In this document: positions 1 through 64,000 of the stretch, piece by piece
How the letters are laid out: each line of letters begins with the position of its first letter
How positions within the stretch are numbered: position 1 is the first letter of the stretch
Source of the DNA: a virus
Taxonomy: Duplodnaviria > Caudoviricetes
DNA length: 64,000 nucleotides
Direction: 5' to 3' (one strand)
IMG/VR virus record: IMGVR_UViG_3300033463_000075
Location: 18,164 to 82,163 of that record
Notes under the pieces: model-generated
What the model saw: the letters and a program-made list of their open reading frames with translations, nothing else
What the model was told of the DNA's origin: nothing
The model's database searches: none
Translations under genes and position numbers: made by a program

Positions 1-23
1 TCATTAAAATTAATATCTGCCAT
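1..23 (-). CDS. 5' start of a gene running off the left edge (MADINFN...)
   Basis: ATG at 21-23 preceded by purine-rich SD-like AGAGGGAG; only 7 codons visible. Confidence 0.45.
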
Positions 24-42
24 TTTTTATTCTCCCTCTTTT

Positions 43-531
43 TTAGTCTTTAGTTAGTGGATTTAATATAGGTGCATCTGTCCAAGTAGCTGGTGCATAC
101 TTAGGTGCTTTAGATTCATCTGTGTGCTCTTTAATAAACTCTGTCTCTTTTTCATCATAGTAGTGCAAACGATATTTTCTTGCATCTTCACTTAAGAATA
201 ATATTATTAGCACATATCTTTTGAAGTTAGTGTTTATAGCTAGCTTATATTCAAGCCCCTTAGACCACTTCAGAGTTCCAATTAAACCATCTATTTCATA
301 CAAGTTATCATTGATGCTATATTCTATATCGGCTTCAGTTTTTGGTAGCTCCATATAACAGAAGTTATAATCTATAAGACCTTTAGCTTTAGCTTCTTCT
401 TCAGTGCATATAATATCACCATATTGTTCCTTAACTGCTTTCTCAGCCATTGGTATAAATTCTTCTCTGCTTACTGCCTTAGGTGCTAAATTTGAAAGCT
501 CATCATATGTATCATTAAATGTATCTGGCAT
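43..531 (-). CDS. hypothetical late protein with capsid-targeting-like N-terminus (162 aa)
   Basis: Track ORF 43..570; start moved to ATG 531 (SD GAGG; late motif lies at 560-568); TAA stop. Confidence 0.75.
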   Translation of the reverse strand: MPDTFNDTYDELSNLAPKAVSREEFIPMAEKAVKEQYGDIICTEEEAKAKGLIDYNFCYMELPKTEADIEYSINDNLYEIDGLIGTLKWSKGLEYKLAINTNFKRYVLIILFLSEDARKYRLHYYDEKETEFIKEHTDESKAPKYAPATWTDAPILNPLTKD

Positions 532-559
532 TTTTATAACCTCACAAAAAGTAATCGTA

Positions 560-568
560 TAATTTAGC
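560..568 (-). promoter_or_regulatory. GCTAAATTA putative late promoter
   Basis: Exact copy of recurrent intergenic motif, 29 nt upstream of ATG 531. Confidence 0.7.
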
Positions 569-603
569 ATATTTATGCAAGAAAAAAGTAAGCATCTTTC
601 AGC

Positions 604-996
604 TTACTTTACTTCTACATCAAATAGCTTATGTACCTTCTCTTGCACTATCCAAAAGGCTGTCATTAGCTCTGTAGGTTGCTGTTTACTTGAAAGCTTT
701 TCTTCTAAACATTTTAATGCCTCATCAAGTATGAATGCTTCTTGCTGTGTTAATTCAAGGTTTAATGTTTTGTTATATTGCTGTGTTGGATCATACTTAT
801 TACCTTCTTCATCATTATATTCTATATAGCAAGGTTTCTTGTATCTAATCTTTTCAAATGCTCCTAATTTGCAAGATGGACAAACATAATAATTATTTTG
901 ACAGCCCTCAAAGTTATAGTCTACATCATCTACATACATATCATTTCCACAGCGTGGACAGCTTAATTTATGTGTATATTCATTTCCTATACTCAT
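604..996 (-). CDS. zinc-ribbon hypothetical protein
   Basis: CPRC...CPSC motifs; TAA stop; no TGA. Confidence 0.75.
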   Translation of the reverse strand: MSIGNEYTHKLSCPRCGNDMYVDDVDYNFEGCQNNYYVCPSCKLGAFEKIRYKKPCYIEYNDEEGNKYDPTQQYNKTLNLELTQQEAFILDEALKCLEEKLSSKQQPTELMTAFWIVQEKVHKLFDVEVK

Positions 997-999
997 AAT

Positions 1000-1203
1000 T
1001 TATTTCTCCTTATTTTCTTTAAGTGATAATGTTTTAGTTAGTAAATCAAAGCAGTCATTACATAAAGACATTTGCATAATATCATGCTCTCTATTTATAG
1101 CATCCACCCAATATGTTGTTATTGTTATGCACTCTTCATTGTCCTCAATACTTTTACAGCAACTATTACAACAACCGCCTAATTTCTCTTTTATTCGAAA
1201 CAT
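1000..1203 (-). CDS. small Cys-rich hypothetical protein
   Basis: CCNSC...CNDC; SD GGAG; TAA stop. Confidence 0.65.
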   Translation of the reverse strand: MFRIKEKLGGCCNSCCKSIEDNEECITITTYWVDAINREHDIMQMSLCNDCFDLLTKTLSLKENKEK

Positions 1204-1274
1204 TATAGTTCTCCTCTATCACTTAGCGCTCCTACTCTGCAAAAGCACCCTAATATAAATAGTGTAATCATAAT

Positions 1275-1601
1275 CTAAATCCTCATATTATTTATTACTG
1301 ACCAAGGTGTTTCCTTTTCAGCCAATTCTTGTCCTGCTTCTTTTGGCACATCACTAAATAAGTCACTTGGTGATAAGCTTGAAACAAACCCACAATGAGG
1401 ACATTTCCTTCCTAAAGACTTTAGAGAAAATTGCTTTGGATCTACCTTATAATCATCTTCAGTTCTATTAGCTCTTTCATAGGTAGCTTCACTTTCTAAT
1501 GCAAAATAAATCTTATGACAACAAGGACATTCAAGTGTTCTTATCTTTTCACCTGTTTTTAAAGCTTCATTAGTTACTTCTTCTAAGTTAGTATAATTCA
1601 T
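1275..1601 (-). CDS. zinc-ribbon hypothetical protein
   Basis: CPCC...CPHC; SD GAGG; TAG stop. Confidence 0.75.
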   Translation of the reverse strand: MNYTNLEEVTNEALKTGEKIRTLECPCCHKIYFALESEATYERANRTEDDYKVDPKQFSLKSLGRKCPHCGFVSSLSPSDLFSDVPKEAGQELAEKETPWSVINNMRI

Positions 1602-1609
1602 ACTTGCCT

Positions 1610-1867
1610 CTATGGATTCACCATTATTATTATGTGTTGATCATGCACACCGTAAAGTGCAATCTCAGGCTTTCCATCTTTTGGCTTTTGCACAGTAACT
1701 ATATATAGTTTGTCTATTAAGTCAGGTCTATCATTCATTATTCTATGATAATCTATACCTGCTCTAAAGTCATAAATTATAAGCTTTCCTTCTGGTCTAA
1801 CTTTTAAAAAGTTATCTAATGCATCATAAATATTTTGGTATCTTAAATCATTTAATTCTGGTGTCAT
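1610..1867 (-). CDS. hypothetical protein
   Basis: Track 1610..1963; more likely start ATG 1867 after SD GGGAGG; TAG stop. Confidence 0.65.
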   Translation of the reverse strand: MTPELNDLRYQNIYDALDNFLKVRPEGKLIIYDFRAGIDYHRIMNDRPDLIDKLYIVTVQKPKDGKPEIALYGVHDQHIIIMVNP

Positions 1868-1881
1868 ATTAGCCCTCCCCT

Positions 1882-2631
1882 TTATGCTGCCATTCCTAAA
1901 GCTCTTTTCACTGTTGACATTGAACAAGGTGATACAATACCTCTTGCTACATTTTCTGCACAATTACCAGATAAAAATTGAATACCTAATACTTTGCTAT
2001 GACTATTTATAGCACTAGTTACCTTATCAACCTTTAAGCCAGCTACAGAAGAAACTACTTTATTTATAAACCATTCTACATTATTCACTTGAATAACTGC
2101 TGTCTGTGGGTTTATCTCAACTGCATTTGTTTTTACTTCTGTATTAGTTGCATCTTTAATTTGCATCTTTGCTACACCATAATCAGCCATAGTAGCTGTC
2201 TCTTCAAAAGCAGTGCTGTCATCTTGCTCAGCTTCTTTGCTTGAATATAGTGTTAAGTCACATAATGCTTTTAGCTTAAACCTACTCTTAGCCGGTATCT
2301 CTGGCAGGTCATCTAAGCTTAGCGTATTTAGCTGGCTAGCTAAAGATTTCATATTAGTTCTAAAAGATAAGTACTTCTTCATTTGCTTTATAAACTTTGC
2401 TTCTTGAATAGCAGTTAAATTACCCATTCCAATAATATGATAAAAATCTACCATAATTATTTCAGTCATAACTGCTGATTCTTTTTTGCAAAACTCTCTT
2501 AAAGCAGATAAATCTTTTAAGGTCATATTAGCTAGATCTTCCGTTGTTTTAATGTTAGCTAAATACTTTTCACATTCAGTTATTCTTGTTTCTAATGCAG
2601 TTGTAATCTTGTCAAAACTTTCTTTAATCAA
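1882..2631 (-). CDS. hypothetical protein (249 aa)
   Basis: TTG start with GGAGG SD; long open frame; TAA stop. Confidence 0.8.
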   Translation of the reverse strand: MIKESFDKITTALETRITECEKYLANIKTTEDLANMTLKDLSALREFCKKESAVMTEIIMVDFYHIIGMGNLTAIQEAKFIKQMKKYLSFRTNMKSLASQLNTLSLDDLPEIPAKSRFKLKALCDLTLYSSKEAEQDDSTAFEETATMADYGVAKMQIKDATNTEVKTNAVEINPQTAVIQVNNVEWFINKVVSSVAGLKVDKVTSAINSHSKVLGIQFLSGNCAENVARGIVSPCSMSTVKRALGMAA

Positions 2632-2747
2632 TTTAAAGCACCTCCATAATCGCTCATAATATTATACAGCACTCCTAAGTCAAAATAACCATTTTGTTTC
2701 AAATTTTAAGTGAATAAAAAACTTTGCACAGATTTTACATTTATATG

Positions 2748-2776
2748 TTTACTTTTTGTGCATTGTGTTGTATAAT
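2748..2776 (+). promoter_or_regulatory. sigma70-type promoter
   Basis: TTTACT-N17-TATAAT upstream of SD AAGGAG and ATG 2801. Confidence 0.65.
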
Positions 2777-2800
2777 ATATAAAGAAGGAGATGATGAAAT

Positions 2801-3256
2801 ATGATTAGAGACGAAGCAGTAAAATTAATTTATAATGTAAAATTAATATCTGCACCTTTATATGGTGAATATAAAGAAAAGTCAGATTTTAGCCATATTC
2901 TTTGGGAAAACTGTACTACACATAGTAAAGAAAAAGCTGAATATAAATATGATGTTTTTATAAAAATAGCAACTTCTAAAGCTTTACATCATGCAAAGAA
3001 TACACCATTGCATAAATATAAAGTTGTAATGACAGTTGCTGAAGAAACATTAACTGAAAGCATACAAAATAAAACTATTATAAAAGAAGAAGAAGTCTAT
3101 GATAAGACTTCTACATATGAGCTTCCTATTAAAGTTAGAGATAATACAGGTCAAACTGAAACAAAACTTGTAAAAGTTGAGCTTCCTGATATTTTAGATA
3201 GAGGACAATCACATATGACCTATATAAATAGGCAAATAGAATTAGCTAGGCAATAA
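2801..3256 (+). CDS. hypothetical protein; only convincing plus-strand gene
   Basis: Own promoter, SD AAGGAG, TAA stop inside a terminator hairpin. Confidence 0.8.
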   Translation: MIRDEAVKLIYNVKLISAPLYGEYKEKSDFSHILWENCTTHSKEKAEYKYDVFIKIATSKALHHAKNTPLHKYKVVMTVAEETLTESIQNKTIIKEEEVYDKTSTYELPIKVRDNTGQTETKLVKVELPDILDRGQSHMTYINRQIELARQ

Positions 3257-3269
3257 ACCTAGCTAATTC
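3239..3269. terminator. probable bidirectional terminator between convergent genes
   Basis: Perfect 12-bp stem GAATTAGCTAGG/CCTAGCTAATTC, 7-nt loop, T-rich flank. Confidence 0.75.
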
Positions 3270-3285
3270 TTTTGTTATTATTTTA

Positions 3286-3990
3286 TTAAATATTTACTAC
3301 AAGCTTGCTATTTATAGTATCAATTAGCTTTTCTGCAGAGGCTTTATCAATAGCTTTTATATCATCCAAAGCTTGTTGTATTTCATTGTCTTCTTCTACT
3401 TCTGCTTCTGGGATAAGTTGAAGTCTTATATAATCTTTTTGTTCATCTGTTAGTGGCTTTCTATATTCATCTTCTAACTTATCAATTCTCTTTTCTATAG
3501 CTTTAGCTATTTTGCCTTTTTTATACTTTTGTAGTTTATCTACAAACTTATTGTAAAGCTTTTTAATTGCAGCTCTGCCAGTCTTAGAAGTTAAGCACAC
3601 TCCTGCTGCAGTAAGCCCACTAAATAGAAGTGGCAATAACCAGCTTGTAGTTGGGTTTACAGCTATACCTAAAATACCTGCTACTAAAAATATATTTTCT
3701 TTAACAAATTCGGCGGCTCCTGCACTTGCAATTCCACCAGCAACTTTATCTATAAGTAGCTCAGCATCATCACCTAAAGCTTTATTAGTTTCTTTATCTT
3801 TAAGTGCAAGTAAATCAGCTTTCATATCAGACAACTTTTTAGCTTCAGTTAAAACAGTTTCTAAGCTATCTAAATTAGCCAATAATTCAGCATCACTTAT
3901 AGGTTTAATTTCTGCTTCTTCATTTATGAATTCAAGCAAAGAATAAACATCATTAAAGTTATCTAAGTTGTCATATAACTTTTTATCCAT
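3286..3990 (-). CDS. putative membrane-associated virion/internal protein
   Basis: Hydrophobic stretch IFLVAGILGIAV...LLPLLFSGLTAAGVCL; capsid-targeting-like N-terminus; TAA stop. Confidence 0.75.
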   Translation of the reverse strand: MDKKLYDNLDNFNDVYSLLEFINEEAEIKPISDAELLANLDSLETVLTEAKKLSDMKADLLALKDKETNKALGDDAELLIDKVAGGIASAGAAEFVKENIFLVAGILGIAVNPTTSWLLPLLFSGLTAAGVCLTSKTGRAAIKKLYNKFVDKLQKYKKGKIAKAIEKRIDKLEDEYRKPLTDEQKDYIRLQLIPEAEVEEDNEIQQALDDIKAIDKASAEKLIDTINSKLVVNI

Positions 3991-4874
3991 TATTCTTCCT
4001 CTTGCTCAAGTGGCTCAGTATAAACTAAGTCATGATCTTCTTTAACTTTTTCTAAAAATTCCTTATGAGCTATTTCTTCAGTTTTAATCTTTTCTAGTTG
4101 CTCTTTAACATTGGCATCTTCATCATCTAAAGCGGCAATAATTAAATCATAGCCATCAATAGCTTCTTGTTCATCAGCTGCTAAGAAGTCCATTTTATCT
4201 TCAAAGCTTTCTGGTATTTCTGGCTCTTCTTCAGCATCCTCAGTTAAGCTTTCTTTTGTAGCTACTGTAGCAGCTTGCACAGAATTTGCAAAGCCTTTAA
4301 CAGCGTCATTTATAGCTCCATTGTAAGCAGGGTCTTTAAGCATATCCATTATTTCTTTTTGTATCTCTTCTAAAGTCTTTTTTGGATTCTTCTTAAATAA
4401 GTCTTTTAATATTCCTTCATTAAGATCTTCATCAAGCCAGCCTCTACTCTTTAAGTATGCTTTTGTTTCTTCCATTGTTTTAAAGTCTTTATTGCAGCGT
4501 CTCCATTGGCCTTGGTCTCTTATTCAAGCACTATATGGGTTAGCAATTAAGCCACCACCATCATTGCATAGTATCTTGTATAAGCTTCCTTCTTCAACTA
4601 CATTTTTTAATTGGACATCTTCATTAATAGGCTCATCCATAATGCTATTGATTTGGAAGTTTGGGCCCAATTCTTTCTTGTAGTTAATAAGCATAGTTGT
4701 TATGTCATCAATGCAATCTGGATGTTCTTTTTTATAAGCAGCCTTAAATTCCTCTAATTCTTTTAAATTAGTAATACCAATATCATACGCAAGTCTTAAT
4801 GTATACTCACCTGCTGAAATTGGGCTCTCATTTAATGCTGTTAGTTCTTCATAAACACTGTTAAATTCTTTCAT
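3990..4874 (-). CDS. 294-aa protein with C-terminal ferritin-like (ExxH) helices, via 1 TGA
   Basis: TGA 4524-4526 joins track ORFs 4524..4874 and 3990..4475 in frame; DEQEAIDGY...KTEEIAH motif. Confidence 0.75.
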
Positions 4875-5391
4875 TTATATCTCCTTTCTTGTTTCTTGCA
4901 TAGCTATCAGTTTGTGTATGGCAATTTGGGCATAATATTTGCAAGTTATCTAAAGTATTGTTTTTCTCATTTCCATCTTTATGATGAAGCTGCAAAGTAA
5001 GCTCCTTGCCATTTCAAATAGGACCTTGACCACATTCTTCACATCTATAAGGTCTTCCAGTAGCTACTAATCTTCTTAAAGTATTTTGGTTATTTCTTGC
5101 CTGATCTAATGTATAATAATCAGCATCGGAAGTTTCTCTATTAAACTTACTAAAATCTAAACCAAATTCATTTCCAACAGCTTTTATAAGCTTAGCTGTT
5201 TTTTCTGCAATTTTATTTTGTCTTTCACCAATTAAAGTATAACCAAGATCTTTTGCAAGCTGATAAAAATATTTATAGCTGTTAACTCTATCTTGGTCTC
5301 ATTCACCACTAGCAAAAGCTCTTCTTGCTAAGCTGTCAGTTTCTTCTTCATATAATGAATCTAGCTCTTTAAATGTGTCTTTTAGCTCCAT
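4861..5391 (-). CDS. HNH endonuclease (176 aa, 2 TGA), absent from ORF track
   Basis: CEECGQGPI[TGA]NGKELTLQLHHKDGNEKNNTLDNLQILCPNCHTQT; SD AGGAG; TAA at 4861-4863. Confidence 0.85.
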
Positions 5392-5423
5392 TTAGTAACT
5401 CCTAAAAACTACTATCGTCGTAA

Positions 5424-5432
5424 TAATTTAGC
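5424..5432 (-). promoter_or_regulatory. GCTAAATTA putative late promoter
   Basis: Exact motif between terminator and ATG 5391. Confidence 0.7.
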
Positions 5433-5440
5433 AAAAAAAA

Positions 5441-5464
5441 TAGCCTTAATTTTCATTAAGACTA
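5441..5464 (-). terminator. intrinsic terminator
   Basis: TAGTCTTAAT/ATTAAGGCTA stem (one G-U) followed by T8 on minus strand. Confidence 0.75.
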
Positions 5465-5549
5465 TCTTTGTTAAACAAATTGCTTATTATATTCCTTTTA
5501 CTAGTTCTTGGGCTTATTATGAGCTCATACTAACCTTTCAGCAACTTGC

Positions 5550-5828
5550 TTATCCTTTTGCAAAAATCTTTGGTCTTATTGGAAAGCTTATATCATCAGC
5601 TTTAATAAATTCAGCTATTGCTAAGACTTCATCAAAAGTTAAATCTGTGCTAAATGAAAAGCCTTCACCTAAAGTTGAATCAGAGCAGTAAACTGTTTTA
5701 GCTACCTTATCAATCATAATAGTATGCAAGTATTTTTCTCTTGCATCATCTTCTATCTCTTTTTCGAACTCAAAATAATCTGGGTCCTTATAAAGTTTTC
5801 TTCTAAAACCTAATTCTTCAAATGTCAT
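5550..5828 (-). CDS. hypothetical protein
   Basis: SD AGGAG; TAA stop. Confidence 0.7.
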   Translation of the reverse strand: MTFEELGFRRKLYKDPDYFEFEKEIEDDAREKYLHTIMIDKVAKTVYCSDSTLGEGFSFSTDLTFDEVLAIAEFIKADDISFPIRPKIFAKG

Positions 5829-5913
5829 ATTATATCTCCTTTTATACGTAGGCCCCCGGCATATTATATATTTATAACCTATTAAAAGCTATAAAATAAG
5901 GGGGGGGCTATAA

Positions 5914-5994
5914 TTATTTCTTCATTATAAATGCAAAGTTAATTGCACTAAATACTAAGCTTACTATTGCTAAAATTAAAGCTGTAATCTCCAT
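5914..5994 (-). CDS. 26-aa hydrophobic peptide
   Basis: MEITALILAIVSLVFSAINFAFIMKK; tightly coupled to upstream gene. Confidence 0.5.
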   Translation of the reverse strand: MEITALILAIVSLVFSAINFAFIMKK

Positions 5995-5997
5995 AAT

Positions 5998-6096
5998 CTA
6001 ATTCTCCTCATCATTATGTTGTTCAACACCTCTCATGAATAAGATTGCTGAAACCATTATAATAGCTATACAAATAAAACCTACTACTACTTTCAT
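5998..6096 (-). CDS. 32-aa single-TM peptide
   Basis: MKVVVGFICIAIIMVSAILFMRGVEQHNDEEN; ATG 1 nt after upstream TAA; TAG stop. Confidence 0.55.
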   Translation of the reverse strand: MKVVVGFICIAIIMVSAILFMRGVEQHNDEEN

Positions 6097-6097
6097 T

Positions 6098-6637
6098 TTA
6101 TTCTTTCTCCCCAAGTATTTGTTCAACTAAGCCTACGACCTCATTATAGCCCGATTCACAGCCTTCGGTAGTAAAGTAAGATATTTTCTCAGCATCTAAT
6201 AATTCTCTTGTCAGTGTGTCAATATCTTTAGCTTCATCCTCAGTTTGATTTCGGCCATTAGGGTTATATGGCTTAACTCTTTTTAACATAATATTTATAT
6301 TGTTATTTTTATATCTATTAAACTCTTCTATCATAGCAGCTTTAAGCATTGGTCGGTCAGGGCTACAATATAAAGCACCTAAAATAATTGGGCTGTCAGT
6401 GATAATAACATCAACCTTACCGAAGCATCTGGCTACTCTCCAGCTTTGTTTTCCTGTAATATAAAATTGATTTTCAAAGACTTGTTTATTTCCTTCCCAT
6501 ACTTTGTCTTTTGCAAATTCAGGGATATATTCTGCATCATATCCTGCCATCTTTAATCTGCTAAAAATGTAAGCTGCTCCTGTGCTCTTTCCACAACCAG
6601 GTCCTCCAAACAAATTTACAATAAGTGTATCTTTCAT
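6098..6637 (-). CDS. P-loop NTPase/kinase (NadR/AAA_28-like)
   Basis: Walker A GGPGCGKST; VIITDSP; no TGA. Confidence 0.8.
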   Translation of the reverse strand: MKDTLIVNLFGGPGCGKSTGAAYIFSRLKMAGYDAEYIPEFAKDKVWEGNKQVFENQFYITGKQSWRVARCFGKVDVIITDSPIILGALYCSPDRPMLKAAMIEEFNRYKNNNINIMLKRVKPYNPNGRNQTEDEAKDIDTLTRELLDAEKISYFTTEGCESGYNEVVGLVEQILGEKE

Positions 6638-6638
6638 T

Positions 6639-7172
6639 TTATTCTCCTAAAATTATTTTATTCATTTTATCTAAATAAAGCATTCTATTATTTAGTGGTC
6701 TAAAATCTGGCGCAGCTTGAAGTGCTAAAGAAAAAATATCTACACACCCAACCGTATTAGCTTCAGCCCAATAAGCTTCATGCTTCATTCCCATTTTATG
6801 ATAAAGCTTACAAGCATCAAAGTTATCATTTAAGCTTGTATAAAGCCTCATATAAGCAAATCCTTGGTGTGCAAAATAATTTATGCTATTTGTTAAGATT
6901 CGCTTACCATAGCCTTTATTTCGCTTCTCAGGCATAACTCCAAACCAACCAAGCCAAGCTTCATCTAGATAGTCTTTATAAACATATATGCCAGTCATTC
7001 CAACAAGCTCTTTATTATCATAGACTAAATAATAATTAGCATACTCAATAAAGTCTAAATCAGTTAAGTCAATTGGTATAGCTTTAGAAAAATCTTCATT
7101 AGGAAAAATATCTTGCTGAGCCCTTTTTAAATCTAAGACATCTTCTTTAGTAATCAGCTTATACTCAAGCAT
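6639..7172 (-). CDS. GNAT family N-acetyltransferase
   Basis: FGVMPEKRNKGYG acetyl-CoA motif; LYHKMG motif; no TGA. Confidence 0.85.
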   Translation of the reverse strand: MLEYKLITKEDVLDLKRAQQDIFPNEDFSKAIPIDLTDLDFIEYANYYLVYDNKELVGMTGIYVYKDYLDEAWLGWFGVMPEKRNKGYGKRILTNSINYFAHQGFAYMRLYTSLNDNFDACKLYHKMGMKHEAYWAEANTVGCVDIFSLALQAAPDFRPLNNRMLYLDKMNKIILGE

Positions 7173-7360
7173 TATTTCAACCTCACTTTAATATCTAAGT
7201 CATATTTATGGCCTGCATTTTCTCTTAGCTGATATAAGCTTTGTGCTTCCACTTGTAAGCGAGCCAAAGCATCTCGATCATTTTCAAGCATTGCTCTAAG
7301 TGTCTTAACAAAAAGCTCTTCATATGCTATTTCTATCTCTCGTGTATAATCTTTCTTCAT
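7172..7360 (-). CDS. hypothetical protein
   Basis: Downstream of TGTATAAT -10-like site; coupled to next gene. Confidence 0.65.
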   Translation of the reverse strand: MKKDYTREIEIAYEELFVKTLRAMLENDRDALARLQVEAQSLYQLRENAGHKYDLDIKVRLK

Positions 7361-7381
7361 ACTATATTATACAATAAAAAA

Positions 7382-7404
7382 GAGCCAGATTTTTAGTCTG
7401 ACTC
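7382..7404 (-). terminator. intrinsic terminator ending baseplate operon
   Basis: GAGTCAGA/TCTGGCTC stem then T6. Confidence 0.75.
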
Positions 7405-7425
7405 AAAATTATTTTAATTAAATAT

Positions 7426-7842
7426 TTAAATTTTTTTCCTTGATAATATTTTATAAACAGTTTCCATAGGATATTCATACTCATCATCTCAATTAGTATG
7501 GTCATAGTCTACTGTATATTCTTGGCTTATATCTTCAAAAGTAATTGTTATCTCTTTTTCTCTGCCACCCTTAAACTCATGAAACTCACCTGAAAGTATT
7601 AGCTCATCGTCTGTCTCATCATAAATATCATCTTTGCTTAAATAAAAATGACAAGGGTCATAAGCTTCATTCATGTGCTTAAAATATTCAACTTGTTTTA
7701 GTCGCTTCTCAGCTTCTTCTTTAGTATCATAAGTGCCCATGTTTCTGCCTTTCTCAGACTGCACTTGTCACTTACTGCCAAGCTTTACAATACGCTCCTG
7801 AAGCTGTGATAGCTCTTCATAAACCTCATCAAATGTGCTCAT
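7426..7842 (-). CDS. hypothetical late protein (138 aa, 2 TGA) with capsid-targeting-like N-terminus
   Basis: RIVKLGSK[TGA]QVQSEKGRNMGTYDTKEEAEKRL; TGA 7768 and 7489; TAA 7426. Confidence 0.75.
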
Positions 7843-7846
7843 AATA

Positions 7847-9034
7847 TTATGTTACTGATTTTTTAGTTATAGTTAGCACACCATCACTGTATGATACATC
7901 AATAGACCCATTAATATTAACTGTGCCTTTTATTTGTGTAGTTACACCATTAGTTCCTATGGTTGTATTACATGCATTTGCACCTGTATTTATGTTAGTA
8001 ATACCTGTAATTGATGTTGTATCTGTAATGGTTGTTCCACTATCATTTATTGTAAGCTTATTACTATTATCACGTTGTATATTTACACCTAAGTTACCTG
8101 GCGCATTTATGGTTATTGCACCATTTTTTATATCTGCACCATTTTTCGCTGTAAGCATGCCTGTAATTTCAGTGCCGCTATCTTTTACTGTAATACAGCT
8201 ATTTGCTGGGTTTTTGCTCTCAATAGTAATATTATCAACATTGTCATTAGCTTTAATTTTTGTAGCATTTATGTTAGTAGTACTTAAACTATTATCTATT
8301 ATTATTGTTTGTGTCGTGCTGCTGCCTACAGATAGTTGTTGGCCAGCAGCTATGTTTACAGGTTTATTAAAATTGATTTTATGTTTTAATATCTCTGCAC
8401 TATATACAGTATTATTGCCAGAGCCACCTAATGCTATTTTTGTGTCACCATTTATAAGTGTGTCACCATCATTGCTGCCATGGTTTATCTCTGGAAGTAA
8501 TGATTTATAATTTATTACGACTTTGCCACTAGTTAAAGTATCTTGAAATACCTTAAGTGTTATTCCATTAAAATTTGAAGCATCATAACCAATACCATGG
8601 AAATAATATTTATCACTATCGCTAGGGTGGTCTGGATCAATAGTTTTATCCAAGCATAGTGCAGATCCATCAATAGCACCAGTGTCTTTTAAGTAAGCTA
8701 GCACCTTTGTTTGATTATTATCACCGCTACTAATTGTTTTATCAACTGTATTAATACATAATGTTAATCCAGCTAACTCAGCATCTGTTTTATCAGATAG
8801 GTCTATATAAAAATAGTATCCTCCTAAAACACAATATAACTTTTTATTATCATTACTTATATCATACTTAATTAAATAGCTAGGTTTTCAGTGGCTGCTT
8901 GGTGTATTTGTAAAGTTAAATTCAGACTGAATTATTGCTTCAGCATTAAAGTAATATGTTTGGTCTCCAACTTTATATGAGCCCCTATATGCACATGGGA
9001 ATACATTAACATTTTTACTTAAAAAAAATTTCAT
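7847..9034 (-). CDS. putative tail fiber/baseplate-associated beta-rich protein (395 aa, 1 TGA)
   Basis: ATG 9034 with SD GGAG; TGA 8888; Thr/Asn/Gly-rich C-terminal half; last genes of baseplate operon. Confidence 0.65.
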
Positions 9035-9056
9035 ATTTATCTCCTTATAGCATTAT

Positions 9057-9632
9057 TTATGCTTTTGATATATCTTGCAGTGTCATTGTTCAGTCAATAA
9101 CTAACGAATAGTTAGATTTCAAGTCTGATAGGTCGATGGCATCCTCACTATCAGCTCACTGATTAGTACTGCTGTCTATAAATAAATATTCAGCACTTCT
9201 ATTACTTATCTTAGACTCACTGCTATTGGTATCACAGTACAAAGCTAATTTATAAATAATTTGTTTTGAGCTACCTTCTTTTAATGTTATAAAAGCATAA
9301 GGTATTTTAAAGTGGTAAGTAGCACTGCAGCTATCACTGGTAGATTCTAAAAGCATACCAGGTTCATGTAGTATAGCAGCAGACCTACATGTTTCTTTTG
9401 AAAAATCTGGATTAGCAGGTGTATCTGTCTCTGGGTCAACTACAGTAAATAGTCTAATTCTGCAAGGTCGTAGTTCATCATAATAAGCGCCAGTTAAGCA
9501 GTAGCCTAAAAATTTAAATAAAGGTTCTTTTCCTTTATTATGTGACTCTGAGCTAAATAATACTTTATTATTAGGCCCGATAACACTTATTTTTACATGT
9601 CCTTCATATGATATTATGCTATTTGTATCCAT
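9057..9632 (-). CDS. baseplate-region hypothetical protein (191 aa, 2 TGA)
   Basis: Readthrough of TGA 9156 and 9090 to TAA 9057; ends YSLVID[W]TMTLQD. Confidence 0.7.
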
Positions 9633-9649
9633 ATTATAATTTAATCCTA

Positions 9650-10351
9650 TTAATTATTATTATTTTCTTCAGTTTCGCTTTCATCTGCTGGTTTATAAAT
9701 TGTGCTATTTGAAATATAACCTTCTTTATCTGAAACACCAAATCTATTATAGTTATCTGATAATGGCTTAATTTTATCTGGCTGAATAATTTTTGCATAA
9801 TTATTATAGTCTATATCTTTACCAATAATAGTATGCTCTACTGAATCGGCTGTATGTGTGTATATCGTAATAGCATTGCTACTTGCAATAGTTTCTTTTA
9901 CAAAAGTACAAGACATACCAGCTGGAAGTATATAATCTAGCAAATCCCTAAGTAGAGTAATATCATTAAGAGTACTTGGCAAATAAAGTGTTATATTTGT
10001 ATTTTTAATTGCATAGGCTGTTTTGCTTCTAATACCTTCGGCATTTAGCACTGCATTACAGACGCTTATAATACTTTGTATATTTCCTTTATTTTTTAAA
10101 GCATAGCTAAATACATTACATAAAGCCGTCAATTGAGCTATATTATAGTTATGTTTTGACTTAAAGCCTAAAGTCATCGCTACTAGGCTTAGTAGTTGTG
10201 AATCAGTATTTCTGTCAAGCGGTAAATAGTTTATAAGCTCAGTATTTGTTTTTATAGAATTTAAAACTAAATCATATAGTCTTCCAATAAATTGAAAGTC
10301 TCTTGATTGTCTATAGTATACATTTGGTGTAAGTTCTTCTAATTTAATCAT
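9650..10351 (-). CDS. baseplate wedge protein (P2 gpI/T4 gp7-like)
   Basis: LLSLVAMTLGF...LKNKGNIQSI pattern; follows the gp6/J-like gene. Confidence 0.65.
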   Translation of the reverse strand: MIKLEELTPNVYYRQSRDFQFIGRLYDLVLNSIKTNTELINYLPLDRNTDSQLLSLVAMTLGFKSKHNYNIAQLTALCNVFSYALKNKGNIQSIISVCNAVLNAEGIRSKTAYAIKNTNITLYLPSTLNDITLLRDLLDYILPAGMSCTFVKETIASSNAITIYTHTADSVEHTIIGKDIDYNNYAKIIQPDKIKPLSDNYNRFGVSDKEGYISNSTIYKPADESETEENNNN

Positions 10352-10355
10352 GTTA

Positions 10356-13300
10356 TTATATTTTTGAAGATAATGTTAGGGTTATACCTTTTGATAGATA
10401 ATCAGCATCAAGTTCAGATATTACAAATTTATTATTTATATTATTATAGTCATATCAAGACAATGCTGACTTTAATGTTACGGTATCATCATTACTATTT
10501 AAATCAATTTGATTAGAGCTGTCTAAATCAGCTGAATAGTAAAAAGCATGTGTTGTATCTATTGATCTAATTTTAGCTAAAATATCTGCTAAGCGTTTAA
10601 CATCATCATCTCCAGCATAAGCCAATTTTGGATTGATGCCCTTAACTGTTTTTAATATATCAAATATTAGTGCATAAGCAACAACAGCATCTGTTGGTTG
10701 ACAAATACTTATATTACAATCTTCTGTAAATTTTATCATATTAATTCCAGGCTTCAAGTAATAAAAGTCGCCTATGCTGCTCTCTATATGATAATTAGGC
10801 CACCACGTTTCTACAGCTGTTTCTTCTCCAGTTTCAGGATCTGTCTCATACAGATTATAAATTACTAGTGGTTTTGTTGATGTAGTAGTAATATAACAGT
10901 TATTAGTTATATCTGTATCTGATGGTGCAGTATTATAGATCATCATTAAACCATAGTTAGTCTCAGAAACATCTCGTATATTTAATTGTCTGCTATCAGG
11001 TTGACCACCTTTATTAATAGTTAATATAAGTTTAGTTAAGTTAGTACCATAGTTATTTACTTCAGCTTCTTGAATAGCCTGACTATCCAATGTCTTTTTT
11101 CTAATCTTAAAATCACTTACTTTAGTTTCTGTGCCATTAGTAGTAAGTTCCCTGTTGCGTGTATCAACATAACTGTTAGCAGTATTACATATATAGTCAG
11201 CATTAAGAACAAGTGGATTTGTATCATTACCAGCTAATTCTGTAGGTGTATCTACATCTATTTCTTTTTCTTTTCCAGTTTCAGGATCTATTTCTTTTTC
11301 TTTATAATAAATAGATATACTATCAAAATTATGTAAATATTGATCAATAGCCGGCCCCATATTTATTTGTAATATACTGCGGGCTTCTCATGATATATCA
11401 GTCATATTAAAAGTGGATAATGGGGTATCCTCACTATCTTTATATTTGTAAGAGGCACTTTTAATTGGTGTAAATGTTTGAGTTAAGCTATTAGCACCAA
11501 GGTTTGTAAATTCAATAGCAGTAAGTGCATCACCTTCACCTAATGTAATATATTGATATTCATTTAGCGTTAAGTAGTCTGAGTCAACTGTTTGATCATC
11601 GCTATGCACAAAAGTATATTGTCGTCATGGAATAGCTGCAGATAAGCCTTGCTCTAATATCTCTTCGGCACTGATTTCAGTATCAGATAATTCTTTATAA
11701 ATAGGCTGAACGCCATAGTGCACAATTTGAGTGCCGCTGCTGTATACTACAAAATCAGTCTTATTAATGTCTGTATAACATAGATATTCGCCATCCTTAA
11801 GAGTATAAGCTCTACCATTATCTTCATCAAATGTAAATATAATTCTATTATTGTTGTCTACATGTGAAGCCTCATCGTTTCTATGTCAATATAAGAAAGT
11901 ATATGCTTTGTCTAAATCTACTAATGACTTATTTATAACTTCAATTTGGTCATTGGCACCCAATGAATACATTTTTTCTAATGTTTGTTTACCACTTGGA
12001 GCATCATTAAATGGACCTATATTTTGAGCATTTACCTTAGTGCTGCCTGTTTGATTATATAAATCAAAATTAGGTCTAATAATAAGGTTATCATTAGCAT
12101 CATAATATTCATATTTAATATCAGATGTTGTTGTGCCATCAGAATCTGTCGTTGTAGTTGTATATTTAATATATAGCTCATCATCGCCTTGTAGCTTGTA
12201 GACTGTACCAGCAGAACATACAAGTGCTCCTTCATTCACACGTGTAGTTCTAAAGAAATACCAAACATAAGCAGAATATGTTTTACTTGTTCTAAAGTTT
12301 GGAGCTCTAAATTGTATTAGCTCATTTTGTTTTAATTCTAGTGGTAATGTAATAGCACCTTCTCCGCTAAACTTTGGAGTAAAAGCTGATGTTAAGTGGT
12401 CAATAATATAAGCTGGATTTACAACATTAGGATAAATAGCTGTTGTATTAATATTATAACTATAAGCAAAGTCATCATTATAAGCTAATAGTGGTATTCT
12501 GCCAGCTAAAACGTTATTTAATACTAAAGCATTATAAGTTTTGTCATATTGCTCTTTATTGTTAACTTCAGTAAGTTCTGTTCCATTTACTAAACAAAAA
12601 GCGGTAATTAATTTAGGGTCATCTGACCAGTATACATCTTTAATTCTGCTATCAGCATTTTTAATGCACTCAAGCATAACTTCCATTGGTATTTGTTCGC
12701 CAAATTCAAGCATTCTCATATTAAATTCTGCATATAGAGCTTTATATACATTATTTAATATTAGTTGCTCTTCTATACTATTTACTTTTCTTATAGTAAC
12801 AATTTTAGCATTAAGTCTAACATAGTTTTTAATACAAGCTATATCAGTAGAATCTGGTTCAATAATATTATGAGCAATAGTTTTATTTGCAGCTAAGTTA
12901 GCCTTAATTTCATAGTTATTAATAGCTGTATACTTAAAAGAATTCAAGTAGTCATCTTTCTTACCTAGATTAAAGTATGTTTTGAATGGGTAAAGCACTA
13001 AATCAAAACTATTTATTAAAGGCACTATTTCTTTATTAGCATTTTCTGCTTCTTTAGCTATGTTTTGATAACACATACCATATTCACTGAATGTACATAA
13101 TGTAACAGCCTTATTTATATCATCTCTAATATCTGATACAATAATATTAGATACAAGTGGCGTTGTATCTGTATCACTTGTAACCATCTGATAAATCTTA
13201 TTCATATAATCTCTGCAAGTGACTAAAGTATCAAATGTGCCAATAGTCTTTTTATAGCTATTATAAGCTTGATTAATCGTCTCAGGATTTGCACCATTTG

Positions 13301-14192
13301 TAGCAGCTGCAGTGTTTGATACACTATAATCTGAAGTAGTGTCTGTATCTGACCAGCTTTCTGGTTTCTCTAGTTTTGTTAAAACACCAGCAGAAATATT
13401 ACCATTTACCCCATTTGTTCGTGTGTATCTTATATATAAGCCATCTTCTATAATATCATTTATATCTTCAGGAAATTGGATATATGGCATTTGTTTAGAT
13501 GAGCTATATCCAAACTTATATATTTTTTTATCTAGTGGTTGAGTATTTAAGTTATCAACACATTCCCATAACTCACTTAAAAAGCCATCACTATAATTTT
13601 GAACAAATATACCATTTTCAGCAATTTTATCTTCTGGTAAGTAATATCTGTAATTATCATCTAATAGGGCAACAGAAATAATGTTGTCATCATCTGACTC
13701 GCATTCGCAAAGTTCACCTTCCATAACTTCTACAGCTTTTGATGTTTGCTCTGTTGTTAATGTGATTGGTGCAAGTGTAAAATAGTTTATATCATCTTCA
13801 TTATTTTTAATATTCGTAAAAGCATCAATAGTTTTACCACTACTTGGAAGTGCCCCTTCACCTTTATATGAGATATTAACTGTTGTAGTGGCTGATTGAT
13901 AATATTTCATAGTATAACCAAGCATATCACAAAGTCTTCTCATAGATTCCTCTTGTGTAGCTGATGGCATATAGGCTTCAAGTATATTTTTATCAATATT
14001 ATAATTAAGTTTATCGCCCAAAGCTGCTAAAACTTTTAATAATACAATACCAGGGTCAGCTTCATTTGTTGAAGTTGGATCTCATCTATTTGATATTTTG
14101 CCAGCTGTATCTAAAAGCTCATTCCATATTTGGTAAAAGTCTTTCTTTGTTGGTGATAAATCTACAGCAGTTATTTCCTTGTTAGTAATCAT
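10356..14192 (-). CDS. large baseplate wedge protein (T4 gp6/baseplate J-like; 1278 aa, 5 TGA)
   Basis: KDFYQIWNEL...NR[TGA]DPTSTNEADPGIVLL...EAYMPSATQEES...MLGY; TGAs 14082, 11886, 11625, 11388, 10455 all in frame; TAA 10356. Confidence 0.85.
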
Positions 14193-14201
14193 TTATTACT
14201 C

Positions 14202-14594
14202 CTATCTTATATTATCATTTTGTTCAAATAGCACTAAGTTAAAAGTATTAGTTTGATAGTCTATTTGATTAATTGCTCTAAAATTACAATATAGCACACC
14301 CTTTTCTTTATCTTGCACGATTTCAATATTAGCTCTTTCTACTTTTATTTGAGGCACAAAAATTGCAAGCTGTGTATAAATCATATCTGCGATGGTATCT
14401 CTAAGTATTGGGCTGTTTTGATTAAATAGATAATACTTAAAAAGCAAGCCTCAATATGGGTCGCAAAAAAGTTCTCCACGTTCTGTACTCAATGTTAAAA
14501 TAGTATTTTGTTTAGTAGCAGCTAGATATTCACTGCTCTTTCAAACTCGTGTGCTATTTGTATTAAACATTTTTGGAAACTTAATTGATTGCAT
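14202..14594 (-). CDS. baseplate gp25-like protein (130 aa, 2 TGA)
   Basis: LTLSTERGELFCDPY[TGA]G...FVPQIKV; adjacent to wedge gene. Confidence 0.8.
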
Positions 14595-14618
14595 TTTATA
14601 CTTCCTTACTAAACTATA

Positions 14619-14627
14619 TAATTTAGC
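14619..14627 (-). promoter_or_regulatory. GCTAAATTA putative late promoter
   Basis: Exact motif 25 nt upstream of ATG 14594. Confidence 0.7.
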
Positions 14628-14653
14628 AATTTATTTATATAAATTTAATAAAT

Positions 14654-15424
14654 TTATTCTTCTGTTTTTTTAGTATATTCTATTGTAACATATATAGCTG
14701 CTACTCTTCCTTCAGATCCATTTCCATAAGTTATTAATTTGCTATCAGTATTATCAGTATGATAAATTACAGAAAAGTATTCGCCACTATTAGCGTAACC
14801 ATGATTTACAATATATCCATTTGTTGTTTTATAAAAAGTATGTGTAGGTTCAATTAAAACAGTATCTGGATTTAAGTCTACAATACTCTTTTCTTGATTA
14901 GCAGAATAATTTGTGCAAGCAATTTGAATTGTGCGTCTATATAATTTTTTTCCATCCAATCAAGTTCCAACTACTTCATCATCAGCAGAGTAGAGAGTAG
15001 TAGAAGGCTCTGTTGAAAGTTTTTGTAATTGTGCTACTATATCCGATAATGTTCTGTAGCTATTTATATCTCCTTCTAATAGTTTATTAGATTTTTTATT
15101 TGCTATTATTTTTGTTTCAAGTGGTATTGATAGCTCCTTAGCACTTATACTAAAGCAGTTAAGCATACCTTTTGGATCTGTATTTTCAGTAGCATTATCA
15201 ATGTAAAGCTTTCCAATTACTACAGGGCTATTTAATTGATTATCTTCAAAAGCAACATAGACAATATCATTTATTTTATAGCTATTGTAAAGCCCTGGTA
15301 TTGTAGAAATTGTAGCCTCGTTAATAACTGCACTAGTGCTTCCAGCTTGTTCAAAAATTGGTAAGCGTACTTGACAGATATTTGTATTATAATCTATATT
15401 TACTATTATTCCTTTTGTTATCAT
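14654..15424 (-). CDS. baseplate spike/gpV-like OB-fold protein with C-terminal W-x-DGK-x-x-YR module (256 aa, 1 TGA)
   Basis: TGA 14960 fuses two track ORFs: EVVGT[W]LDGKKLYRRTI; N-terminal CQVRLP...NDIVYVAF...PVVIG. Confidence 0.7.
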
Positions 15425-15432
15425 ATTGCACC

Positions 15433-16731
15433 TTAATCAGCTATACGTGTTAAACCTAATGTAGTTCTATAGCCACTTTCACTAATGTCATCTTTTTGGC
15501 TTGTTATTAAGTATAAACCAGATGTTATATGTTTTTGTCCACCTGGAAAAATAACATTAAGCCTAACGTATGTCATAAGTGTGGCAGGTCTTAGCAAACC
15601 TTGAATTGTTACTGAAGCACTAATTGGATACTGTGTCATTCTTGACCATCATACTGCATCATTAATTTTTGTAGCATGTAATTCATTTTTTGAGGAAATT
15701 ACTGGTGCATATTCATCTTCCCAGATGCCTTTATTGTTTAAGCGTCTAACATAGCTCTCAGGGTTAATTTCATTTTGATAGTTGTAATATAATGAATAAT
15801 TCTCTTGGTCATTTACACTAAAGTTAGTTACTACAGTAGATGACATAGTTCCAATATCTATTTCATAAGCTTCTGCCTGTTTCTTAGCGCTTGTTACTCT
15901 TGTGACTTTAAAATATGGTCCACTTAGGTCTGACATATCACTATATAACTTATCATAAATTGATTCATCATGTATGGTTAATAAATAAATGTCTCTATAG
16001 CTATTTCCCTCTGAGGCACTTGCTGGCACCATGCAATTTACTAAATAAGTTATATAGTCTATTGGTGTAATATTAGTTTTTGTATCAAGCTGAACATATT
16101 TATCACTACCATCTATCAGTGTGCTTAATCTATCAACTGACATGCCTGAAAATAAATTTTGTAAACCGTAATGTGAATTAGAAAATACACGCTTTATTTC
16201 GTCACTTGGTTTTTCAAGTTTACCTTTTATATGATTAAAGGTATAGCTACCTTGTTGACCCAAGCTTGCTTTTGATACAGCAGACACTGTGTATGTTATA
16301 ACAGAGTTCATAGCCCCGCCATTTCCAAAGCTAAAGCCTTGTTTAACATCAGTAATAATAGCTTCTTCATCTTTATAAACATAACTTGGCATAGATGCAT
16401 CTCCATAGCTAAAAGTTATAGCACGAGTATTGCTCACAGATGAAAATACCTTTTCAAAAAAGTTAGGATCGTCTCCAACTCTAACCGGATAGTTTATAGT
16501 TAATGTATATTGGTTTACTTGACCATTTATTTTATTAATAGATAAGCTTTTTATATAATTAGGAAATTGAACATTATAAGCACTATAAAAGCCTGTGCTT
16601 GTTTCTTTATTTATTGCAGATTTGCTAAAGACACCAAAAGTAAAGCTACCAATAGTAACCTTAACTCAAGGAGCTTGAATACGCGCATTACTTGATAATA
16701 AGCTACGTCTATTTCCAGCTGTATCTATCAT
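15433..16731 (-). CDS. baseplate hub protein (gp27/gpD-like; 432 aa, 2 TGA)
   Basis: ATG 16731 overlaps upstream TAA; TGA 16666 and 15649 in frame; C-terminal SGLYLIT...GYRTTL. Confidence 0.65.
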
Positions 16732-17057
16732 TATCTAAGGTCTCCAAAACTAATAGAAGATATACTTGGTATTTTTATAATATCAAATTTATTCTTAAGG
16801 GGTACTAGTGAATCTTGAATATCATTAAAATAAGCAATAATTCACCAATATGTTGGGTTATTATAATATTTTAAGGCTAGGCTATCTAGTGTATCTTCTT
16901 GCACAACTTTGTGTGCAACCCAAGGTGTATCCTTATCTAAATTTTGTCCAATACCAAAAATATCTTTTTCATCTTGTTTGTTGTAATAATAAGGCACACC
17001 AGTATATCGGCATACATAATCAAAACTATTATATCTTTTATTTGTTAATACATCCAT
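16731..17057 (-). CDS. LysM-like baseplate wedge protein (gp53/gpX-like; 108 aa, 1 TGA)
   Basis: EDTLDSLALKYYNNPTYW[TGA]IIAYFNDI...KIP. Confidence 0.8.
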
Positions 17058-17087
17058 AGTTTGTTCCTCGTCGCATTATAAGCCCAA

Positions 17088-17669
17088 TTAAGAGACATTC
17101 ATCCCATTCTCAAGCGTTTTTACTATTCCTCTGAAACCGCCAGATTTATAGACCTCTGATGCATCATATGGATCTACCTCTGATATTACTAATTGTAAAG
17201 AAACTTGTGCATATTTATTATTAGACAAAATAGGCTTTTGGAAAGTTAAACCAATGCTGCTATTTAAAATACCTTTAATAAATATTTCTTCACCAATTCT
17301 TAAAGCTAACAAAGGTGGCTCTACAGCTTTATTGTTTAAATTATATTTTGGTACAACAATAGCTCTTAATGCATTAATTAAGTTATCTATATAATCTTCA
17401 CCTGCAGCTAATTTTACATTGCTGTTTCCAATATTTACATCATCCATCATGTCTCTGTGCAAATTAAGTGTTATTTGTACAGTTCTTGGACCTGAGTTGC
17501 TATATGTATAGACTGGTGCTGATCTGCCTAGTGCACTTGTTGCTTGGAAAGTCGAGCCCATTGAGTCTGTAATACTATCTGGGTATGTTGGTATAACTCA
17601 ATATTGTAAACCCTCGTCTAAATGCGAAATATATAAATAATTATCTGGAAGTGGGTAATTTCTTTCCAT
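17088..17669 (-). CDS. tail tube initiator/baseplate gp48-54-like protein (193 aa, 1 TGA)
   Basis: GRSAPVYTYSNSGPRTVQITL...PPLLALRIG; ATG 17669 overlaps TAA; TGA 17598. Confidence 0.65.
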
Positions 17670-19066
17670 TAGCTATCTCCTTTATCACTTTTATAAATAT
17701 TTGTATATAAGTCTTCGCTAGCTATAGTATGTCAATTATTATTAGCATTACCTATTTGTTTATTTTTAAATAAAGTTTCAACATCTTTATCTATATATCC
17801 AAGTATATCATAATTGTTGCTAGTTGTATTATTTATATTTGCAGTATTCATATAGCTATAAATAATTGGCATCATGGTGTTACTTCAAATGCCTTTATAT
17901 GGGCTTGTTAATAAATTATTTATTTCTAAAACTTTTTGAGCACGTTCTATATTATCTGGTAACTTATCAAGCGGTGTAATAGCATTACCAATTAGGTATT
18001 CTATCAAACGGTCAGCAAATGGGTAGCTCTCAGTAGTATTTAGTTCAAGTAATTGTAATGATGTTATATATTTATAGTTAGCATTCTCATTTAAATATGG
18101 CTTCTCGATATTATTTATCGCATAATTTGGGTAAGATTTGTACTTATTTTTAGACACATTTATTGTATCATTTCAACCAATATAATTGCCTTCTAAAATA
18201 GTAATACTTGAATTTACACCTACAGGCACTTTAATAAACATTTTTAAGTTTAGCTCATTTTGAGCTAAGTTATTTAAGAATGTATCCCTATCTTCCACAT
18301 TCTTAGTAAGTAAATCTATAGTAGCAAGGTTATCATATAAAAATGGTCTATTAAAGTTTGTGCTATTTAATTTTACATAAGTTGTAGCTGGCAAGTCTTT
18401 TAAGGCTTGATTTGTGCCTTGATATTTACCATATATTCCGCAGCATATTTCAATAGCCAAGTCAGAGTCAATAGCTATTGTATATTCTTTAAATAGTTTT
18501 ATTGGTAGCATATAAATCTTATACTTAGTATCAGATCCGCTGAAGGTACTTATACTGATATTATTTTTTATTATATTCAATGATAAATTACTACAAATTC
18601 TGTTACTAAAGCAATTATATAATGGCATTAAATTTATATGATTATAATCTCTTTGAAAGCGTAAGTAATCACCTAAGTATTCATGTGTATATGAATCATA
18701 TATATTATTTTTTATTTCAAGGTTCTTTGTATAATTTGGCATGCGCTCATTATATTCATAAAAATGTGTATGAGTTGATAGCTTTTTACTACTTCAGCCC
18801 TTTGGCACCCACTCTCAATTATTAGCAGAGGTCTCTCTATACTCTTCTATACGCCCATTTCTTATATAAGGCACATACATTAAGACTTCATTAGCTTTAT
18901 TCACATCATCTTTTGTAGTTAGGCCACTATCCCCAATTTTATGATATACTAATGTTTTTATTGGTGGCTCATTTTCAACAAATACTCTAACTTTTGGCAA
19001 ATTAAAAGAATGAAGTAATTGTTTTATGTAGCCTGTTAATATATGGTTGCTATTAAATTTAAACAT
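17669..19066 (-). CDS. hypothetical tail/baseplate protein (465 aa, 5 TGA)
   Basis: TGAs 18815, 18794, 18173, 17885, 17732 fuse three track ORFs; TAA 17669. Confidence 0.75.
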
Positions 19067-19080
19067 GTTAAATACCTCTA

Positions 19081-21039
19081 TTATACATTATTTATTCTTC
19101 AGCCTACTGTTTGTGCCATTGATAATATATTTTTGATGTCATCAATTAATTCATGAACAGACCATATACTATCATTAATAGTTTTTGCGGTTATTTCAGC
19201 TTCATCTGGATTTTCACCAGTAAGCTCAAGTTTTTTCTCTTCAGCGGCACCAAATGTTGCAGCTTCAACTTCACCGCCACCGCCACCTATATAGACACTA
19301 CCAGAAGTGCCTGATCCCAATACAGATACTGAACCGCCAGATAGTCCTAAAGCATTAAGAATTTGTTTTCCAGAAACACCACCCATGCCTGCGCCAGACG
19401 TTCCAGCTCCAAGCATAGTTGCTACACCTTGCAATAAGCTAGCACTCATTGCACCAGCTTGCATTATTTGTGCAACAGTTGTTTTTAGATCAACACCACT
19501 ACCTAAAGCATATACTGTAGGAATTGCAATACCGCCTACCAAATCTTGTAGCATATTTGCTGCCATCATTGTAGCATATAAAGCTGGATTATTAGCAAGC
19601 CCTGCTGAGATAGTGTAGGAAAAGTTTTCTTTAGCAGTGCTCATTAGCTCACCAATGCTAGTTCTGCCATACATACTGCCTGCCATTTTATAAAGGTTGT
19701 CAATAAAACCACCATAATTACCAGTAGTTTTTCTAGTGCCAGATAATTGGGAAGCACTAATATTACCAATAGCTTTTAAGTCAGAGGCTGATAAGCCAAA
19801 TACTTTAGCTAATTGTTGACGAGTAACTAAACTAGATGATGAGCCATTTAATTCAGCTAAATAACCAACAACATTTTCAAGCAATAGGTTAGTATCATCG
19901 GCACTTAAGCTATTATTTAAAATATCACCTAAAGATAAACCTGCTCTATTTGCAGCCATAATTAGTAGATTTGTAGCTCCACCACCGGTTAGACCTGAAA
20001 TATCACCAGCAGATAGTTTACCCAAAGCACTAGCAATTCCTTGAACACCCTCTTGAGACATACCTACAGAATACATAGAGCCCATTCATTTTTGAACTTG
20101 GAATTCAAAGGCAGTAGCTTGCGTAGCTCCCATTAAAGCTGAAGCTTCGTAGATGCTTGATCTAATATTAGCAGCAGCGTCTGTCATGTATTCAGTAGTA
20201 GAGTACATAGAGTTCAAGAACTCATTTAATGCAGCTTCCATACCTAAACGGCCAGCTGTTGTATCTGCTTGTTGTATACGAATTAACTTAATTAAGCTCG
20301 AATCAAAAGAATTAAAAGTAGTTGCAATTTTATCTTTTAATGTTTCCATTGCAGCTCTTTGCTCAACATTAAATGCAATACCTTTACTAACCATAGTAGA
20401 GATATTATTCATAAATGTTTCTTGTGAAATAAGAGGAGAAACTCCAGCTAAGCCAGTAATATCTTTACTAAAGTTTCTAAAATAAGAACCCATAAAGGTC
20501 TTATTATTAGTAGAACCATATAAACGTGTATCTATAGCTGATTGATACTTGGCTATTTGGTCGGCTTTACTCATTACTTGTTTAGACATATCAGCTATGC
20601 TATTAACAAGTGATGTTAGACCAATAGTTAAAGCATCTTTGGTGCCATAGGTATCTACATAAGCTTTAGCTTTTGAAAGCTTACCATCTAAGCCACGTTC
20701 TTTTAAATCATCAAGTTTATCTTGAAGGTCTTGTGCTTTTTTAATATTTTCTTGTGCTTGCTTAGTTTTAGCAGTTAACTTGTCAAGTTCTTTATTTAGT
20801 TTGTCTACTTCTTTTTTGTCTTTAGCAGCTTTAGCATCAGCTATTTGCTGTTCTAATTTTAGACGCTTTTTAAATGAGTTTTGTTCTATTTTGTATTGTT
20901 TTTGAGCAGTTTCATAGTTTATTTTTTCTCTTTCCTTAGCAAGATCATTCTCAAGCTTTTTACGAGCTTCAGATTCTTCTGTAAGGCTTTTTCCTAAATA
21001 CTTTGTAAGTTCATTATACTGCTCTGAATAGTAACTCAT
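19081..21039 (-). CDS. tape measure protein (652 aa, 2 TGA)
   Basis: N-terminal coiled coil, Ala/Gly/Ser-rich C-terminus, lies after chaperone; TGA 20086 (QVQK[W]MGS) and 19099; TAA 19081. Confidence 0.8.
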
Positions 21040-21047
21040 TTTAACTC

Positions 21048-21278
21048 CTACTTATTACCTAAATTTTGTTGTTTAATCTGTTCTATACGCTTATTACTTT
21101 CTTCAAATTTTTTATTTATTTCATCTATCAAGTATATTCTTTCTTGGTAAGATATATCTAATACATCTGTATAACTCATATGTAAGTTATCACTTATGAA
21201 TCAGCATTCTTTTAATATTTCACGGTATCTCTTTGGCCCATATGCTTTACCATCTTTAGATATTTGTGGGTCTAAAAA
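21048..21278 (-). CDS. tail chaperone extension (GT/gp51-like), probably reached by frameshift
   Basis: +1 frame relative to chaperone, open through one TGA (21201) to TAG 21048; ...EC[W]FISDNLHMSYTDVLDISYQERIYLID. Confidence 0.55.
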
Positions 21279-22026
21279 ACTCGGGCCCGAAGCGAAAAAA
21301 TGTTTTGAATTCTTCGCCACATTCTTTACAAGTTAATGTAACAGATGTGTCTAAGCCGAAACAAGTATTTAGCTTATCAACAGTATTTAGTATCTTTAGC
21401 ATATCCATAGCAGGTAAGCTATTAATAAATGTTTCTAACTTGCTTGAATTTAGCTTTTCTCCATCAACTAGATCAATAGTTGCAAGCATTTTAGCCATAG
21501 GCTCAAAGTCAATTTCGGCATCTTTAAATCTAGCTTTAAATTCTTTAACCTTAATAGCTTGCTCATCAAGCATTCTTGGTGTTTGACACTTAAGTGTTAC
21601 TATATGACCACTTTTTGGTAAGGTAAGCTGTTTTAATTCATTGTACTCAGCTATATCAAAGTCCTTTAGTGTAAGTTCTTCAAGGTGGGCTTCACCCTCA
21701 ATTAATGACCCACAATTAGTGCAAATAGCTGACATCTTATATAAATCGCCATAAGATACAATTCTTAGCTTATGTAATAAAAATTCATAATCAGCTAAAG
21801 CCATATCATAAACATGCACTTTTGGCTTTTCTATCATGCAACCTTCAATAATATCAGCTAATAGCTTATATGGCATTGTAGATGGGCCAGTTCTTTTCAT
21901 TTCATCCCTAGCAGTCATGCTTCTTAACTCAACGTGGCTATCTACAGGTACATCATAGATTAAACCTTTTGAAGGTAGCTCATAGCCTTCTGCAATAGTA
22001 TAATTTTGTTGTCTTTCCATTTCCAT
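21256..22026 (-). CDS. tail assembly chaperone (T4 gp26-like)
   Basis: LPSKG...CTNC...LPKSG...CKEC...FFRP; located between tube and tape measure. Confidence 0.75.
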   Translation of the reverse strand: MEMERQQNYTIAEGYELPSKGLIYDVPVDSHVELRSMTARDEMKRTGPSTMPYKLLADIIEGCMIEKPKVHVYDMALADYEFLLHKLRIVSYGDLYKMSAICTNCGSLIEGEAHLEELTLKDFDIAEYNELKQLTLPKSGHIVTLKCQTPRMLDEQAIKVKEFKARFKDAEIDFEPMAKMLATIDLVDGEKLNSSKLETFINSLPAMDMLKILNTVDKLNTCFGLDTSVTLTCKECGEEFKTFFRFGPEFFRPTNI

Positions 22027-22041
22027 ATTATATTCCTTTCC

Positions 22042-22212
22042 TTATTTAATATAATGTCTATTTTCTAAATAGTCTTCAAGAATCTCACGCATTAAAGCTG
22101 AGACAGTCTTTTGTCTTTCCTTTGCCAACCACTCTAAACGTTGCTTAAGTGGTTTAGTTAATTCCAGTGATTGCATTACTTTGTCACTTCTATCTACTTT
22201 TTTTCTTCCCAT
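22042..22212 (-). CDS. ribbon-helix-helix DNA-binding protein (56 aa), absent from track
   Basis: MGRKK...QSLELTKPLKQRLEWLAKERQKTVSALMREILEDYL; SD-like AAGGAA. Confidence 0.7.
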   Translation of the reverse strand: MGRKKVDRSDKVMQSLELTKPLKQRLEWLAKERQKTVSALMREILEDYLENRHYIK

Positions 22213-22251
22213 GCTATTATATTCCTTTTACTAAGCATTTTTTCGACTACT

Positions 22252-22260
22252 TAATTTAGC
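22252..22260 (-). promoter_or_regulatory. GCTAAATTA putative late promoter
   Basis: Exact motif after tube terminator, upstream of ATG 22212. Confidence 0.7.
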
Positions 22261-22308
22261 AAATAATATAAATAGATTTATTAAATTTATTTTAGATGCA
22301 AATAAAAA

Positions 22309-22334
22309 ATATCCATACAATTTTGTATGGATAT
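22309..22334 (-). terminator. intrinsic terminator after tail tube
   Basis: 10-bp stem ATATCCATAC/GTATGGATAT then T-run. Confidence 0.75.
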
Positions 22335-22358
22335 TTCATATAATTTTAATAGTTGTTA

Positions 22359-22967
22359 TTAGCCTTCAATTTGTTCTGGTAATACCATTACAGCTCTGTC
22401 ATAAGCAAAGTTAACAGTAATTTGACGCTTACCATCTGAAGCTCTATCAAATGAATCTTCTGTTAAGCCTGTAATAAAGCAACCTTCAAGGTCCCAACGT
22501 CTAATTTCTTCATAGTCTTGTGTATACTCAATTAAGTGGCAAGTTTTCTTATAGTCTTTCATTCTTCCACCCTTACGTGTATATGGGTCATAAGCAAGAC
22601 GTAGCCAAGCCATAAGTAATGACTTTGTATCTAATCCTACATAGTCATCAACTGTTAACGAACCATCACTGAATGTTGGAACACCTGCAAAATTGATAAC
22701 GTCATTACCACGTCTATATTGTAGTTTTTCAACTGAATAATGTGGAACGTCAGCTTTAGTAACTGCTAACTTAATATCTTCAAAAGCTTCTGAAGCAGCG
22801 TATTTATTAGCTTCTGTTGCATTAGCAGGATCTCCTGTATATGTAGGCTTTAATAGATTTCCTAATTCTTCTTGACTTACTGTGAATAGGAAGAAACCTG
22901 TTCTGGCTGATTCATAGGCAGCAAGATTTGCACTTATGTGATCGACATTTAATCCATTTAAACTCAT
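22359..22967 (-). CDS. tail tube protein (T4 gp19-like)
   Basis: Follows sheath; FAGVPTF...LMAWL...YKKTCHL...RRWDLEGCF; no TGA. Confidence 0.85.
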   Translation of the reverse strand: MSLNGLNVDHISANLAAYESARTGFFLFTVSQEELGNLLKPTYTGDPANATEANKYAASEAFEDIKLAVTKADVPHYSVEKLQYRRGNDVINFAGVPTFSDGSLTVDDYVGLDTKSLLMAWLRLAYDPYTRKGGRMKDYKKTCHLIEYTQDYEEIRRWDLEGCFITGLTEDSFDRASDGKRQITVNFAYDRAVMVLPEQIEG

Positions 22968-22986
22968 TGTTCTATTTCTCCTTTAC

Positions 22987-24495
22987 CTATTCTAATTCAT
23001 CCATATTTACAGCAACACCTTTAATTGAGTCTTCCATATTAATACCAATTTTAAAGTCTTCAACACCTTCAATTGGCACAATTCTGATTAAACCTTTCAT
23101 TGTTGCTTTTAATTTTGTATTAACTTTTACAAACTTATAATCTTCAACACCTTCATCAGCTTTCATTCTCTTTAATGTTGGTTCTATAGCATCGCAGAAT
23201 TTAATCCATAATAATGAACTATTTGGATCAAATGTAAACTTCTTGCAGGCATAATATGTTTGTTTCTTTAATGTAGCTAGTAATTGTCTAATATTTAGGA
23301 AGTCACTAAACTTTAGTTCATCCCCAATAGCATTAGCTGTTCTATTACCATATAAATAATAATTATTATGTGATTTAATAATTAAATTAACAGCTTTTTT
23401 AATATTACCGTTGCCATTTCTTGGTTGTAATAAATCAGCAGCTAATTCACCAAAGTTATAGCCCGTTTGTAAAATGGTATATTTGCTTACGCCTCTTTCA
23501 TATCCAGCAACTGGCCACCATTCATTATAACCTAAATTACCAAATGCATTTGCAGCACAAGCTAAATAATAGAATGAACCTGGAAATACTGTATTTTCAT
23601 AGTATTCGTCTTTTATATCTAAGCTAACATATGGTGCAAAGAAAGATGAAAACTTATTACTATCTGAAATTTTTGAAATATCAGCATTAATATTGGCAAT
23701 AGTTTGTGATAGTGTTGTAGCACTACTAGGTGCATAATTTATTTTAGATATATCCAATAAAGCGATAATATCTCCACGACCTGATGTTGTGTAATCCGCA
23801 TTATTTATATAAGTAGCTAATTGTGCTATAGCATTATTAGCTATTGTATTATTTTCAAGTAAACCAGTTAAAATATATCTAAATTGATAAACTGATTTAT
23901 CCTTTAGTGGTTCTAGAAAAGCAATAATACTTTCACTATCAGTTATATCAGCTATTGTTTCCAATTTTTTATATAAAACAGTATAGCCAAGACCAAGCAA
24001 CTCATAGGCAATCTGATTACCATAATGAAGCTCACCATCTGTACCTTCATTTCCCGGTGTAATTATAGCATAAAAAATTTCAACGCTACTTGATACACTT
24101 GGCTCAACTACTGCACGTTCATATTTATATTGCTTATCGTGTAAATAGCCAACTGCAGGGCTACTTGCTTCAACAGCTATATAAAGTTGATTATTTCTAA
24201 AATATTCTAAAGCAAGGTCTAAATTAGCAGCAGTAATAGTATTTTGGTTGCCAGACCAGCCATACTCAACATTTTCATAGAAATCAGGTCCTTTTGGATC
24301 ATATCTTTGAGAAAGTTTTCCAACATACTTGATAAAATCAGCCTGTGTGCTACACTCAAAAACACCGCTACTGTCAGCAACTTCTGCATATTTTTCAGTA
24401 TTTTTTACAAAGCCTGGTACAACAACTGAAAAGTTAGCATATGCAGCTACGCCTGTTGTAGAAAGATCATATTCATTAATTATTACATTAGGCAT
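22987..24495 (-). CDS. tail sheath protein (T4 gp18-like)
   Basis: WWPVAGYERG...YLYGNRT...FLNIRQL...FDPNSSLLW; TAG stop; no TGA. Confidence 0.9.
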   Translation of the reverse strand: MPNVIINEYDLSTTGVAAYANFSVVVPGFVKNTEKYAEVADSSGVFECSTQADFIKYVGKLSQRYDPKGPDFYENVEYGWSGNQNTITAANLDLALEYFRNNQLYIAVEASSPAVGYLHDKQYKYERAVVEPSVSSSVEIFYAIITPGNEGTDGELHYGNQIAYELLGLGYTVLYKKLETIADITDSESIIAFLEPLKDKSVYQFRYILTGLLENNTIANNAIAQLATYINNADYTTSGRGDIIALLDISKINYAPSSATTLSQTIANINADISKISDSNKFSSFFAPYVSLDIKDEYYENTVFPGSFYYLACAANAFGNLGYNEWWPVAGYERGVSKYTILQTGYNFGELAADLLQPRNGNGNIKKAVNLIIKSHNNYYLYGNRTANAIGDELKFSDFLNIRQLLATLKKQTYYACKKFTFDPNSSLLWIKFCDAIEPTLKRMKADEGVEDYKFVKVNTKLKATMKGLIRIVPIEGVEDFKIGINMEDSIKGVAVNMDELE

Positions 24496-24545
24496 TTTTT
24501 TCTTTTTCTCCTTAAAATTTGATAGGTGTTATCCTAAATATCAAT

Positions 24546-24554
24546 TAATTTAGC
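24546..24554 (-). promoter_or_regulatory. GCTAAATTA putative late promoter
   Basis: Exact motif upstream of sheath ATG. Confidence 0.7.
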
Positions 24555-24573
24555 AAATGATTTGCTTTAATTA

Positions 24574-25323
24574 TTACTTTTTTGTTTGTATAAGTTCTAT
24601 ATCCTCTATCTCACCAGACTCAGTAATTTTATTACTTACTTCAATACCACCTTCTGTCTGACTTAATAGCTCTAATTCAGCTTCTGTAAAGATGCTGTCA
24701 TCATCGATAAACATTCTTCAATTTTTTCTATATGGAATACTAAATAAGAAGCCATCTTGAAGCTCAATAGATATTGTTCATCTAGTAAATTGACCTGTAA
24801 ATAAACGCTCTGCAATATCACTTGTATCAGATACAGTGCTTAGCACTCTAAGGTTAGCTGTATGTTGTATAGCAAGATTATTATAAGGTATCTCAATGAT
24901 TATCTTAGGATTATTTATAAGCTTAAATAAAAAGTTTCTAAGGTATTCATCGCCCTCTTCATATTTTTTAGTATAAATATCAAGTTTGTATTCAACAGTT
25001 ACAGGTATAACATTCATCTGAATACTGTATTCTGCATGCTTAGCTGTAGCTGGGTCTAGTAAGCGGCCATCTTTAGCATTTGCAAGACCTATTTTTAAGC
25101 CATCATAAGACATTGGTGTCTTAATATTTGTATCAATATTAAAGTCAGTATTACGTGACAAAGCTATAATGGGCAAGTCTATTGGCTTATCCTTTGAGTC
25201 ATCTGCTTTTTCTTCAAACAAACGCTTTGTTTCATCAGGCTTAAGCACTCTAAGCTTGGATCCATCTGGTATTCATTTTTTTAGTTTTGCAACTATTATG
25301 TCATCATAATATCTAAAAGCCAT
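24574..25323 (-). CDS. tail terminator/sheath stabilizer (T4 gp15-like; 249 aa, 3 TGA)
   Basis: LPIIALSR...VIPVTVEYKLDIYT; TGA 25273, 24778, 24718; TAA 24574. Confidence 0.75.
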
Positions 25324-25336
25324 TAATTATATTCCC

Positions 25337-25675
25337 TTATAATAAAAGTGGTGCATGTAATGCCATTAAAAAGATTTTACTACCAAAGTATTCACTATTG
25401 CCATAGGTTATAAAATTGGCGATATCTTCATATTTTTTTGTTTTAAATGTTAAAATTAGTGTCGCATTACCATCTGTGTTAAACTGTAAATCGTTTAATA
25501 ATTGTAAGCATACTAATTTCAAATTAGTTTTATAGTGCATAAGCAAGTATTCATCAAGCTTTATTTCAGCTGCCCCATTATTATAACATAAGATAGCACT
25601 TTTGGCAGCTTTTTTTAGTCTTGGCTCAACATATGCTATATTTTTATTTGGTGGATAGTCAAGTCTTATAACCAT
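25337..25675 (-). CDS. hypothetical protein
   Basis: Open frame in neck operon; TAA stop. Confidence 0.6.
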   Translation of the reverse strand: MVIRLDYPPNKNIAYVEPRLKKAAKSAILCYNNGAAEIKLDEYLLMHYKTNLKLVCLQLLNDLQFNTDGNATLILTFKTKKYEDIANFITYGNSEYFGSKIFLMALHAPLLL

Positions 25676-25676
25676 A

Positions 25677-27590
25677 TTACTTTTCTATTATTTTAATATT
25701 ACCAGCGTTAGCTATTTCATCACACAATGTTTGACAGTTTGTTCTATTAATATCAGTCCCAGCAAGTTTTTTATTAGCTATGTGTAGACCTTTAATAGTT
25801 GTAGGAGGTACACTATCAAAGTTGTAATCATAGCGCTCTAGCAAAGCATTTACATCAAAACCTTTATCATCTGTCGTGATAATATTAGCTATAAGCACAA
25901 TATATAATGCAGCATCATTAGCATTTTTAATATTTAAGCTTTCTACATTGAGTGGGGCTTTTTCTTTCTTTACAAAATTATTAGCATCTGCTGGGAATAG
26001 TGTTTGTAGTGTAGTGATAACTGTTTGAATAGGCACAAGGGTATTGCCTCAAGTAGTAAGTACTTGTGTGTCATCCAATAAGTTGCCTGTAAATAAAGTT
26101 TTAATAAACACATCATCTGTTAATTTTTGTAAACGTTCATCATTTGTGCTTGCTTTACTATTTAAGGCTTGCTTTTGTACTTCTAAATATTGTTCGGCTA
26201 GCTCTTGGTCAAGACTATAGAATAGCTTGCAGAATATTAAGTTTCCAGCATTAAGTATATCTGGATCCTTTAAGTCAGTGTCTTTTAAATTACCTTTTCT
26301 GTAAGCCTCATATATAGCTCTAAATCCATCACTAGTTATATCTATAGTGCTAATTGTATTTTTTAGAAATGCTAAAAGTGGATTAGTAGCGCTATTAAAA
26401 CCAAGCGCCATTAAGACATGTGTTAACGCAGCCGGGAATCGACTAAGCTTTTCAAAAGCTTTAATATAAGGAGGGTCTGGCCATTCGACTTTTAGATATA
26501 AATCAAAAGCTTTATTAGAATCATATACTGTATTTGTTGGCACATTTAATAAAATAGTTTTGTTTTTTCCATTTATACCAGCAATTTCTGCTGCAGTTAA
26601 GGTTGTTTGTCCGCCTTGGCTCTTAGCAATTCTATCAAACAATGCAGCTCAGTCTATTGCAGGTGCGTCTGCTTTTTCAGCTCTACGTTGTATATCTCCT
26701 TTATCTTCTTTTCCAAATTCTTTGGCAGAATTTTTATTTGCCTTTTTTCGTGCTTGTTGTGCTTGTATAGTCTTTATGTCAGCTAATATCGGATAGCATA
26801 CTTTATATAAGTCATTAATTTTATTAGCTAGTGCAGTAATGTTCTTATCAAGAGCATCAGATACTTTAATGCTATTAGCATCATTGGCATTTAATAGACT
26901 TTTTATTGCAGCATTATTTAATAAACCTTGACTAAATGCACTGATATTGTCAGCAAGTTCTGTAAGCAATTCTTTATAGTTTTCAAAAACAGCAGGAGAT
27001 CTGAAGCTTAAACCATTCTTACTATTAACTGAAATAATATTATATATTGCATCAAAGTATTCTTTAGCTGTATTTAAGCTTTCTTTAGTATTATCTTTAA
27101 TAGTTAATGTTCTTAATACAGCGAGTATTTTATTTAGGTCTGTTTCAAATTCTTTTATGCTATCTTTTGCCACATCACCTGCGTCATCTCTATCTTGCCA
27201 CTTTCTACATAAAGTTTCTATATCTGCTCTATTTTTAACATTATCAGCTACATTATTATCAAAAAATTTTCGTATCTCAGATATAGCACCCATAATTTTT
27301 TCACGGCTGCCTTTATTTGATTGCTCCGTTTCAAGTTTTGCAAGATAATTATTTGCAAGGTCATCTGCAGCATTGTCAGTTCTTGAAATAAGGTCTTGTA
27401 TATGATCTAACGCATATTTTACTGAATTTAATTGTTTTGTTACAGTAGTTATAATACTATCAGCTTCAGCTGTATTTACTTCTTGTGTTTGTGTAGCCGC
27501 TTGTGGCTGAGCCTCTGCTTCGCCGGCTTCAAGCAAAACAAATCTTGCTTTAGATTCATCTAATATAAACTTTTCGTTTAACTCAAACAT
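25677..27590 (-). CDS. hypothetical helical virion protein (637 aa, 2 TGA)
   Basis: TGA 26649 and 26049 fuse three track ORFs; ATG 27590 follows upstream TAA with SD GAGG. Confidence 0.75.
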
Positions 27591-27591
27591 A

Positions 27592-28101
27592 TTAGTCGTC
27601 TTCCTCGTTATCAATAAGCATTGTAAAGTTTTCTTGCTTGAAGTCGTGCACTAAGTTAGGCTCGTCTCTATCAAAGTATTCAGGAGCAATAGCACAAGTA
27701 ATAGCATAAGGATATACCATTATTGTTTGCATACTGATTACACGGAATACTCTTCCTTCAGCATTATCTATACCACTTGGCACAATAAATAAAGCACCTA
27801 CTTGAATATCAGCTAAGTCATAAGGTACTTCTATTAGTATTTCATTCTCTTGAAGCTCAGCTACCCAGCCCATCTTTTTCATTGTCTTTTGGTCTGGGTG
27901 TTCATGGAATATAGTAGGCACTATAACACCAGGTTGATAGTTAGCTTCTAAGTCTCCATGGGCATCAAAAGTCTTTCCTTGGATAGGAGCTCGATAAATG
28001 CAATTTATACCATGAAATTTTGCAAATTCCTTAAAATGTTTTCTATGAAGCTTAATATCTTTATTAAGCAGTATACCGTACTTATCGAATTCCTTTTCCA
28101 T
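27592..28101 (-). CDS. neck/head completion protein (gp14-like)
   Basis: Position after gp13-like gene; HGINCIYRAP...KKMGW pattern. Confidence 0.55.
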   Translation of the reverse strand: MEKEFDKYGILLNKDIKLHRKHFKEFAKFHGINCIYRAPIQGKTFDAHGDLEANYQPGVIVPTIFHEHPDQKTMKKMGWVAELQENEILIEVPYDLADIQVGALFIVPSGIDNAEGRVFRVISMQTIMVYPYAITCAIAPEYFDRDEPNLVHDFKQENFTMLIDNEEDD

Positions 28102-28113
28102 TATTATATATTA

Positions 28114-30333
28114 TTATTTAATTAGTCCTTCAACTAATGTTTCACCAATGTGATAGTTGTATGAGAAGCTTTCTGCCATCATAGGTGCATCTTTACATCC
28201 TTTGCAGTTTAATACAAACACACCATCATCAGCTAAGTCATTATTTACGCCCTTAAGTTCAATAATAACAGCATCTGGTGTTTCATCACATACGCATTCA
28301 TTAAAGATATATCTTGTTGCTTTTTGTTTTCCAGACTTAAAGTTAATTGTTCCTTCAACTACTAAATCTTTTTGTTCATTAATAGCTTTAGAAGCTAACT
28401 TAAAGTTTTCTACATTTGAATAAACTTCTTGTAAAGATTTATTTAAGCATTCTTCAATAGAAGCATCATCAATTTCACCTAATAGAGCAACTACTTCTTC
28501 ATCATCATTAGCTTCTTCTTCAGCTTCTTCAGGTTGCTCTTCTTTTACTGTCTCTTCAGCAACTTCTTCAGTTTCTTCATCAGCTTTTGCTTCAACTGCA
28601 TTATCTACAGCTTCATCAGCTAAATCAGCAACTCTATCTTGGATTTCACCATCAAGCTTAACTTCTTCAGCAGGGATGTCATTTTCAATAGATACTGTTT
28701 CTTCAGCAGCTTGTTCAGCAACATCTTCTGCAATATCTTTAACTTCTTCAGCTGTGAATGTGGCATCTTCTGTAGGTTGTTCTTCAGTTTCTGTATTAGC
28801 TTCATCTTCAGCTGTTTCTTCTTCGGCTGGTGTTTCTTCTACTTCAGCTACTTCTACTTCTTCTTGGGCTTCTGGTGCGTCCTCAGCAGCATTTTCCTCA
28901 GCAGCTTTATCTTCTTCAGCTTCTTGTAGAGGTTGCTTATCACATTCTTCTAATGGCTTTTCTTCACCTTTACCATTTTCACAAGCTTCAGACATTCTGT
29001 TTAATGCTTCCAAATATTTTGAAACTTCTTCATCAGAAATTGGCTTCTTGAATTCTGGGCTATCTAATAGGTCATCTAATTGTCCTTCAGCTTTAGAAGC
29101 TTCTGTTAAACCTTCGTCAACTTCTTCACCTTCAGCAAGGCCTAAGTATTCTAATACTTGATCTCCATCAAACCATAGAATATCATTAATCTTTGTTAAT
29201 GTTAAGTCATTGCCATCTGGGAAGCTATCTTTTAGGTAATCTTCAAATGCTTCAACTGCATCAGCTTCTACAATTTTATTCCAAGTATCTACAGCTCCTT
29301 GCCATGGTTCATAAACATCAGCTAAATCTACTTCAACTGTAACACCTTCATTAAGTGTTAAATTTTCAGATTTATTTTCTGTTGCAAGCTCTGAGTTCTT
29401 TTCAGCGTCTTTTAAAAGCTCTGAATTATTGATACTTTCATCCATATCATTCAAAGCATCTAATACTTTTTCTGTAGTCTCATCAGTTGCAGTTTCATTA
29501 TCAGCAACTTCTTCTTCAGCTTCAATTTCAGCTTGTGCGTCAGCTACATCATCAGTTGTAATTTCTTCAGCTGGAAGGTCTTCATTTAATGTAAGATTTT
29601 CAGACTTGTTTTCAGTTGCTAATTCGCTATTCTTTTCAGCATCTTTTAATAGTTCTGAATTATTTAAGCTTTCATTAGTTTCTTCTTTTTCTTCCTCTTC
29701 CTCAGCTGGAAGTTCTGGTAGTTCTGGAAGCTCTTCTGTATTTTCTTCTGCAGGTGCTTCTTCTTGTGCTGGTTCTTCAGCAGGTTGTTCTTCATCATTT
29801 GCTTCAGCCTTAGCATCTAAGATGTCTTCTACTTCATCAGTATCATACTTATCGGCTTCGTCTTCACCAACTTTGTCTACCTTACCAACTAATGTATATC
29901 CTGAAGTATTTCCGCAGTGTTGACAAACTTCATTAATGTTTACAACATCTGGGTTCTCCTCAGAGTATTCAATGTCTTCTGGGTTTTTGTAGAATAATGT
30001 CATACATTGTGGGCATTGCACAATCATCTTACCAACATAAGAAGGAAGAATATCATCCTCTGTTTCAGCATCTAAATCAACAATCTTTTCGATTCTTGCC
30101 AATTTAGCTTTAGCTACTTCAGCCTCTCTTTCTTCCTTAGCTGTATCAACATCTTCTGCACTGTTTAGGTCATAGTATTCTTCAAACAATACATCTGTTT
30201 GAGGCACTACTCTCATTGATTCCTTTAGGTCAATTCTATTTGGCACAATACCGCCAGATACCTTAGGAACATCAATTTCCTCTAAAGCTTTAAAAGCGGC
30301 TTCCATATTAAATTTGCTAACAGGCTCTTTCAT
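28114..30333 (-). CDS. very acidic 739-aa putative internal head/core protein with Zn-ribbon
   Basis: CPQC...CQHC; Glu/Ala-rich; many L-x-E motifs; no TGA. Confidence 0.75.
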   Translation of the reverse strand: MKEPVSKFNMEAAFKALEEIDVPKVSGGIVPNRIDLKESMRVVPQTDVLFEEYYDLNSAEDVDTAKEEREAEVAKAKLARIEKIVDLDAETEDDILPSYVGKMIVQCPQCMTLFYKNPEDIEYSEENPDVVNINEVCQHCGNTSGYTLVGKVDKVGEDEADKYDTDEVEDILDAKAEANDEEQPAEEPAQEEAPAEENTEELPELPELPAEEEEEKEETNESLNNSELLKDAEKNSELATENKSENLTLNEDLPAEEITTDDVADAQAEIEAEEEVADNETATDETTEKVLDALNDMDESINNSELLKDAEKNSELATENKSENLTLNEGVTVEVDLADVYEPWQGAVDTWNKIVEADAVEAFEDYLKDSFPDGNDLTLTKINDILWFDGDQVLEYLGLAEGEEVDEGLTEASKAEGQLDDLLDSPEFKKPISDEEVSKYLEALNRMSEACENGKGEEKPLEECDKQPLQEAEEDKAAEENAAEDAPEAQEEVEVAEVEETPAEEETAEDEANTETEEQPTEDATFTAEEVKDIAEDVAEQAAEETVSIENDIPAEEVKLDGEIQDRVADLADEAVDNAVEAKADEETEEVAEETVKEEQPEEAEEEANDDEEVVALLGEIDDASIEECLNKSLQEVYSNVENFKLASKAINEQKDLVVEGTINFKSGKQKATRYIFNECVCDETPDAVIIELKGVNNDLADDGVFVLNCKGCKDAPMMAESFSYNYHIGETLVEGLIK
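29347..29673 (-). repeat. two copies of a 93-nt/31-aa coding repeat (29347-29439, 29581-29673)
   Basis: ES[LI]NNSELLKDAEKNSELATENKSENLTLNE twice. Confidence 0.9.
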
Positions 30334-30371
30334 TTTATTTCTCCTTATTTAATAAGTTTTATTTTTTATTT

Positions 30372-31094
30372 TTAGTAACTTCCTGAACTTATAGGTCCAA
30401 TTAAGTTAGAATTATCTCTTAATCTGTCTCTTAATTCTTTTAGCTCTTCATTGCCCTCGGCAAGAAGTGCATCACCATCTTGCTCCCATTGAGCACCTGA
30501 ATGTTTAAATCTTGATCTAATCCTGCCTTCCCAGATCTTTGCTGTTGCAACACACATTCTTGTTATAATATCAATCCAGTAATCACTTTCTACATCTTCA
30601 ATAGTTGGTATCTTTGGAATATACTCAATAGTTACCATTCCAGGGTTTGCCATATAGTTATTGATGTATAGCTTTTTTTCATGTGTATCTTCTATAAAAG
30701 ACATATCTGTTGAAAGTGTATTTCTAATTTGGTTTAGTGTGCTCCAAGAAGCATAGTTTAAAATATACTCGCTTAGGTTATACATAGTTCCGCCAGAGCT
30801 AAATAATAATCATTGTTGAGCATAAGCAGGGTCAAGCAAGTCAGTGCCACCTGTAGAAGATCCTACAGCAGCTGTTCTATAAACCTTTACAACTGAGCTG
30901 CAATTAAAGTCTTTCAAGTCAATGCACTTAGCAAAAGGCACAGTAATGAACTTTGACTCATCCCAATAGCGGCCAACTTCTCTTAGCACTTGGTTTACAA
31001 TAGCTTTATATTGAGCATCTTCTAAATCGCTTTCAAGCACACCGCCACCAGTAATTGCATTACGAGTTTCTTCTATTAAATCTTGTAGCTCCAT
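30372..31094 (-). CDS. neck protein (T4 gp13-like; 240 aa, 1 TGA)
   Basis: TGA 30810 fuses two track ORFs; ESDLEDAQY N-terminus; WEGRIRSRF...WEQDG...EGNEEL C-terminus. Confidence 0.75.
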
Positions 31095-31147
31095 TAGTTC
31101 TCCTCTTATATTTTATATAAGTTTGTGTATATCACAAACCAGCTAAT

Positions 31148-31156
31148 TAATTTAGC
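31148..31156 (-). promoter_or_regulatory. GCTAAATTA putative late promoter
   Basis: Exact motif upstream of neck operon. Confidence 0.7.
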
Positions 31157-31181
31157 AGAAAATGCAGCTAAACAAATAAAA

Positions 31182-31207
31182 AATAAAGCAACTTGCGCTG
31201 CTTTATT
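31182..31207 (-). terminator. intrinsic terminator ending LRR-glycosyltransferase operon
   Basis: 9-bp stem AATAAAGCA/TGCTTTATT with T-rich tail. Confidence 0.7.
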
Positions 31208-31229
31208 AAAATGTGGCTGATATTTAGTT

Positions 31230-32078
31230 TTATTTTAAGTTATTAGCATTTGGTATAACCATATGCAAATTATAAGCTTCATTAAATTCAATAATAGTAT
31301 TAGCTATACTTGCAACTCACTCTTTGAAGCCTACATAAGTTTTTGGTAGCTCCACTCTACTGTAGAAAGGCCAATCTGTTCTATTTCTTGTGGTGAAGTG
31401 TCATACTTTAATAGAAGGGTCATCTCACATGTAGCCGCAGTTTTCTAAGTGGTTCATAGCTCCATAATGATAGTCTAAGTGAAGCTCTGGGTGCTTATTC
31501 CAATCTCTGTACCAGTAGTTTAAAACACTTTGATCATGTCAAGAAACATTTGGGTTTAAGTCATCTATGTATCTAACTAAGTTATGTCCTAAATGAGGGT
31601 TTTCTTTAAAGTCTCATACAAACATACCTGAGCAAAAAATAGAAGCTCCCAAAGTATACTCAGTAATAAGTGGCTTTGGTGATCTATCTATAACTGCTGT
31701 CATGTGTGGCATATCCATAACTTCATCTATATTTTGCTTAATTCATTGGTCAGTGTCTAAATAAACTATCTTGTCAAACTTTTCCTCAACTTGTGTGTCA
31801 AATAAAGCTAGCTTAGGGAATGCACTTTTATATCAAGCTGTTAATCCACTTTCGTTAGTATTCTTGAGGGTACTTGTTGATAGTATAAAATTTGTATTAA
31901 GCTCTAATATGTTTATACCAACAGCTTGTAAAATCTGTCTTGTATTAGCATTAACATCTTTTGTTATGGCACAATAAATAGGGTACTTAGTTTTAGTATC
32001 CAATAGGTTTTTATACGCACCTAAAAGCATATAAATATAATAGTCATTAGAGCTTAAGAAAAACATTCAAGCATTCAT
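31230..32078 (-). CDS. glycosyltransferase family 8 (glycogenin-like; 282 aa, 8 TGA)
   Basis: FPKLALF...IVYLDTD...CSGMFV[W]...[W]HDQSVLN...KV[W]HF; TGAs 32067, 31833, 31743, 31614, 31539, 31425, 31401, 31317. Confidence 0.85.
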
Positions 32079-32091
32079 ATTAAATTATACA

Positions 32092-32970
32092 TTAAAAATA
32101 TAAATAATTAGTTTTATGAGCACCTGAAACTTGTATACCAATTCTTGGCTTAGACTTAACAAATATCCTATCGTCGCTTGTTTTTGGAGGAGCCAGTGTT
32201 GGGTTAACTTTAACTTCAGGTATACTTCTTTGATAGTCTTCAATAAATTTATGAATATCTGTAGGCAGTTCTCCATGCTCTTTGATATATCTTAAGATAG
32301 CATGAGTATTGCTTACTAAGTGGTTTGTTCTAAGGCCTGGCTGTCTGTTTCAAGTAGAAGGCACAGGCTCATTTTTGTTTAGAAACTGCACATGAGTTAT
32401 AGTTTCAGGAGGCATAAACTCGCAAGCAGCAAATTTAACATGCAAATAATAAGCATATGTATGGTCTTCAAAAGCTTCGTTCTTTTGCGGATCTACATCA
32501 ACATAAGGTGCTTTTTCAAATACGTACCTAGAAATTGCACATAAATTTAGCTGTGCAGCCTTATAATCATCAAATGTATAGTTCTTAATTCCTGAGTGAA
32601 TAAAGCAGAAGCCATTTGGGTGAGCATCAATAGCTTTCATATAGTCATCTGCTGCAGTCTCTGCTGAGCATTCTATAATGGCATCATCATCAAAAGTAAT
32701 TATATAATCATAGTCAAGATTTAAAAATTCCTCTCTTAAAGCTTTTCTTGCACCTAAAATTCCAAGCGGATTATATCTTTTAACTATTATTTTATTACTC
32801 ACTTTTGGTACCTTTAGTCTGCCTCAGTTTTGAGCTACTATTAAGATGTCAATATCTGGTCATAGCTCATTAAGTTGCTTAATAAGTCTATCTAATCTTG
32901 CTTTTCTTTCTTTTCTAGCTTGTTCTTCATCTGGAAGTCAGCTAATAATTCCAAAACATTTTTTTAACAT
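32092..32970 (-). CDS. GT-A fold glycosyltransferase (GT2-like; 292 aa, 4 TGA)
   Basis: ILGARKALRE...DYDYIITFDDD...FEDH; TGAs 32938, 32860, 32824, 32350; TAA 32092. Confidence 0.7.
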
Positions 32971-32979
32971 TATATTCCT

Positions 32980-43985: not shown

Positions 43986-44909
43986 TTACTTTTTATATGC
44001 TTCTCATTGATTAGTGCCTGGCACTCTATGAAAAGCATGCCTTGGAAAATCTATTTTAGCTAATTTTTCACAGCCATTAAATATTTCAACAGTATTAGCA
44101 AGCATTGACATTTGTGCATCTGAGCCAAAGCTTACACTAACTAAGTTTTTACAGTTAGCAAAAGCATTTTTTTCAATAACTTGTACTGAAGCAGGTATAT
44201 GTATATCTATCAAGTTTGTTTTAGCAAAAGCCTCTGTGCCTATCGCCTCAAGAACAGAATCAGCTTCAAAATTAAGCCTTGTTAGGTCTTTACACTCAAA
44301 GAAACTACAAATGCCTATAACTCCAGTTGCTTTTGGTATTGTAAGCTCTACAAGACCACTATTCTTAAATGCTTCGCTGTCAATTACTCTAAGTGCATTT
44401 GGTAGCTTGATAGTTTTTAACGCCCCACAGTACTGAAAAGCATTACGCCCTATCTCATCCATTTTATCTGGTAAATCTACAGCTTTTAATTGCTCACAAA
44501 AGCTAAAAGTATATGTAGGCAATACTGTTAGTTGTGTTTCGCTAAGGTCAGCATGTTTAAGTTCTGAGCAGTAATGAAAAACTTGATCACCTAAGCTATT
44601 TATTGTGCTAGGCATAATCATATATTGTAATTTACTACATTGTTGGAAAGCGCCTGTACCTATCGTAGTCACACCAGTTCTTAATATAGCTCTTTGTAAG
44701 TTTGAAGCAAAAGCAAATGCAAAGCGACCTATATCAGTGCCATTATAATAAGTATCAAAATATTTGATGTCAAGATTATTTTTCAAAGCATCATCAGCTA
44801 CTCCTGTGCAGCCGCGAGGTAGTGAAAGTCTACCAGTTGGGCTCTTATAATAAGTTAGCTTACCACTACTATTTAATCTTATAACTTCAGCTGGTTGTGT
44901 GTTAGGCAT
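43986..44909 (-). CDS. BspA-type LRR protein A (307 aa, 1 TGA)
   Basis: Track ORF extended through TGA 44004 to TAA 43986. Confidence 0.9.
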
Positions 44910-44935
44910 TTTAGCTCTCCTTTTAAGCGATCGTA

Positions 44936-44944
44936 TAATTTAGC
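44936..44944 (-). promoter_or_regulatory. GCTAAATTA putative late promoter
   Basis: Exact motif upstream of LRR A. Confidence 0.7.
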
Positions 44945-45060
44945 TTATGAATATGCAAGTATAAAACAAAATCTGGGCTCGTTATAAGCCCATTTTCAAG
45001 CATAAATAAAAAAAGCAGCCAAATGTATAACTGCTTTTCTGATAATCATATATTGAGCTA

Positions 45061-46512
45061 TTATTTATTCCATACATAGGTAGCTTGTCCACAGTCATAG
45101 ACTTCAACAAAGTTATGTGTTAGCATTAGCTCCTCATTGCTTGTGCCTGTGCCATAACAACCAAATGTTTTTCCAAGCAAGGCATCAAATCCACGCTTAA
45201 ATAAAAGCTTGTCTGTAATATGGTCTTGTAATTTAATATTATACCAATGTCTACCTATAGCTCTACTAATTTTCTTAAAGTCAAGGTTAATATAAATATT
45301 GCCTTCAAACTTGCTGAGATCACAGTAGCTTACTATTGAATCTGGATTATAATTTTCAACAAAGTAGTTAAATAGCTTTTCGCTGCCACCAACTACTATA
45401 GCACTTCCACAAAGTCTAATCAATTCCCATTGATATTTTTTGCTGTAACGTGGCTTGCCAAATGTCATAAGCATAACTATTTCATCATTATAAATAAGAG
45501 CCAGTGCAACATCAGATTTTGTATATCCTTGAAAATGGTATTTATTTAAATAGTCAGCCTCAGCTTGTGCACTAATAAGCTTTATTGTGCACTTTCTAGC
45601 ACCTATAACTGGTTTTTTCTTCAAGAATGTATTTATAATTTTATCTTGGTCATCCCAGTCCCAAATATGAATACACTGATAGCCATTTCTAACTGCAATA
45701 TCTGTTTTATCAGCATGATAATATTTATCAATTCCATGGTCTTTGCACCAAGGGCTCCAAGTAGCATTATGTGTAGCAGTAGGGTCTATCTCAATTAAAA
45801 AGTTTTCGACTTTAAAATCGTAATAGCGGCCTTCAAGTAAAAATTCCTTTTCGTATGCTATATTATTTGCTTGTAATTTAGCTTCAAAATTAATATTAGC
45901 TTTTGAGTTCTTACTTCCATTACTTCGTTTAGCATTTTCACTTGTCCAATAATTTTCACAGCCGTATTTTTCTAAGAAAGTCTCTTTTAAGGATTCTTTA
46001 ATACTATCTTTTACAATATCAGACTTAGAAGCCCAATCAGTCCCATATTTAAGCTTTACCGTTTGTTTAATTTTTTCTACTTGATTTTTATAAGATGTTT
46101 GTAAATCGCCACTATTTTCAATTCTTGTTTGAAGATTTTTGTAAATATTATTTTTTGAGCCATATTTAGCTTCATTTGATCTACGCACTTCTGTCATTAA
46201 GTCTTGACGCTTAAATTGGTTATCTACTCCATACTTTTCTGTATTAGTTTTAGCACGCTTAGCTTGATTATTATAATTGCTATCACCATATCTATCAAGT
46301 TTAACCTTTTTAATGTTAGCTGTATGTAAATCTTTTGGTTTGTTTATTTCATAATACCTTAAGATTCTTGATAACATACTTGTTGTGATATTAAAATAAG
46401 CAGCTGTATCTGGACCAGATTTATTTTCAGTAATGTAAATCTTATAAAGCTCGTCTTTAGCTACCATATGTAAATAATCTTCAAATAATAATCTTTTCAT
46501 TGTATTATCCAC
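45061..46512 (-). mobile_element. free-standing homing endonuclease-like gene downstream of major capsid gene
   Basis: EKYG-type repeats; YYDFKVENFLIEID PD-(D/E)xK-like core; GARKC...HFQG...TFGKPR...WELIR C-terminal region; start may be ATG 46500. Confidence 0.75.
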
Positions 46513-46539
46513 TCCTACTCAACTATTATATTATACAAT

Positions 46540-46548
46540 AAATTTAGC
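46540..46548 (-). promoter_or_regulatory. GCTAAATTT variant late motif next to TGTATAAT -10-like site
   Basis: One-base variant of the motif; TGTATAAT at 46530-46537. Confidence 0.5.
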
Positions 46549-46574
46549 AGAAATTTAATAAAAATATAAATAAA

Positions 46575-46600
46575 AAGAGACCCCAAAATTGAGGTCTCTT
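46575..46600 (-). terminator. intrinsic terminator after major capsid gene
   Basis: AAGAGACCTC/GGGGTCTCTT stem then T-run. Confidence 0.8.
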
Positions 46601-46626
46601 AATTTTTCGCTTAGATAGTCTACAGA

Positions 46627-47946
46627 CTAAGCAACGATCTTACCAGCAACTAGTAATAATTCGTTGATTAAAGCCTTAGCATACCATGTGCTAAATCCTT
46701 GTGCTAAACCGCCATCTGGTGTTCCAAGTAATTGTGTTGGAACTATAGCCATATATGGAGCATAAACACCAGCAGATGACATTAAGTCATTACCATTTAG
46801 ACCGAAGAAGAATTCTCCAGAACCTAATAGTGGAGATACATAGATGTTTAAACCATCAAGTTCACCAACCTTGTAAGGACCGTTCATCTTAACATTCTTT
46901 ACAGCTGTGAATCCGTTAACGAATCTTAAAACTGGAAGAACGTCAGCAGCGATTACCATGTAGTTTGGATGGAATTTCTTTGTTCTGTTGTAGATGATAG
47001 CCTTAGCTTTTTCAACGATTTCAAGGAAACCATTGTAGTGTTCAAACTTGCTAACGCCGATAGGTAATGTCTTTGACCAGATTAATTCTTCATTAGCTTC
47101 ACCAGCACCCTTATATAACATATCAACGATTTCTGTATCGATTTCATATGCTAATTCACCACAAGCTTGTTCAGCGATTTGCTTATCAAGTGTGAAACCA
47201 TAGTCTGTCTTAGCTTGGAAAGCTGTAATTTGATCATATCTAACAGCGATACGTCTTGGTTCAGCTACCAAAGCAATTCTTTCCATCTTTGGTCCAATTG
47301 TTGGGATGTCTTGAGCTGGAACATGTTCCATTTGGAATTCTTCAGAGAAGTAAGCTAACTTATCGCCAGCAGCTAAGCCTTCAACCTTACCGCCAACTAC
47401 GTTAGCGTAGATTGTTTCACCATTTCTGATGATCTTAGCATCATACTTTTCTTCTGTCTTAGGATCTATGAATCTCTTGATAGCCATTGGAGTTAAAGCT
47501 GGTTCACCATCAGAACCGATAGTTTCGATGATTACTTGAGATGTGTAGTTCATTCTAGCTTCATTCATGTCTCCAAGACCGAATACGCCGTTAAATAAGT
47601 CGCCTTTCTTTACGTCGCCCTTATCTGTCTTAGCAACATACTTTAAGTAAGCGATAGATCCAGAATAAGATGTCATTGGGTGAACGATAACTAAATCGTT
47701 AGCGATTAATGAAGGAACAGCAATGTTTGTTAGGTTTAAACAGAATTTCTTCCAGTCGCCTAAGTCAGCTCTTTCTGTAGCCATTGTGTTCATAGATTCA
47801 GTAATCCATCTGTTTGTATTATCTAACAATACAGCTGTAGCTAGCTTTGTGTTGTTAGAAATTTGCTTGCCGTCATAGTTGTTAGCAATATAAGCTTCAG
47901 CAACCTTAATTTGACGTCCATAAGTTTCTAATAGATTTTGTCTCAT
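46627..47946 (-). CDS. major capsid protein (T4 gp23-like)
   Basis: VPSLIANDLVIVHPMT...QIAEQACGELAYEIDTEIV...GVYAPYM; TAG stop; no TGA. Confidence 0.92.
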   Translation of the reverse strand: MRQNLLETYGRQIKVAEAYIANNYDGKQISNNTKLATAVLLDNTNRWITESMNTMATERADLGDWKKFCLNLTNIAVPSLIANDLVIVHPMTSYSGSIAYLKYVAKTDKGDVKKGDLFNGVFGLGDMNEARMNYTSQVIIETIGSDGEPALTPMAIKRFIDPKTEEKYDAKIIRNGETIYANVVGGKVEGLAAGDKLAYFSEEFQMEHVPAQDIPTIGPKMERIALVAEPRRIAVRYDQITAFQAKTDYGFTLDKQIAEQACGELAYEIDTEIVDMLYKGAGEANEELIWSKTLPIGVSKFEHYNGFLEIVEKAKAIIYNRTKKFHPNYMVIAADVLPVLRFVNGFTAVKNVKMNGPYKVGELDGLNIYVSPLLGSGEFFFGLNGNDLMSSAGVYAPYMAIVPTQLLGTPDGGLAQGFSTWYAKALINELLLVAGKIVA

Positions 47947-47984
47947 TGTTTTTGTATCCTTTTTAATATTTTTTGTTTTTGTTG

Positions 47985-49820
47985 TTATTTTTTCAAACCA
48001 GCACCTTCTAATACCCAGTCAGCAATTTCATCTTCTTGAGATTTAGTTGCAACTTGAGTAGGAGCCTTTGCTTCAGTAATCTTGATACCACTCATACCAA
48101 AAGGTAATCTTGAGAATCCAACACTTTCATTAAGCATTTCATCACATAGTGAATCAATTTCCTTTATTGAATACTTCTCAGAAAGTCTGCTCTTAATATC
48201 AGAAGCTCTAACTCCAAGCATTTCTGCTTTTGAATCGATGTATTTATTTAATGTTTCTTCAAGCTTAGCTTTATATTGTCTTGCAACAGATATACTATCA
48301 TTTGCTTTTTGTTTAGCTGTTGCTAATTGCTCAGATAGACTAGCTTTTTCTTCATCAAATTCTTTTTGCATTACATCAATCTTTTCTGTTAATAGCTTAA
48401 TCTTTCCATTATTTGCAGAATTCAAGCTTTCATTCAAAGACTTAGAATTGCTCATTTGACCTTCTAGCTCATTGATTCTTGCATCTTTTTGAGCTAATTG
48501 TTCTTGCAATTGTTTTGCTTCTTTTTCTATCGATTGTGATTTTGCAGCTACACTGCTAACCCTTGCGAAGGCCATTTTATATTTATTAAGTTCTTCTTCT
48601 AATGATTTAACCTTAGTATCACTAACTGTCTTTTCTTTATTCAAAGACTTAATTTGGTCCTCTAAAGTAGCTTTTTGACGAATTGCTTCCTTCAAGCTAT
48701 CAAATAGCTTAACATCTTCTGCTCCATTATCAATGGCTTCTTCGTCTGCTGGTTGCTCTTCCTCAGCTACAACAGGTTCTTCTATATCTGCATTATCAGT
48801 ATCTTCTTCGTTTGTTTCTGCCTCAGCTTCTTCAGTAGGTAAGATTTCTTCAACCTTTTCAGCAACTACTTCATCAACCTTTTCAGCAATTTCCTCAGCT
48901 TGTTCTTCTGTAGGTTCAACAACTTCTTGAACAGCATTTGCAACTGCTTCTGCTGTATCTTGAATTGTCTCAACTGCTTCTTCGGCAGAAATTTGTGTAT
49001 CTTCAGCTGGAGCTTCTGTTTCTACAGCTTCTTCTTCAGCTGTTGGCTCAACGATAGGTTCGATGTCAGCTTCAGCTGCAGGAATTTCTTCCTCAACGTT
49101 TTCTTCACCTTCATCTTCTATTAAAGGAACTTTATCAGGATCTGTTTCTGCAACAAATTGAATCTTTTCCTCAACAGGTTCTTCTTCGTCAAGCTTAATA
49201 TCTAAATTATCTAATGTATCTTTCATAACTAATTTATCTTCTTCATTAGCTTCATTTAAAGATTCAGTTAAAGCTTTCTTCATAGATACTTGCTTATTAT
49301 CCAAAGATTCGCACATAGCAAGTCTTGCTCTCTTCATAGCTGGTGTTCCAACAATATCCCATGTTTCCAAGAAGAATGTATCTGGGTCAACGGAATTGTC
49401 AGGCATAACATCACCAGATCCACGTGAGCTAATACCAGGTGTAAATCCATAGTCGCAAAGAATCTTTAATAGCTTTCCATTAGGAGTGTCTAAAATGTCT
49501 ACATATGCATATAAGTCATCATCAACAATTTTTGGCATCTCAGGAATACAAGCACAAACAAGCTTCATATCAGTTTCTTCTCTATCAGCTGGGTGTCCAA
49601 GCTCAAGGAATAAACTCTTATTAGCAACCTTTTCTTTAAAGATGTCATCAGCTAATGCCTTTTCCCATAGCTCTCTATTATAAAGTCTTCCGTTTCTTGT
49701 AGATTCCTTGCAAGTAGCGATAGGACCATATAATCTGCCAAGGATATGTCTCTTAGCTTTCTCTTCATCTGATAATGGTTGCATTTGTAGTGCTTCCAAA
49801 ATTTTGTTATTATTTGTCAT
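47985..49820 (-). CDS. prohead protease (gp21-like) fused to acidic linker and coiled-coil scaffold (gp22-like)
   Basis: NGRLY...ELGHP...DTPNG...GISSRGSG...TWDIVGTPA; C-terminal coiled coil. Confidence 0.9.
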   Translation of the reverse strand: MTNNNKILEALQMQPLSDEEKAKRHILGRLYGPIATCKESTRNGRLYNRELWEKALADDIFKEKVANKSLFLELGHPADREETDMKLVCACIPEMPKIVDDDLYAYVDILDTPNGKLLKILCDYGFTPGISSRGSGDVMPDNSVDPDTFFLETWDIVGTPAMKRARLAMCESLDNKQVSMKKALTESLNEANEEDKLVMKDTLDNLDIKLDEEEPVEEKIQFVAETDPDKVPLIEDEGEENVEEEIPAAEADIEPIVEPTAEEEAVETEAPAEDTQISAEEAVETIQDTAEAVANAVQEVVEPTEEQAEEIAEKVDEVVAEKVEEILPTEEAEAETNEEDTDNADIEEPVVAEEEQPADEEAIDNGAEDVKLFDSLKEAIRQKATLEDQIKSLNKEKTVSDTKVKSLEEELNKYKMAFARVSSVAAKSQSIEKEAKQLQEQLAQKDARINELEGQMSNSKSLNESLNSANNGKIKLLTEKIDVMQKEFDEEKASLSEQLATAKQKANDSISVARQYKAKLEETLNKYIDSKAEMLGVRASDIKSRLSEKYSIKEIDSLCDEMLNESVGFSRLPFGMSGIKITEAKAPTQVATKSQEDEIADWVLEGAGLKK

Positions 49821-49861
49821 CTTTCGTTTTCCTTATTTTCTAATAAAAACTTTAAATCAAT

Positions 49862-49870
49862 TAATTTAGC
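49862..49870 (-). promoter_or_regulatory. GCTAAATTA putative late promoter
   Basis: Exact motif upstream of protease gene. Confidence 0.7.
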
Positions 49871-49919
49871 ATAAATTAGTAATAATATTTCTAAAAATTG
49901 TAAAGTTTGTGTAAATTAA

Positions 49920-50186
49920 CTATTCACCGATAACTAAATCTTCACCAATATAAACTGAAATCTTTTGATCATCAGCAGCTGGAATACCAGTTTTACTTGT
50001 GTAGATAAAGCCATCTTTGAAGTATACTAACTTAATTCCTTCTAAATCAGCTTCTTCTTCGCCAGCCTTAAATGTCATAGCAACGTCAGCATCAAAATCT
50101 GGAATGTTCTTCTTTGTGCCAAAAATATCTTTAGCATTGTTCTTTACGAATTCGTAAGCTAACTTATAATCATTCTTGAAATACAT
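49920..50186 (-). CDS. small hypothetical head-region protein
   Basis: Own late motif and SD GGAG; TAG stop. Confidence 0.7.
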   Translation of the reverse strand: MYFKNDYKLAYEFVKNNAKDIFGTKKNIPDFDADVAMTFKAGEEEADLEGIKLVYFKDGFIYTSKTGIPAADDQKISVYIGEDLVIGE

Positions 50187-50250
50187 AGTTGTAAATCTCC
50201 TTAATATAAAAATTTATTTTTATTTTGAGTTGCCACAAAACAACATCAAT

Positions 50251-50259
50251 TAATTTAGC
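50251..50259 (-). promoter_or_regulatory. GCTAAATTA putative late promoter
   Basis: Exact motif upstream of ATG 50186. Confidence 0.7.
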
Positions 50260-50283
50260 TAATAATATATTTTAATATAAAAA

Positions 50284-50310
50284 AATTAGGATGCTTATCA
50301 CACCCTAATT
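50284..50310 (-). terminator. intrinsic terminator
   Basis: AATTAGGGTG/CATCCTAATT stem (one G-U) then T-run. Confidence 0.7.
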
Positions 50311-50333
50311 TATTGCTTGCCACACTTGGCTTA

Positions 50334-50843
50334 TTAAGCGCTTAGCTCACGTCTATCATTTAGGTACTCTAAAACCATGATGTCAGACTTAATTACAGCT
50401 AATAAAGACATACACTTTGTTAAGTCTCCAGTTGAGCTGTAATCAGCTAAAGCATTAGCTATTTCAACAGCTCTTGTTTGCTTTAAGAATAAGCTGTCAT
50501 CTATTTTGCTATTGTACAAGAATATTTGTGTAAGTAAGCTTGCTAAAGTAGTAGCTACTTCATTGCCATTTATAGAGGCATCAACATCTTGTAATGAAAA
50601 GTTCATAATATTTGTATATAGAGGTGAATTATGCTTATTATGCTTTTGTCTTAAACCTTCAAAGAAGTTAATAGCAGCAAGCCCTTTATTTGCAGCAATG
50701 AACTTTAACGCTTCTATTGCCTTTGGATCATTCATATCCTTAGCAGTTAAAAGCTTTGATAAATTTTTGTTTACTTCAATTTTAGATACACCCTCATCTT
50801 CAAGACGTACTAAAAGTCCTATGCAATCATCTTTTAATATCAT
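50334..50843 (-). CDS. hypothetical protein
   Basis: Open frame after portal; TAA stop. Confidence 0.75.
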   Translation of the reverse strand: MILKDDCIGLLVRLEDEGVSKIEVNKNLSKLLTAKDMNDPKAIEALKFIAANKGLAAINFFEGLRQKHNKHNSPLYTNIMNFSLQDVDASINGNEVATTLASLLTQIFLYNSKIDDSLFLKQTRAVEIANALADYSSTGDLTKCMSLLAVIKSDIMVLEYLNDRRELSA

Positions 50844-50863
50844 ATTATATCCCTTTTCCTTTC

Positions 50864-52813
50864 TTAATTATTAACTGTAAAATCTATTCCCTTAATATCT
50901 TCTGGCTTTGGTAGGTCCTCATCAGAATTTTCTAATAGGTCTAACTTCTTCTCTAAACCGTCTAATTGTAAGCTTTCATTAGTTGGTATAGGAGGAAGCT
51001 CTATGTCCTCAGCTCCACCAGCTGGCTCTTCTTTTGGAGCATTAGGTGGAACAGGTGCTCCACCCTCTTCTTCACCTTCTGGTGGGTTATTCTTTTCTTC
51101 TTCTTTAGCAGCTTTGATAGCTTCAATTTCTTCATCAATAATAGCTTGCATTTCGTCGCCATAATTCAATGTGCCTAATTGATACTTCAATAGTTTTAAT
51201 CTTCTTTCTCTGTCTTCAACATCTGTAAATAAAGCATTCATACTGCTAATAGCATTTAGTCTATCTGTTAAGTCTTTTCTATAGTCTAGCATTTCTTGTG
51301 TTATAGGTTGTTGCATCTTTAACACAAAGTTATTTAGATAGCTTACTAAGCCATTATTGATAAGCATTAAGTTAATAGCTTCTGTAACAGCTTGAGTAAT
51401 AGCATTTTGAACCATCTTAACATTTTTACCAAATTGAGATGAAATAATTGTTAAAGCTGTACCGCCGTTGAAACCACCACCTTCATCTGTGAAACCAAAG
51501 TATTGTTTTGGAACACCAAAAGCAGCATAGAATTTATCATTCCACCACTCAATATCTGCAATACCTTTAACTTCAGTATCACCGCCAACAGCACTAATAG
51601 TAATTGCTCCTTGACCATTATGTGTTGTATAATAAACATTATTTTCAACTGGACCTGGGTTAATAAATTCAGAGGCACCACCATCTGTTCTACCTTCGCC
51701 AGTAACTAGGGCTGTCTTTTGTTCTATCATAGACTTAACATATCTTAATGTAGCTTTTGCCTTTTCTTTAGACATATCACCAACATCAATAGCTACAAGT
51801 CTAATAATACTTGAACGTGTAACTCTATTTAAGATAGCAGCATTTTCAAGTAATGTCTTTTCTCTTCAAGTTTTATATGAATCATATAGAATAGATTTAC
51901 CACGCTTAACTGTATAGTCCATACTATTTAGGTCAGAGTCATAATCTGAGTTGTTCTTATAGATTTGAACAGTTTCTGGGAATCTTGTATAGTTGTCATC
52001 TAAGTAAGCATGTACATAATCATCAGCTTGGTGAACAATAATATCATTACTCTTCATTCTATAATTAGCTACTGTAATACCTGAAGATGCACTTACTACT
52101 TCTGAATAATCATAGCCTAAGCTCTTGGTATTAGGAACCTCAATGAAACCATATGTTTTGCCGTATTTAGTAAGCTCAAACATTGTACTTGGGTCTGGCA
52201 CCATTTCTACATAATAGCTATACTTATCGTTGTTATTGTGCATTGATAAGATAATATTTTCGTCTAAGCCTTGTGCTCTTGCTGTTTCTTTATCAAGCTC
52301 TTCATTTAGGATGTCTCTTGCACCCTTTGTTTTTGGTTGGCCAAATAAATCATCTTCATAGTCTGATTCTCTAAAAAGCTTTAGATAAACGTCGCCATAT
52401 TTTAATAAACAATAAGTCCAACCATAAATGTATTTATCTACATTCATAATATTTAATAAGTAGTTTACATACTTACTAACTTTTGGATCTTTTGCTTCAC
52501 ACCATATAATATGACCGTTATCAGCTGCTTCACAAACTGACCCTGCAAATGTCTTTAATAACATAGCTACTGCAGAATCTCTTCCCATTGTATCAATTAG
52601 CTCATAAACTTGTTCTCTGCCATTAGATATAGTAGTAAACTTTTCAAGTGCTGCAAAATCAATATTTGTTCCGCCTAGCACTTCATCAACTAATTGCTTA
52701 GATAAGTCAACGTCAGCTTTTACCGTTTTATCCAATACAGTAGACTTAATTTGGCTTCCTGCTAATGGGTTTGGTGATTTGGCTCTTGGTTTTCTAACCT
52801 TTTCATCTGCCAT
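50864..52813 (-). CDS. portal protein (T4 gp20-like; 649 aa, 1 TGA)
   Basis: TGA 51866 fuses track ORFs: YDSYKT[W]REKTLLENA...RLVAIDVGDM; AFGVPKQYF; follows terminase. Confidence 0.88.
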
Positions 52814-52841
52814 TTTTGCTTCTCCTTATTTGTATTTAATT

Positions 52842-54893
52842 TTATCCTAAAAATAATATTCCATCTGATATATCTGCTAAGTCCTGTGCTAAATCAGGAT
52901 CATCGTCATCATCAAATAGTCTATCAGTTTCGTTTTTGTCTAACTCTTGATATATTTTAGCTAATTCGTTTTGGAAATCAACTATTATTTGCTGCTTTTT
53001 TTGTGCTGCTGATTGCTCAGAGTTTACTTCAAGCATAGCATCTAAATTATTAGCTACATTGATAGTTGCAGTACATAAATCAGCATGTTGTGATGCACTC
53101 CATAAAGAACCTACTACAGCATCAATTTGGTCCTTTGAACCAGATTTACCAGCGTCAGGGTGTTCAATATGACCATCAGATAGCTTTTCAAGTCCTAAAA
53201 CTTCTTCTGTTAAGAAGTCACACTTATGATAAACGTCCATACGTCTGTCTGTCATAGTAGTCTTAAAATAAGCATATTGGTTTTGTTGTCTTGTTTTAGC
53301 ATCAACGCGGTCCACAGATACAGTCTTTACTTCAAAGCCATCTGTTTTTAACTCTTGTTGCATCATTGGTCCACCCCAAGTATCGCAAGATATACCTTTA
53401 ATATTAAAGCCTTGGTCTCTTAGCCATCTAATAAAGTTTCTATGCTTTGCAAAGCTAATTGAGAAACCCTTAGGAGCTTTGATAGATACTGAGAAAGCTA
53501 CTCTATAGAAAAGCTCTCTTGAGATGTCTTCACCTTCAATACTTTCAGATTTACCTTTTAATCAAGTACCTGCAATACCTGTTTTGTCTCCTTTACCTAA
53601 ACTTCCAGACGACATGTCGAGATGGATAAATAAAGGTTTTGCTTTCCATTCGTCAGGCACCTTACTTAGGTCAAAGAAATTCGCATATTGTGCAAAGTCA
53701 TCAGGACTATTTCCAACCTCAATAATTTCTTTTGTGAATGGGTTTTCATAATCAGCTTTAATAGCATTCCAAGAAATACCTGAAATATACTTAGTAGCAG
53801 AAGCAGTTGAAATACCTGCAATATCTGTTAAAGCTAATTCAATGTTTGTTTTGAAAGCTTCTAAGTATGCTTCTGTAGCTGGAACTGAAATAATCCTGTT
53901 ATATCCCTTTTCTCTATATGTTGCTTCATCAACACCATCTGGGATAAGTTCATTTGGTAGGAATCTATCACCTACGGCTACTTTAAACCAAGTGCCTGTT
54001 TGTTTTCTTACATCGACTACCCATTGTGGTTCATCAATGATTAATGTTGTCTTTGATTCATTTTTCTTCTTAGTTTCAATATAGTCATCTAAGAAAGATT
54101 GGTCAGATGCTTTAGAAGAAGCTATAATATTTAGTGTTGGTAAAAAGTTTCCTCTTAAGAATCTTGATGCCATACGGGCGTCAACTTGAGAAATAATTTT
54201 CTTTAATTTTGCCTTTAATCTTTCAACGTCAGCACTTCTGGCGTCGAAGTTAACTTCGTCTGAGAAATTACAGAATAGCGCACGACCTACAATTTGATTG
54301 TTGCTTGAAGCACATACAAACTCAATATGCTTTTCTGGGACAAACATCATATTGCTTGTTCCGTGCATCTCACCATGTGCCATAAACCAGTCACTTGATA
54401 AAACTAATTGATTTAGCTTATCAAGAGCAACGCCCTTAGCGTTTTCAATAGTGATGTTCATTAAAGATATTGTGATTTTATCGATAGGTTGCATTCCATA
54501 ATATAAATATGGATCTTTTAGACAAAGCAATCTATATAACATATAAAGCTGACAAATAACAGCCATTGTAGATTTACCAATACCAATAGACCCTGTAAGT
54601 ATTAGAGTGTTATAAGCAGTTGTTGTATTCGTTGGAAATATCTTTTTAAGGGTGTCTTCTCAGTAAGGGAATAATGTAAATCTGCCTTCTGGGTCATATA
54701 AGCCATTTCCAAGATAACGTTTATCATGTAAAAAAGTGTGTATATCAACTGGGACTTCTTCTCAGTCGGCATACTTCATTTCTTCTAAAGTCTCAGATGA
54801 GCCAGCTTTAGCATATTCGCCTAAAATCTTTAATACTTCAGCTCTTTCTTCTGGGCTTAAATTGTCTAAAATTTCTTGACTAATCCTTTCCAT
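52842..54893 (-). CDS. terminase large subunit (683 aa, 3 TGA)
   Basis: Walker A LTGSIGIGKST; FSDEVNF; IHLDMSSG...DKTGIAG; KDQIDA; TGA 54762, 54660, 53562. Confidence 0.92.
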
Positions 54894-54929
54894 AGCACTA
54901 TTATATTATACATTATATATAATGTATTT

Positions 54930-55949
54930 CTAATTTTCCTTATTTTCTTCCTTTTTTATTCAGCTTAATATATTATTTTTACTATAAAATACTTTATAAT
55001 TTAATTTATTTGTTAAAGCTTTTGTCTGTTTTCTTATATCTAAATCTGTTCAGGTATATATAGCATTTGTATAATATTTAGATGTTAAAGCTTTTTCTGA
55101 CCATACAGCAAGTTGTTTTTTACAAATATCTGATTCTGGGTTAAATGGCATACCACCATGTGTTCAAGTAATGTTCAATTCAATAAATAAATCTAGTGAC
55201 TTTATATAAAAATCACACTCAAATGGATAACGTGTATCAGTGCTGTAATGTCAAATTACATCTGTGCTGCCATACTTTTCTTGTAGCAGTCTGTAAACTT
55301 CTGCCTCCAACTTTGAAGTATTAAATGTTTTATTTAGCTTTTGTGTTTTATATTTTTTAGCTAACCAACTTTGAGCATTAGCTTTAAGTTCTGTCTTTCT
55401 TTTATGGCTAGCTGAATATGATTTAGCTCCATATTTTTGCAAGCATGTTTCTGAAGCTTTAACTTTATACTCAGATGTCTTTGTATAGCTATTTACGCCA
55501 TATTTTTCTAAACAAGTATTTTTAATTTTTTGTAGGGTAGCTTTGTCCTTTGTTGGGTTATCTACACCAAATTTATCAATCATAGTTTGTTTTAAATTTT
55601 TTAGCATTATAGCTGTTTTTTCCTCTTGAGTATGCTTGGTTATGTTATACTCTACAAAAATTTCATATAAGTGTTTTTCTTTTAAATGAAATTTGCTACA
55701 AGTACTTTTTATATTGTTATCTTTATAAAAATTAATAATAGCTAACTTATCACTTTCTGTAAGATTTGTTTTTCTACTTTGTCCACGACCTCAATTAGCT
55801 GGGTGTCGGCTAATATTATGCTCTAATAGTATTCTATTATAGTTTGGTCTCGATAAACCAAATTTTTGCATAGTACTATTATCACTGTGTGTCACTTGAT
55901 AATTAATTAGTTCGTTTATTTCTTCAGCGTTTAAAACTTTACGCCTCAT
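54930..55949 (-). mobile_element. free-standing homing endonuclease-like gene (339 aa, 5 TGA)
   Basis: EKYGV repeats; YPFECDFYIKSLDLFIELNIT[W]THGG; AIYT[W]TDLD; TGA 55791, 55251, 55164, 55050, 54960; TAG 54930. Confidence 0.8.
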
Positions 55950-56760
55950 CTTTATCCTCACTATCACCAGTATTGGCTGTCATTGTGCCCTTTCCAGTAG
56001 CAGGGTTTTTATTTGAGCCCTTTTGTATTTTTCCTCTGTTCTGAGCCCAGTTATTTATTGTTTCAATAGTATGTCTATCGCTCATAAGGTCTGCATCTTC
56101 TGGAGCTATGCCTTCTTCTACAGCAATATCAGCAGTAACACCATATAGCTTTGGAAAGATTACCTTTAAAAATATATCGTGCATATTTTCATCCAAATAA
56201 AAAATGTAATTCTTTATACAAGAAGCAACCTTCATTAAGAAGTCTTGGTTAGAAAGCACTAAAAGAATATGCTTGCAACCTCTGCCCTTGTCATCTCTTG
56301 GGTTTCTAATTCCAGCCCCAGGACCTGGGTCTTGTGCTGTGTCATCTACAGATACATTATTAACTATATTTCAGTGAGCATAGTTAAACTTATAGTCATC
56401 ACAAGTGCACTTTGTATAAATGTTAGCTGTATTAAAAATCTTTGTTAAAGCTTGTATAATAGTTCTAAATTCAAGCTTATATTTATTATTTTTAATATTT
56501 CTAGCTATTTCAGCACATACACCTTCCATTTTAACTGTAACAGTATAGCTATCAGTCTCGCCTACAACTGGGACATCAAATTGCAATATATCTTGTTTGA
56601 AAAATTTGTTCATGTCCATGGAATTGTAGCTTTTAACTTGATTAGCAATCTTAGAATAGCGTTTTCTTTCAAATCTATTCTTACCACGAGACTTGTCTTT
56701 GTAGTCGCCTACATTTCTTGACTTATTTATTAAGGTTGTACGTGTATCTTCTAATAACAT
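55939..56760 (-). CDS. SWIM-type zinc finger protein (273 aa, 1 TGA)
   Basis: CTCDDYKFNYAH[W]...RNPRDDKGRGCKHIL; start ATG 56760 with SD AGGAG. Confidence 0.75.
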
Positions 56761-56789
56761 ATTTCTCCTGGGCTTTTGAGCCATCAGTA

Positions 56790-56798
56790 TAATTTAGC
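56790..56798 (-). promoter_or_regulatory. GCTAAATTA putative late promoter
   Basis: Exact motif upstream of ATG 56760. Confidence 0.7.
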
Positions 56799-56823
56799 AT
56801 ATTTTTAATAAAAATAAATAAAA

Positions 56824-56849
56824 AAGAAAGCTATTTTTCAAGCTTTCTT
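56824..56849 (-). terminator. intrinsic terminator
   Basis: AAGAAAGCT/AGCTTTCTT 9-bp stem then T-run. Confidence 0.7.
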
Positions 56850-56873
56850 CATTATAATTTCACTATATTTTCG

Positions 56874-58913
56874 CTAAATTTTTATTTGGCCTGTTATATT
56901 GTACATTCTGCCTGGCATTCCTGTTGTAGCCATTGCTTTAAAGTCAAATCTGCCAGGTGTCTTGTTCACACTGACAATAAAATCTTGAGCTTTAAGTATT
57001 CTGCAAATGTAATCAGCATCATTTTCTCTCACATTTGAAATAGTAAACTTACCATAAGCATTTATAAGGGGTTGTGTATGAGCTAATTGAGCAATTTTAA
57101 TTCTGTACTCAGTTATTTGCTTATTTGTTAGCATATCTAAGCCTTCTGGTATATCCTCAAGCTCACTATTAGCTATGTTTTCAATAGTTTCTTCTAAGCT
57201 TAATTCTTTTCCTAAAAGTTCATTCTTTAAATCTTTAAGTCTATCTAAATATCCCTTGTTTCTAATTGTCTTAAAGATAACATTTTCTAAGCCATATTCG
57301 CCTGTTAGTGGAAGGCCAATTTTTCTTAGATTATACAAGTCTTCAATATAAGCATCAATTTCCTTAATTTGTTGTGTCTTAATATCTTCAGCTGCGTCTG
57401 GGTCTGGTTCATAGTACTCTTCAAGCTCGCCTACAGCATCATTTAATACTTGTCTATATCTTTCTTCCCATTTAGCTAATTCAGCATTAAATGCGTCCAT
57501 ATCCATATCAGGAATATTTACATATTTAGGTTCTTGTAGCCATTCTCTATTTAGCACTGAATAAACACCATTGCTTACTCTTGGCGTGCTTTCATCTTCA
57601 ACGTAGATTTCAACTGGGATGTCATAGAAGTCTATATCAAGTCTCTTATTAAATAAGCTTCTATAAGCACTATATAGCTTCGAATATAAATTGTCTGGAC
57701 ATTCTAAGCTATCTGTATCAACTATAATATGTAAGTCTAAATCACTATAAGGTGTATAATTGTAGCTTGCATTTGAGCCAATAATTAAAATGTCTCTTAC
57801 ATTTATTTTAATCTCATCTTCAGCTAAGCCAGCTAAGAAAACATCAACTATTTGTTTAATCTTTTCTTCAACTTCTGGTTTTAACACTTCATCAGCTGTC
57901 CAAAGCTTTGGATTAAGCTCTGTGTGCTTAGCTACTGCATTTGCAGATGGTGCTTCATCAGTATTTTCTACTAGAGCATCTGTATAGTTAGTTCTCATAG
58001 ATTTATTTCCTTTAACTTCTTCACTTATTTCGCATTCATTATTCATATAGCAAGGTCCACAGTCTGTATCCACTTTATGATATTTACTAAGGTCTGAATA
58101 AGCTTCTCAATAAGGAGAACCATGGTAATCATCTCTTGGTATAGCGTCATTAAAACGTCTATTAGTGACTGTTAATATCATGTCTTCTAATTTTATCGAT
58201 GTTTTTAGATTTGTAATAGCTTTTCTAATGAAAGCTACACCATCTTCAGGTGTTTCAAAAACTGGCTCTGACTTAGGACCTCTTCTCTTATATGATGAAC
58301 CTTCTATTGCCATTTGATAAGTGTTGTTTCCAGTCTTTTTGCTAAATACAATAAAACGTGCGCAACCACTCTTACCATAAGCAGGGTCTCTCAAAGTAAT
58401 TCTGTAATAAGGAGATCCTGTTGGGCTAGTTACGACTGGTATATCTTTAGCTTTAGCAGCTGCTTCCTTAGCATCTTTCTCAGCTTTAGCTTGTGCACCA
58501 AAAGCTGTATTTGCTGCTTGATTTCTTAGCTCATTTAATCTTATAGCAATGCTTGGATCCGACAACAAAGCTGGAATGACTGCTTTTATATCAACATCTA
58601 CATTGCCATCAGTATCATGCTTAACATTATCTTTAACATAGCTAAGTGCATCACATTTTTTTAGAAACCCTTTTCAAACAGCACTGCCTGCCGCTGTATT
58701 GCCTTCTGCAAAGCAGTATAATGTAAATAGCACTAATTTCTTTAATTCATCTGATGTATTTCTCTGTCTACCATTTAGCTTACTTTTAGCAATAATTGCA
58801 GCTGGGTTATTTAAGTTATCTCTAACATTTAGGTAGTCAGATAATAATAAGTCAGTATAAGAAATTTTTATATTAGCTATTTCTGGTATTATTACATTTT
58901 CAAATAATAACAT
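56874..58913 (-). CDS. 679-aa protein with Pol-beta-type nucleotidyltransferase domain (2 TGA)
   Basis: TGA 58674 and 58107 fuse three track ORFs; ILIIGSNASYNYTPYSDLDLHI = GS-x9-DxD motif. Confidence 0.8.
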
Positions 58914-58914
58914 A

Positions 58915-61362
58915 TTAGTCTTTTGTTTCCTCTGTATAATCTTCTTCTGGTTCTAAGCCTTGATATTCAGCCATTCTTGCTGGAATTACAAACTTCATAT
59001 TGCAAGCATCACAGCATCTGCCTTCGCTCTTAACTGGCTCAGGATTATTTCCATAGCCATCGATTTCTTCACCACAGATACAGCAGATACCACCTTTAGC
59101 TTCAGTTAATGTTTCACCAAAAGCATTTACTGAATCATAGTCTAAGTCAAATGCTTCATAGATGTCTGGCTCTGTTTCTGGAAGGTCAGCTACAGTTAGT
59201 CTATCTTCGTATTCTTGCTTAACTGGCTCTCTTTCTAAGTTCATATCAGTTCCAGTAAAGTGCTTACGTTTTTCCTCTTTCTTAACGTATAAATCATAGT
59301 CCATAATTCTAACATGATTCTTATCATATAATACGCCTTCATCATAGTAGTATATAATATCATTATTTGTTAGCTTATGTACGTCCTCATTATCAACTAA
59401 GTTCTTTAATGAATAAACAGAACAGTTTTCACCCTTGTCTCCAATAGCAATAAGAGCTTTAATAATACCTGCTTTATTAGCGCAGTAAATATTTTGTGGT
59501 CTTATATAGTATCTTCTAACTTCACGCTTAGCTTCTGTTAAGCTATCAATTTCTTCTTGTAGGTTACTGTCTAAGCTTTCATTTATATCAATGCTGCCTG
59601 CAACAATAGCATCTGTTACAGCTTGCATTATTGTTGGATCAGCAGCAGCTTGAGCTAAATAACTCTTAATGTCATCTTTAGTCAAATCATACTTGTTTGT
59701 TAGATAATCTACAATACATTGCATAGCGCGTGGTGCCTTAACTGCCATAGCATATAATAGCATTAAGACTTGCTTTTTCAAAACAGTATAAGTAGAAGCT
59801 TTATCTTGGTAGTCTTTTAACATTGTTGTAATACCTGCATTATTATATTTATTTTCATAAACATCTAATAATACTGTTGGCTCAACATCAACCGCTGTAA
59901 TTGGGTATTGTGCTTTAGCAGTAGCAATACTTACATGCACTTTTTCTAATAGCAAGCCCCTTCTTCTCATTTCAGCTTCTACAATAGGTAAAGCTCTCTT
60001 TGTAAATCCATAAGCTATACAAACTTTTCTATTTACTTTTAGCTTTTCATCGCTAGCAGCTGCAGCATTAAAACCACGTGTACCATTTTCAAGTTGTCTC
60101 ATTTTATCTACTTGTGCATATTCATCAACAGCTTCACTTAACTCTAAGTCTTCTTTAATAGCTTTGCCTAATGTAGCATAAGGTGTTTTTAAGAAATAAA
60201 TTTGGTTTGTATATAAAGCTCTAACTTGTGGCTTTTGTAATACACCATTAGAAACTTTAGATCTTGTTTCAGCATTTTTATCAGCTACCAAGCTTACTGC
60301 ATCAATAGTAGCAGCATCTGAAGCTAATTGCTTTTCAATCTTTTTAGCTAAATCAATTTCAGACCAAGTTGGTTTTCTTGGTGTGCCGTCTTTCTTTATA
60401 CCATATAATATTTCATCTGTAAATTCTTCAAGCTTTTTGAAAATAGTTTTTTCCAATAGTTCTCTGCTAACTTCAAAATAGCCTTTGCCGTCTTTCAAGT
60501 CTAAGAAGTAAGTTACTACTGGGTGGCTTCCAACTCTTGGATAGAATAATAAAGTATTGTAATTATTTTGTAAAACTGTCTTTTGTTTAACTATTTTATT
60601 TGTACTTGCATAATTTGCTGAAAATTCAGCTTCTTTACCAGCAAGTGGCATTCTATCTAAGTGTCTACCAGCTTCATTACCGATAGCTATAGCATCTTTA
60701 GATACTTGAAGTCTTTTTTCTTTGTTAGCATCATCATTAGCTCTCGCTTCAATATAATCAACACCTGTATATCCAGCTAAGCGAGTGCACTTTAATAGAG
60801 TAAATTTATCAACAAGTTCTGAATAGAAGTAAACTGGAGTTACATAACCAACTTCAAATTCTTCTTCTGGTTCAAGCTTCTCTAACTCAGCTTCAATAGT
60901 AGCTTTGTCAATAATTTTAATATTGTCAGGAAGCTCAATACTTATTCCTAATTTAGCAGCATAAATTTTATCTTCAATTAAATCTATAGCTTCTTGTAAG
61001 CTTTCGCCCATAGCTCCACCACCTTCACCACCAGCAGCTCCGCCATCACCTGCTCCAGCATCTCCTGCGCCTGCATCACCTGCAGCCTCAGCAGCAGCTT
61101 CACCAGGTCCAGCTACATTTACAGTAGCTCCTGTACCGGCATCTATAGCAGCAGCTTCAGCATCAACAGCTGTTTCTACAGCATCAGCTTCTTTTTCTGC
61201 TTCTTTAGTGGCATCTTTTATTTGGTCTTCAAAATCTGTGCCCATTCTCTTATTGAACATTTTGCAGTTATAATCTGGATTTCCAGTTGTGAATGTTAAA
61301 TAGGCTCCGCTGACTTTTCTCTTCTTTTTCTTATCAGCTTCTGTTAAACATAGTTTAATCAT
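58915..61362 (-). CDS. 815-aa multidomain putative internal head protein
   Basis: Ala/Gly linker; repeated L-x-E sites; C-terminal CCICG...GNNPEP...CCDACN Zn module. Confidence 0.75.
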   Translation of the reverse strand: MIKLCLTEADKKKKRKVSGAYLTFTTGNPDYNCKMFNKRMGTDFEDQIKDATKEAEKEADAVETAVDAEAAAIDAGTGATVNVAGPGEAAAEAAGDAGAGDAGAGDGGAAGGEGGGAMGESLQEAIDLIEDKIYAAKLGISIELPDNIKIIDKATIEAELEKLEPEEEFEVGYVTPVYFYSELVDKFTLLKCTRLAGYTGVDYIEARANDDANKEKRLQVSKDAIAIGNEAGRHLDRMPLAGKEAEFSANYASTNKIVKQKTVLQNNYNTLLFYPRVGSHPVVTYFLDLKDGKGYFEVSRELLEKTIFKKLEEFTDEILYGIKKDGTPRKPTWSEIDLAKKIEKQLASDAATIDAVSLVADKNAETRSKVSNGVLQKPQVRALYTNQIYFLKTPYATLGKAIKEDLELSEAVDEYAQVDKMRQLENGTRGFNAAAASDEKLKVNRKVCIAYGFTKRALPIVEAEMRRRGLLLEKVHVSIATAKAQYPITAVDVEPTVLLDVYENKYNNAGITTMLKDYQDKASTYTVLKKQVLMLLYAMAVKAPRAMQCIVDYLTNKYDLTKDDIKSYLAQAAADPTIMQAVTDAIVAGSIDINESLDSNLQEEIDSLTEAKREVRRYYIRPQNIYCANKAGIIKALIAIGDKGENCSVYSLKNLVDNEDVHKLTNNDIIYYYDEGVLYDKNHVRIMDYDLYVKKEEKRKHFTGTDMNLEREPVKQEYEDRLTVADLPETEPDIYEAFDLDYDSVNAFGETLTEAKGGICCICGEEIDGYGNNPEPVKSEGRCCDACNMKFVIPARMAEYQGLEPEEDYTEETKD

Positions 61363-61395
61363 TATTATTTTCTCCTTAACTTGAGCAACGTCATA

Positions 61396-61404
61396 TAATT
61401 TAGC
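61396..61404 (-). promoter_or_regulatory. GCTAAATTA putative late promoter
   Basis: Exact motif upstream of ATG 61362. Confidence 0.7.
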
Positions 61405-61430
61405 AAAAAACTATTCAAATAATAAAAATA

Positions 61431-61454
61431 AAGAGACCTTAGTTAAGGTCTCTT
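61431..61454 (-). terminator. intrinsic terminator
   Basis: Perfect 10-bp stem AAGAGACCTT/AAGGTCTCTT. Confidence 0.8.
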
Positions 61455-61474
61455 CTTATATAGCTTAAATTAGG

Positions 61475-61969
61475 TTAGTTAAAAAGATTAAAAGCTTCTT
61501 GTAAGTCTATTTTTTCATCTTCATCAGCATCTTTTGGTGTTGGTTCATCAAAGTCTGTGAAATATTCAAATGGTTCTTCGACCTTAGCTGGCTCTTCAGC
61601 TTTTTCTTCAACTTCTACTTCACCCTTATCTTCATCTGACTTAACTTCAATTTCTGTTTCTGCATCTTCATCATAGTTTTTAACTTCAATGTTGACATTA
61701 ACATCTTCTTTTAGGGCTTTGTCTTCATCTTCTTCTGGGAATTCAACATAGTCTTTAGCTTCTGCAAAAGCTTCCAATTGGCCAATAGCAATTAAATAGC
61801 TGTCTGCTAAAGCTTGTAGTGTGTCTTCAACTTTCTTTGCGCCTTTATAAGTATTATTAATAGCTTCAATGTCAGCTTTAATATTGCCAACTTCAGCTCA
61901 GCCTCTACTAATTAAGTCTGTTAATAAACTTACAGGTAATGTTTCTTTTGATTCTTTTAATTCTTCCAT
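61475..61969 (-). CDS. acidic hypothetical protein (164 aa, 1 TGA)
   Basis: ATG 61969 with SD GGAG; TGA 61898 (ISRG[W]AEVG). Confidence 0.75.
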
Positions 61970-61981
61970 ATTTTATACTCC

Positions 61982-63904
61982 TTAGTTATAAAAATCACTG
62001 TTCTTAAATTGGAACTGATATGTGCCTTCTCTTCCTCTTAGATGTTTAACTAGGTCAGGTGCACATATACCATTTTTCCAGATATACCATACACAGCCCC
62101 TAACGGTGTGTGATAGCTTATTATATATACTATTCATATCGCCATCTGTCATAATAACTACATTATTAGCACCTGTTGCTTGAATATTTCTGATAATCTT
62201 ATTCCAAGCACTTGTGCCGCCACCAAGGTTTCTGTCATTTTCAGATTGTGATACATTATCAGCAAAGTAGTATAAATTAATTTTTACTTCGCCGTTTCTT
62301 TCAAACTCAGCAATACTTTCAATAGCACGTTTACCAATAGCTGTATCTTGAGCACTCCATGAACCTGATCTATCAAAATAGATGTCTACAACAGGTAAAG
62401 CTTCATCAAGTTCTTGCTTTTCAACATCAGTTTTCATTATGATGTCTTCACTTTCATACTCTGGATTTATTTCGTCATATGTAGCATATGTTTGGTATAC
62501 TAAATCAATTTGGCTCTTAATAGCATTATAGAAGTTAATAGAAAATTCTTTAATACCACCAAATTCACCATGCTTTTGGGCTTCTCTTTCTCTTGCTTTA
62601 ATTTTTTGATGGTCCTTAGTAGCTTCGTCTGAGATTTCCATGTCTAGCTCAGTTTTTAAGTCTGTATCAGAAGCCATTTGTTTAATTCTGCCAATACGTT
62701 GTTTTTTATTTTGAGCATAAATAACTGGCTCAGCTTTATCTATTAAGTCTAATGTATCATTAATTAAATCAGCAAACTCATCATCTTCCAACTCACGAAG
62801 TGTTTTTGAGCCTTCTGTAATTAGCTCTTCAGATAAGCTTTCATTCTTAGCTTTTTTCTTGTTGCCTAATAGGTCATTAAGTGCATCAATAGCACCTCTT
62901 TTTGCTTCTGGGTTAAGCTTGCTAAGTTGCTTAATAATGTCATCTAAATCAGCTTCTTTTGGTTGTTGTGGTTTACCACCTGGTAGTTGTAGTTGAGGTA
63001 TATCTTCATCATCTGCAAAAGGATCTTTTGTAGGTTGGCTATCACTGTCTCCATCACCATCTGAATCAGACTCATCATCGCCATCATCTCCATCTCCACT
63101 GCCACCTTGACTTTGCTTACCTTGTTTATTATTAGAAGACTTGCTAGACTTACCTGAGTTTTTATTGTCATCATTTTCGTCTTCATCGCTGTCATCGCTA
63201 TCTGAGCCATCACCATCAGATTTATCGCCTTTGTCTTGGCTATCTTTACTATCTTTATTATCTTTGCCTTGACCGTCAGCATCATCTTCTGTATCGTCTG
63301 AGCTGCTGTCTTGACCGTCATCACCTTCGTCTCCATCATCATCACTGTTAGATTTATCAGACTTATCAGACTTTTGGTCAGAATCTTCACTGTCAGCTCC
63401 ACCAGCATTGTTATTGTCAGTTTGGTCTGAGTTGCTTTGATGCTCACCTTTTACACTGTCACGTTGTGGTAATTTAGCACCCTTGTCATCAGCCTTCTCA
63501 CCATCATAAGGTGTATCATCATCTTGGTTAGCTTGGCTATCTTGGCCATCTTTATTATCAGACTTCTCTACATCTTCACCTTGCTTATTATTAGCTTTAT
63601 CTGCATCATTTTCATTGTTTGAACTTTGTGAGCTGCTATTTGGCTCATCTTGGTCAATTTTATCAATAGTAGCAGAATTAGCTAACGTAGTCAATTCGTC
63701 AGCTCTATCTGTCAATTTCGCAGCCAAATCAGCATTACCGGCTTCTGCAGCTTTCTTAGCGGCAGCACGAGCACTATTAGCTACTCTTATAAGGTCAATT
63801 ATACGAGAAGAAAGCTTCTTTTCAGACTCAATATCACCTGCTTTAAGTGGTGCTTCATCTAAAATAGCTTCATTTATATTTTTATTTAATCTAATTATCT
63901 TCAT
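61982..63904 (-). CDS. Asp/Ser-rich low-complexity protein with C-terminal VWA-like domain
   Basis: YFDRSGS (MIDAS-like), GGGTS, IMTDGD motifs. Confidence 0.75.
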   Translation of the reverse strand: MKIIRLNKNINEAILDEAPLKAGDIESEKKLSSRIIDLIRVANSARAAAKKAAEAGNADLAAKLTDRADELTTLANSATIDKIDQDEPNSSSQSSNNENDADKANNKQGEDVEKSDNKDGQDSQANQDDDTPYDGEKADDKGAKLPQRDSVKGEHQSNSDQTDNNNAGGADSEDSDQKSDKSDKSNSDDDGDEGDDGQDSSSDDTEDDADGQGKDNKDSKDSQDKGDKSDGDGSDSDDSDEDENDDNKNSGKSSKSSNNKQGKQSQGGSGDGDDGDDESDSDGDGDSDSQPTKDPFADDEDIPQLQLPGGKPQQPKEADLDDIIKQLSKLNPEAKRGAIDALNDLLGNKKKAKNESLSEELITEGSKTLRELEDDEFADLINDTLDLIDKAEPVIYAQNKKQRIGRIKQMASDTDLKTELDMEISDEATKDHQKIKAREREAQKHGEFGGIKEFSINFYNAIKSQIDLVYQTYATYDEINPEYESEDIIMKTDVEKQELDEALPVVDIYFDRSGSWSAQDTAIGKRAIESIAEFERNGEVKINLYYFADNVSQSENDRNLGGGTSAWNKIIRNIQATGANNVVIMTDGDMNSIYNKLSHTVRGCVWYIWKNGICAPDLVKHLRGREGTYQFQFKNSDFYN

Positions 63905-63916
63905 CTATTATATTCC

Positions 63917-64000
63917 CTATTTACTTATCTCACTTAAAACTTTTTGACGGTCAGCATCAGAATATTTGCTATCGCCTAATACTTTCTTAACTTTATCATA
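63917..64000 (-). CDS. 3' end of a gene entering from the right edge
   Basis: ...DKVKKVLGDSKYSDADRQKVLSEISK-TAG. Confidence 0.5.
   Translation of the reverse strand, partial: YDKVKKVLGDSKYSDADRQKVLSEISK

Follow-up and report, generated by a model that had tools for sequence, protein, structure and literature searches.

The locus occupies positions 604-7360 of the window, the 64,000-nucleotide stretch analysed here, which belongs to an 82-kb contig from bovine gut. The contig represents about 37% of a low-GC jumbo myovirus genome of 200-230 kb. Nine genes, lying at 604-3256 and 5550-7360, form three early-type or early/middle-type units, and a late-motif operon of three genes is interleaved between them (Table 1). 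The neighbouring gene at 43-570 probably begins at a more internal start codon, because TGCTAAATTA falls inside the longest ORF call.

Table 1. Transcription units, genes and signals of the window, with the tryptophan codons counted under code 4.
Feature	Position	Strand	Genes or details	TGA	TGG
Late-motif gene	43..570	-	TGCTAAATTA at 560-569	0	2
Terminator-like hairpin	585-610		with unit 604..2631
Early-type unit	604..2631	-	2631-1882, 1601-1275, 1203-1000, 996-604; function unassigned	0	4
Promoter-like TTGACT-N16/17-TATAAT	2656-2683	-	divergent gap; unit 604..2631
Promoter-like TTTACT-N17-TATAAT	2748-2776	+	divergent gap
Divergent early-type unit	2748..3270	+	2801-3256	0	1
Terminator	3238-3270		end of + unit 2748..3270
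Late-motif operon	3286..5433	-	5391-4861 (HNH), 4874-3990, 3990-3286	3	3
TGA codons of operon	5299-5301, 5014-5016		in HNH gene
TGA codon of operon	4524-4526		in gene 4874-3990
Late motif TGCTAAATTA	5424-5433	-	heads operon 3286..5433
Early/middle-type unit	5550..7404	-	7360-7172, 7172-6639 (GNAT), 6637-6098 (AAA_28/kinase-like), 5828-5550	0	5
Extended -10 TGTATAAT	7364-7371	-	ahead of genes in unit 5550..7404
Terminator	7382-7404	-	separates unit 7426..14628 from unit 5550..7404
Baseplate/tail unit	7426..14628	-	late motif 14619-14628, then six genes	12	7
Sheath-tube unit	22359..24555	-	late motif 24546-24555
Tail sheath	24495-22987	-		0	4
Tail tube	22967-22359	-		0	2
Most TGA-rich window genes	31230..35844	-
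GT8	32078-31230	-		8	3
Gene	32970-32092	-		4	0
FrhB / pyruvyl-transferase fusion	35844-32980	-		15	4
Protease-capsid unit	46627..49871	-	late motif 49862-49871
Major capsid protein	47946-46627	-		0	4
Head maturation protease	49820-47985	-		0	3
Terminase-portal unit	50864..54910	-	TGTATAATATAAT at 54903-54910
Portal	52813-50864	-		1	4
Large terminase	54893-52842	-		3	8

Recounted under code 4, the nine genes contained ten TGG and no TGA codons, which was in agreement with the sequence-only reading, and the three TGA codons that it had reported in the interleaved operon were located individually. If TGA were used as often as in late genes (0.48), ten Trp codons would be free of it with a probability of 0.0013 (about 0.001 at the 50:50 usage assumed in that reading), although this per-codon binomial overstates independence because late genes differ strongly from one to another (chi-square p = 4 × 10−4). 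Random draws of nine genes gave no TGA with at least ten TGG in 0.4% of cases. The late motif TGCTAAATTA is real, with 12 copies found against 1.36 expected. Sigma70-like consensus matches, in contrast, were not enriched over shuffled sequence (37 found, 40.7 expected), and it is position that supports the promoter calls at the TGA-free genes, namely the divergent gap, TGTATAAT at 7364 and the flanking terminators.

TGA is read as tryptophan in this phage. Contig TGA codons at amino acids 78 and 444 of the terminase, 316 of the portal and 138 of gp55939-56784 faced W in almost every one of the 10-12 standard-code relatives aligned, and a fifth faced F/Y. Glycine, the meaning of TGA in code 25 (Absconditabacteria/Gracilibacteria phage), was ruled out, as the aligned residues were W or aromatic. 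Moreover, the Trp content of early genes (1.16%) and late genes (1.01%) was alike only when TGA was included, and W126 of the HNH gene, inside the HNH motif GPIWNGK, is a TGA codon. TGA was present in 39 of the 85 contig genes (46%), and as a stop codon it was required by none.

Across the whole 82-kb contig, with timing classes defined solely by three classes of promoter-like motif, the 25 early genes contained 1 TGA and 41 TGG codons (TGA share 0.02), whereas the 51 late genes contained 90 TGA and 96 TGG (48% TGA). The difference was significant by Fisher's test (p = 1.3 × 10−9), at the gene level (p = 1.4 × 10−6) and by label permutation (p ≤ 10−5). The split was not a mutational bias. The A-ending shares in early and late genes were 0.57 and 0.64 for Lys, 0.75 and 0.79 for Glu, and 0.88 and 0.90 for Gln; overall, the NNA/NNG pairs apart from TGA/TGG were alike in the two classes, with A-ending shares of 0.57-0.99, and the late TGA share was lower than the A-ending share of every other pair checked (0.64 for Lys to 0.96). 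There were exceptions: a helicase and an adjoining small gene, both among the non-structural genes of the contig, carried one TGA each, and a 574-aa gene amid early-type units carried 11.

The avoidance of TGA by early-type units, first noticed at this locus, thus extended over the contig, but a TGA-free gene was not necessarily an early one. The capsid, protease, sheath and tube genes all lie behind the late motif and together contained no TGA and 13 TGG, and the late-motif unit 570-43 was a further counter-case. The absence of TGA must therefore not serve for labelling genes as early. Conversely, the terminase-portal unit held four TGA codons even though a TGTATAAT site, at 54903, immediately precedes it. 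The TGA-free virion genes would also suit a different explanation, in which dose and not time matters: TGA decoding would be inefficient throughout, codon choice would follow the amount needed, and no discrete switch would occur. Early genes, which need fast synthesis from few transcripts, and the capsid, needed in huge numbers, would then both avoid TGA. The TGA-rich genes encode products that are likely made in few copies, namely enzymes, a homing endonuclease, LRR paralogues and fibre-like proteins. However, the split tracked promoter class very cleanly (1/42 against 90/186) and included small early genes, probably of modest abundance, and we regard dose alone as rather unlikely.

The relatives bear on both time and dose. 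The large relatives had genomes of 200-233 kb with 13-34 tRNAs each. Among the seven scanned for tRNAs, tRNA(UCA) occurred only in the two TGA-recoded genomes, one with terminal repeats and the other linear, scored 100% complete; neither an RF1 nor an RF-1 domain was found in these two. A clean tRNA(UCA) was not called in four others, three of which had standard-code capsid loci; odd tRNAs were 'tcac' in one standard-code-locus relative and 'ca' in the fourth, G+C-rich relative. In one complete recoded relative (G003, with 72% identity in the capsid) the suppressor tRNA had a sigma70-like promoter, whereas in the other it followed a late-like motif; the two therefore did not point to one common timing scheme. 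In G003 the suppressor was probably made from the start, because its promoter is host-type, and this favours dose. On the other hand, the PolA/DnaB/gyrase/Lon/FTHFS block of G003 contained 22 TGA and 121 TGG, against 143 TGA and 50 TGG in its structural block. The polymerase, helicase and gyrase genes were TGA-free, and the replication genes did not use TGA at late-gene rates, a result that would have spoken against the sequence-only reading. About 50 replication and metabolism genes of G003 were nearly TGA-free while sheath, tube and protease, in this more heavily recoded genome, carried TGA, a combination that dose alone would not lead one to expect.

Avoidance of TGA was general only for the capsid gene, and not for sheath, tube or protease. 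Of the recoded IMG/VR loci scored, a single partial contig had TGA in the capsid gene and all others had none; outside IMG/VR, one TGA was present in the capsid gene of a recoded contig that came from a genome bin. TGA-free capsids were seen in relatives at 57-90% identity, and the adjoining terminase and portal of recoded relatives had many TGA codons. Compared with the closest relative (90% identical), 21 of 65 shared late-gene Trp columns flipped between TGG and TGA, whereas the capsid and protease columns stayed TGG in 7 of 7. Such conservation beside rapid turnover favours dose. It also suggests that UGA suppression is costly, and hence that the host retains RF2.

On the capsid tree, recoded and standard-code members were intermixed, and at least 3-4 code changes were forced. 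The same intermixing could mean that the early units and the capsid module were recently recombined in from standard-code family members, so that the pattern would be historical; an LRR and glycosyl cassette found in recoded relatives only indicates that modules move. Nevertheless, the same partition was found over about 130 genes of the distant G003 and the capsid remained TGA-free over the whole identity range. Selection is a more parsimonious account than the same modules having been recently imported time and again in every lineage, and this history is most improbable. In the standard-code relatives, TGA stops were already rare (7%).

A standard-code Firmicutes host is likely for this phage, given the RF2-bearing bins, the mixed-code family, the tRNA(UCA) of recoded relatives and the TGA-free replication genes of G003. 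The nearest cultured capsids belonged to phages of Bacillus, Listeria and Streptococcus. Genome bins with relatives had Firmicutes-type labels in 6 of 7 cases, although co-binning with bacterial genomes is weak evidence of host. The rpoB gene had no in-frame stops in 5 of 5 tested bins, and RF2 was above the cut-off in four of these and a fragment in the fifth; two of the phage contigs in these bins were recoded themselves. A host natively using code 4, Mollicute-like, would instead require that the lineage recently arrived from standard-code hosts and that TGG persists where change is slowest. The absence of a suppressor tRNA from the 82-kb contig (in which genes for tRNAs, release factors and synthetases were all missing), the dispensability of TGA as a stop, the Mollicute-like TGA shares of some accessory genes (15/19 and 11/12) and the small 'Bacilli'-labelled genomes among the bins (3 of 7) agree with such a host. 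However, in addition to the RF2 and rpoB of the bins, the late-gene turnover is fast, and therefore the 41 early TGG codons and the family-wide TGA-free capsid need selection rather than lack of time. Furthermore, the other A/G pairs were A-rich in both classes where TGA differed, recoded relatives own tRNA(UCA) amid standard-code relatives, and the nearest cultured relatives infect standard-code Bacilli. A native code-4 host is thus very unlikely, and the earlier argument against it gained several indirect supports.

The use of TGA is probably set by selection on both the timing and the amount of translation that each gene requires. Behind host-type promoters (TTGACA-like with TATAAT, or the extended -10 TGTATAAT), unmodified host translation would stop at UGA and TGG would be kept; nucleotide-metabolism and replication genes would face the same constraint. 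Genes behind TGCTAAATTA would be translated once phage tRNA(UCA) had accumulated, and there TGA may be tolerated and the two codons flip freely. UGA suppression would face competition from host release factor 2, at a cost in yield, so that the most abundant virion proteins would keep TGG, the capsid family-wide and the protease, sheath and tube in this phage. We infer the standard-code host, the order of infection events and the RF2 competition, and with them a timed code switch. More tentatively, the reassigned codon might govern dose in addition to timing, with selection against TGA scaling with protein copy number. Suppression would be leaky against host RF2, and the capsid would accordingly have stayed almost wholly free of TGA while the code changed independently at least three times. 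Saturation would come first in low-copy enzymes and fibre-like proteins, and only genomes with the heaviest recoding would have TGA in sheath, tube and protease. If this less probable reading were true, the density of TGA would serve as a readout of virion stoichiometry and of how long ago recoding arose.

The sparing of early genes is a good example of a published gut-phage pattern and no new phenomenon. The Jade, Sapphire and Agate clades are TGA-recoded (code 4) gut phages of standard-code hosts (Borges et al., bioRxiv 10.1101/2021.08.26.457843). Like them, the phages studied here are large and low in GC, come from animal gut including cattle, read TGA as Trp, concentrate it in structural and accessory genes and not in replication genes, and have predicted Firmicutes hosts, close standard-code relatives in which TGA stops are rare, and tRNA(UCA) in complete recoded members. 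Jade and Sapphire (about 200 kb) are likened to this family by size and habitat alone. The present phages differ in that no RF1 was found in the two complete recoded relatives and in a partition resolved by promoter-like motifs; in addition, the late structural capsid gene avoids TGA family-wide here, whereas Borges et al. emphasise that recoding affects structural and lysis genes. The same study gave TGA-bearing genes as 90% in phages of recoded hosts and 26-71% in phages of standard-code hosts, and the 46% found here falls inside the latter range. Phages of natively recoded hosts (code-25 Absconditabacteria, Mollicute) also use TGA as a sense codon, and the absence of a suppressor tRNA from this fragment is a further resemblance, but whole promoter classes are TGA-free here, and code-25 phages read TGA as Gly.

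In crAss-like and Lak phages (Yutin et al., PMC7886860, a study that Borges et al. cite), TAG or TGA is recoded in late gene blocks. There, too, stop reassignment is confined to late genes, and those phages encode suppressor tRNAs and have standard-code hosts. Their lineage is unrelated, however; it infects Bacteroidota, and the recoded stop is mostly TAG, read as Gln. In contrast, this phage has strong Shine-Dalgarno sites, TTGACA/TATAAT-type promoters and a capsid nearest to those of phages of Bacilli. The nearest cultured capsid homologues, 28-30% identical along the full protein length, were those of Bacillus phage SP-15, vB_BceM-HSE3 and Listeria phage LIS04, very distant large Firmicutes myoviruses of the same capsid fold family; no recoding was seen in the annotations displayed for their records. 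The present genome is a clean motif-resolved case of partial stop-codon reassignment, and it backs the published model of a start in the host code and a change during infection. Three promoter-like motif classes let codon use be followed from one transcription unit to the next with no need for expression data, and genomes of this type need gene calling under code 4.

Four TGA codons of the contig, located in the terminase, the portal, and a neighbouring gene, aligned to tryptophan in almost every one of 10-12 standard-code relatives, and a fifth aligned to phenylalanine or tyrosine. These alignments indicate that TGA in the contig is tryptophan (code 4). Code 25 (TGA as glycine) was excluded because TGA aligned to W or F/Y. 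The share of tryptophan was 1.16% of early and 1.01% of late codons only with TGA counted, and with TGA as a sense codon, open frames of 100 or more codons covered 80 kb instead of 60 kb. The contig was 82,163 bp long, with the window at its bases 18164-82163, and had a G+C content of 31-35%, with nearly every gene on the minus strand. The PHROG and Pfam matches were those of a contractile-tailed phage: large terminase, portal, head protease, major capsid protein, sheath, tube, baseplate hub, and wedge. Upstream of the window were NrdD, NrdG, a DNA methyltransferase, an SNF2-type helicase, and an NMN-adenylyltransferase-like protein. The largest contig among the IMG/VR capsid relatives reached 233 kb, and six of these contigs (201-233 kb) scored 91-100% complete; therefore, the contig represents about 37% of a jumbo genome. 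Two runs (X1 and X2) from one bovine-gut sample held the tested stretch almost in full (96%), and bovine-gut RNA runs contained small shares of the capsid region. No GenBank phage matched 17 kb of the window in megablast.

TGA use was then compared between genes classed by the motif ahead of their transcription unit. The sequence-only reading held that the genes at 604-3256 and 5550-7360, a kinase and a GNAT among them, shun TGA. Accordingly, the nine genes had 10 TGG and no TGA under code 4, and the GNAT and an AAA_28/kinase-like protein were confirmed. The three TGA codons attributed to the operon at 5391-3286 were also found in its three genes, one of them within the HNH motif GPIWNGK. Over the whole contig, the TGA/TGG ratio was 1/41 in the early class (25 genes) and 90/96 in the late class (51 genes). 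The split was more than chance and was not local (Fisher p = 1.3e-9; per-gene p = 1.4e-6; label permutation p <= 1e-5). Regional mutational bias was also ruled out as the cause, because the A share of the other A/G-ending codon pairs was equal in both classes. Conservation of the proteins could not account for the retention of TGG, since well-conserved late genes did hold TGA, such as the baseplate wedge (72% identity to the complete relative G003) and gp16731-17057 (75% to G003). The absence of TGA stops from the early genes (0/25) was uninformative as a test, because standard-code relatives end just 7% of their genes with TGA and such a count would often be expected.

Further, TGA codons over the whole contig were slightly concentrated in the first fifth of genes (31/111, compared with 15/146 for TGG; Mann-Whitney p = 0.02), and such 5'-ward enrichment would strengthen an early translational block. 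One TGA each was present in the gene of the SNF2-type helicase and in a small Zn-ribbon gene upstream (10086-11849 and 11850-12152 of the whole contig, L001). Their G003 orthologues also had one TGA each at a different Trp position, and the helicase TGA of the relative G007 was at the position identical to the contig's own. The strongest bias in the contig was that of a gene for a 574-aa Ser/Thr/Asn/Tyr-rich protein (L001:14007-15731, minus strand, 2432-4156 bases before the window start), with TGA at 11/12 Trp codons. It was placed among early-type units, with a 558-nt gap without a clear motif ahead of it. The protein had no Pfam or PHROG match and looks fibre-like.

TGA use was uneven among the late-motif units (chi-square p = 4e-4). 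The protease and capsid (motif at 49862) and the sheath and tube (motif at 24546) had TGA at 0/13 Trp codons (P = 2e-4), so that freedom from TGA did not hold as a sign of an early gene, and the terminase, with 3 TGA, sat directly behind a TGTATAATATAAT site. A homing-endonuclease-like gene (45061-46512) behind the motif at 46540 had no TGA and 9 TGG, and a second (54930-55967) showed the opposite pattern, with 5 TGA and 2 TGG. A TGA-rich intron endonuclease, as in the published case, is not the rule in this contig. The capsid gene was TGA-free in all recoded IMG/VR loci scored (57-90% identity) except one partial contig, and one recoded contig from a genome bin also had one TGA in this gene. 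In the terminase and portal beside the capsid, recoded relatives had TGA at up to 8/11 and 4/4 Trp codons, respectively. Compared with the closest relative (90% capsid identity), TGG and TGA were exchanged at 21/65 shared Trp columns of late genes, while 7/7 shared columns of the capsid and protease were TGG in both. Therefore, turnover was fast and the retention of TGG was selected.

The late motif TGCTAAATTA was real, with 12 copies in the window against 1.36 expected, 11 of them on the minus strand. At least 12 intergenic gaps of the window had the looser form GCTAAATTW. The late-type motif was conserved 20-60 nt ahead of structural operons, and in G003 it occupied 32 minus-strand intergenic gaps. 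As for the sigma70-like sites of the sequence-only reading, the hexamer pairs as such were not enriched, but two sites (2656-2683 and 2748-2776) and the extended -10 at 7364 were well placed and flanked by terminator-like hairpins. The end of TGTATAATATAAT was often just 3-12 nt before ATG, which suggests that the mRNAs driven by it would be leaderless or near-leaderless. The same three motif classes were present in G003, where the TGTATAATATAAT class stood ahead of replication and metabolism genes and so may mark a "middle" class.

Positions of the promoter-like motifs (window numbering unless L001, the whole contig, is named)
Motif	Positions	Strand
Late-type motif (T)GCTAAATTA(W)	560, 5424, 14619, 22252, 24546, 31148, 49862, 56790, 61396	minus
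Looser late-type form	also 42941, 44936, 46540, 50251	
TGTATAATATAAT (extended -10, no -35)	7364-7371, 46528-46535, 54903-54910; L001 about 6546-6553, 6644-6651	

The relatives were a mix of standard-code and TGA-recoded genomes. Both states were intermixed in the capsid tree, where well-supported branches forced at least 3-4 changes. As the sequence-only reading expected, the replication genes of the nearest complete genome, G003 (223 kb, terminal repeats), did not use TGA at late-gene rates: the PolA/DnaB/gyrase/Lon/FTHFS block had 22 TGA and 121 TGG, and the structural block had 143 TGA and 50 TGG. The TGA/TGG values of its sheath, tube, protease, and capsid were 5/2, 2/2, 3/0, and 0/4, respectively. 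Large TGA-recoded phages with close standard-code relatives have been reported in cattle and other guts, with suppressor tRNAs and with TGA stops depleted before recoding (Borges et al., bioRxiv 10.1101/2021.08.26.457843). TGA stops were likewise rare here (7% in standard-code relatives), and the pattern had already been described exactly in that study. The modest additions are the resolution per promoter class, a capsid gene free of TGA in almost all of the family, and a measure of how fast TGG and TGA turn over.

No tRNA was detected by ARAGORN in the window or the whole contig. Rfam searches (gathering score and E <= 1) gave chance-level snoRNA/sRNA matches only, and pattern searches for a T arm and for a UCA anticodon loop found no suppressor tRNA in the contig; an intron-split tRNA was likewise ruled out for this fragment. 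Neither a group I intron nor a release factor was found in the 82-kb fragment, and the contigs of the closest relatives (G006, G007, G008, and G010) had no tRNA region. The large relatives had 13-34 tRNA genes each. A tRNA with the anticodon UCA was present in both recoded large relatives, G003 and G009 (230 kb); in four others no clean tRNA(UCA) was called, and odd tRNAs read "tcac" in one and "ca" in another. The G003 tRNA(UCA) had a normal cloverleaf fold with the discriminator G73 and lay directly behind TTGACG-N17-TGTATAAT, a host-type promoter, which fits early synthesis and later accumulation of the suppressor. In G009, the late-like motif TTGCTAAATTT preceded the suppressor by about 45 nt. 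A timed switch, as the sequence-only reading proposed, is what we infer.

An IMG/VR scan for the tRNA(UCA) pattern gave 24 matches, including the two known relatives. Ten other contigs, of roughly 60-165 kb (111-136 kb for the complete ones), were considered as the missing part of this phage, and all were other phages; NrdD was 25-28% identical in 9/10 and had no match in 1/10. The G009 tRNA(UCA) (L103:2900-2995) was 96 nt long and had an additional variable-region hairpin, and the loop of this hairpin, AGUCCAAAC, copied the normal Trp anticodon loop. About 15 further virus contigs from the rumen, of roughly 60-165 kb (L133-L147), had the G009-type spacing. The ten that were tested are not this phage, and thus the suppressor type seems shared across phage families.

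Indirect evidence points to a standard-code Firmicute as the host. TGA was carried by 46% of the genes on the contig; in phages of recoded hosts, 90% of genes have the recoded codon (Borges et al., bioRxiv 10.1101/2021.08.26.457843). All other A/G codon pairs examined had a higher A-ending share (0.64-0.96) than TGA had, even in late genes. The contig used ribosome sites of a strong GGAGG type and promoters of the TTGACA/TATAAT type. The nearest cultured capsids were from Bacillus, Listeria, and Streptococcus phages. Seven GTDB genome bins held relatives, 6/7 with Firmicutes-type labels. Among the five bins tested, rpoB was without in-frame stops in all, and RF2 was over the cut-off in four and a fragment in the fifth. 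Two binned phage contigs were themselves TGA-recoded, and bin membership is weak evidence of host.

The relative G001 was G+C-rich (50%), and its code was ambiguous from open-frame coverage. It encoded a 379-aa RF-1-domain protein beside a tRNA array, plus a tmRNA (L105 = G001:109451-109780; L096:4154-4538). This was the sole RF-1-domain match, with none in two complete recoded relatives; the recoded G009 had a tmRNA too. An array of LRR paralogues and glycosyl/pyruvyl-transferase genes (window 31230-44909) adjoined the capsid gene. Orthologues of both transferase genes were confined to TGA-recoded relatives, and in standard-code relatives the neck gene came directly after the capsid region. 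In addition, the AAA_28 (NadR-type kinase-like) and GNAT genes (window 6098-7172) and the 364-aa NMN-adenylyltransferase-like gene (L001:16290-17384), all in the TGA-free part of the contig, may form an NAD salvage set of the phage.

Follow-up and report, generated by a model that had tools for sequence, protein, structure and literature searches.

Tryptophan reading of in-frame TGA codons in a fragment of a large T4-like phage

The DNA studied here is a 64 kb stretch (the window) of the 82-kb IMG/VR contig IMGVR_UViG_3300033463_000075 (G000), a linear record with a GC content of 32.5% and a CheckV completeness of 41%. On its minus strand, a densely packed block of 53 genes (3990..61969) is crossed by in-frame TGA codons, which raises the question of whether these end genes as in the standard code or are read as an amino acid and, if so, by what means. 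An earlier note made from the sequence had proposed that the phage reads TGA as tryptophan (code 4), based on about 90 in-frame TGAs counted by hand; we count 91, distributed over 33 of the 53 genes. Phages with this reassignment have been described by Borges et al. (preprint 2021, 10.1101/2021.08.26.457843) and are covered in detail by the literature, large cattle and rumen phages included, and the present phage adds one member to this known set of TGA-to-Trp gut and rumen phages.

The contig carries a T4-like module with Portal_T4, Gp23, Peptidase_S77, and T4_baseplate matches above the Pfam cut-off; tail tube and sheath fall below it and are supported by PHROG matches. Among cultured phages, the portal comes closest to those of Streptococcus phage vB_SagM-GXN1, Bacillus phage SP-15, and Listeria phage LIS04 (24–30% amino acid identity across 70–77% of the protein). 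These T4-like myophages of Bacillota have genomes of 176–222 kb with the same gp20, gp23, gp19, and S77 module but are very distant from the phage of the window, and we know of no recoding in any of them; at the DNA level, a search of GenBank phages with the portal–terminase region gave no match. Relatives recruited via the portal have genomes of up to 200–237 kb, the size range of the complete ones. A 76-kb relative with 87% amino acid identity, G001, is also TGA-recoded and together with G000 covers ca. 123 kb of the lineage. Walking from the contig ends reached a further recoded member of the same lineage, G018 (81–89% nucleotide identity to G001 where the two overlap), which adds ca. 57 kb from another sample and strain. 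Very probably, the window derives from a T4-like large phage of virulent type with a genome of ca. 200–240 kb, living in a rumen or gut community and using TGA as a second tryptophan codon (code 4) under the early/late decoder scheme described below.

Sense reading of in-frame TGA

Coding density responds strongly to the choice of genetic code. Genes tile 96% of the block under table 4 and 82% under table 11, and over the whole window the former yields 61 open reading frames with 95.2% coverage and a median length of 256 aa, the latter 94 with 82.5% and 133 aa. Two standard-code relatives used as controls gained nothing from table 4, so that this comparison, which the earlier note had suggested, came out in favor of its proposal. 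Its statement that standard annotation destroys most of the window holds for gene integrity, with 33 of 53 genes broken, but not for coverage, of which 82% stays. Since table 11 breaks these genes, any downstream analysis must use code 4; a table 11 annotation would hide a 954-aa glycan-modification fusion, an array of leucine-rich repeat (LRR) paralogs, and most virion genes. The full-length fusion product is already present in the source collection, and code 4 has therefore been handled at least there.

Downstream of a TGA, the median open stretch is 168 codons (at least 50 codons for 90 of 113), with out-of-frame TAA and TAG together making up 7.7–8.7% of codons. Under table 4, 46 genes end in TAA and 7 in TAG. 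That TGA is never found at a gene end, as had been claimed, follows by construction from reading through it; what adds weight is that the genes lie close together (−29 to +135 nt) and that TGA accounts for 11–23% of stops in standard-code relatives. For TGAs that lie 6–11 codons before a gene end, the sense reading is backed only where paralog comparison covers them.

The best single test gene for the meaning of TGA is the 954-aa fusion of FrhB-like, polysaccharide pyruvyltransferase, and GT8-like parts (32980..35844, minus strand), which has 15 TGA and 4 TGG codons and in which single Pfam stretches span TGAs. Among 119 homologs of the pyruvyltransferase fusion, tryptophan fills the columns at TGA sites in 118/119, 118/119, 103/119, and 101/119 cases, i.e., the columns are Trp-enriched, as the proposal requires. 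Codon 630 of this gene is a TGA directly followed by ATG, and we considered whether it might be an ancestral stop–start junction. This was rejected because the codon sits inside the conserved N-terminal motif of the GT8 part, whose tryptophan is kept in fused homologs, two of them with leucine instead of methionine after it.

Comparison with relatives points the same way. Sites aligned to TGA are TGG in 13/20 (65%) and 23/30 (77%) cases in the standard-code relatives G008 and G010, i.e., 36 of 50 altogether with phenylalanine and tyrosine next; sites aligned to TGG are TGG at 64% and 63%, respectively, and other sites at 0.3–0.4%. Paired with G001, tryptophan codons show 18 TGA/TGA, 16 TGA/TGG, and 26 TGG/TGG combinations and only one TGA opposite a non-Trp codon. 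Counting TGA raises the tryptophan content from 0.59% (TGG alone) to 1.03%. An internal comparison is offered by the BspA-type LRR paralog array (35857..44909, minus strand; LRR_5 matches), where the tryptophan of the C-terminal cap is TGA or TGG depending on the copy: the gene at 40203-41144 ends in ...KRwIKVDN with TGA, its neighbor at 41144-42064 in ...RKWVKVDK with TGG. All seven motifs quoted in the earlier note were likewise recovered on the minus strand with TGA at the bracketed tryptophan, namely TIGDF[W]G and GSDQI[W] (32980-35844), [W]HDQ (31230-32078 and 32980-35844), NPTYW[W]II (16731-17057, TGG then TGA), GT[W]LDGK (14654-15424), IT[W]THG (54930-55967), and PI[W]NG in an HNH endonuclease discussed below. 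Homolog columns, standard-code TGG, TGA/TGG interchange, and LRR paralogs thus agree as four independent comparisons, and at the level of sequence we show a code 4 reading in which TGA would be translated as tryptophan.

Two other meanings of these codons can be weighed against the same data. Code 25, in which TGA encodes glycine as in phages of Absconditabacteria/Gracilibacteria, deserves mention since such phages occur in gut and oral samples according to the literature. Well-populated TGA columns of the fusion homologs are tryptophan, however, and glycine leads in only 1 of 15 TGA columns, a thinly covered one (G 3, W 2, S 2; 7 aligned rows). The prevalence of TGG at aligned sites of standard-code relatives, the interchange with the close relative G001, and the presence of TGA in just 33 of 53 genes instead of nearly all likewise speak against it, so that the alignments exclude glycine, and we regard this or any other non-Trp residue as exceedingly improbable. 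That the TGAs are true stops in pseudogenes, split genes, or misassembled ones, for which the table 11 reading alone speaks, is refuted and next to impossible given a frame kept at all 91 sites with long open stretches beyond them despite 8% off-frame TAA/TAG, single Pfam matches that cross TGAs, and TGA or TGG at the same sites when other samples were assembled independently.

Uneven use of TGA across genes

TGA makes up 43% of tryptophan codons, and its use is strongly heterogeneous across genes (G = 191; permutations average 97 ± 11.5, and 0/5000 are as high). Two stretches are free of TGA, with none among 24 and none among 11 tryptophan codons. The TGA-free flank of the recoded block (1..3990, minus strand) runs on into the 18 kb to the left of it, where CoaE/PPAT, NrdD, NrdG, and an SNF2 helicase are encoded. 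No TGA occurs in genes of nucleotide metabolism or in others that are presumably early, such as NrdD, NrdG, and CoaE, and only part of the genes use TGA as tryptophan while presumably early ones stay standard.

TGA is frequent in genes for low-copy virion proteins (portal, terminase, baseplate), among the LRR paralogs, and above all in glycan-modification genes. By number of sites, the 954-aa fusion and the LRR proteins come first; TGA density peaks in the 954-aa fusion and in two neighboring glycosyltransferase-like genes (31230..32970, minus strand; GT8 and a weak GT25 match) with 8 and 4 TGAs. The earlier note had named several full-length genes joined across TGAs. This stands for the T4-type, gp20-like portal (50864..52813, minus strand; 1 TGA and 4 TGG), where a single Portal_T4 stretch (E = 7.8e-34) runs from residue 105 to 529 across the TGA at codon 316. 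The large terminase (52842..54893, minus strand; 3 TGA and 8 TGG) is probable, with a weak match to phrog_2 (E = 8e-6) and orthologs that adjoin the portal in relatives. Sub-threshold gp25-like and gp5-OB-like matches are the sole ones bearing on the names tape measure and baseplate wedge.

Genes for the virion proteins of highest abundance, i.e., major capsid, protease/scaffold, sheath, and tube, contain no TGA. Baseplate hub, gp19-like tail tube, and tail sheath (21256..24495, minus strand), the gp23-like major capsid protein (46627..47946, minus strand; Gp23 E = 3.9e-28; 4 TGG), and the prohead protease/scaffold (47985..49820, minus strand; phrog_207 E = 2.8e-34 and Peptidase_S77) together have 0 TGA among 13 tryptophan codons (P = 7e-4). 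Capsid orthologs in the recoded relatives G009 and G011 and the syntenic 434-aa gene of G001 (17787-19091) each show the same 0 TGA and 4 TGG, i.e., the capsid gene is TGA-free in 4/4 recoded genomes compared, even where TGA accounts for 54–62% of tryptophan codons. TGAs enter the sheath, tube, and protease genes only in members where recoding is heaviest, and the protease/scaffold orthologs of G009 and G011 have 2–3.

A plain model of recoded late genes leaves the TGA-free capsid, sheath, and tube unexplained. The exclusion from the capsid gene points to a suppression that has to compete against host RF2 and carries a cost where expression is highest. T is depleted after sense TGA in G000 and G011, whereas G009, G001, and G018 show no such bias, so the +4 context is inconsistent; only if a T that follows UGA makes for strong termination could the depletion reflect competition with host RF2. 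A more far-reaching reading, to which we give limited credence, is that recoding in this T4-like clade would be graded by expression level instead of following a plain early/late split, with repeated code switches and a class-II-shaped UCA tRNA as further parts. Keeping TGA out of the most abundant virion proteins goes beyond the textbook picture and, if recoding is indeed graded, the roughly 60 members of the clade would form a natural series in which the stepwise capture of a stop codon can be followed.

Decoder and host

In the scheme that we favor, the host would use the standard code and its machinery would translate the early genes, after which the phage would supply an opal suppressor, a tRNA(UCA) of the tRNA-Trp type, joined in some relatives by a phage TrpRS; TGA-containing genes would then be completed only when this decoder is present. 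Its gene would then lie in sequence that the contig lacks, within or next to a large array of tRNAs, which is the setting in every complete recoded relative examined. Drift from TGG to TGA would be driven by AT pressure, with a GC content of 29–34% in recoded members against 36–49% in standard-code ones. Phage suppressors combined with standard-coded early and recoded late genes are the model of Borges et al. (10.1101/2021.08.26.457843).

The earlier note had pointed to tRNA-Trp(UCA), TrpRS, and RF1 as genes to look for, and none of the three turned up in the 82-kb contig, which is 41% complete. It contains no tRNA by ARAGORN, RF00005 at E <= 10, or a full Rfam scan, and neither the window nor the full contig has an Rfam match to a theta/HDV-like ribozyme or a group I intron. 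TrpRS is absent from the contig and from G001, G012, G016, G017, and G018, an RF-1 domain from the contig and five complete relatives, and any tRNA from the 76-kb G001. At places in G000 and G001 that are syntenic with the tRNA modules of G011 and G012, no decoder was found, and a pattern scan for UCA tRNAs retrieved 36 viral contigs, 0 of which overlap G000 or G001 at high identity. For the phage at hand, we thus infer a decoder that is not seen in the contig, G001, or the syntenic places.

Relatives are more informative. All three complete recoded ones (G009, G011, and G012) encode a tRNA(UCA) whose acceptor stem and anticodon loop resemble tRNA-Trp, while ARAGORN gave no such tRNA for G006, G008, and G010, which use the standard code; in G009 and G011 only, a TrpRS (TIGR00233, 304–318 bits) adjoins the tRNA array. 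G018 has an array of 26 tRNAs and beside it a 95-nt cloverleaf with anticodon UCA. From its sequence, this UCA tRNA of the lineage appears to be an unusual, class-II-shaped one with C33, a long variable arm, and a C discriminator, for which charging with tryptophan is not assured. The UCA tRNA of G012 is class-II-like as well. Because the three complete recoded relatives and G018 carry a UCA tRNA, the decoder of the present phage probably lies in the unsequenced part of its genome.

The most serious alternative is that tryptophan is inserted without a UCA suppressor of the phage, e.g., by a near-cognate tRNA-Trp(CCA) that is modified or has a 4-bp anticodon stem, by a host suppressor, or by that of a co-infecting phage. 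The absence of a decoder from ca. 123 kb of the lineage, including the two syntenic places, fits this idea, as do published surveys that found suppressors in just 35–61% of recoded genomes; a tRNA-Trp with a 4-bp anticodon stem is reportedly the subject of a 2026 NAR paper. Against it stand the UCA tRNAs in 3/3 complete recoded relatives, the cloverleaf beside the array of G018, and the incompleteness of the contig, so that we consider it unlikely.

Less probable still, and in our view improbable overall, is a host with code 4, Mycoplasma-like or another bacterium that reads UGA as Trp, which the phage would mirror without a decoder of its own. Low GC content and the missing suppressor tRNA in G000 and G001 would suit such a host. 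However, the share of TGA among tryptophan codons is just 43% and strongly uneven, and TGA occurs in 33 of 53 block genes and almost nowhere outside, when phages matched to recoded hosts have in-frame TGAs in ca. 90% of genes (Borges et al., 10.1101/2021.08.26.457843). The same portal clade also includes standard-code relatives, and the tRNA(UCA) and TrpRS genes of recoded relatives would be redundant in a code 4 host. In addition, the nearest cellular NrdD homologs belong to standard-code rumen Bacteroidales and Clostridia, with 48–51% identity to Prevotella, Paludibacteraceae, and Christensenellaceae MAGs. As a host pointer, NrdD is ambiguous and weakly favors Bacteroidales or Christensenellaceae; the portal points weakly to phages of Bacillota.

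Recoding in the wider group and in known systems

The group recruited with the portal and NrdD contains code 11, code 4, and probably code 15 members; G017, a relative found via NrdD, encodes TAG-suppressor tRNAs. Such mixed codes suggest repeated switches. In a quick portal tree, parsimony gives 4 changes of the TGA label, of which well-supported branches force 1, and the label was set from the portal gene alone; multiple origins of recoding are for these reasons only suggested. The coexistence of standard, TGA-recoded, and probably TAG-recoded members likewise exceeds the textbook picture and could provide comparative material on how recoding spreads through a genome.

Among cellular organisms, Mycoplasmatales/Entomoplasmatales and reduced endosymbionts show the same UGA = Trp reading via tRNA-Trp(UCA). 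In all of these, code 4 applies to the entire organism, RF2 has been lost, and most tryptophan codons are TGA, whereas its use here is partial, gene-specific, and within a virus. Crass-like (crAss-like) and Lak phages with TAG-to-Gln recoding follow a similar logic of suppressor tRNA, standard early, and recoded late genes, but with another stop codon, another amino acid, and unrelated virion modules.

Closer parallels exist among the TGA-to-Trp phages of Borges et al. (10.1101/2021.08.26.457843), where genomes of ca. 200–210 kb are given for Jade and Sapphire. Jade combines a standard-coded code-change module, an operon of suppressor tRNA, TrpRS, and RF1, with recoded structural modules across its genome. 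By this published description, the present phage resembles it in its large genome and TGA = Trp reading, as do the relatives G009 and G011 in their tRNA(UCA) and TrpRS, but RF1 was not found in any relative searched and the present contig shows no such module. The Agate phages of the same authors, found in cattle, pig, and tortoise, are similar in their code 4, their close standard-code relatives, and a notable homing endonuclease, yet differ in genome size (127–154 kb versus ca. 200–240 kb here).

The endonucleases themselves differ as well. In Agate, a homing endonuclease ranks with the genes that are recoded most strongly, whereas the homing/HNH endonuclease at 45061..46512 (minus strand; phrog_3339 E = 2.7e-54) has 9 TGG and 0 TGA and is probably a recent mobile insert in standard coding. 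Two other endonucleases of the window do bear TGA, one of them the HNH endonuclease at 4861..5391 (minus strand; HNH Pfam match), whose 2 TGAs include that of the PI[W]NG motif.

In-frame TGAs across a T4-type phage module

The record is a linear contig of 82,163 bp (CheckV completeness 41%), and its bases 18164-82163 form the window, which has a GC content of 32.5% and carries nearly all genes on the minus strand. On this strand, Pfam and PHROG matches identify a T4-type morphogenetic module with a gp20-like portal (50864-52813), gp23-like major capsid protein (46627-47946), S77 prohead protease (47985-49820), tail sheath (22987-24495), gp19-like tail tube (22359-22967), and baseplate hub (21256-22026), together with a probable terminase recognized by a weak phrog_2 match (52842-54893). 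The closest cultured portals share just 24-30% identity and come from Streptococcus, Bacillus, and Listeria myophages with genomes of 176-222 kb. Since metagenomic relatives found via the portal reach 200-237 kb (completeness 91-100%), the window is a piece of a ca. 200-240 kb phage. Contigs of close kin come from sheep-rumen and similar samples.

The earlier note had proposed that this phage reads ca. 90 in-frame TGAs as tryptophan. We counted 91, spread over 33 of the 53 minus-strand genes called at 3990-61969 with translation table 4, and located every tryptophan motif that the note had quoted with TGA at the tryptophan position. Moving from table 11 to table 4 reduced the ORFs of the window from 94 to 61, while their coverage rose from 82.5% to 95.2% and their median length from 133 to 256 aa; the identical procedure gave no such gain in 80-kb stretches of two standard-code relatives used as controls. 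Chance cannot explain these open frames, because they continue for a median of 168 codons past each TGA despite off-frame TAA and TAG making up ca. 8% of codons.

The amino acid at TGA

Four independent sequence comparisons agree that TGA very probably encodes tryptophan here, as the earlier note had supposed. First, an FrhB/pyruvyltransferase/GT8 fusion of 954 aa with 15 TGAs (32980-35844) has conserved TGA columns with tryptophan in 118, 118, 103, and 101 of the 119 homologs listed. Second, we translated each TGA as X and searched the full set of contig proteins by tblastn (table 11) against two standard-code relatives (G008 and G010). TGG-encoded tryptophan was found at 13/20 and 23/30 of the TGA-aligned sites, respectively, compared to 64% and 63% of TGG-aligned sites and 0.3-0.4% of all remaining sites. 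Third, 15 ortholog pairs with a recoded close relative of 76 kb (G001; mean amino acid identity 87%) align TGG with TGG 26 times, TGA with TGA 18 times, TGA with TGG 16 times, and TGA with a non-tryptophan codon once. Fourth, the C-cap tryptophan of neighboring LRR paralogs swaps between TGA (40203-41144, ending in ...KRwIKVDN) and TGG (41144-42064, ending in ...RKWVKVDK). Tryptophan content is normal when TGA is counted (1.03%), compared to 0.59% on TGG alone. A reading as glycine (code 25) is excluded, given that TGA sites align with tryptophan.

The full 954-aa product of this contig was already present in the protein collection searched, so one or more public gene-calling pipelines must have treated TGA as sense here. 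Within its gene, codons 630-631 (33952-33957) lie in a stop-start-like GCA TGA ATG between the pyruvyltransferase and GT8 parts. The G001 counterpart ends after 630 aa with TAG, and fused and unfused forms therefore coexist in this lineage.

TGA-to-tryptophan recoding as such is already known, and its novelty in this window is low. Recoded phages, including clades of ca. 200 kb and cattle-derived genomes, have been described in detail (Borges et al., 10.1101/2021.08.26.457843), and 8.75% of rumen jumbo phages use alternative codes (2026 survey). Our modest additions are a TGA-free capsid gene across recoded relatives, a class-II-like UCA tRNA, and the mix of codes in the wider group.

Candidate decoders and the host code

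Of the decoding factors that the earlier note had pointed to, none was found in the 82-kb contig itself: ARAGORN, RF00005 at E <= 10, and a scan with all of Rfam gave no tRNA, and neither a class Ib aminoacyl-tRNA synthetase nor an RF-1 domain was detected. With 59% of the genome missing, this is not decisive. Such factors are present in relatives: in three complete TGA-recoded genomes (G009; G011, which has terminal repeats; and G012), a large tRNA array that includes tRNA-Trp(CCA) is accompanied by an additional tRNA(UCA), whereas ARAGORN finds no UCA tRNA in the arrays of three standard-code relatives (G006, G008, and G010). In these UCA tRNAs, the acceptor stem resembles that of tRNA-Trp, the discriminator is G, and the anticodon loop departs from CUCCAAA solely at position 34. 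Bona fide TrpRS genes with no internal stops are encoded by G009 (TIGR00233, 318 bits) and G011 (304 bits). In both genomes the TrpRS gene is placed between the tRNA(UCA) and the array, directly adjoining a truncated Lon-like protease/AAA gene that likewise lacks internal stops (L119:192-2487 and L120:1336-3814, respectively). No RF1 was found in the five complete genomes searched. A module of tRNA, TrpRS, and RF1 is described for the recoded "Jade" phages, and suppressor tRNAs for 35% of the code-4 genomes of that study (10.1101/2021.08.26.457843).

Closer to our contig, a TGA-recoded contig of the G001 lineage from another sample (G018; coverage 80.5% with table 11 and 89.5% with table 4) shares 81-89% nucleotide identity with the end of G001 where the two overlap, and has 26 tRNAs. 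In addition, a perfect class-II-shaped cloverleaf of 95 nt with anticodon UCA was overlooked by ARAGORN (G018:55693-55787; L245:13693-13788, minus strand; RF00005, 49 bits). It has a 6-bp long variable arm and no encoded CCA, and is homologous to the 96-nt tRNA(UCA) of G012 (L109:2900-2995); its C33 and C discriminator mean that charging with tryptophan is not assured. Our contig and G001 lack tRNAs at the positions that correspond by synteny to the tRNA modules of G011 and G012. Judging from the relatives, a phage-borne opal suppressor encoded in the unsequenced part of the genome would be the most likely mechanism.

Alternatively, the host itself might use code 4, with the phage simply conforming to it. 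We consider this very improbable, because TGA use in the phage is partial and uneven, standard-code relatives fall within the same portal clade, and relatives bring their own tRNA(UCA) and TrpRS. The NrdD protein shares 48-51% identity with proteins encoded in rumen MAGs of Prevotella, Paludibacteraceae, and Christensenellaceae.

Uneven TGA use and the mix of codes

Across the whole contig, TGA accounts for 113 of 263 tryptophan codons (43%), and its use is heterogeneous among genes (G = 191 vs. a permutation mean of 97 +/- 11.5; observed value reached in 0/5000). Genes at window 1-3990 lack TGA, as do NrdD (10 TGG), NrdG, CoaE/PPAT, and adjoining genes left of the window. Standard-coded early genes and close standard-code relatives are known from recoded phages (10.1101/2021.08.26.457843), and this early/late split is present here with a second gradient superimposed. 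The genes for the most abundant virion proteins (capsid, protease, sheath, tube, and hub) together have 13 tryptophan codons, none of them TGA (P = 7e-4); TGA use is densest at 31230-35844, where the glycosyltransferase and pyruvyltransferase genes have 27 TGA vs. 7 TGG. In the more heavily recoded G009 and G011 (TGA 62% and 54% of tryptophan codons), sheath, tube, and protease orthologs contain TGAs. Even so, each of the four TGA-recoded genomes compared (this phage, G001, G009, and G011) has a TGA-free major capsid gene with 4 TGG; that of G001 (434 aa) was assigned by synteny. The second gradient looks as if TGA were avoided where expression is highest, a link to expression that we infer. 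After sense TGA, T is scarcer than after TGG (10% vs. 27%; Fisher p = 0.001; whole contig) and A is enriched; the T depletion recurs in G011 (p = 0.0016) and is absent in G009, G001, and G018.

In the wider group, GC content is 29-34% in TGA-recoded members vs. 36-49% in standard-code members. In a quick portal tree, TGA-bearing portals fall at several positions, with four changes by parsimony, of which well-supported branches force just one. TAG-recoded members probably also exist, as suggested by a single in-frame TAG in four portal loci (L019, L020, L022, and L023) and by two tRNA(CUA) amber suppressors (L247:607-681 and L248:337-434) in G017, a 214-kb genome with terminal repeats that is linked to the group through its NrdD gene.

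Genes for homing/HNH endonucleases or DUF7487 proteins occur at several places in the contig (window 4861-5391, 45061-46512, and 54930-55967; contig 2521-3510), and they differ in coding: one homing endonuclease is TGA-free with 9 TGG, another gene has 5 TGA and 2 TGG. The LRR array (35857-44909) and the glycan-modification region have no DNA-level alignment with G001, which is 85-88% identical elsewhere, and form a hypervariable cassette within a conserved structural block. Left of the window, two unusually long stretches lack convincing ORFs (contig 12153-13692 and 15732-16289) and matched no Rfam family; the gene between them (contig 14007-15731; 574 aa) is of unknown family and has 11 TGA and 1 TGG. 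G018 encodes an unusually tryptophan-rich protein of 635 aa (G018:28720-30627; L249) with 39 tryptophan codons (22 TGA and 17 TGG; ca. 6%).
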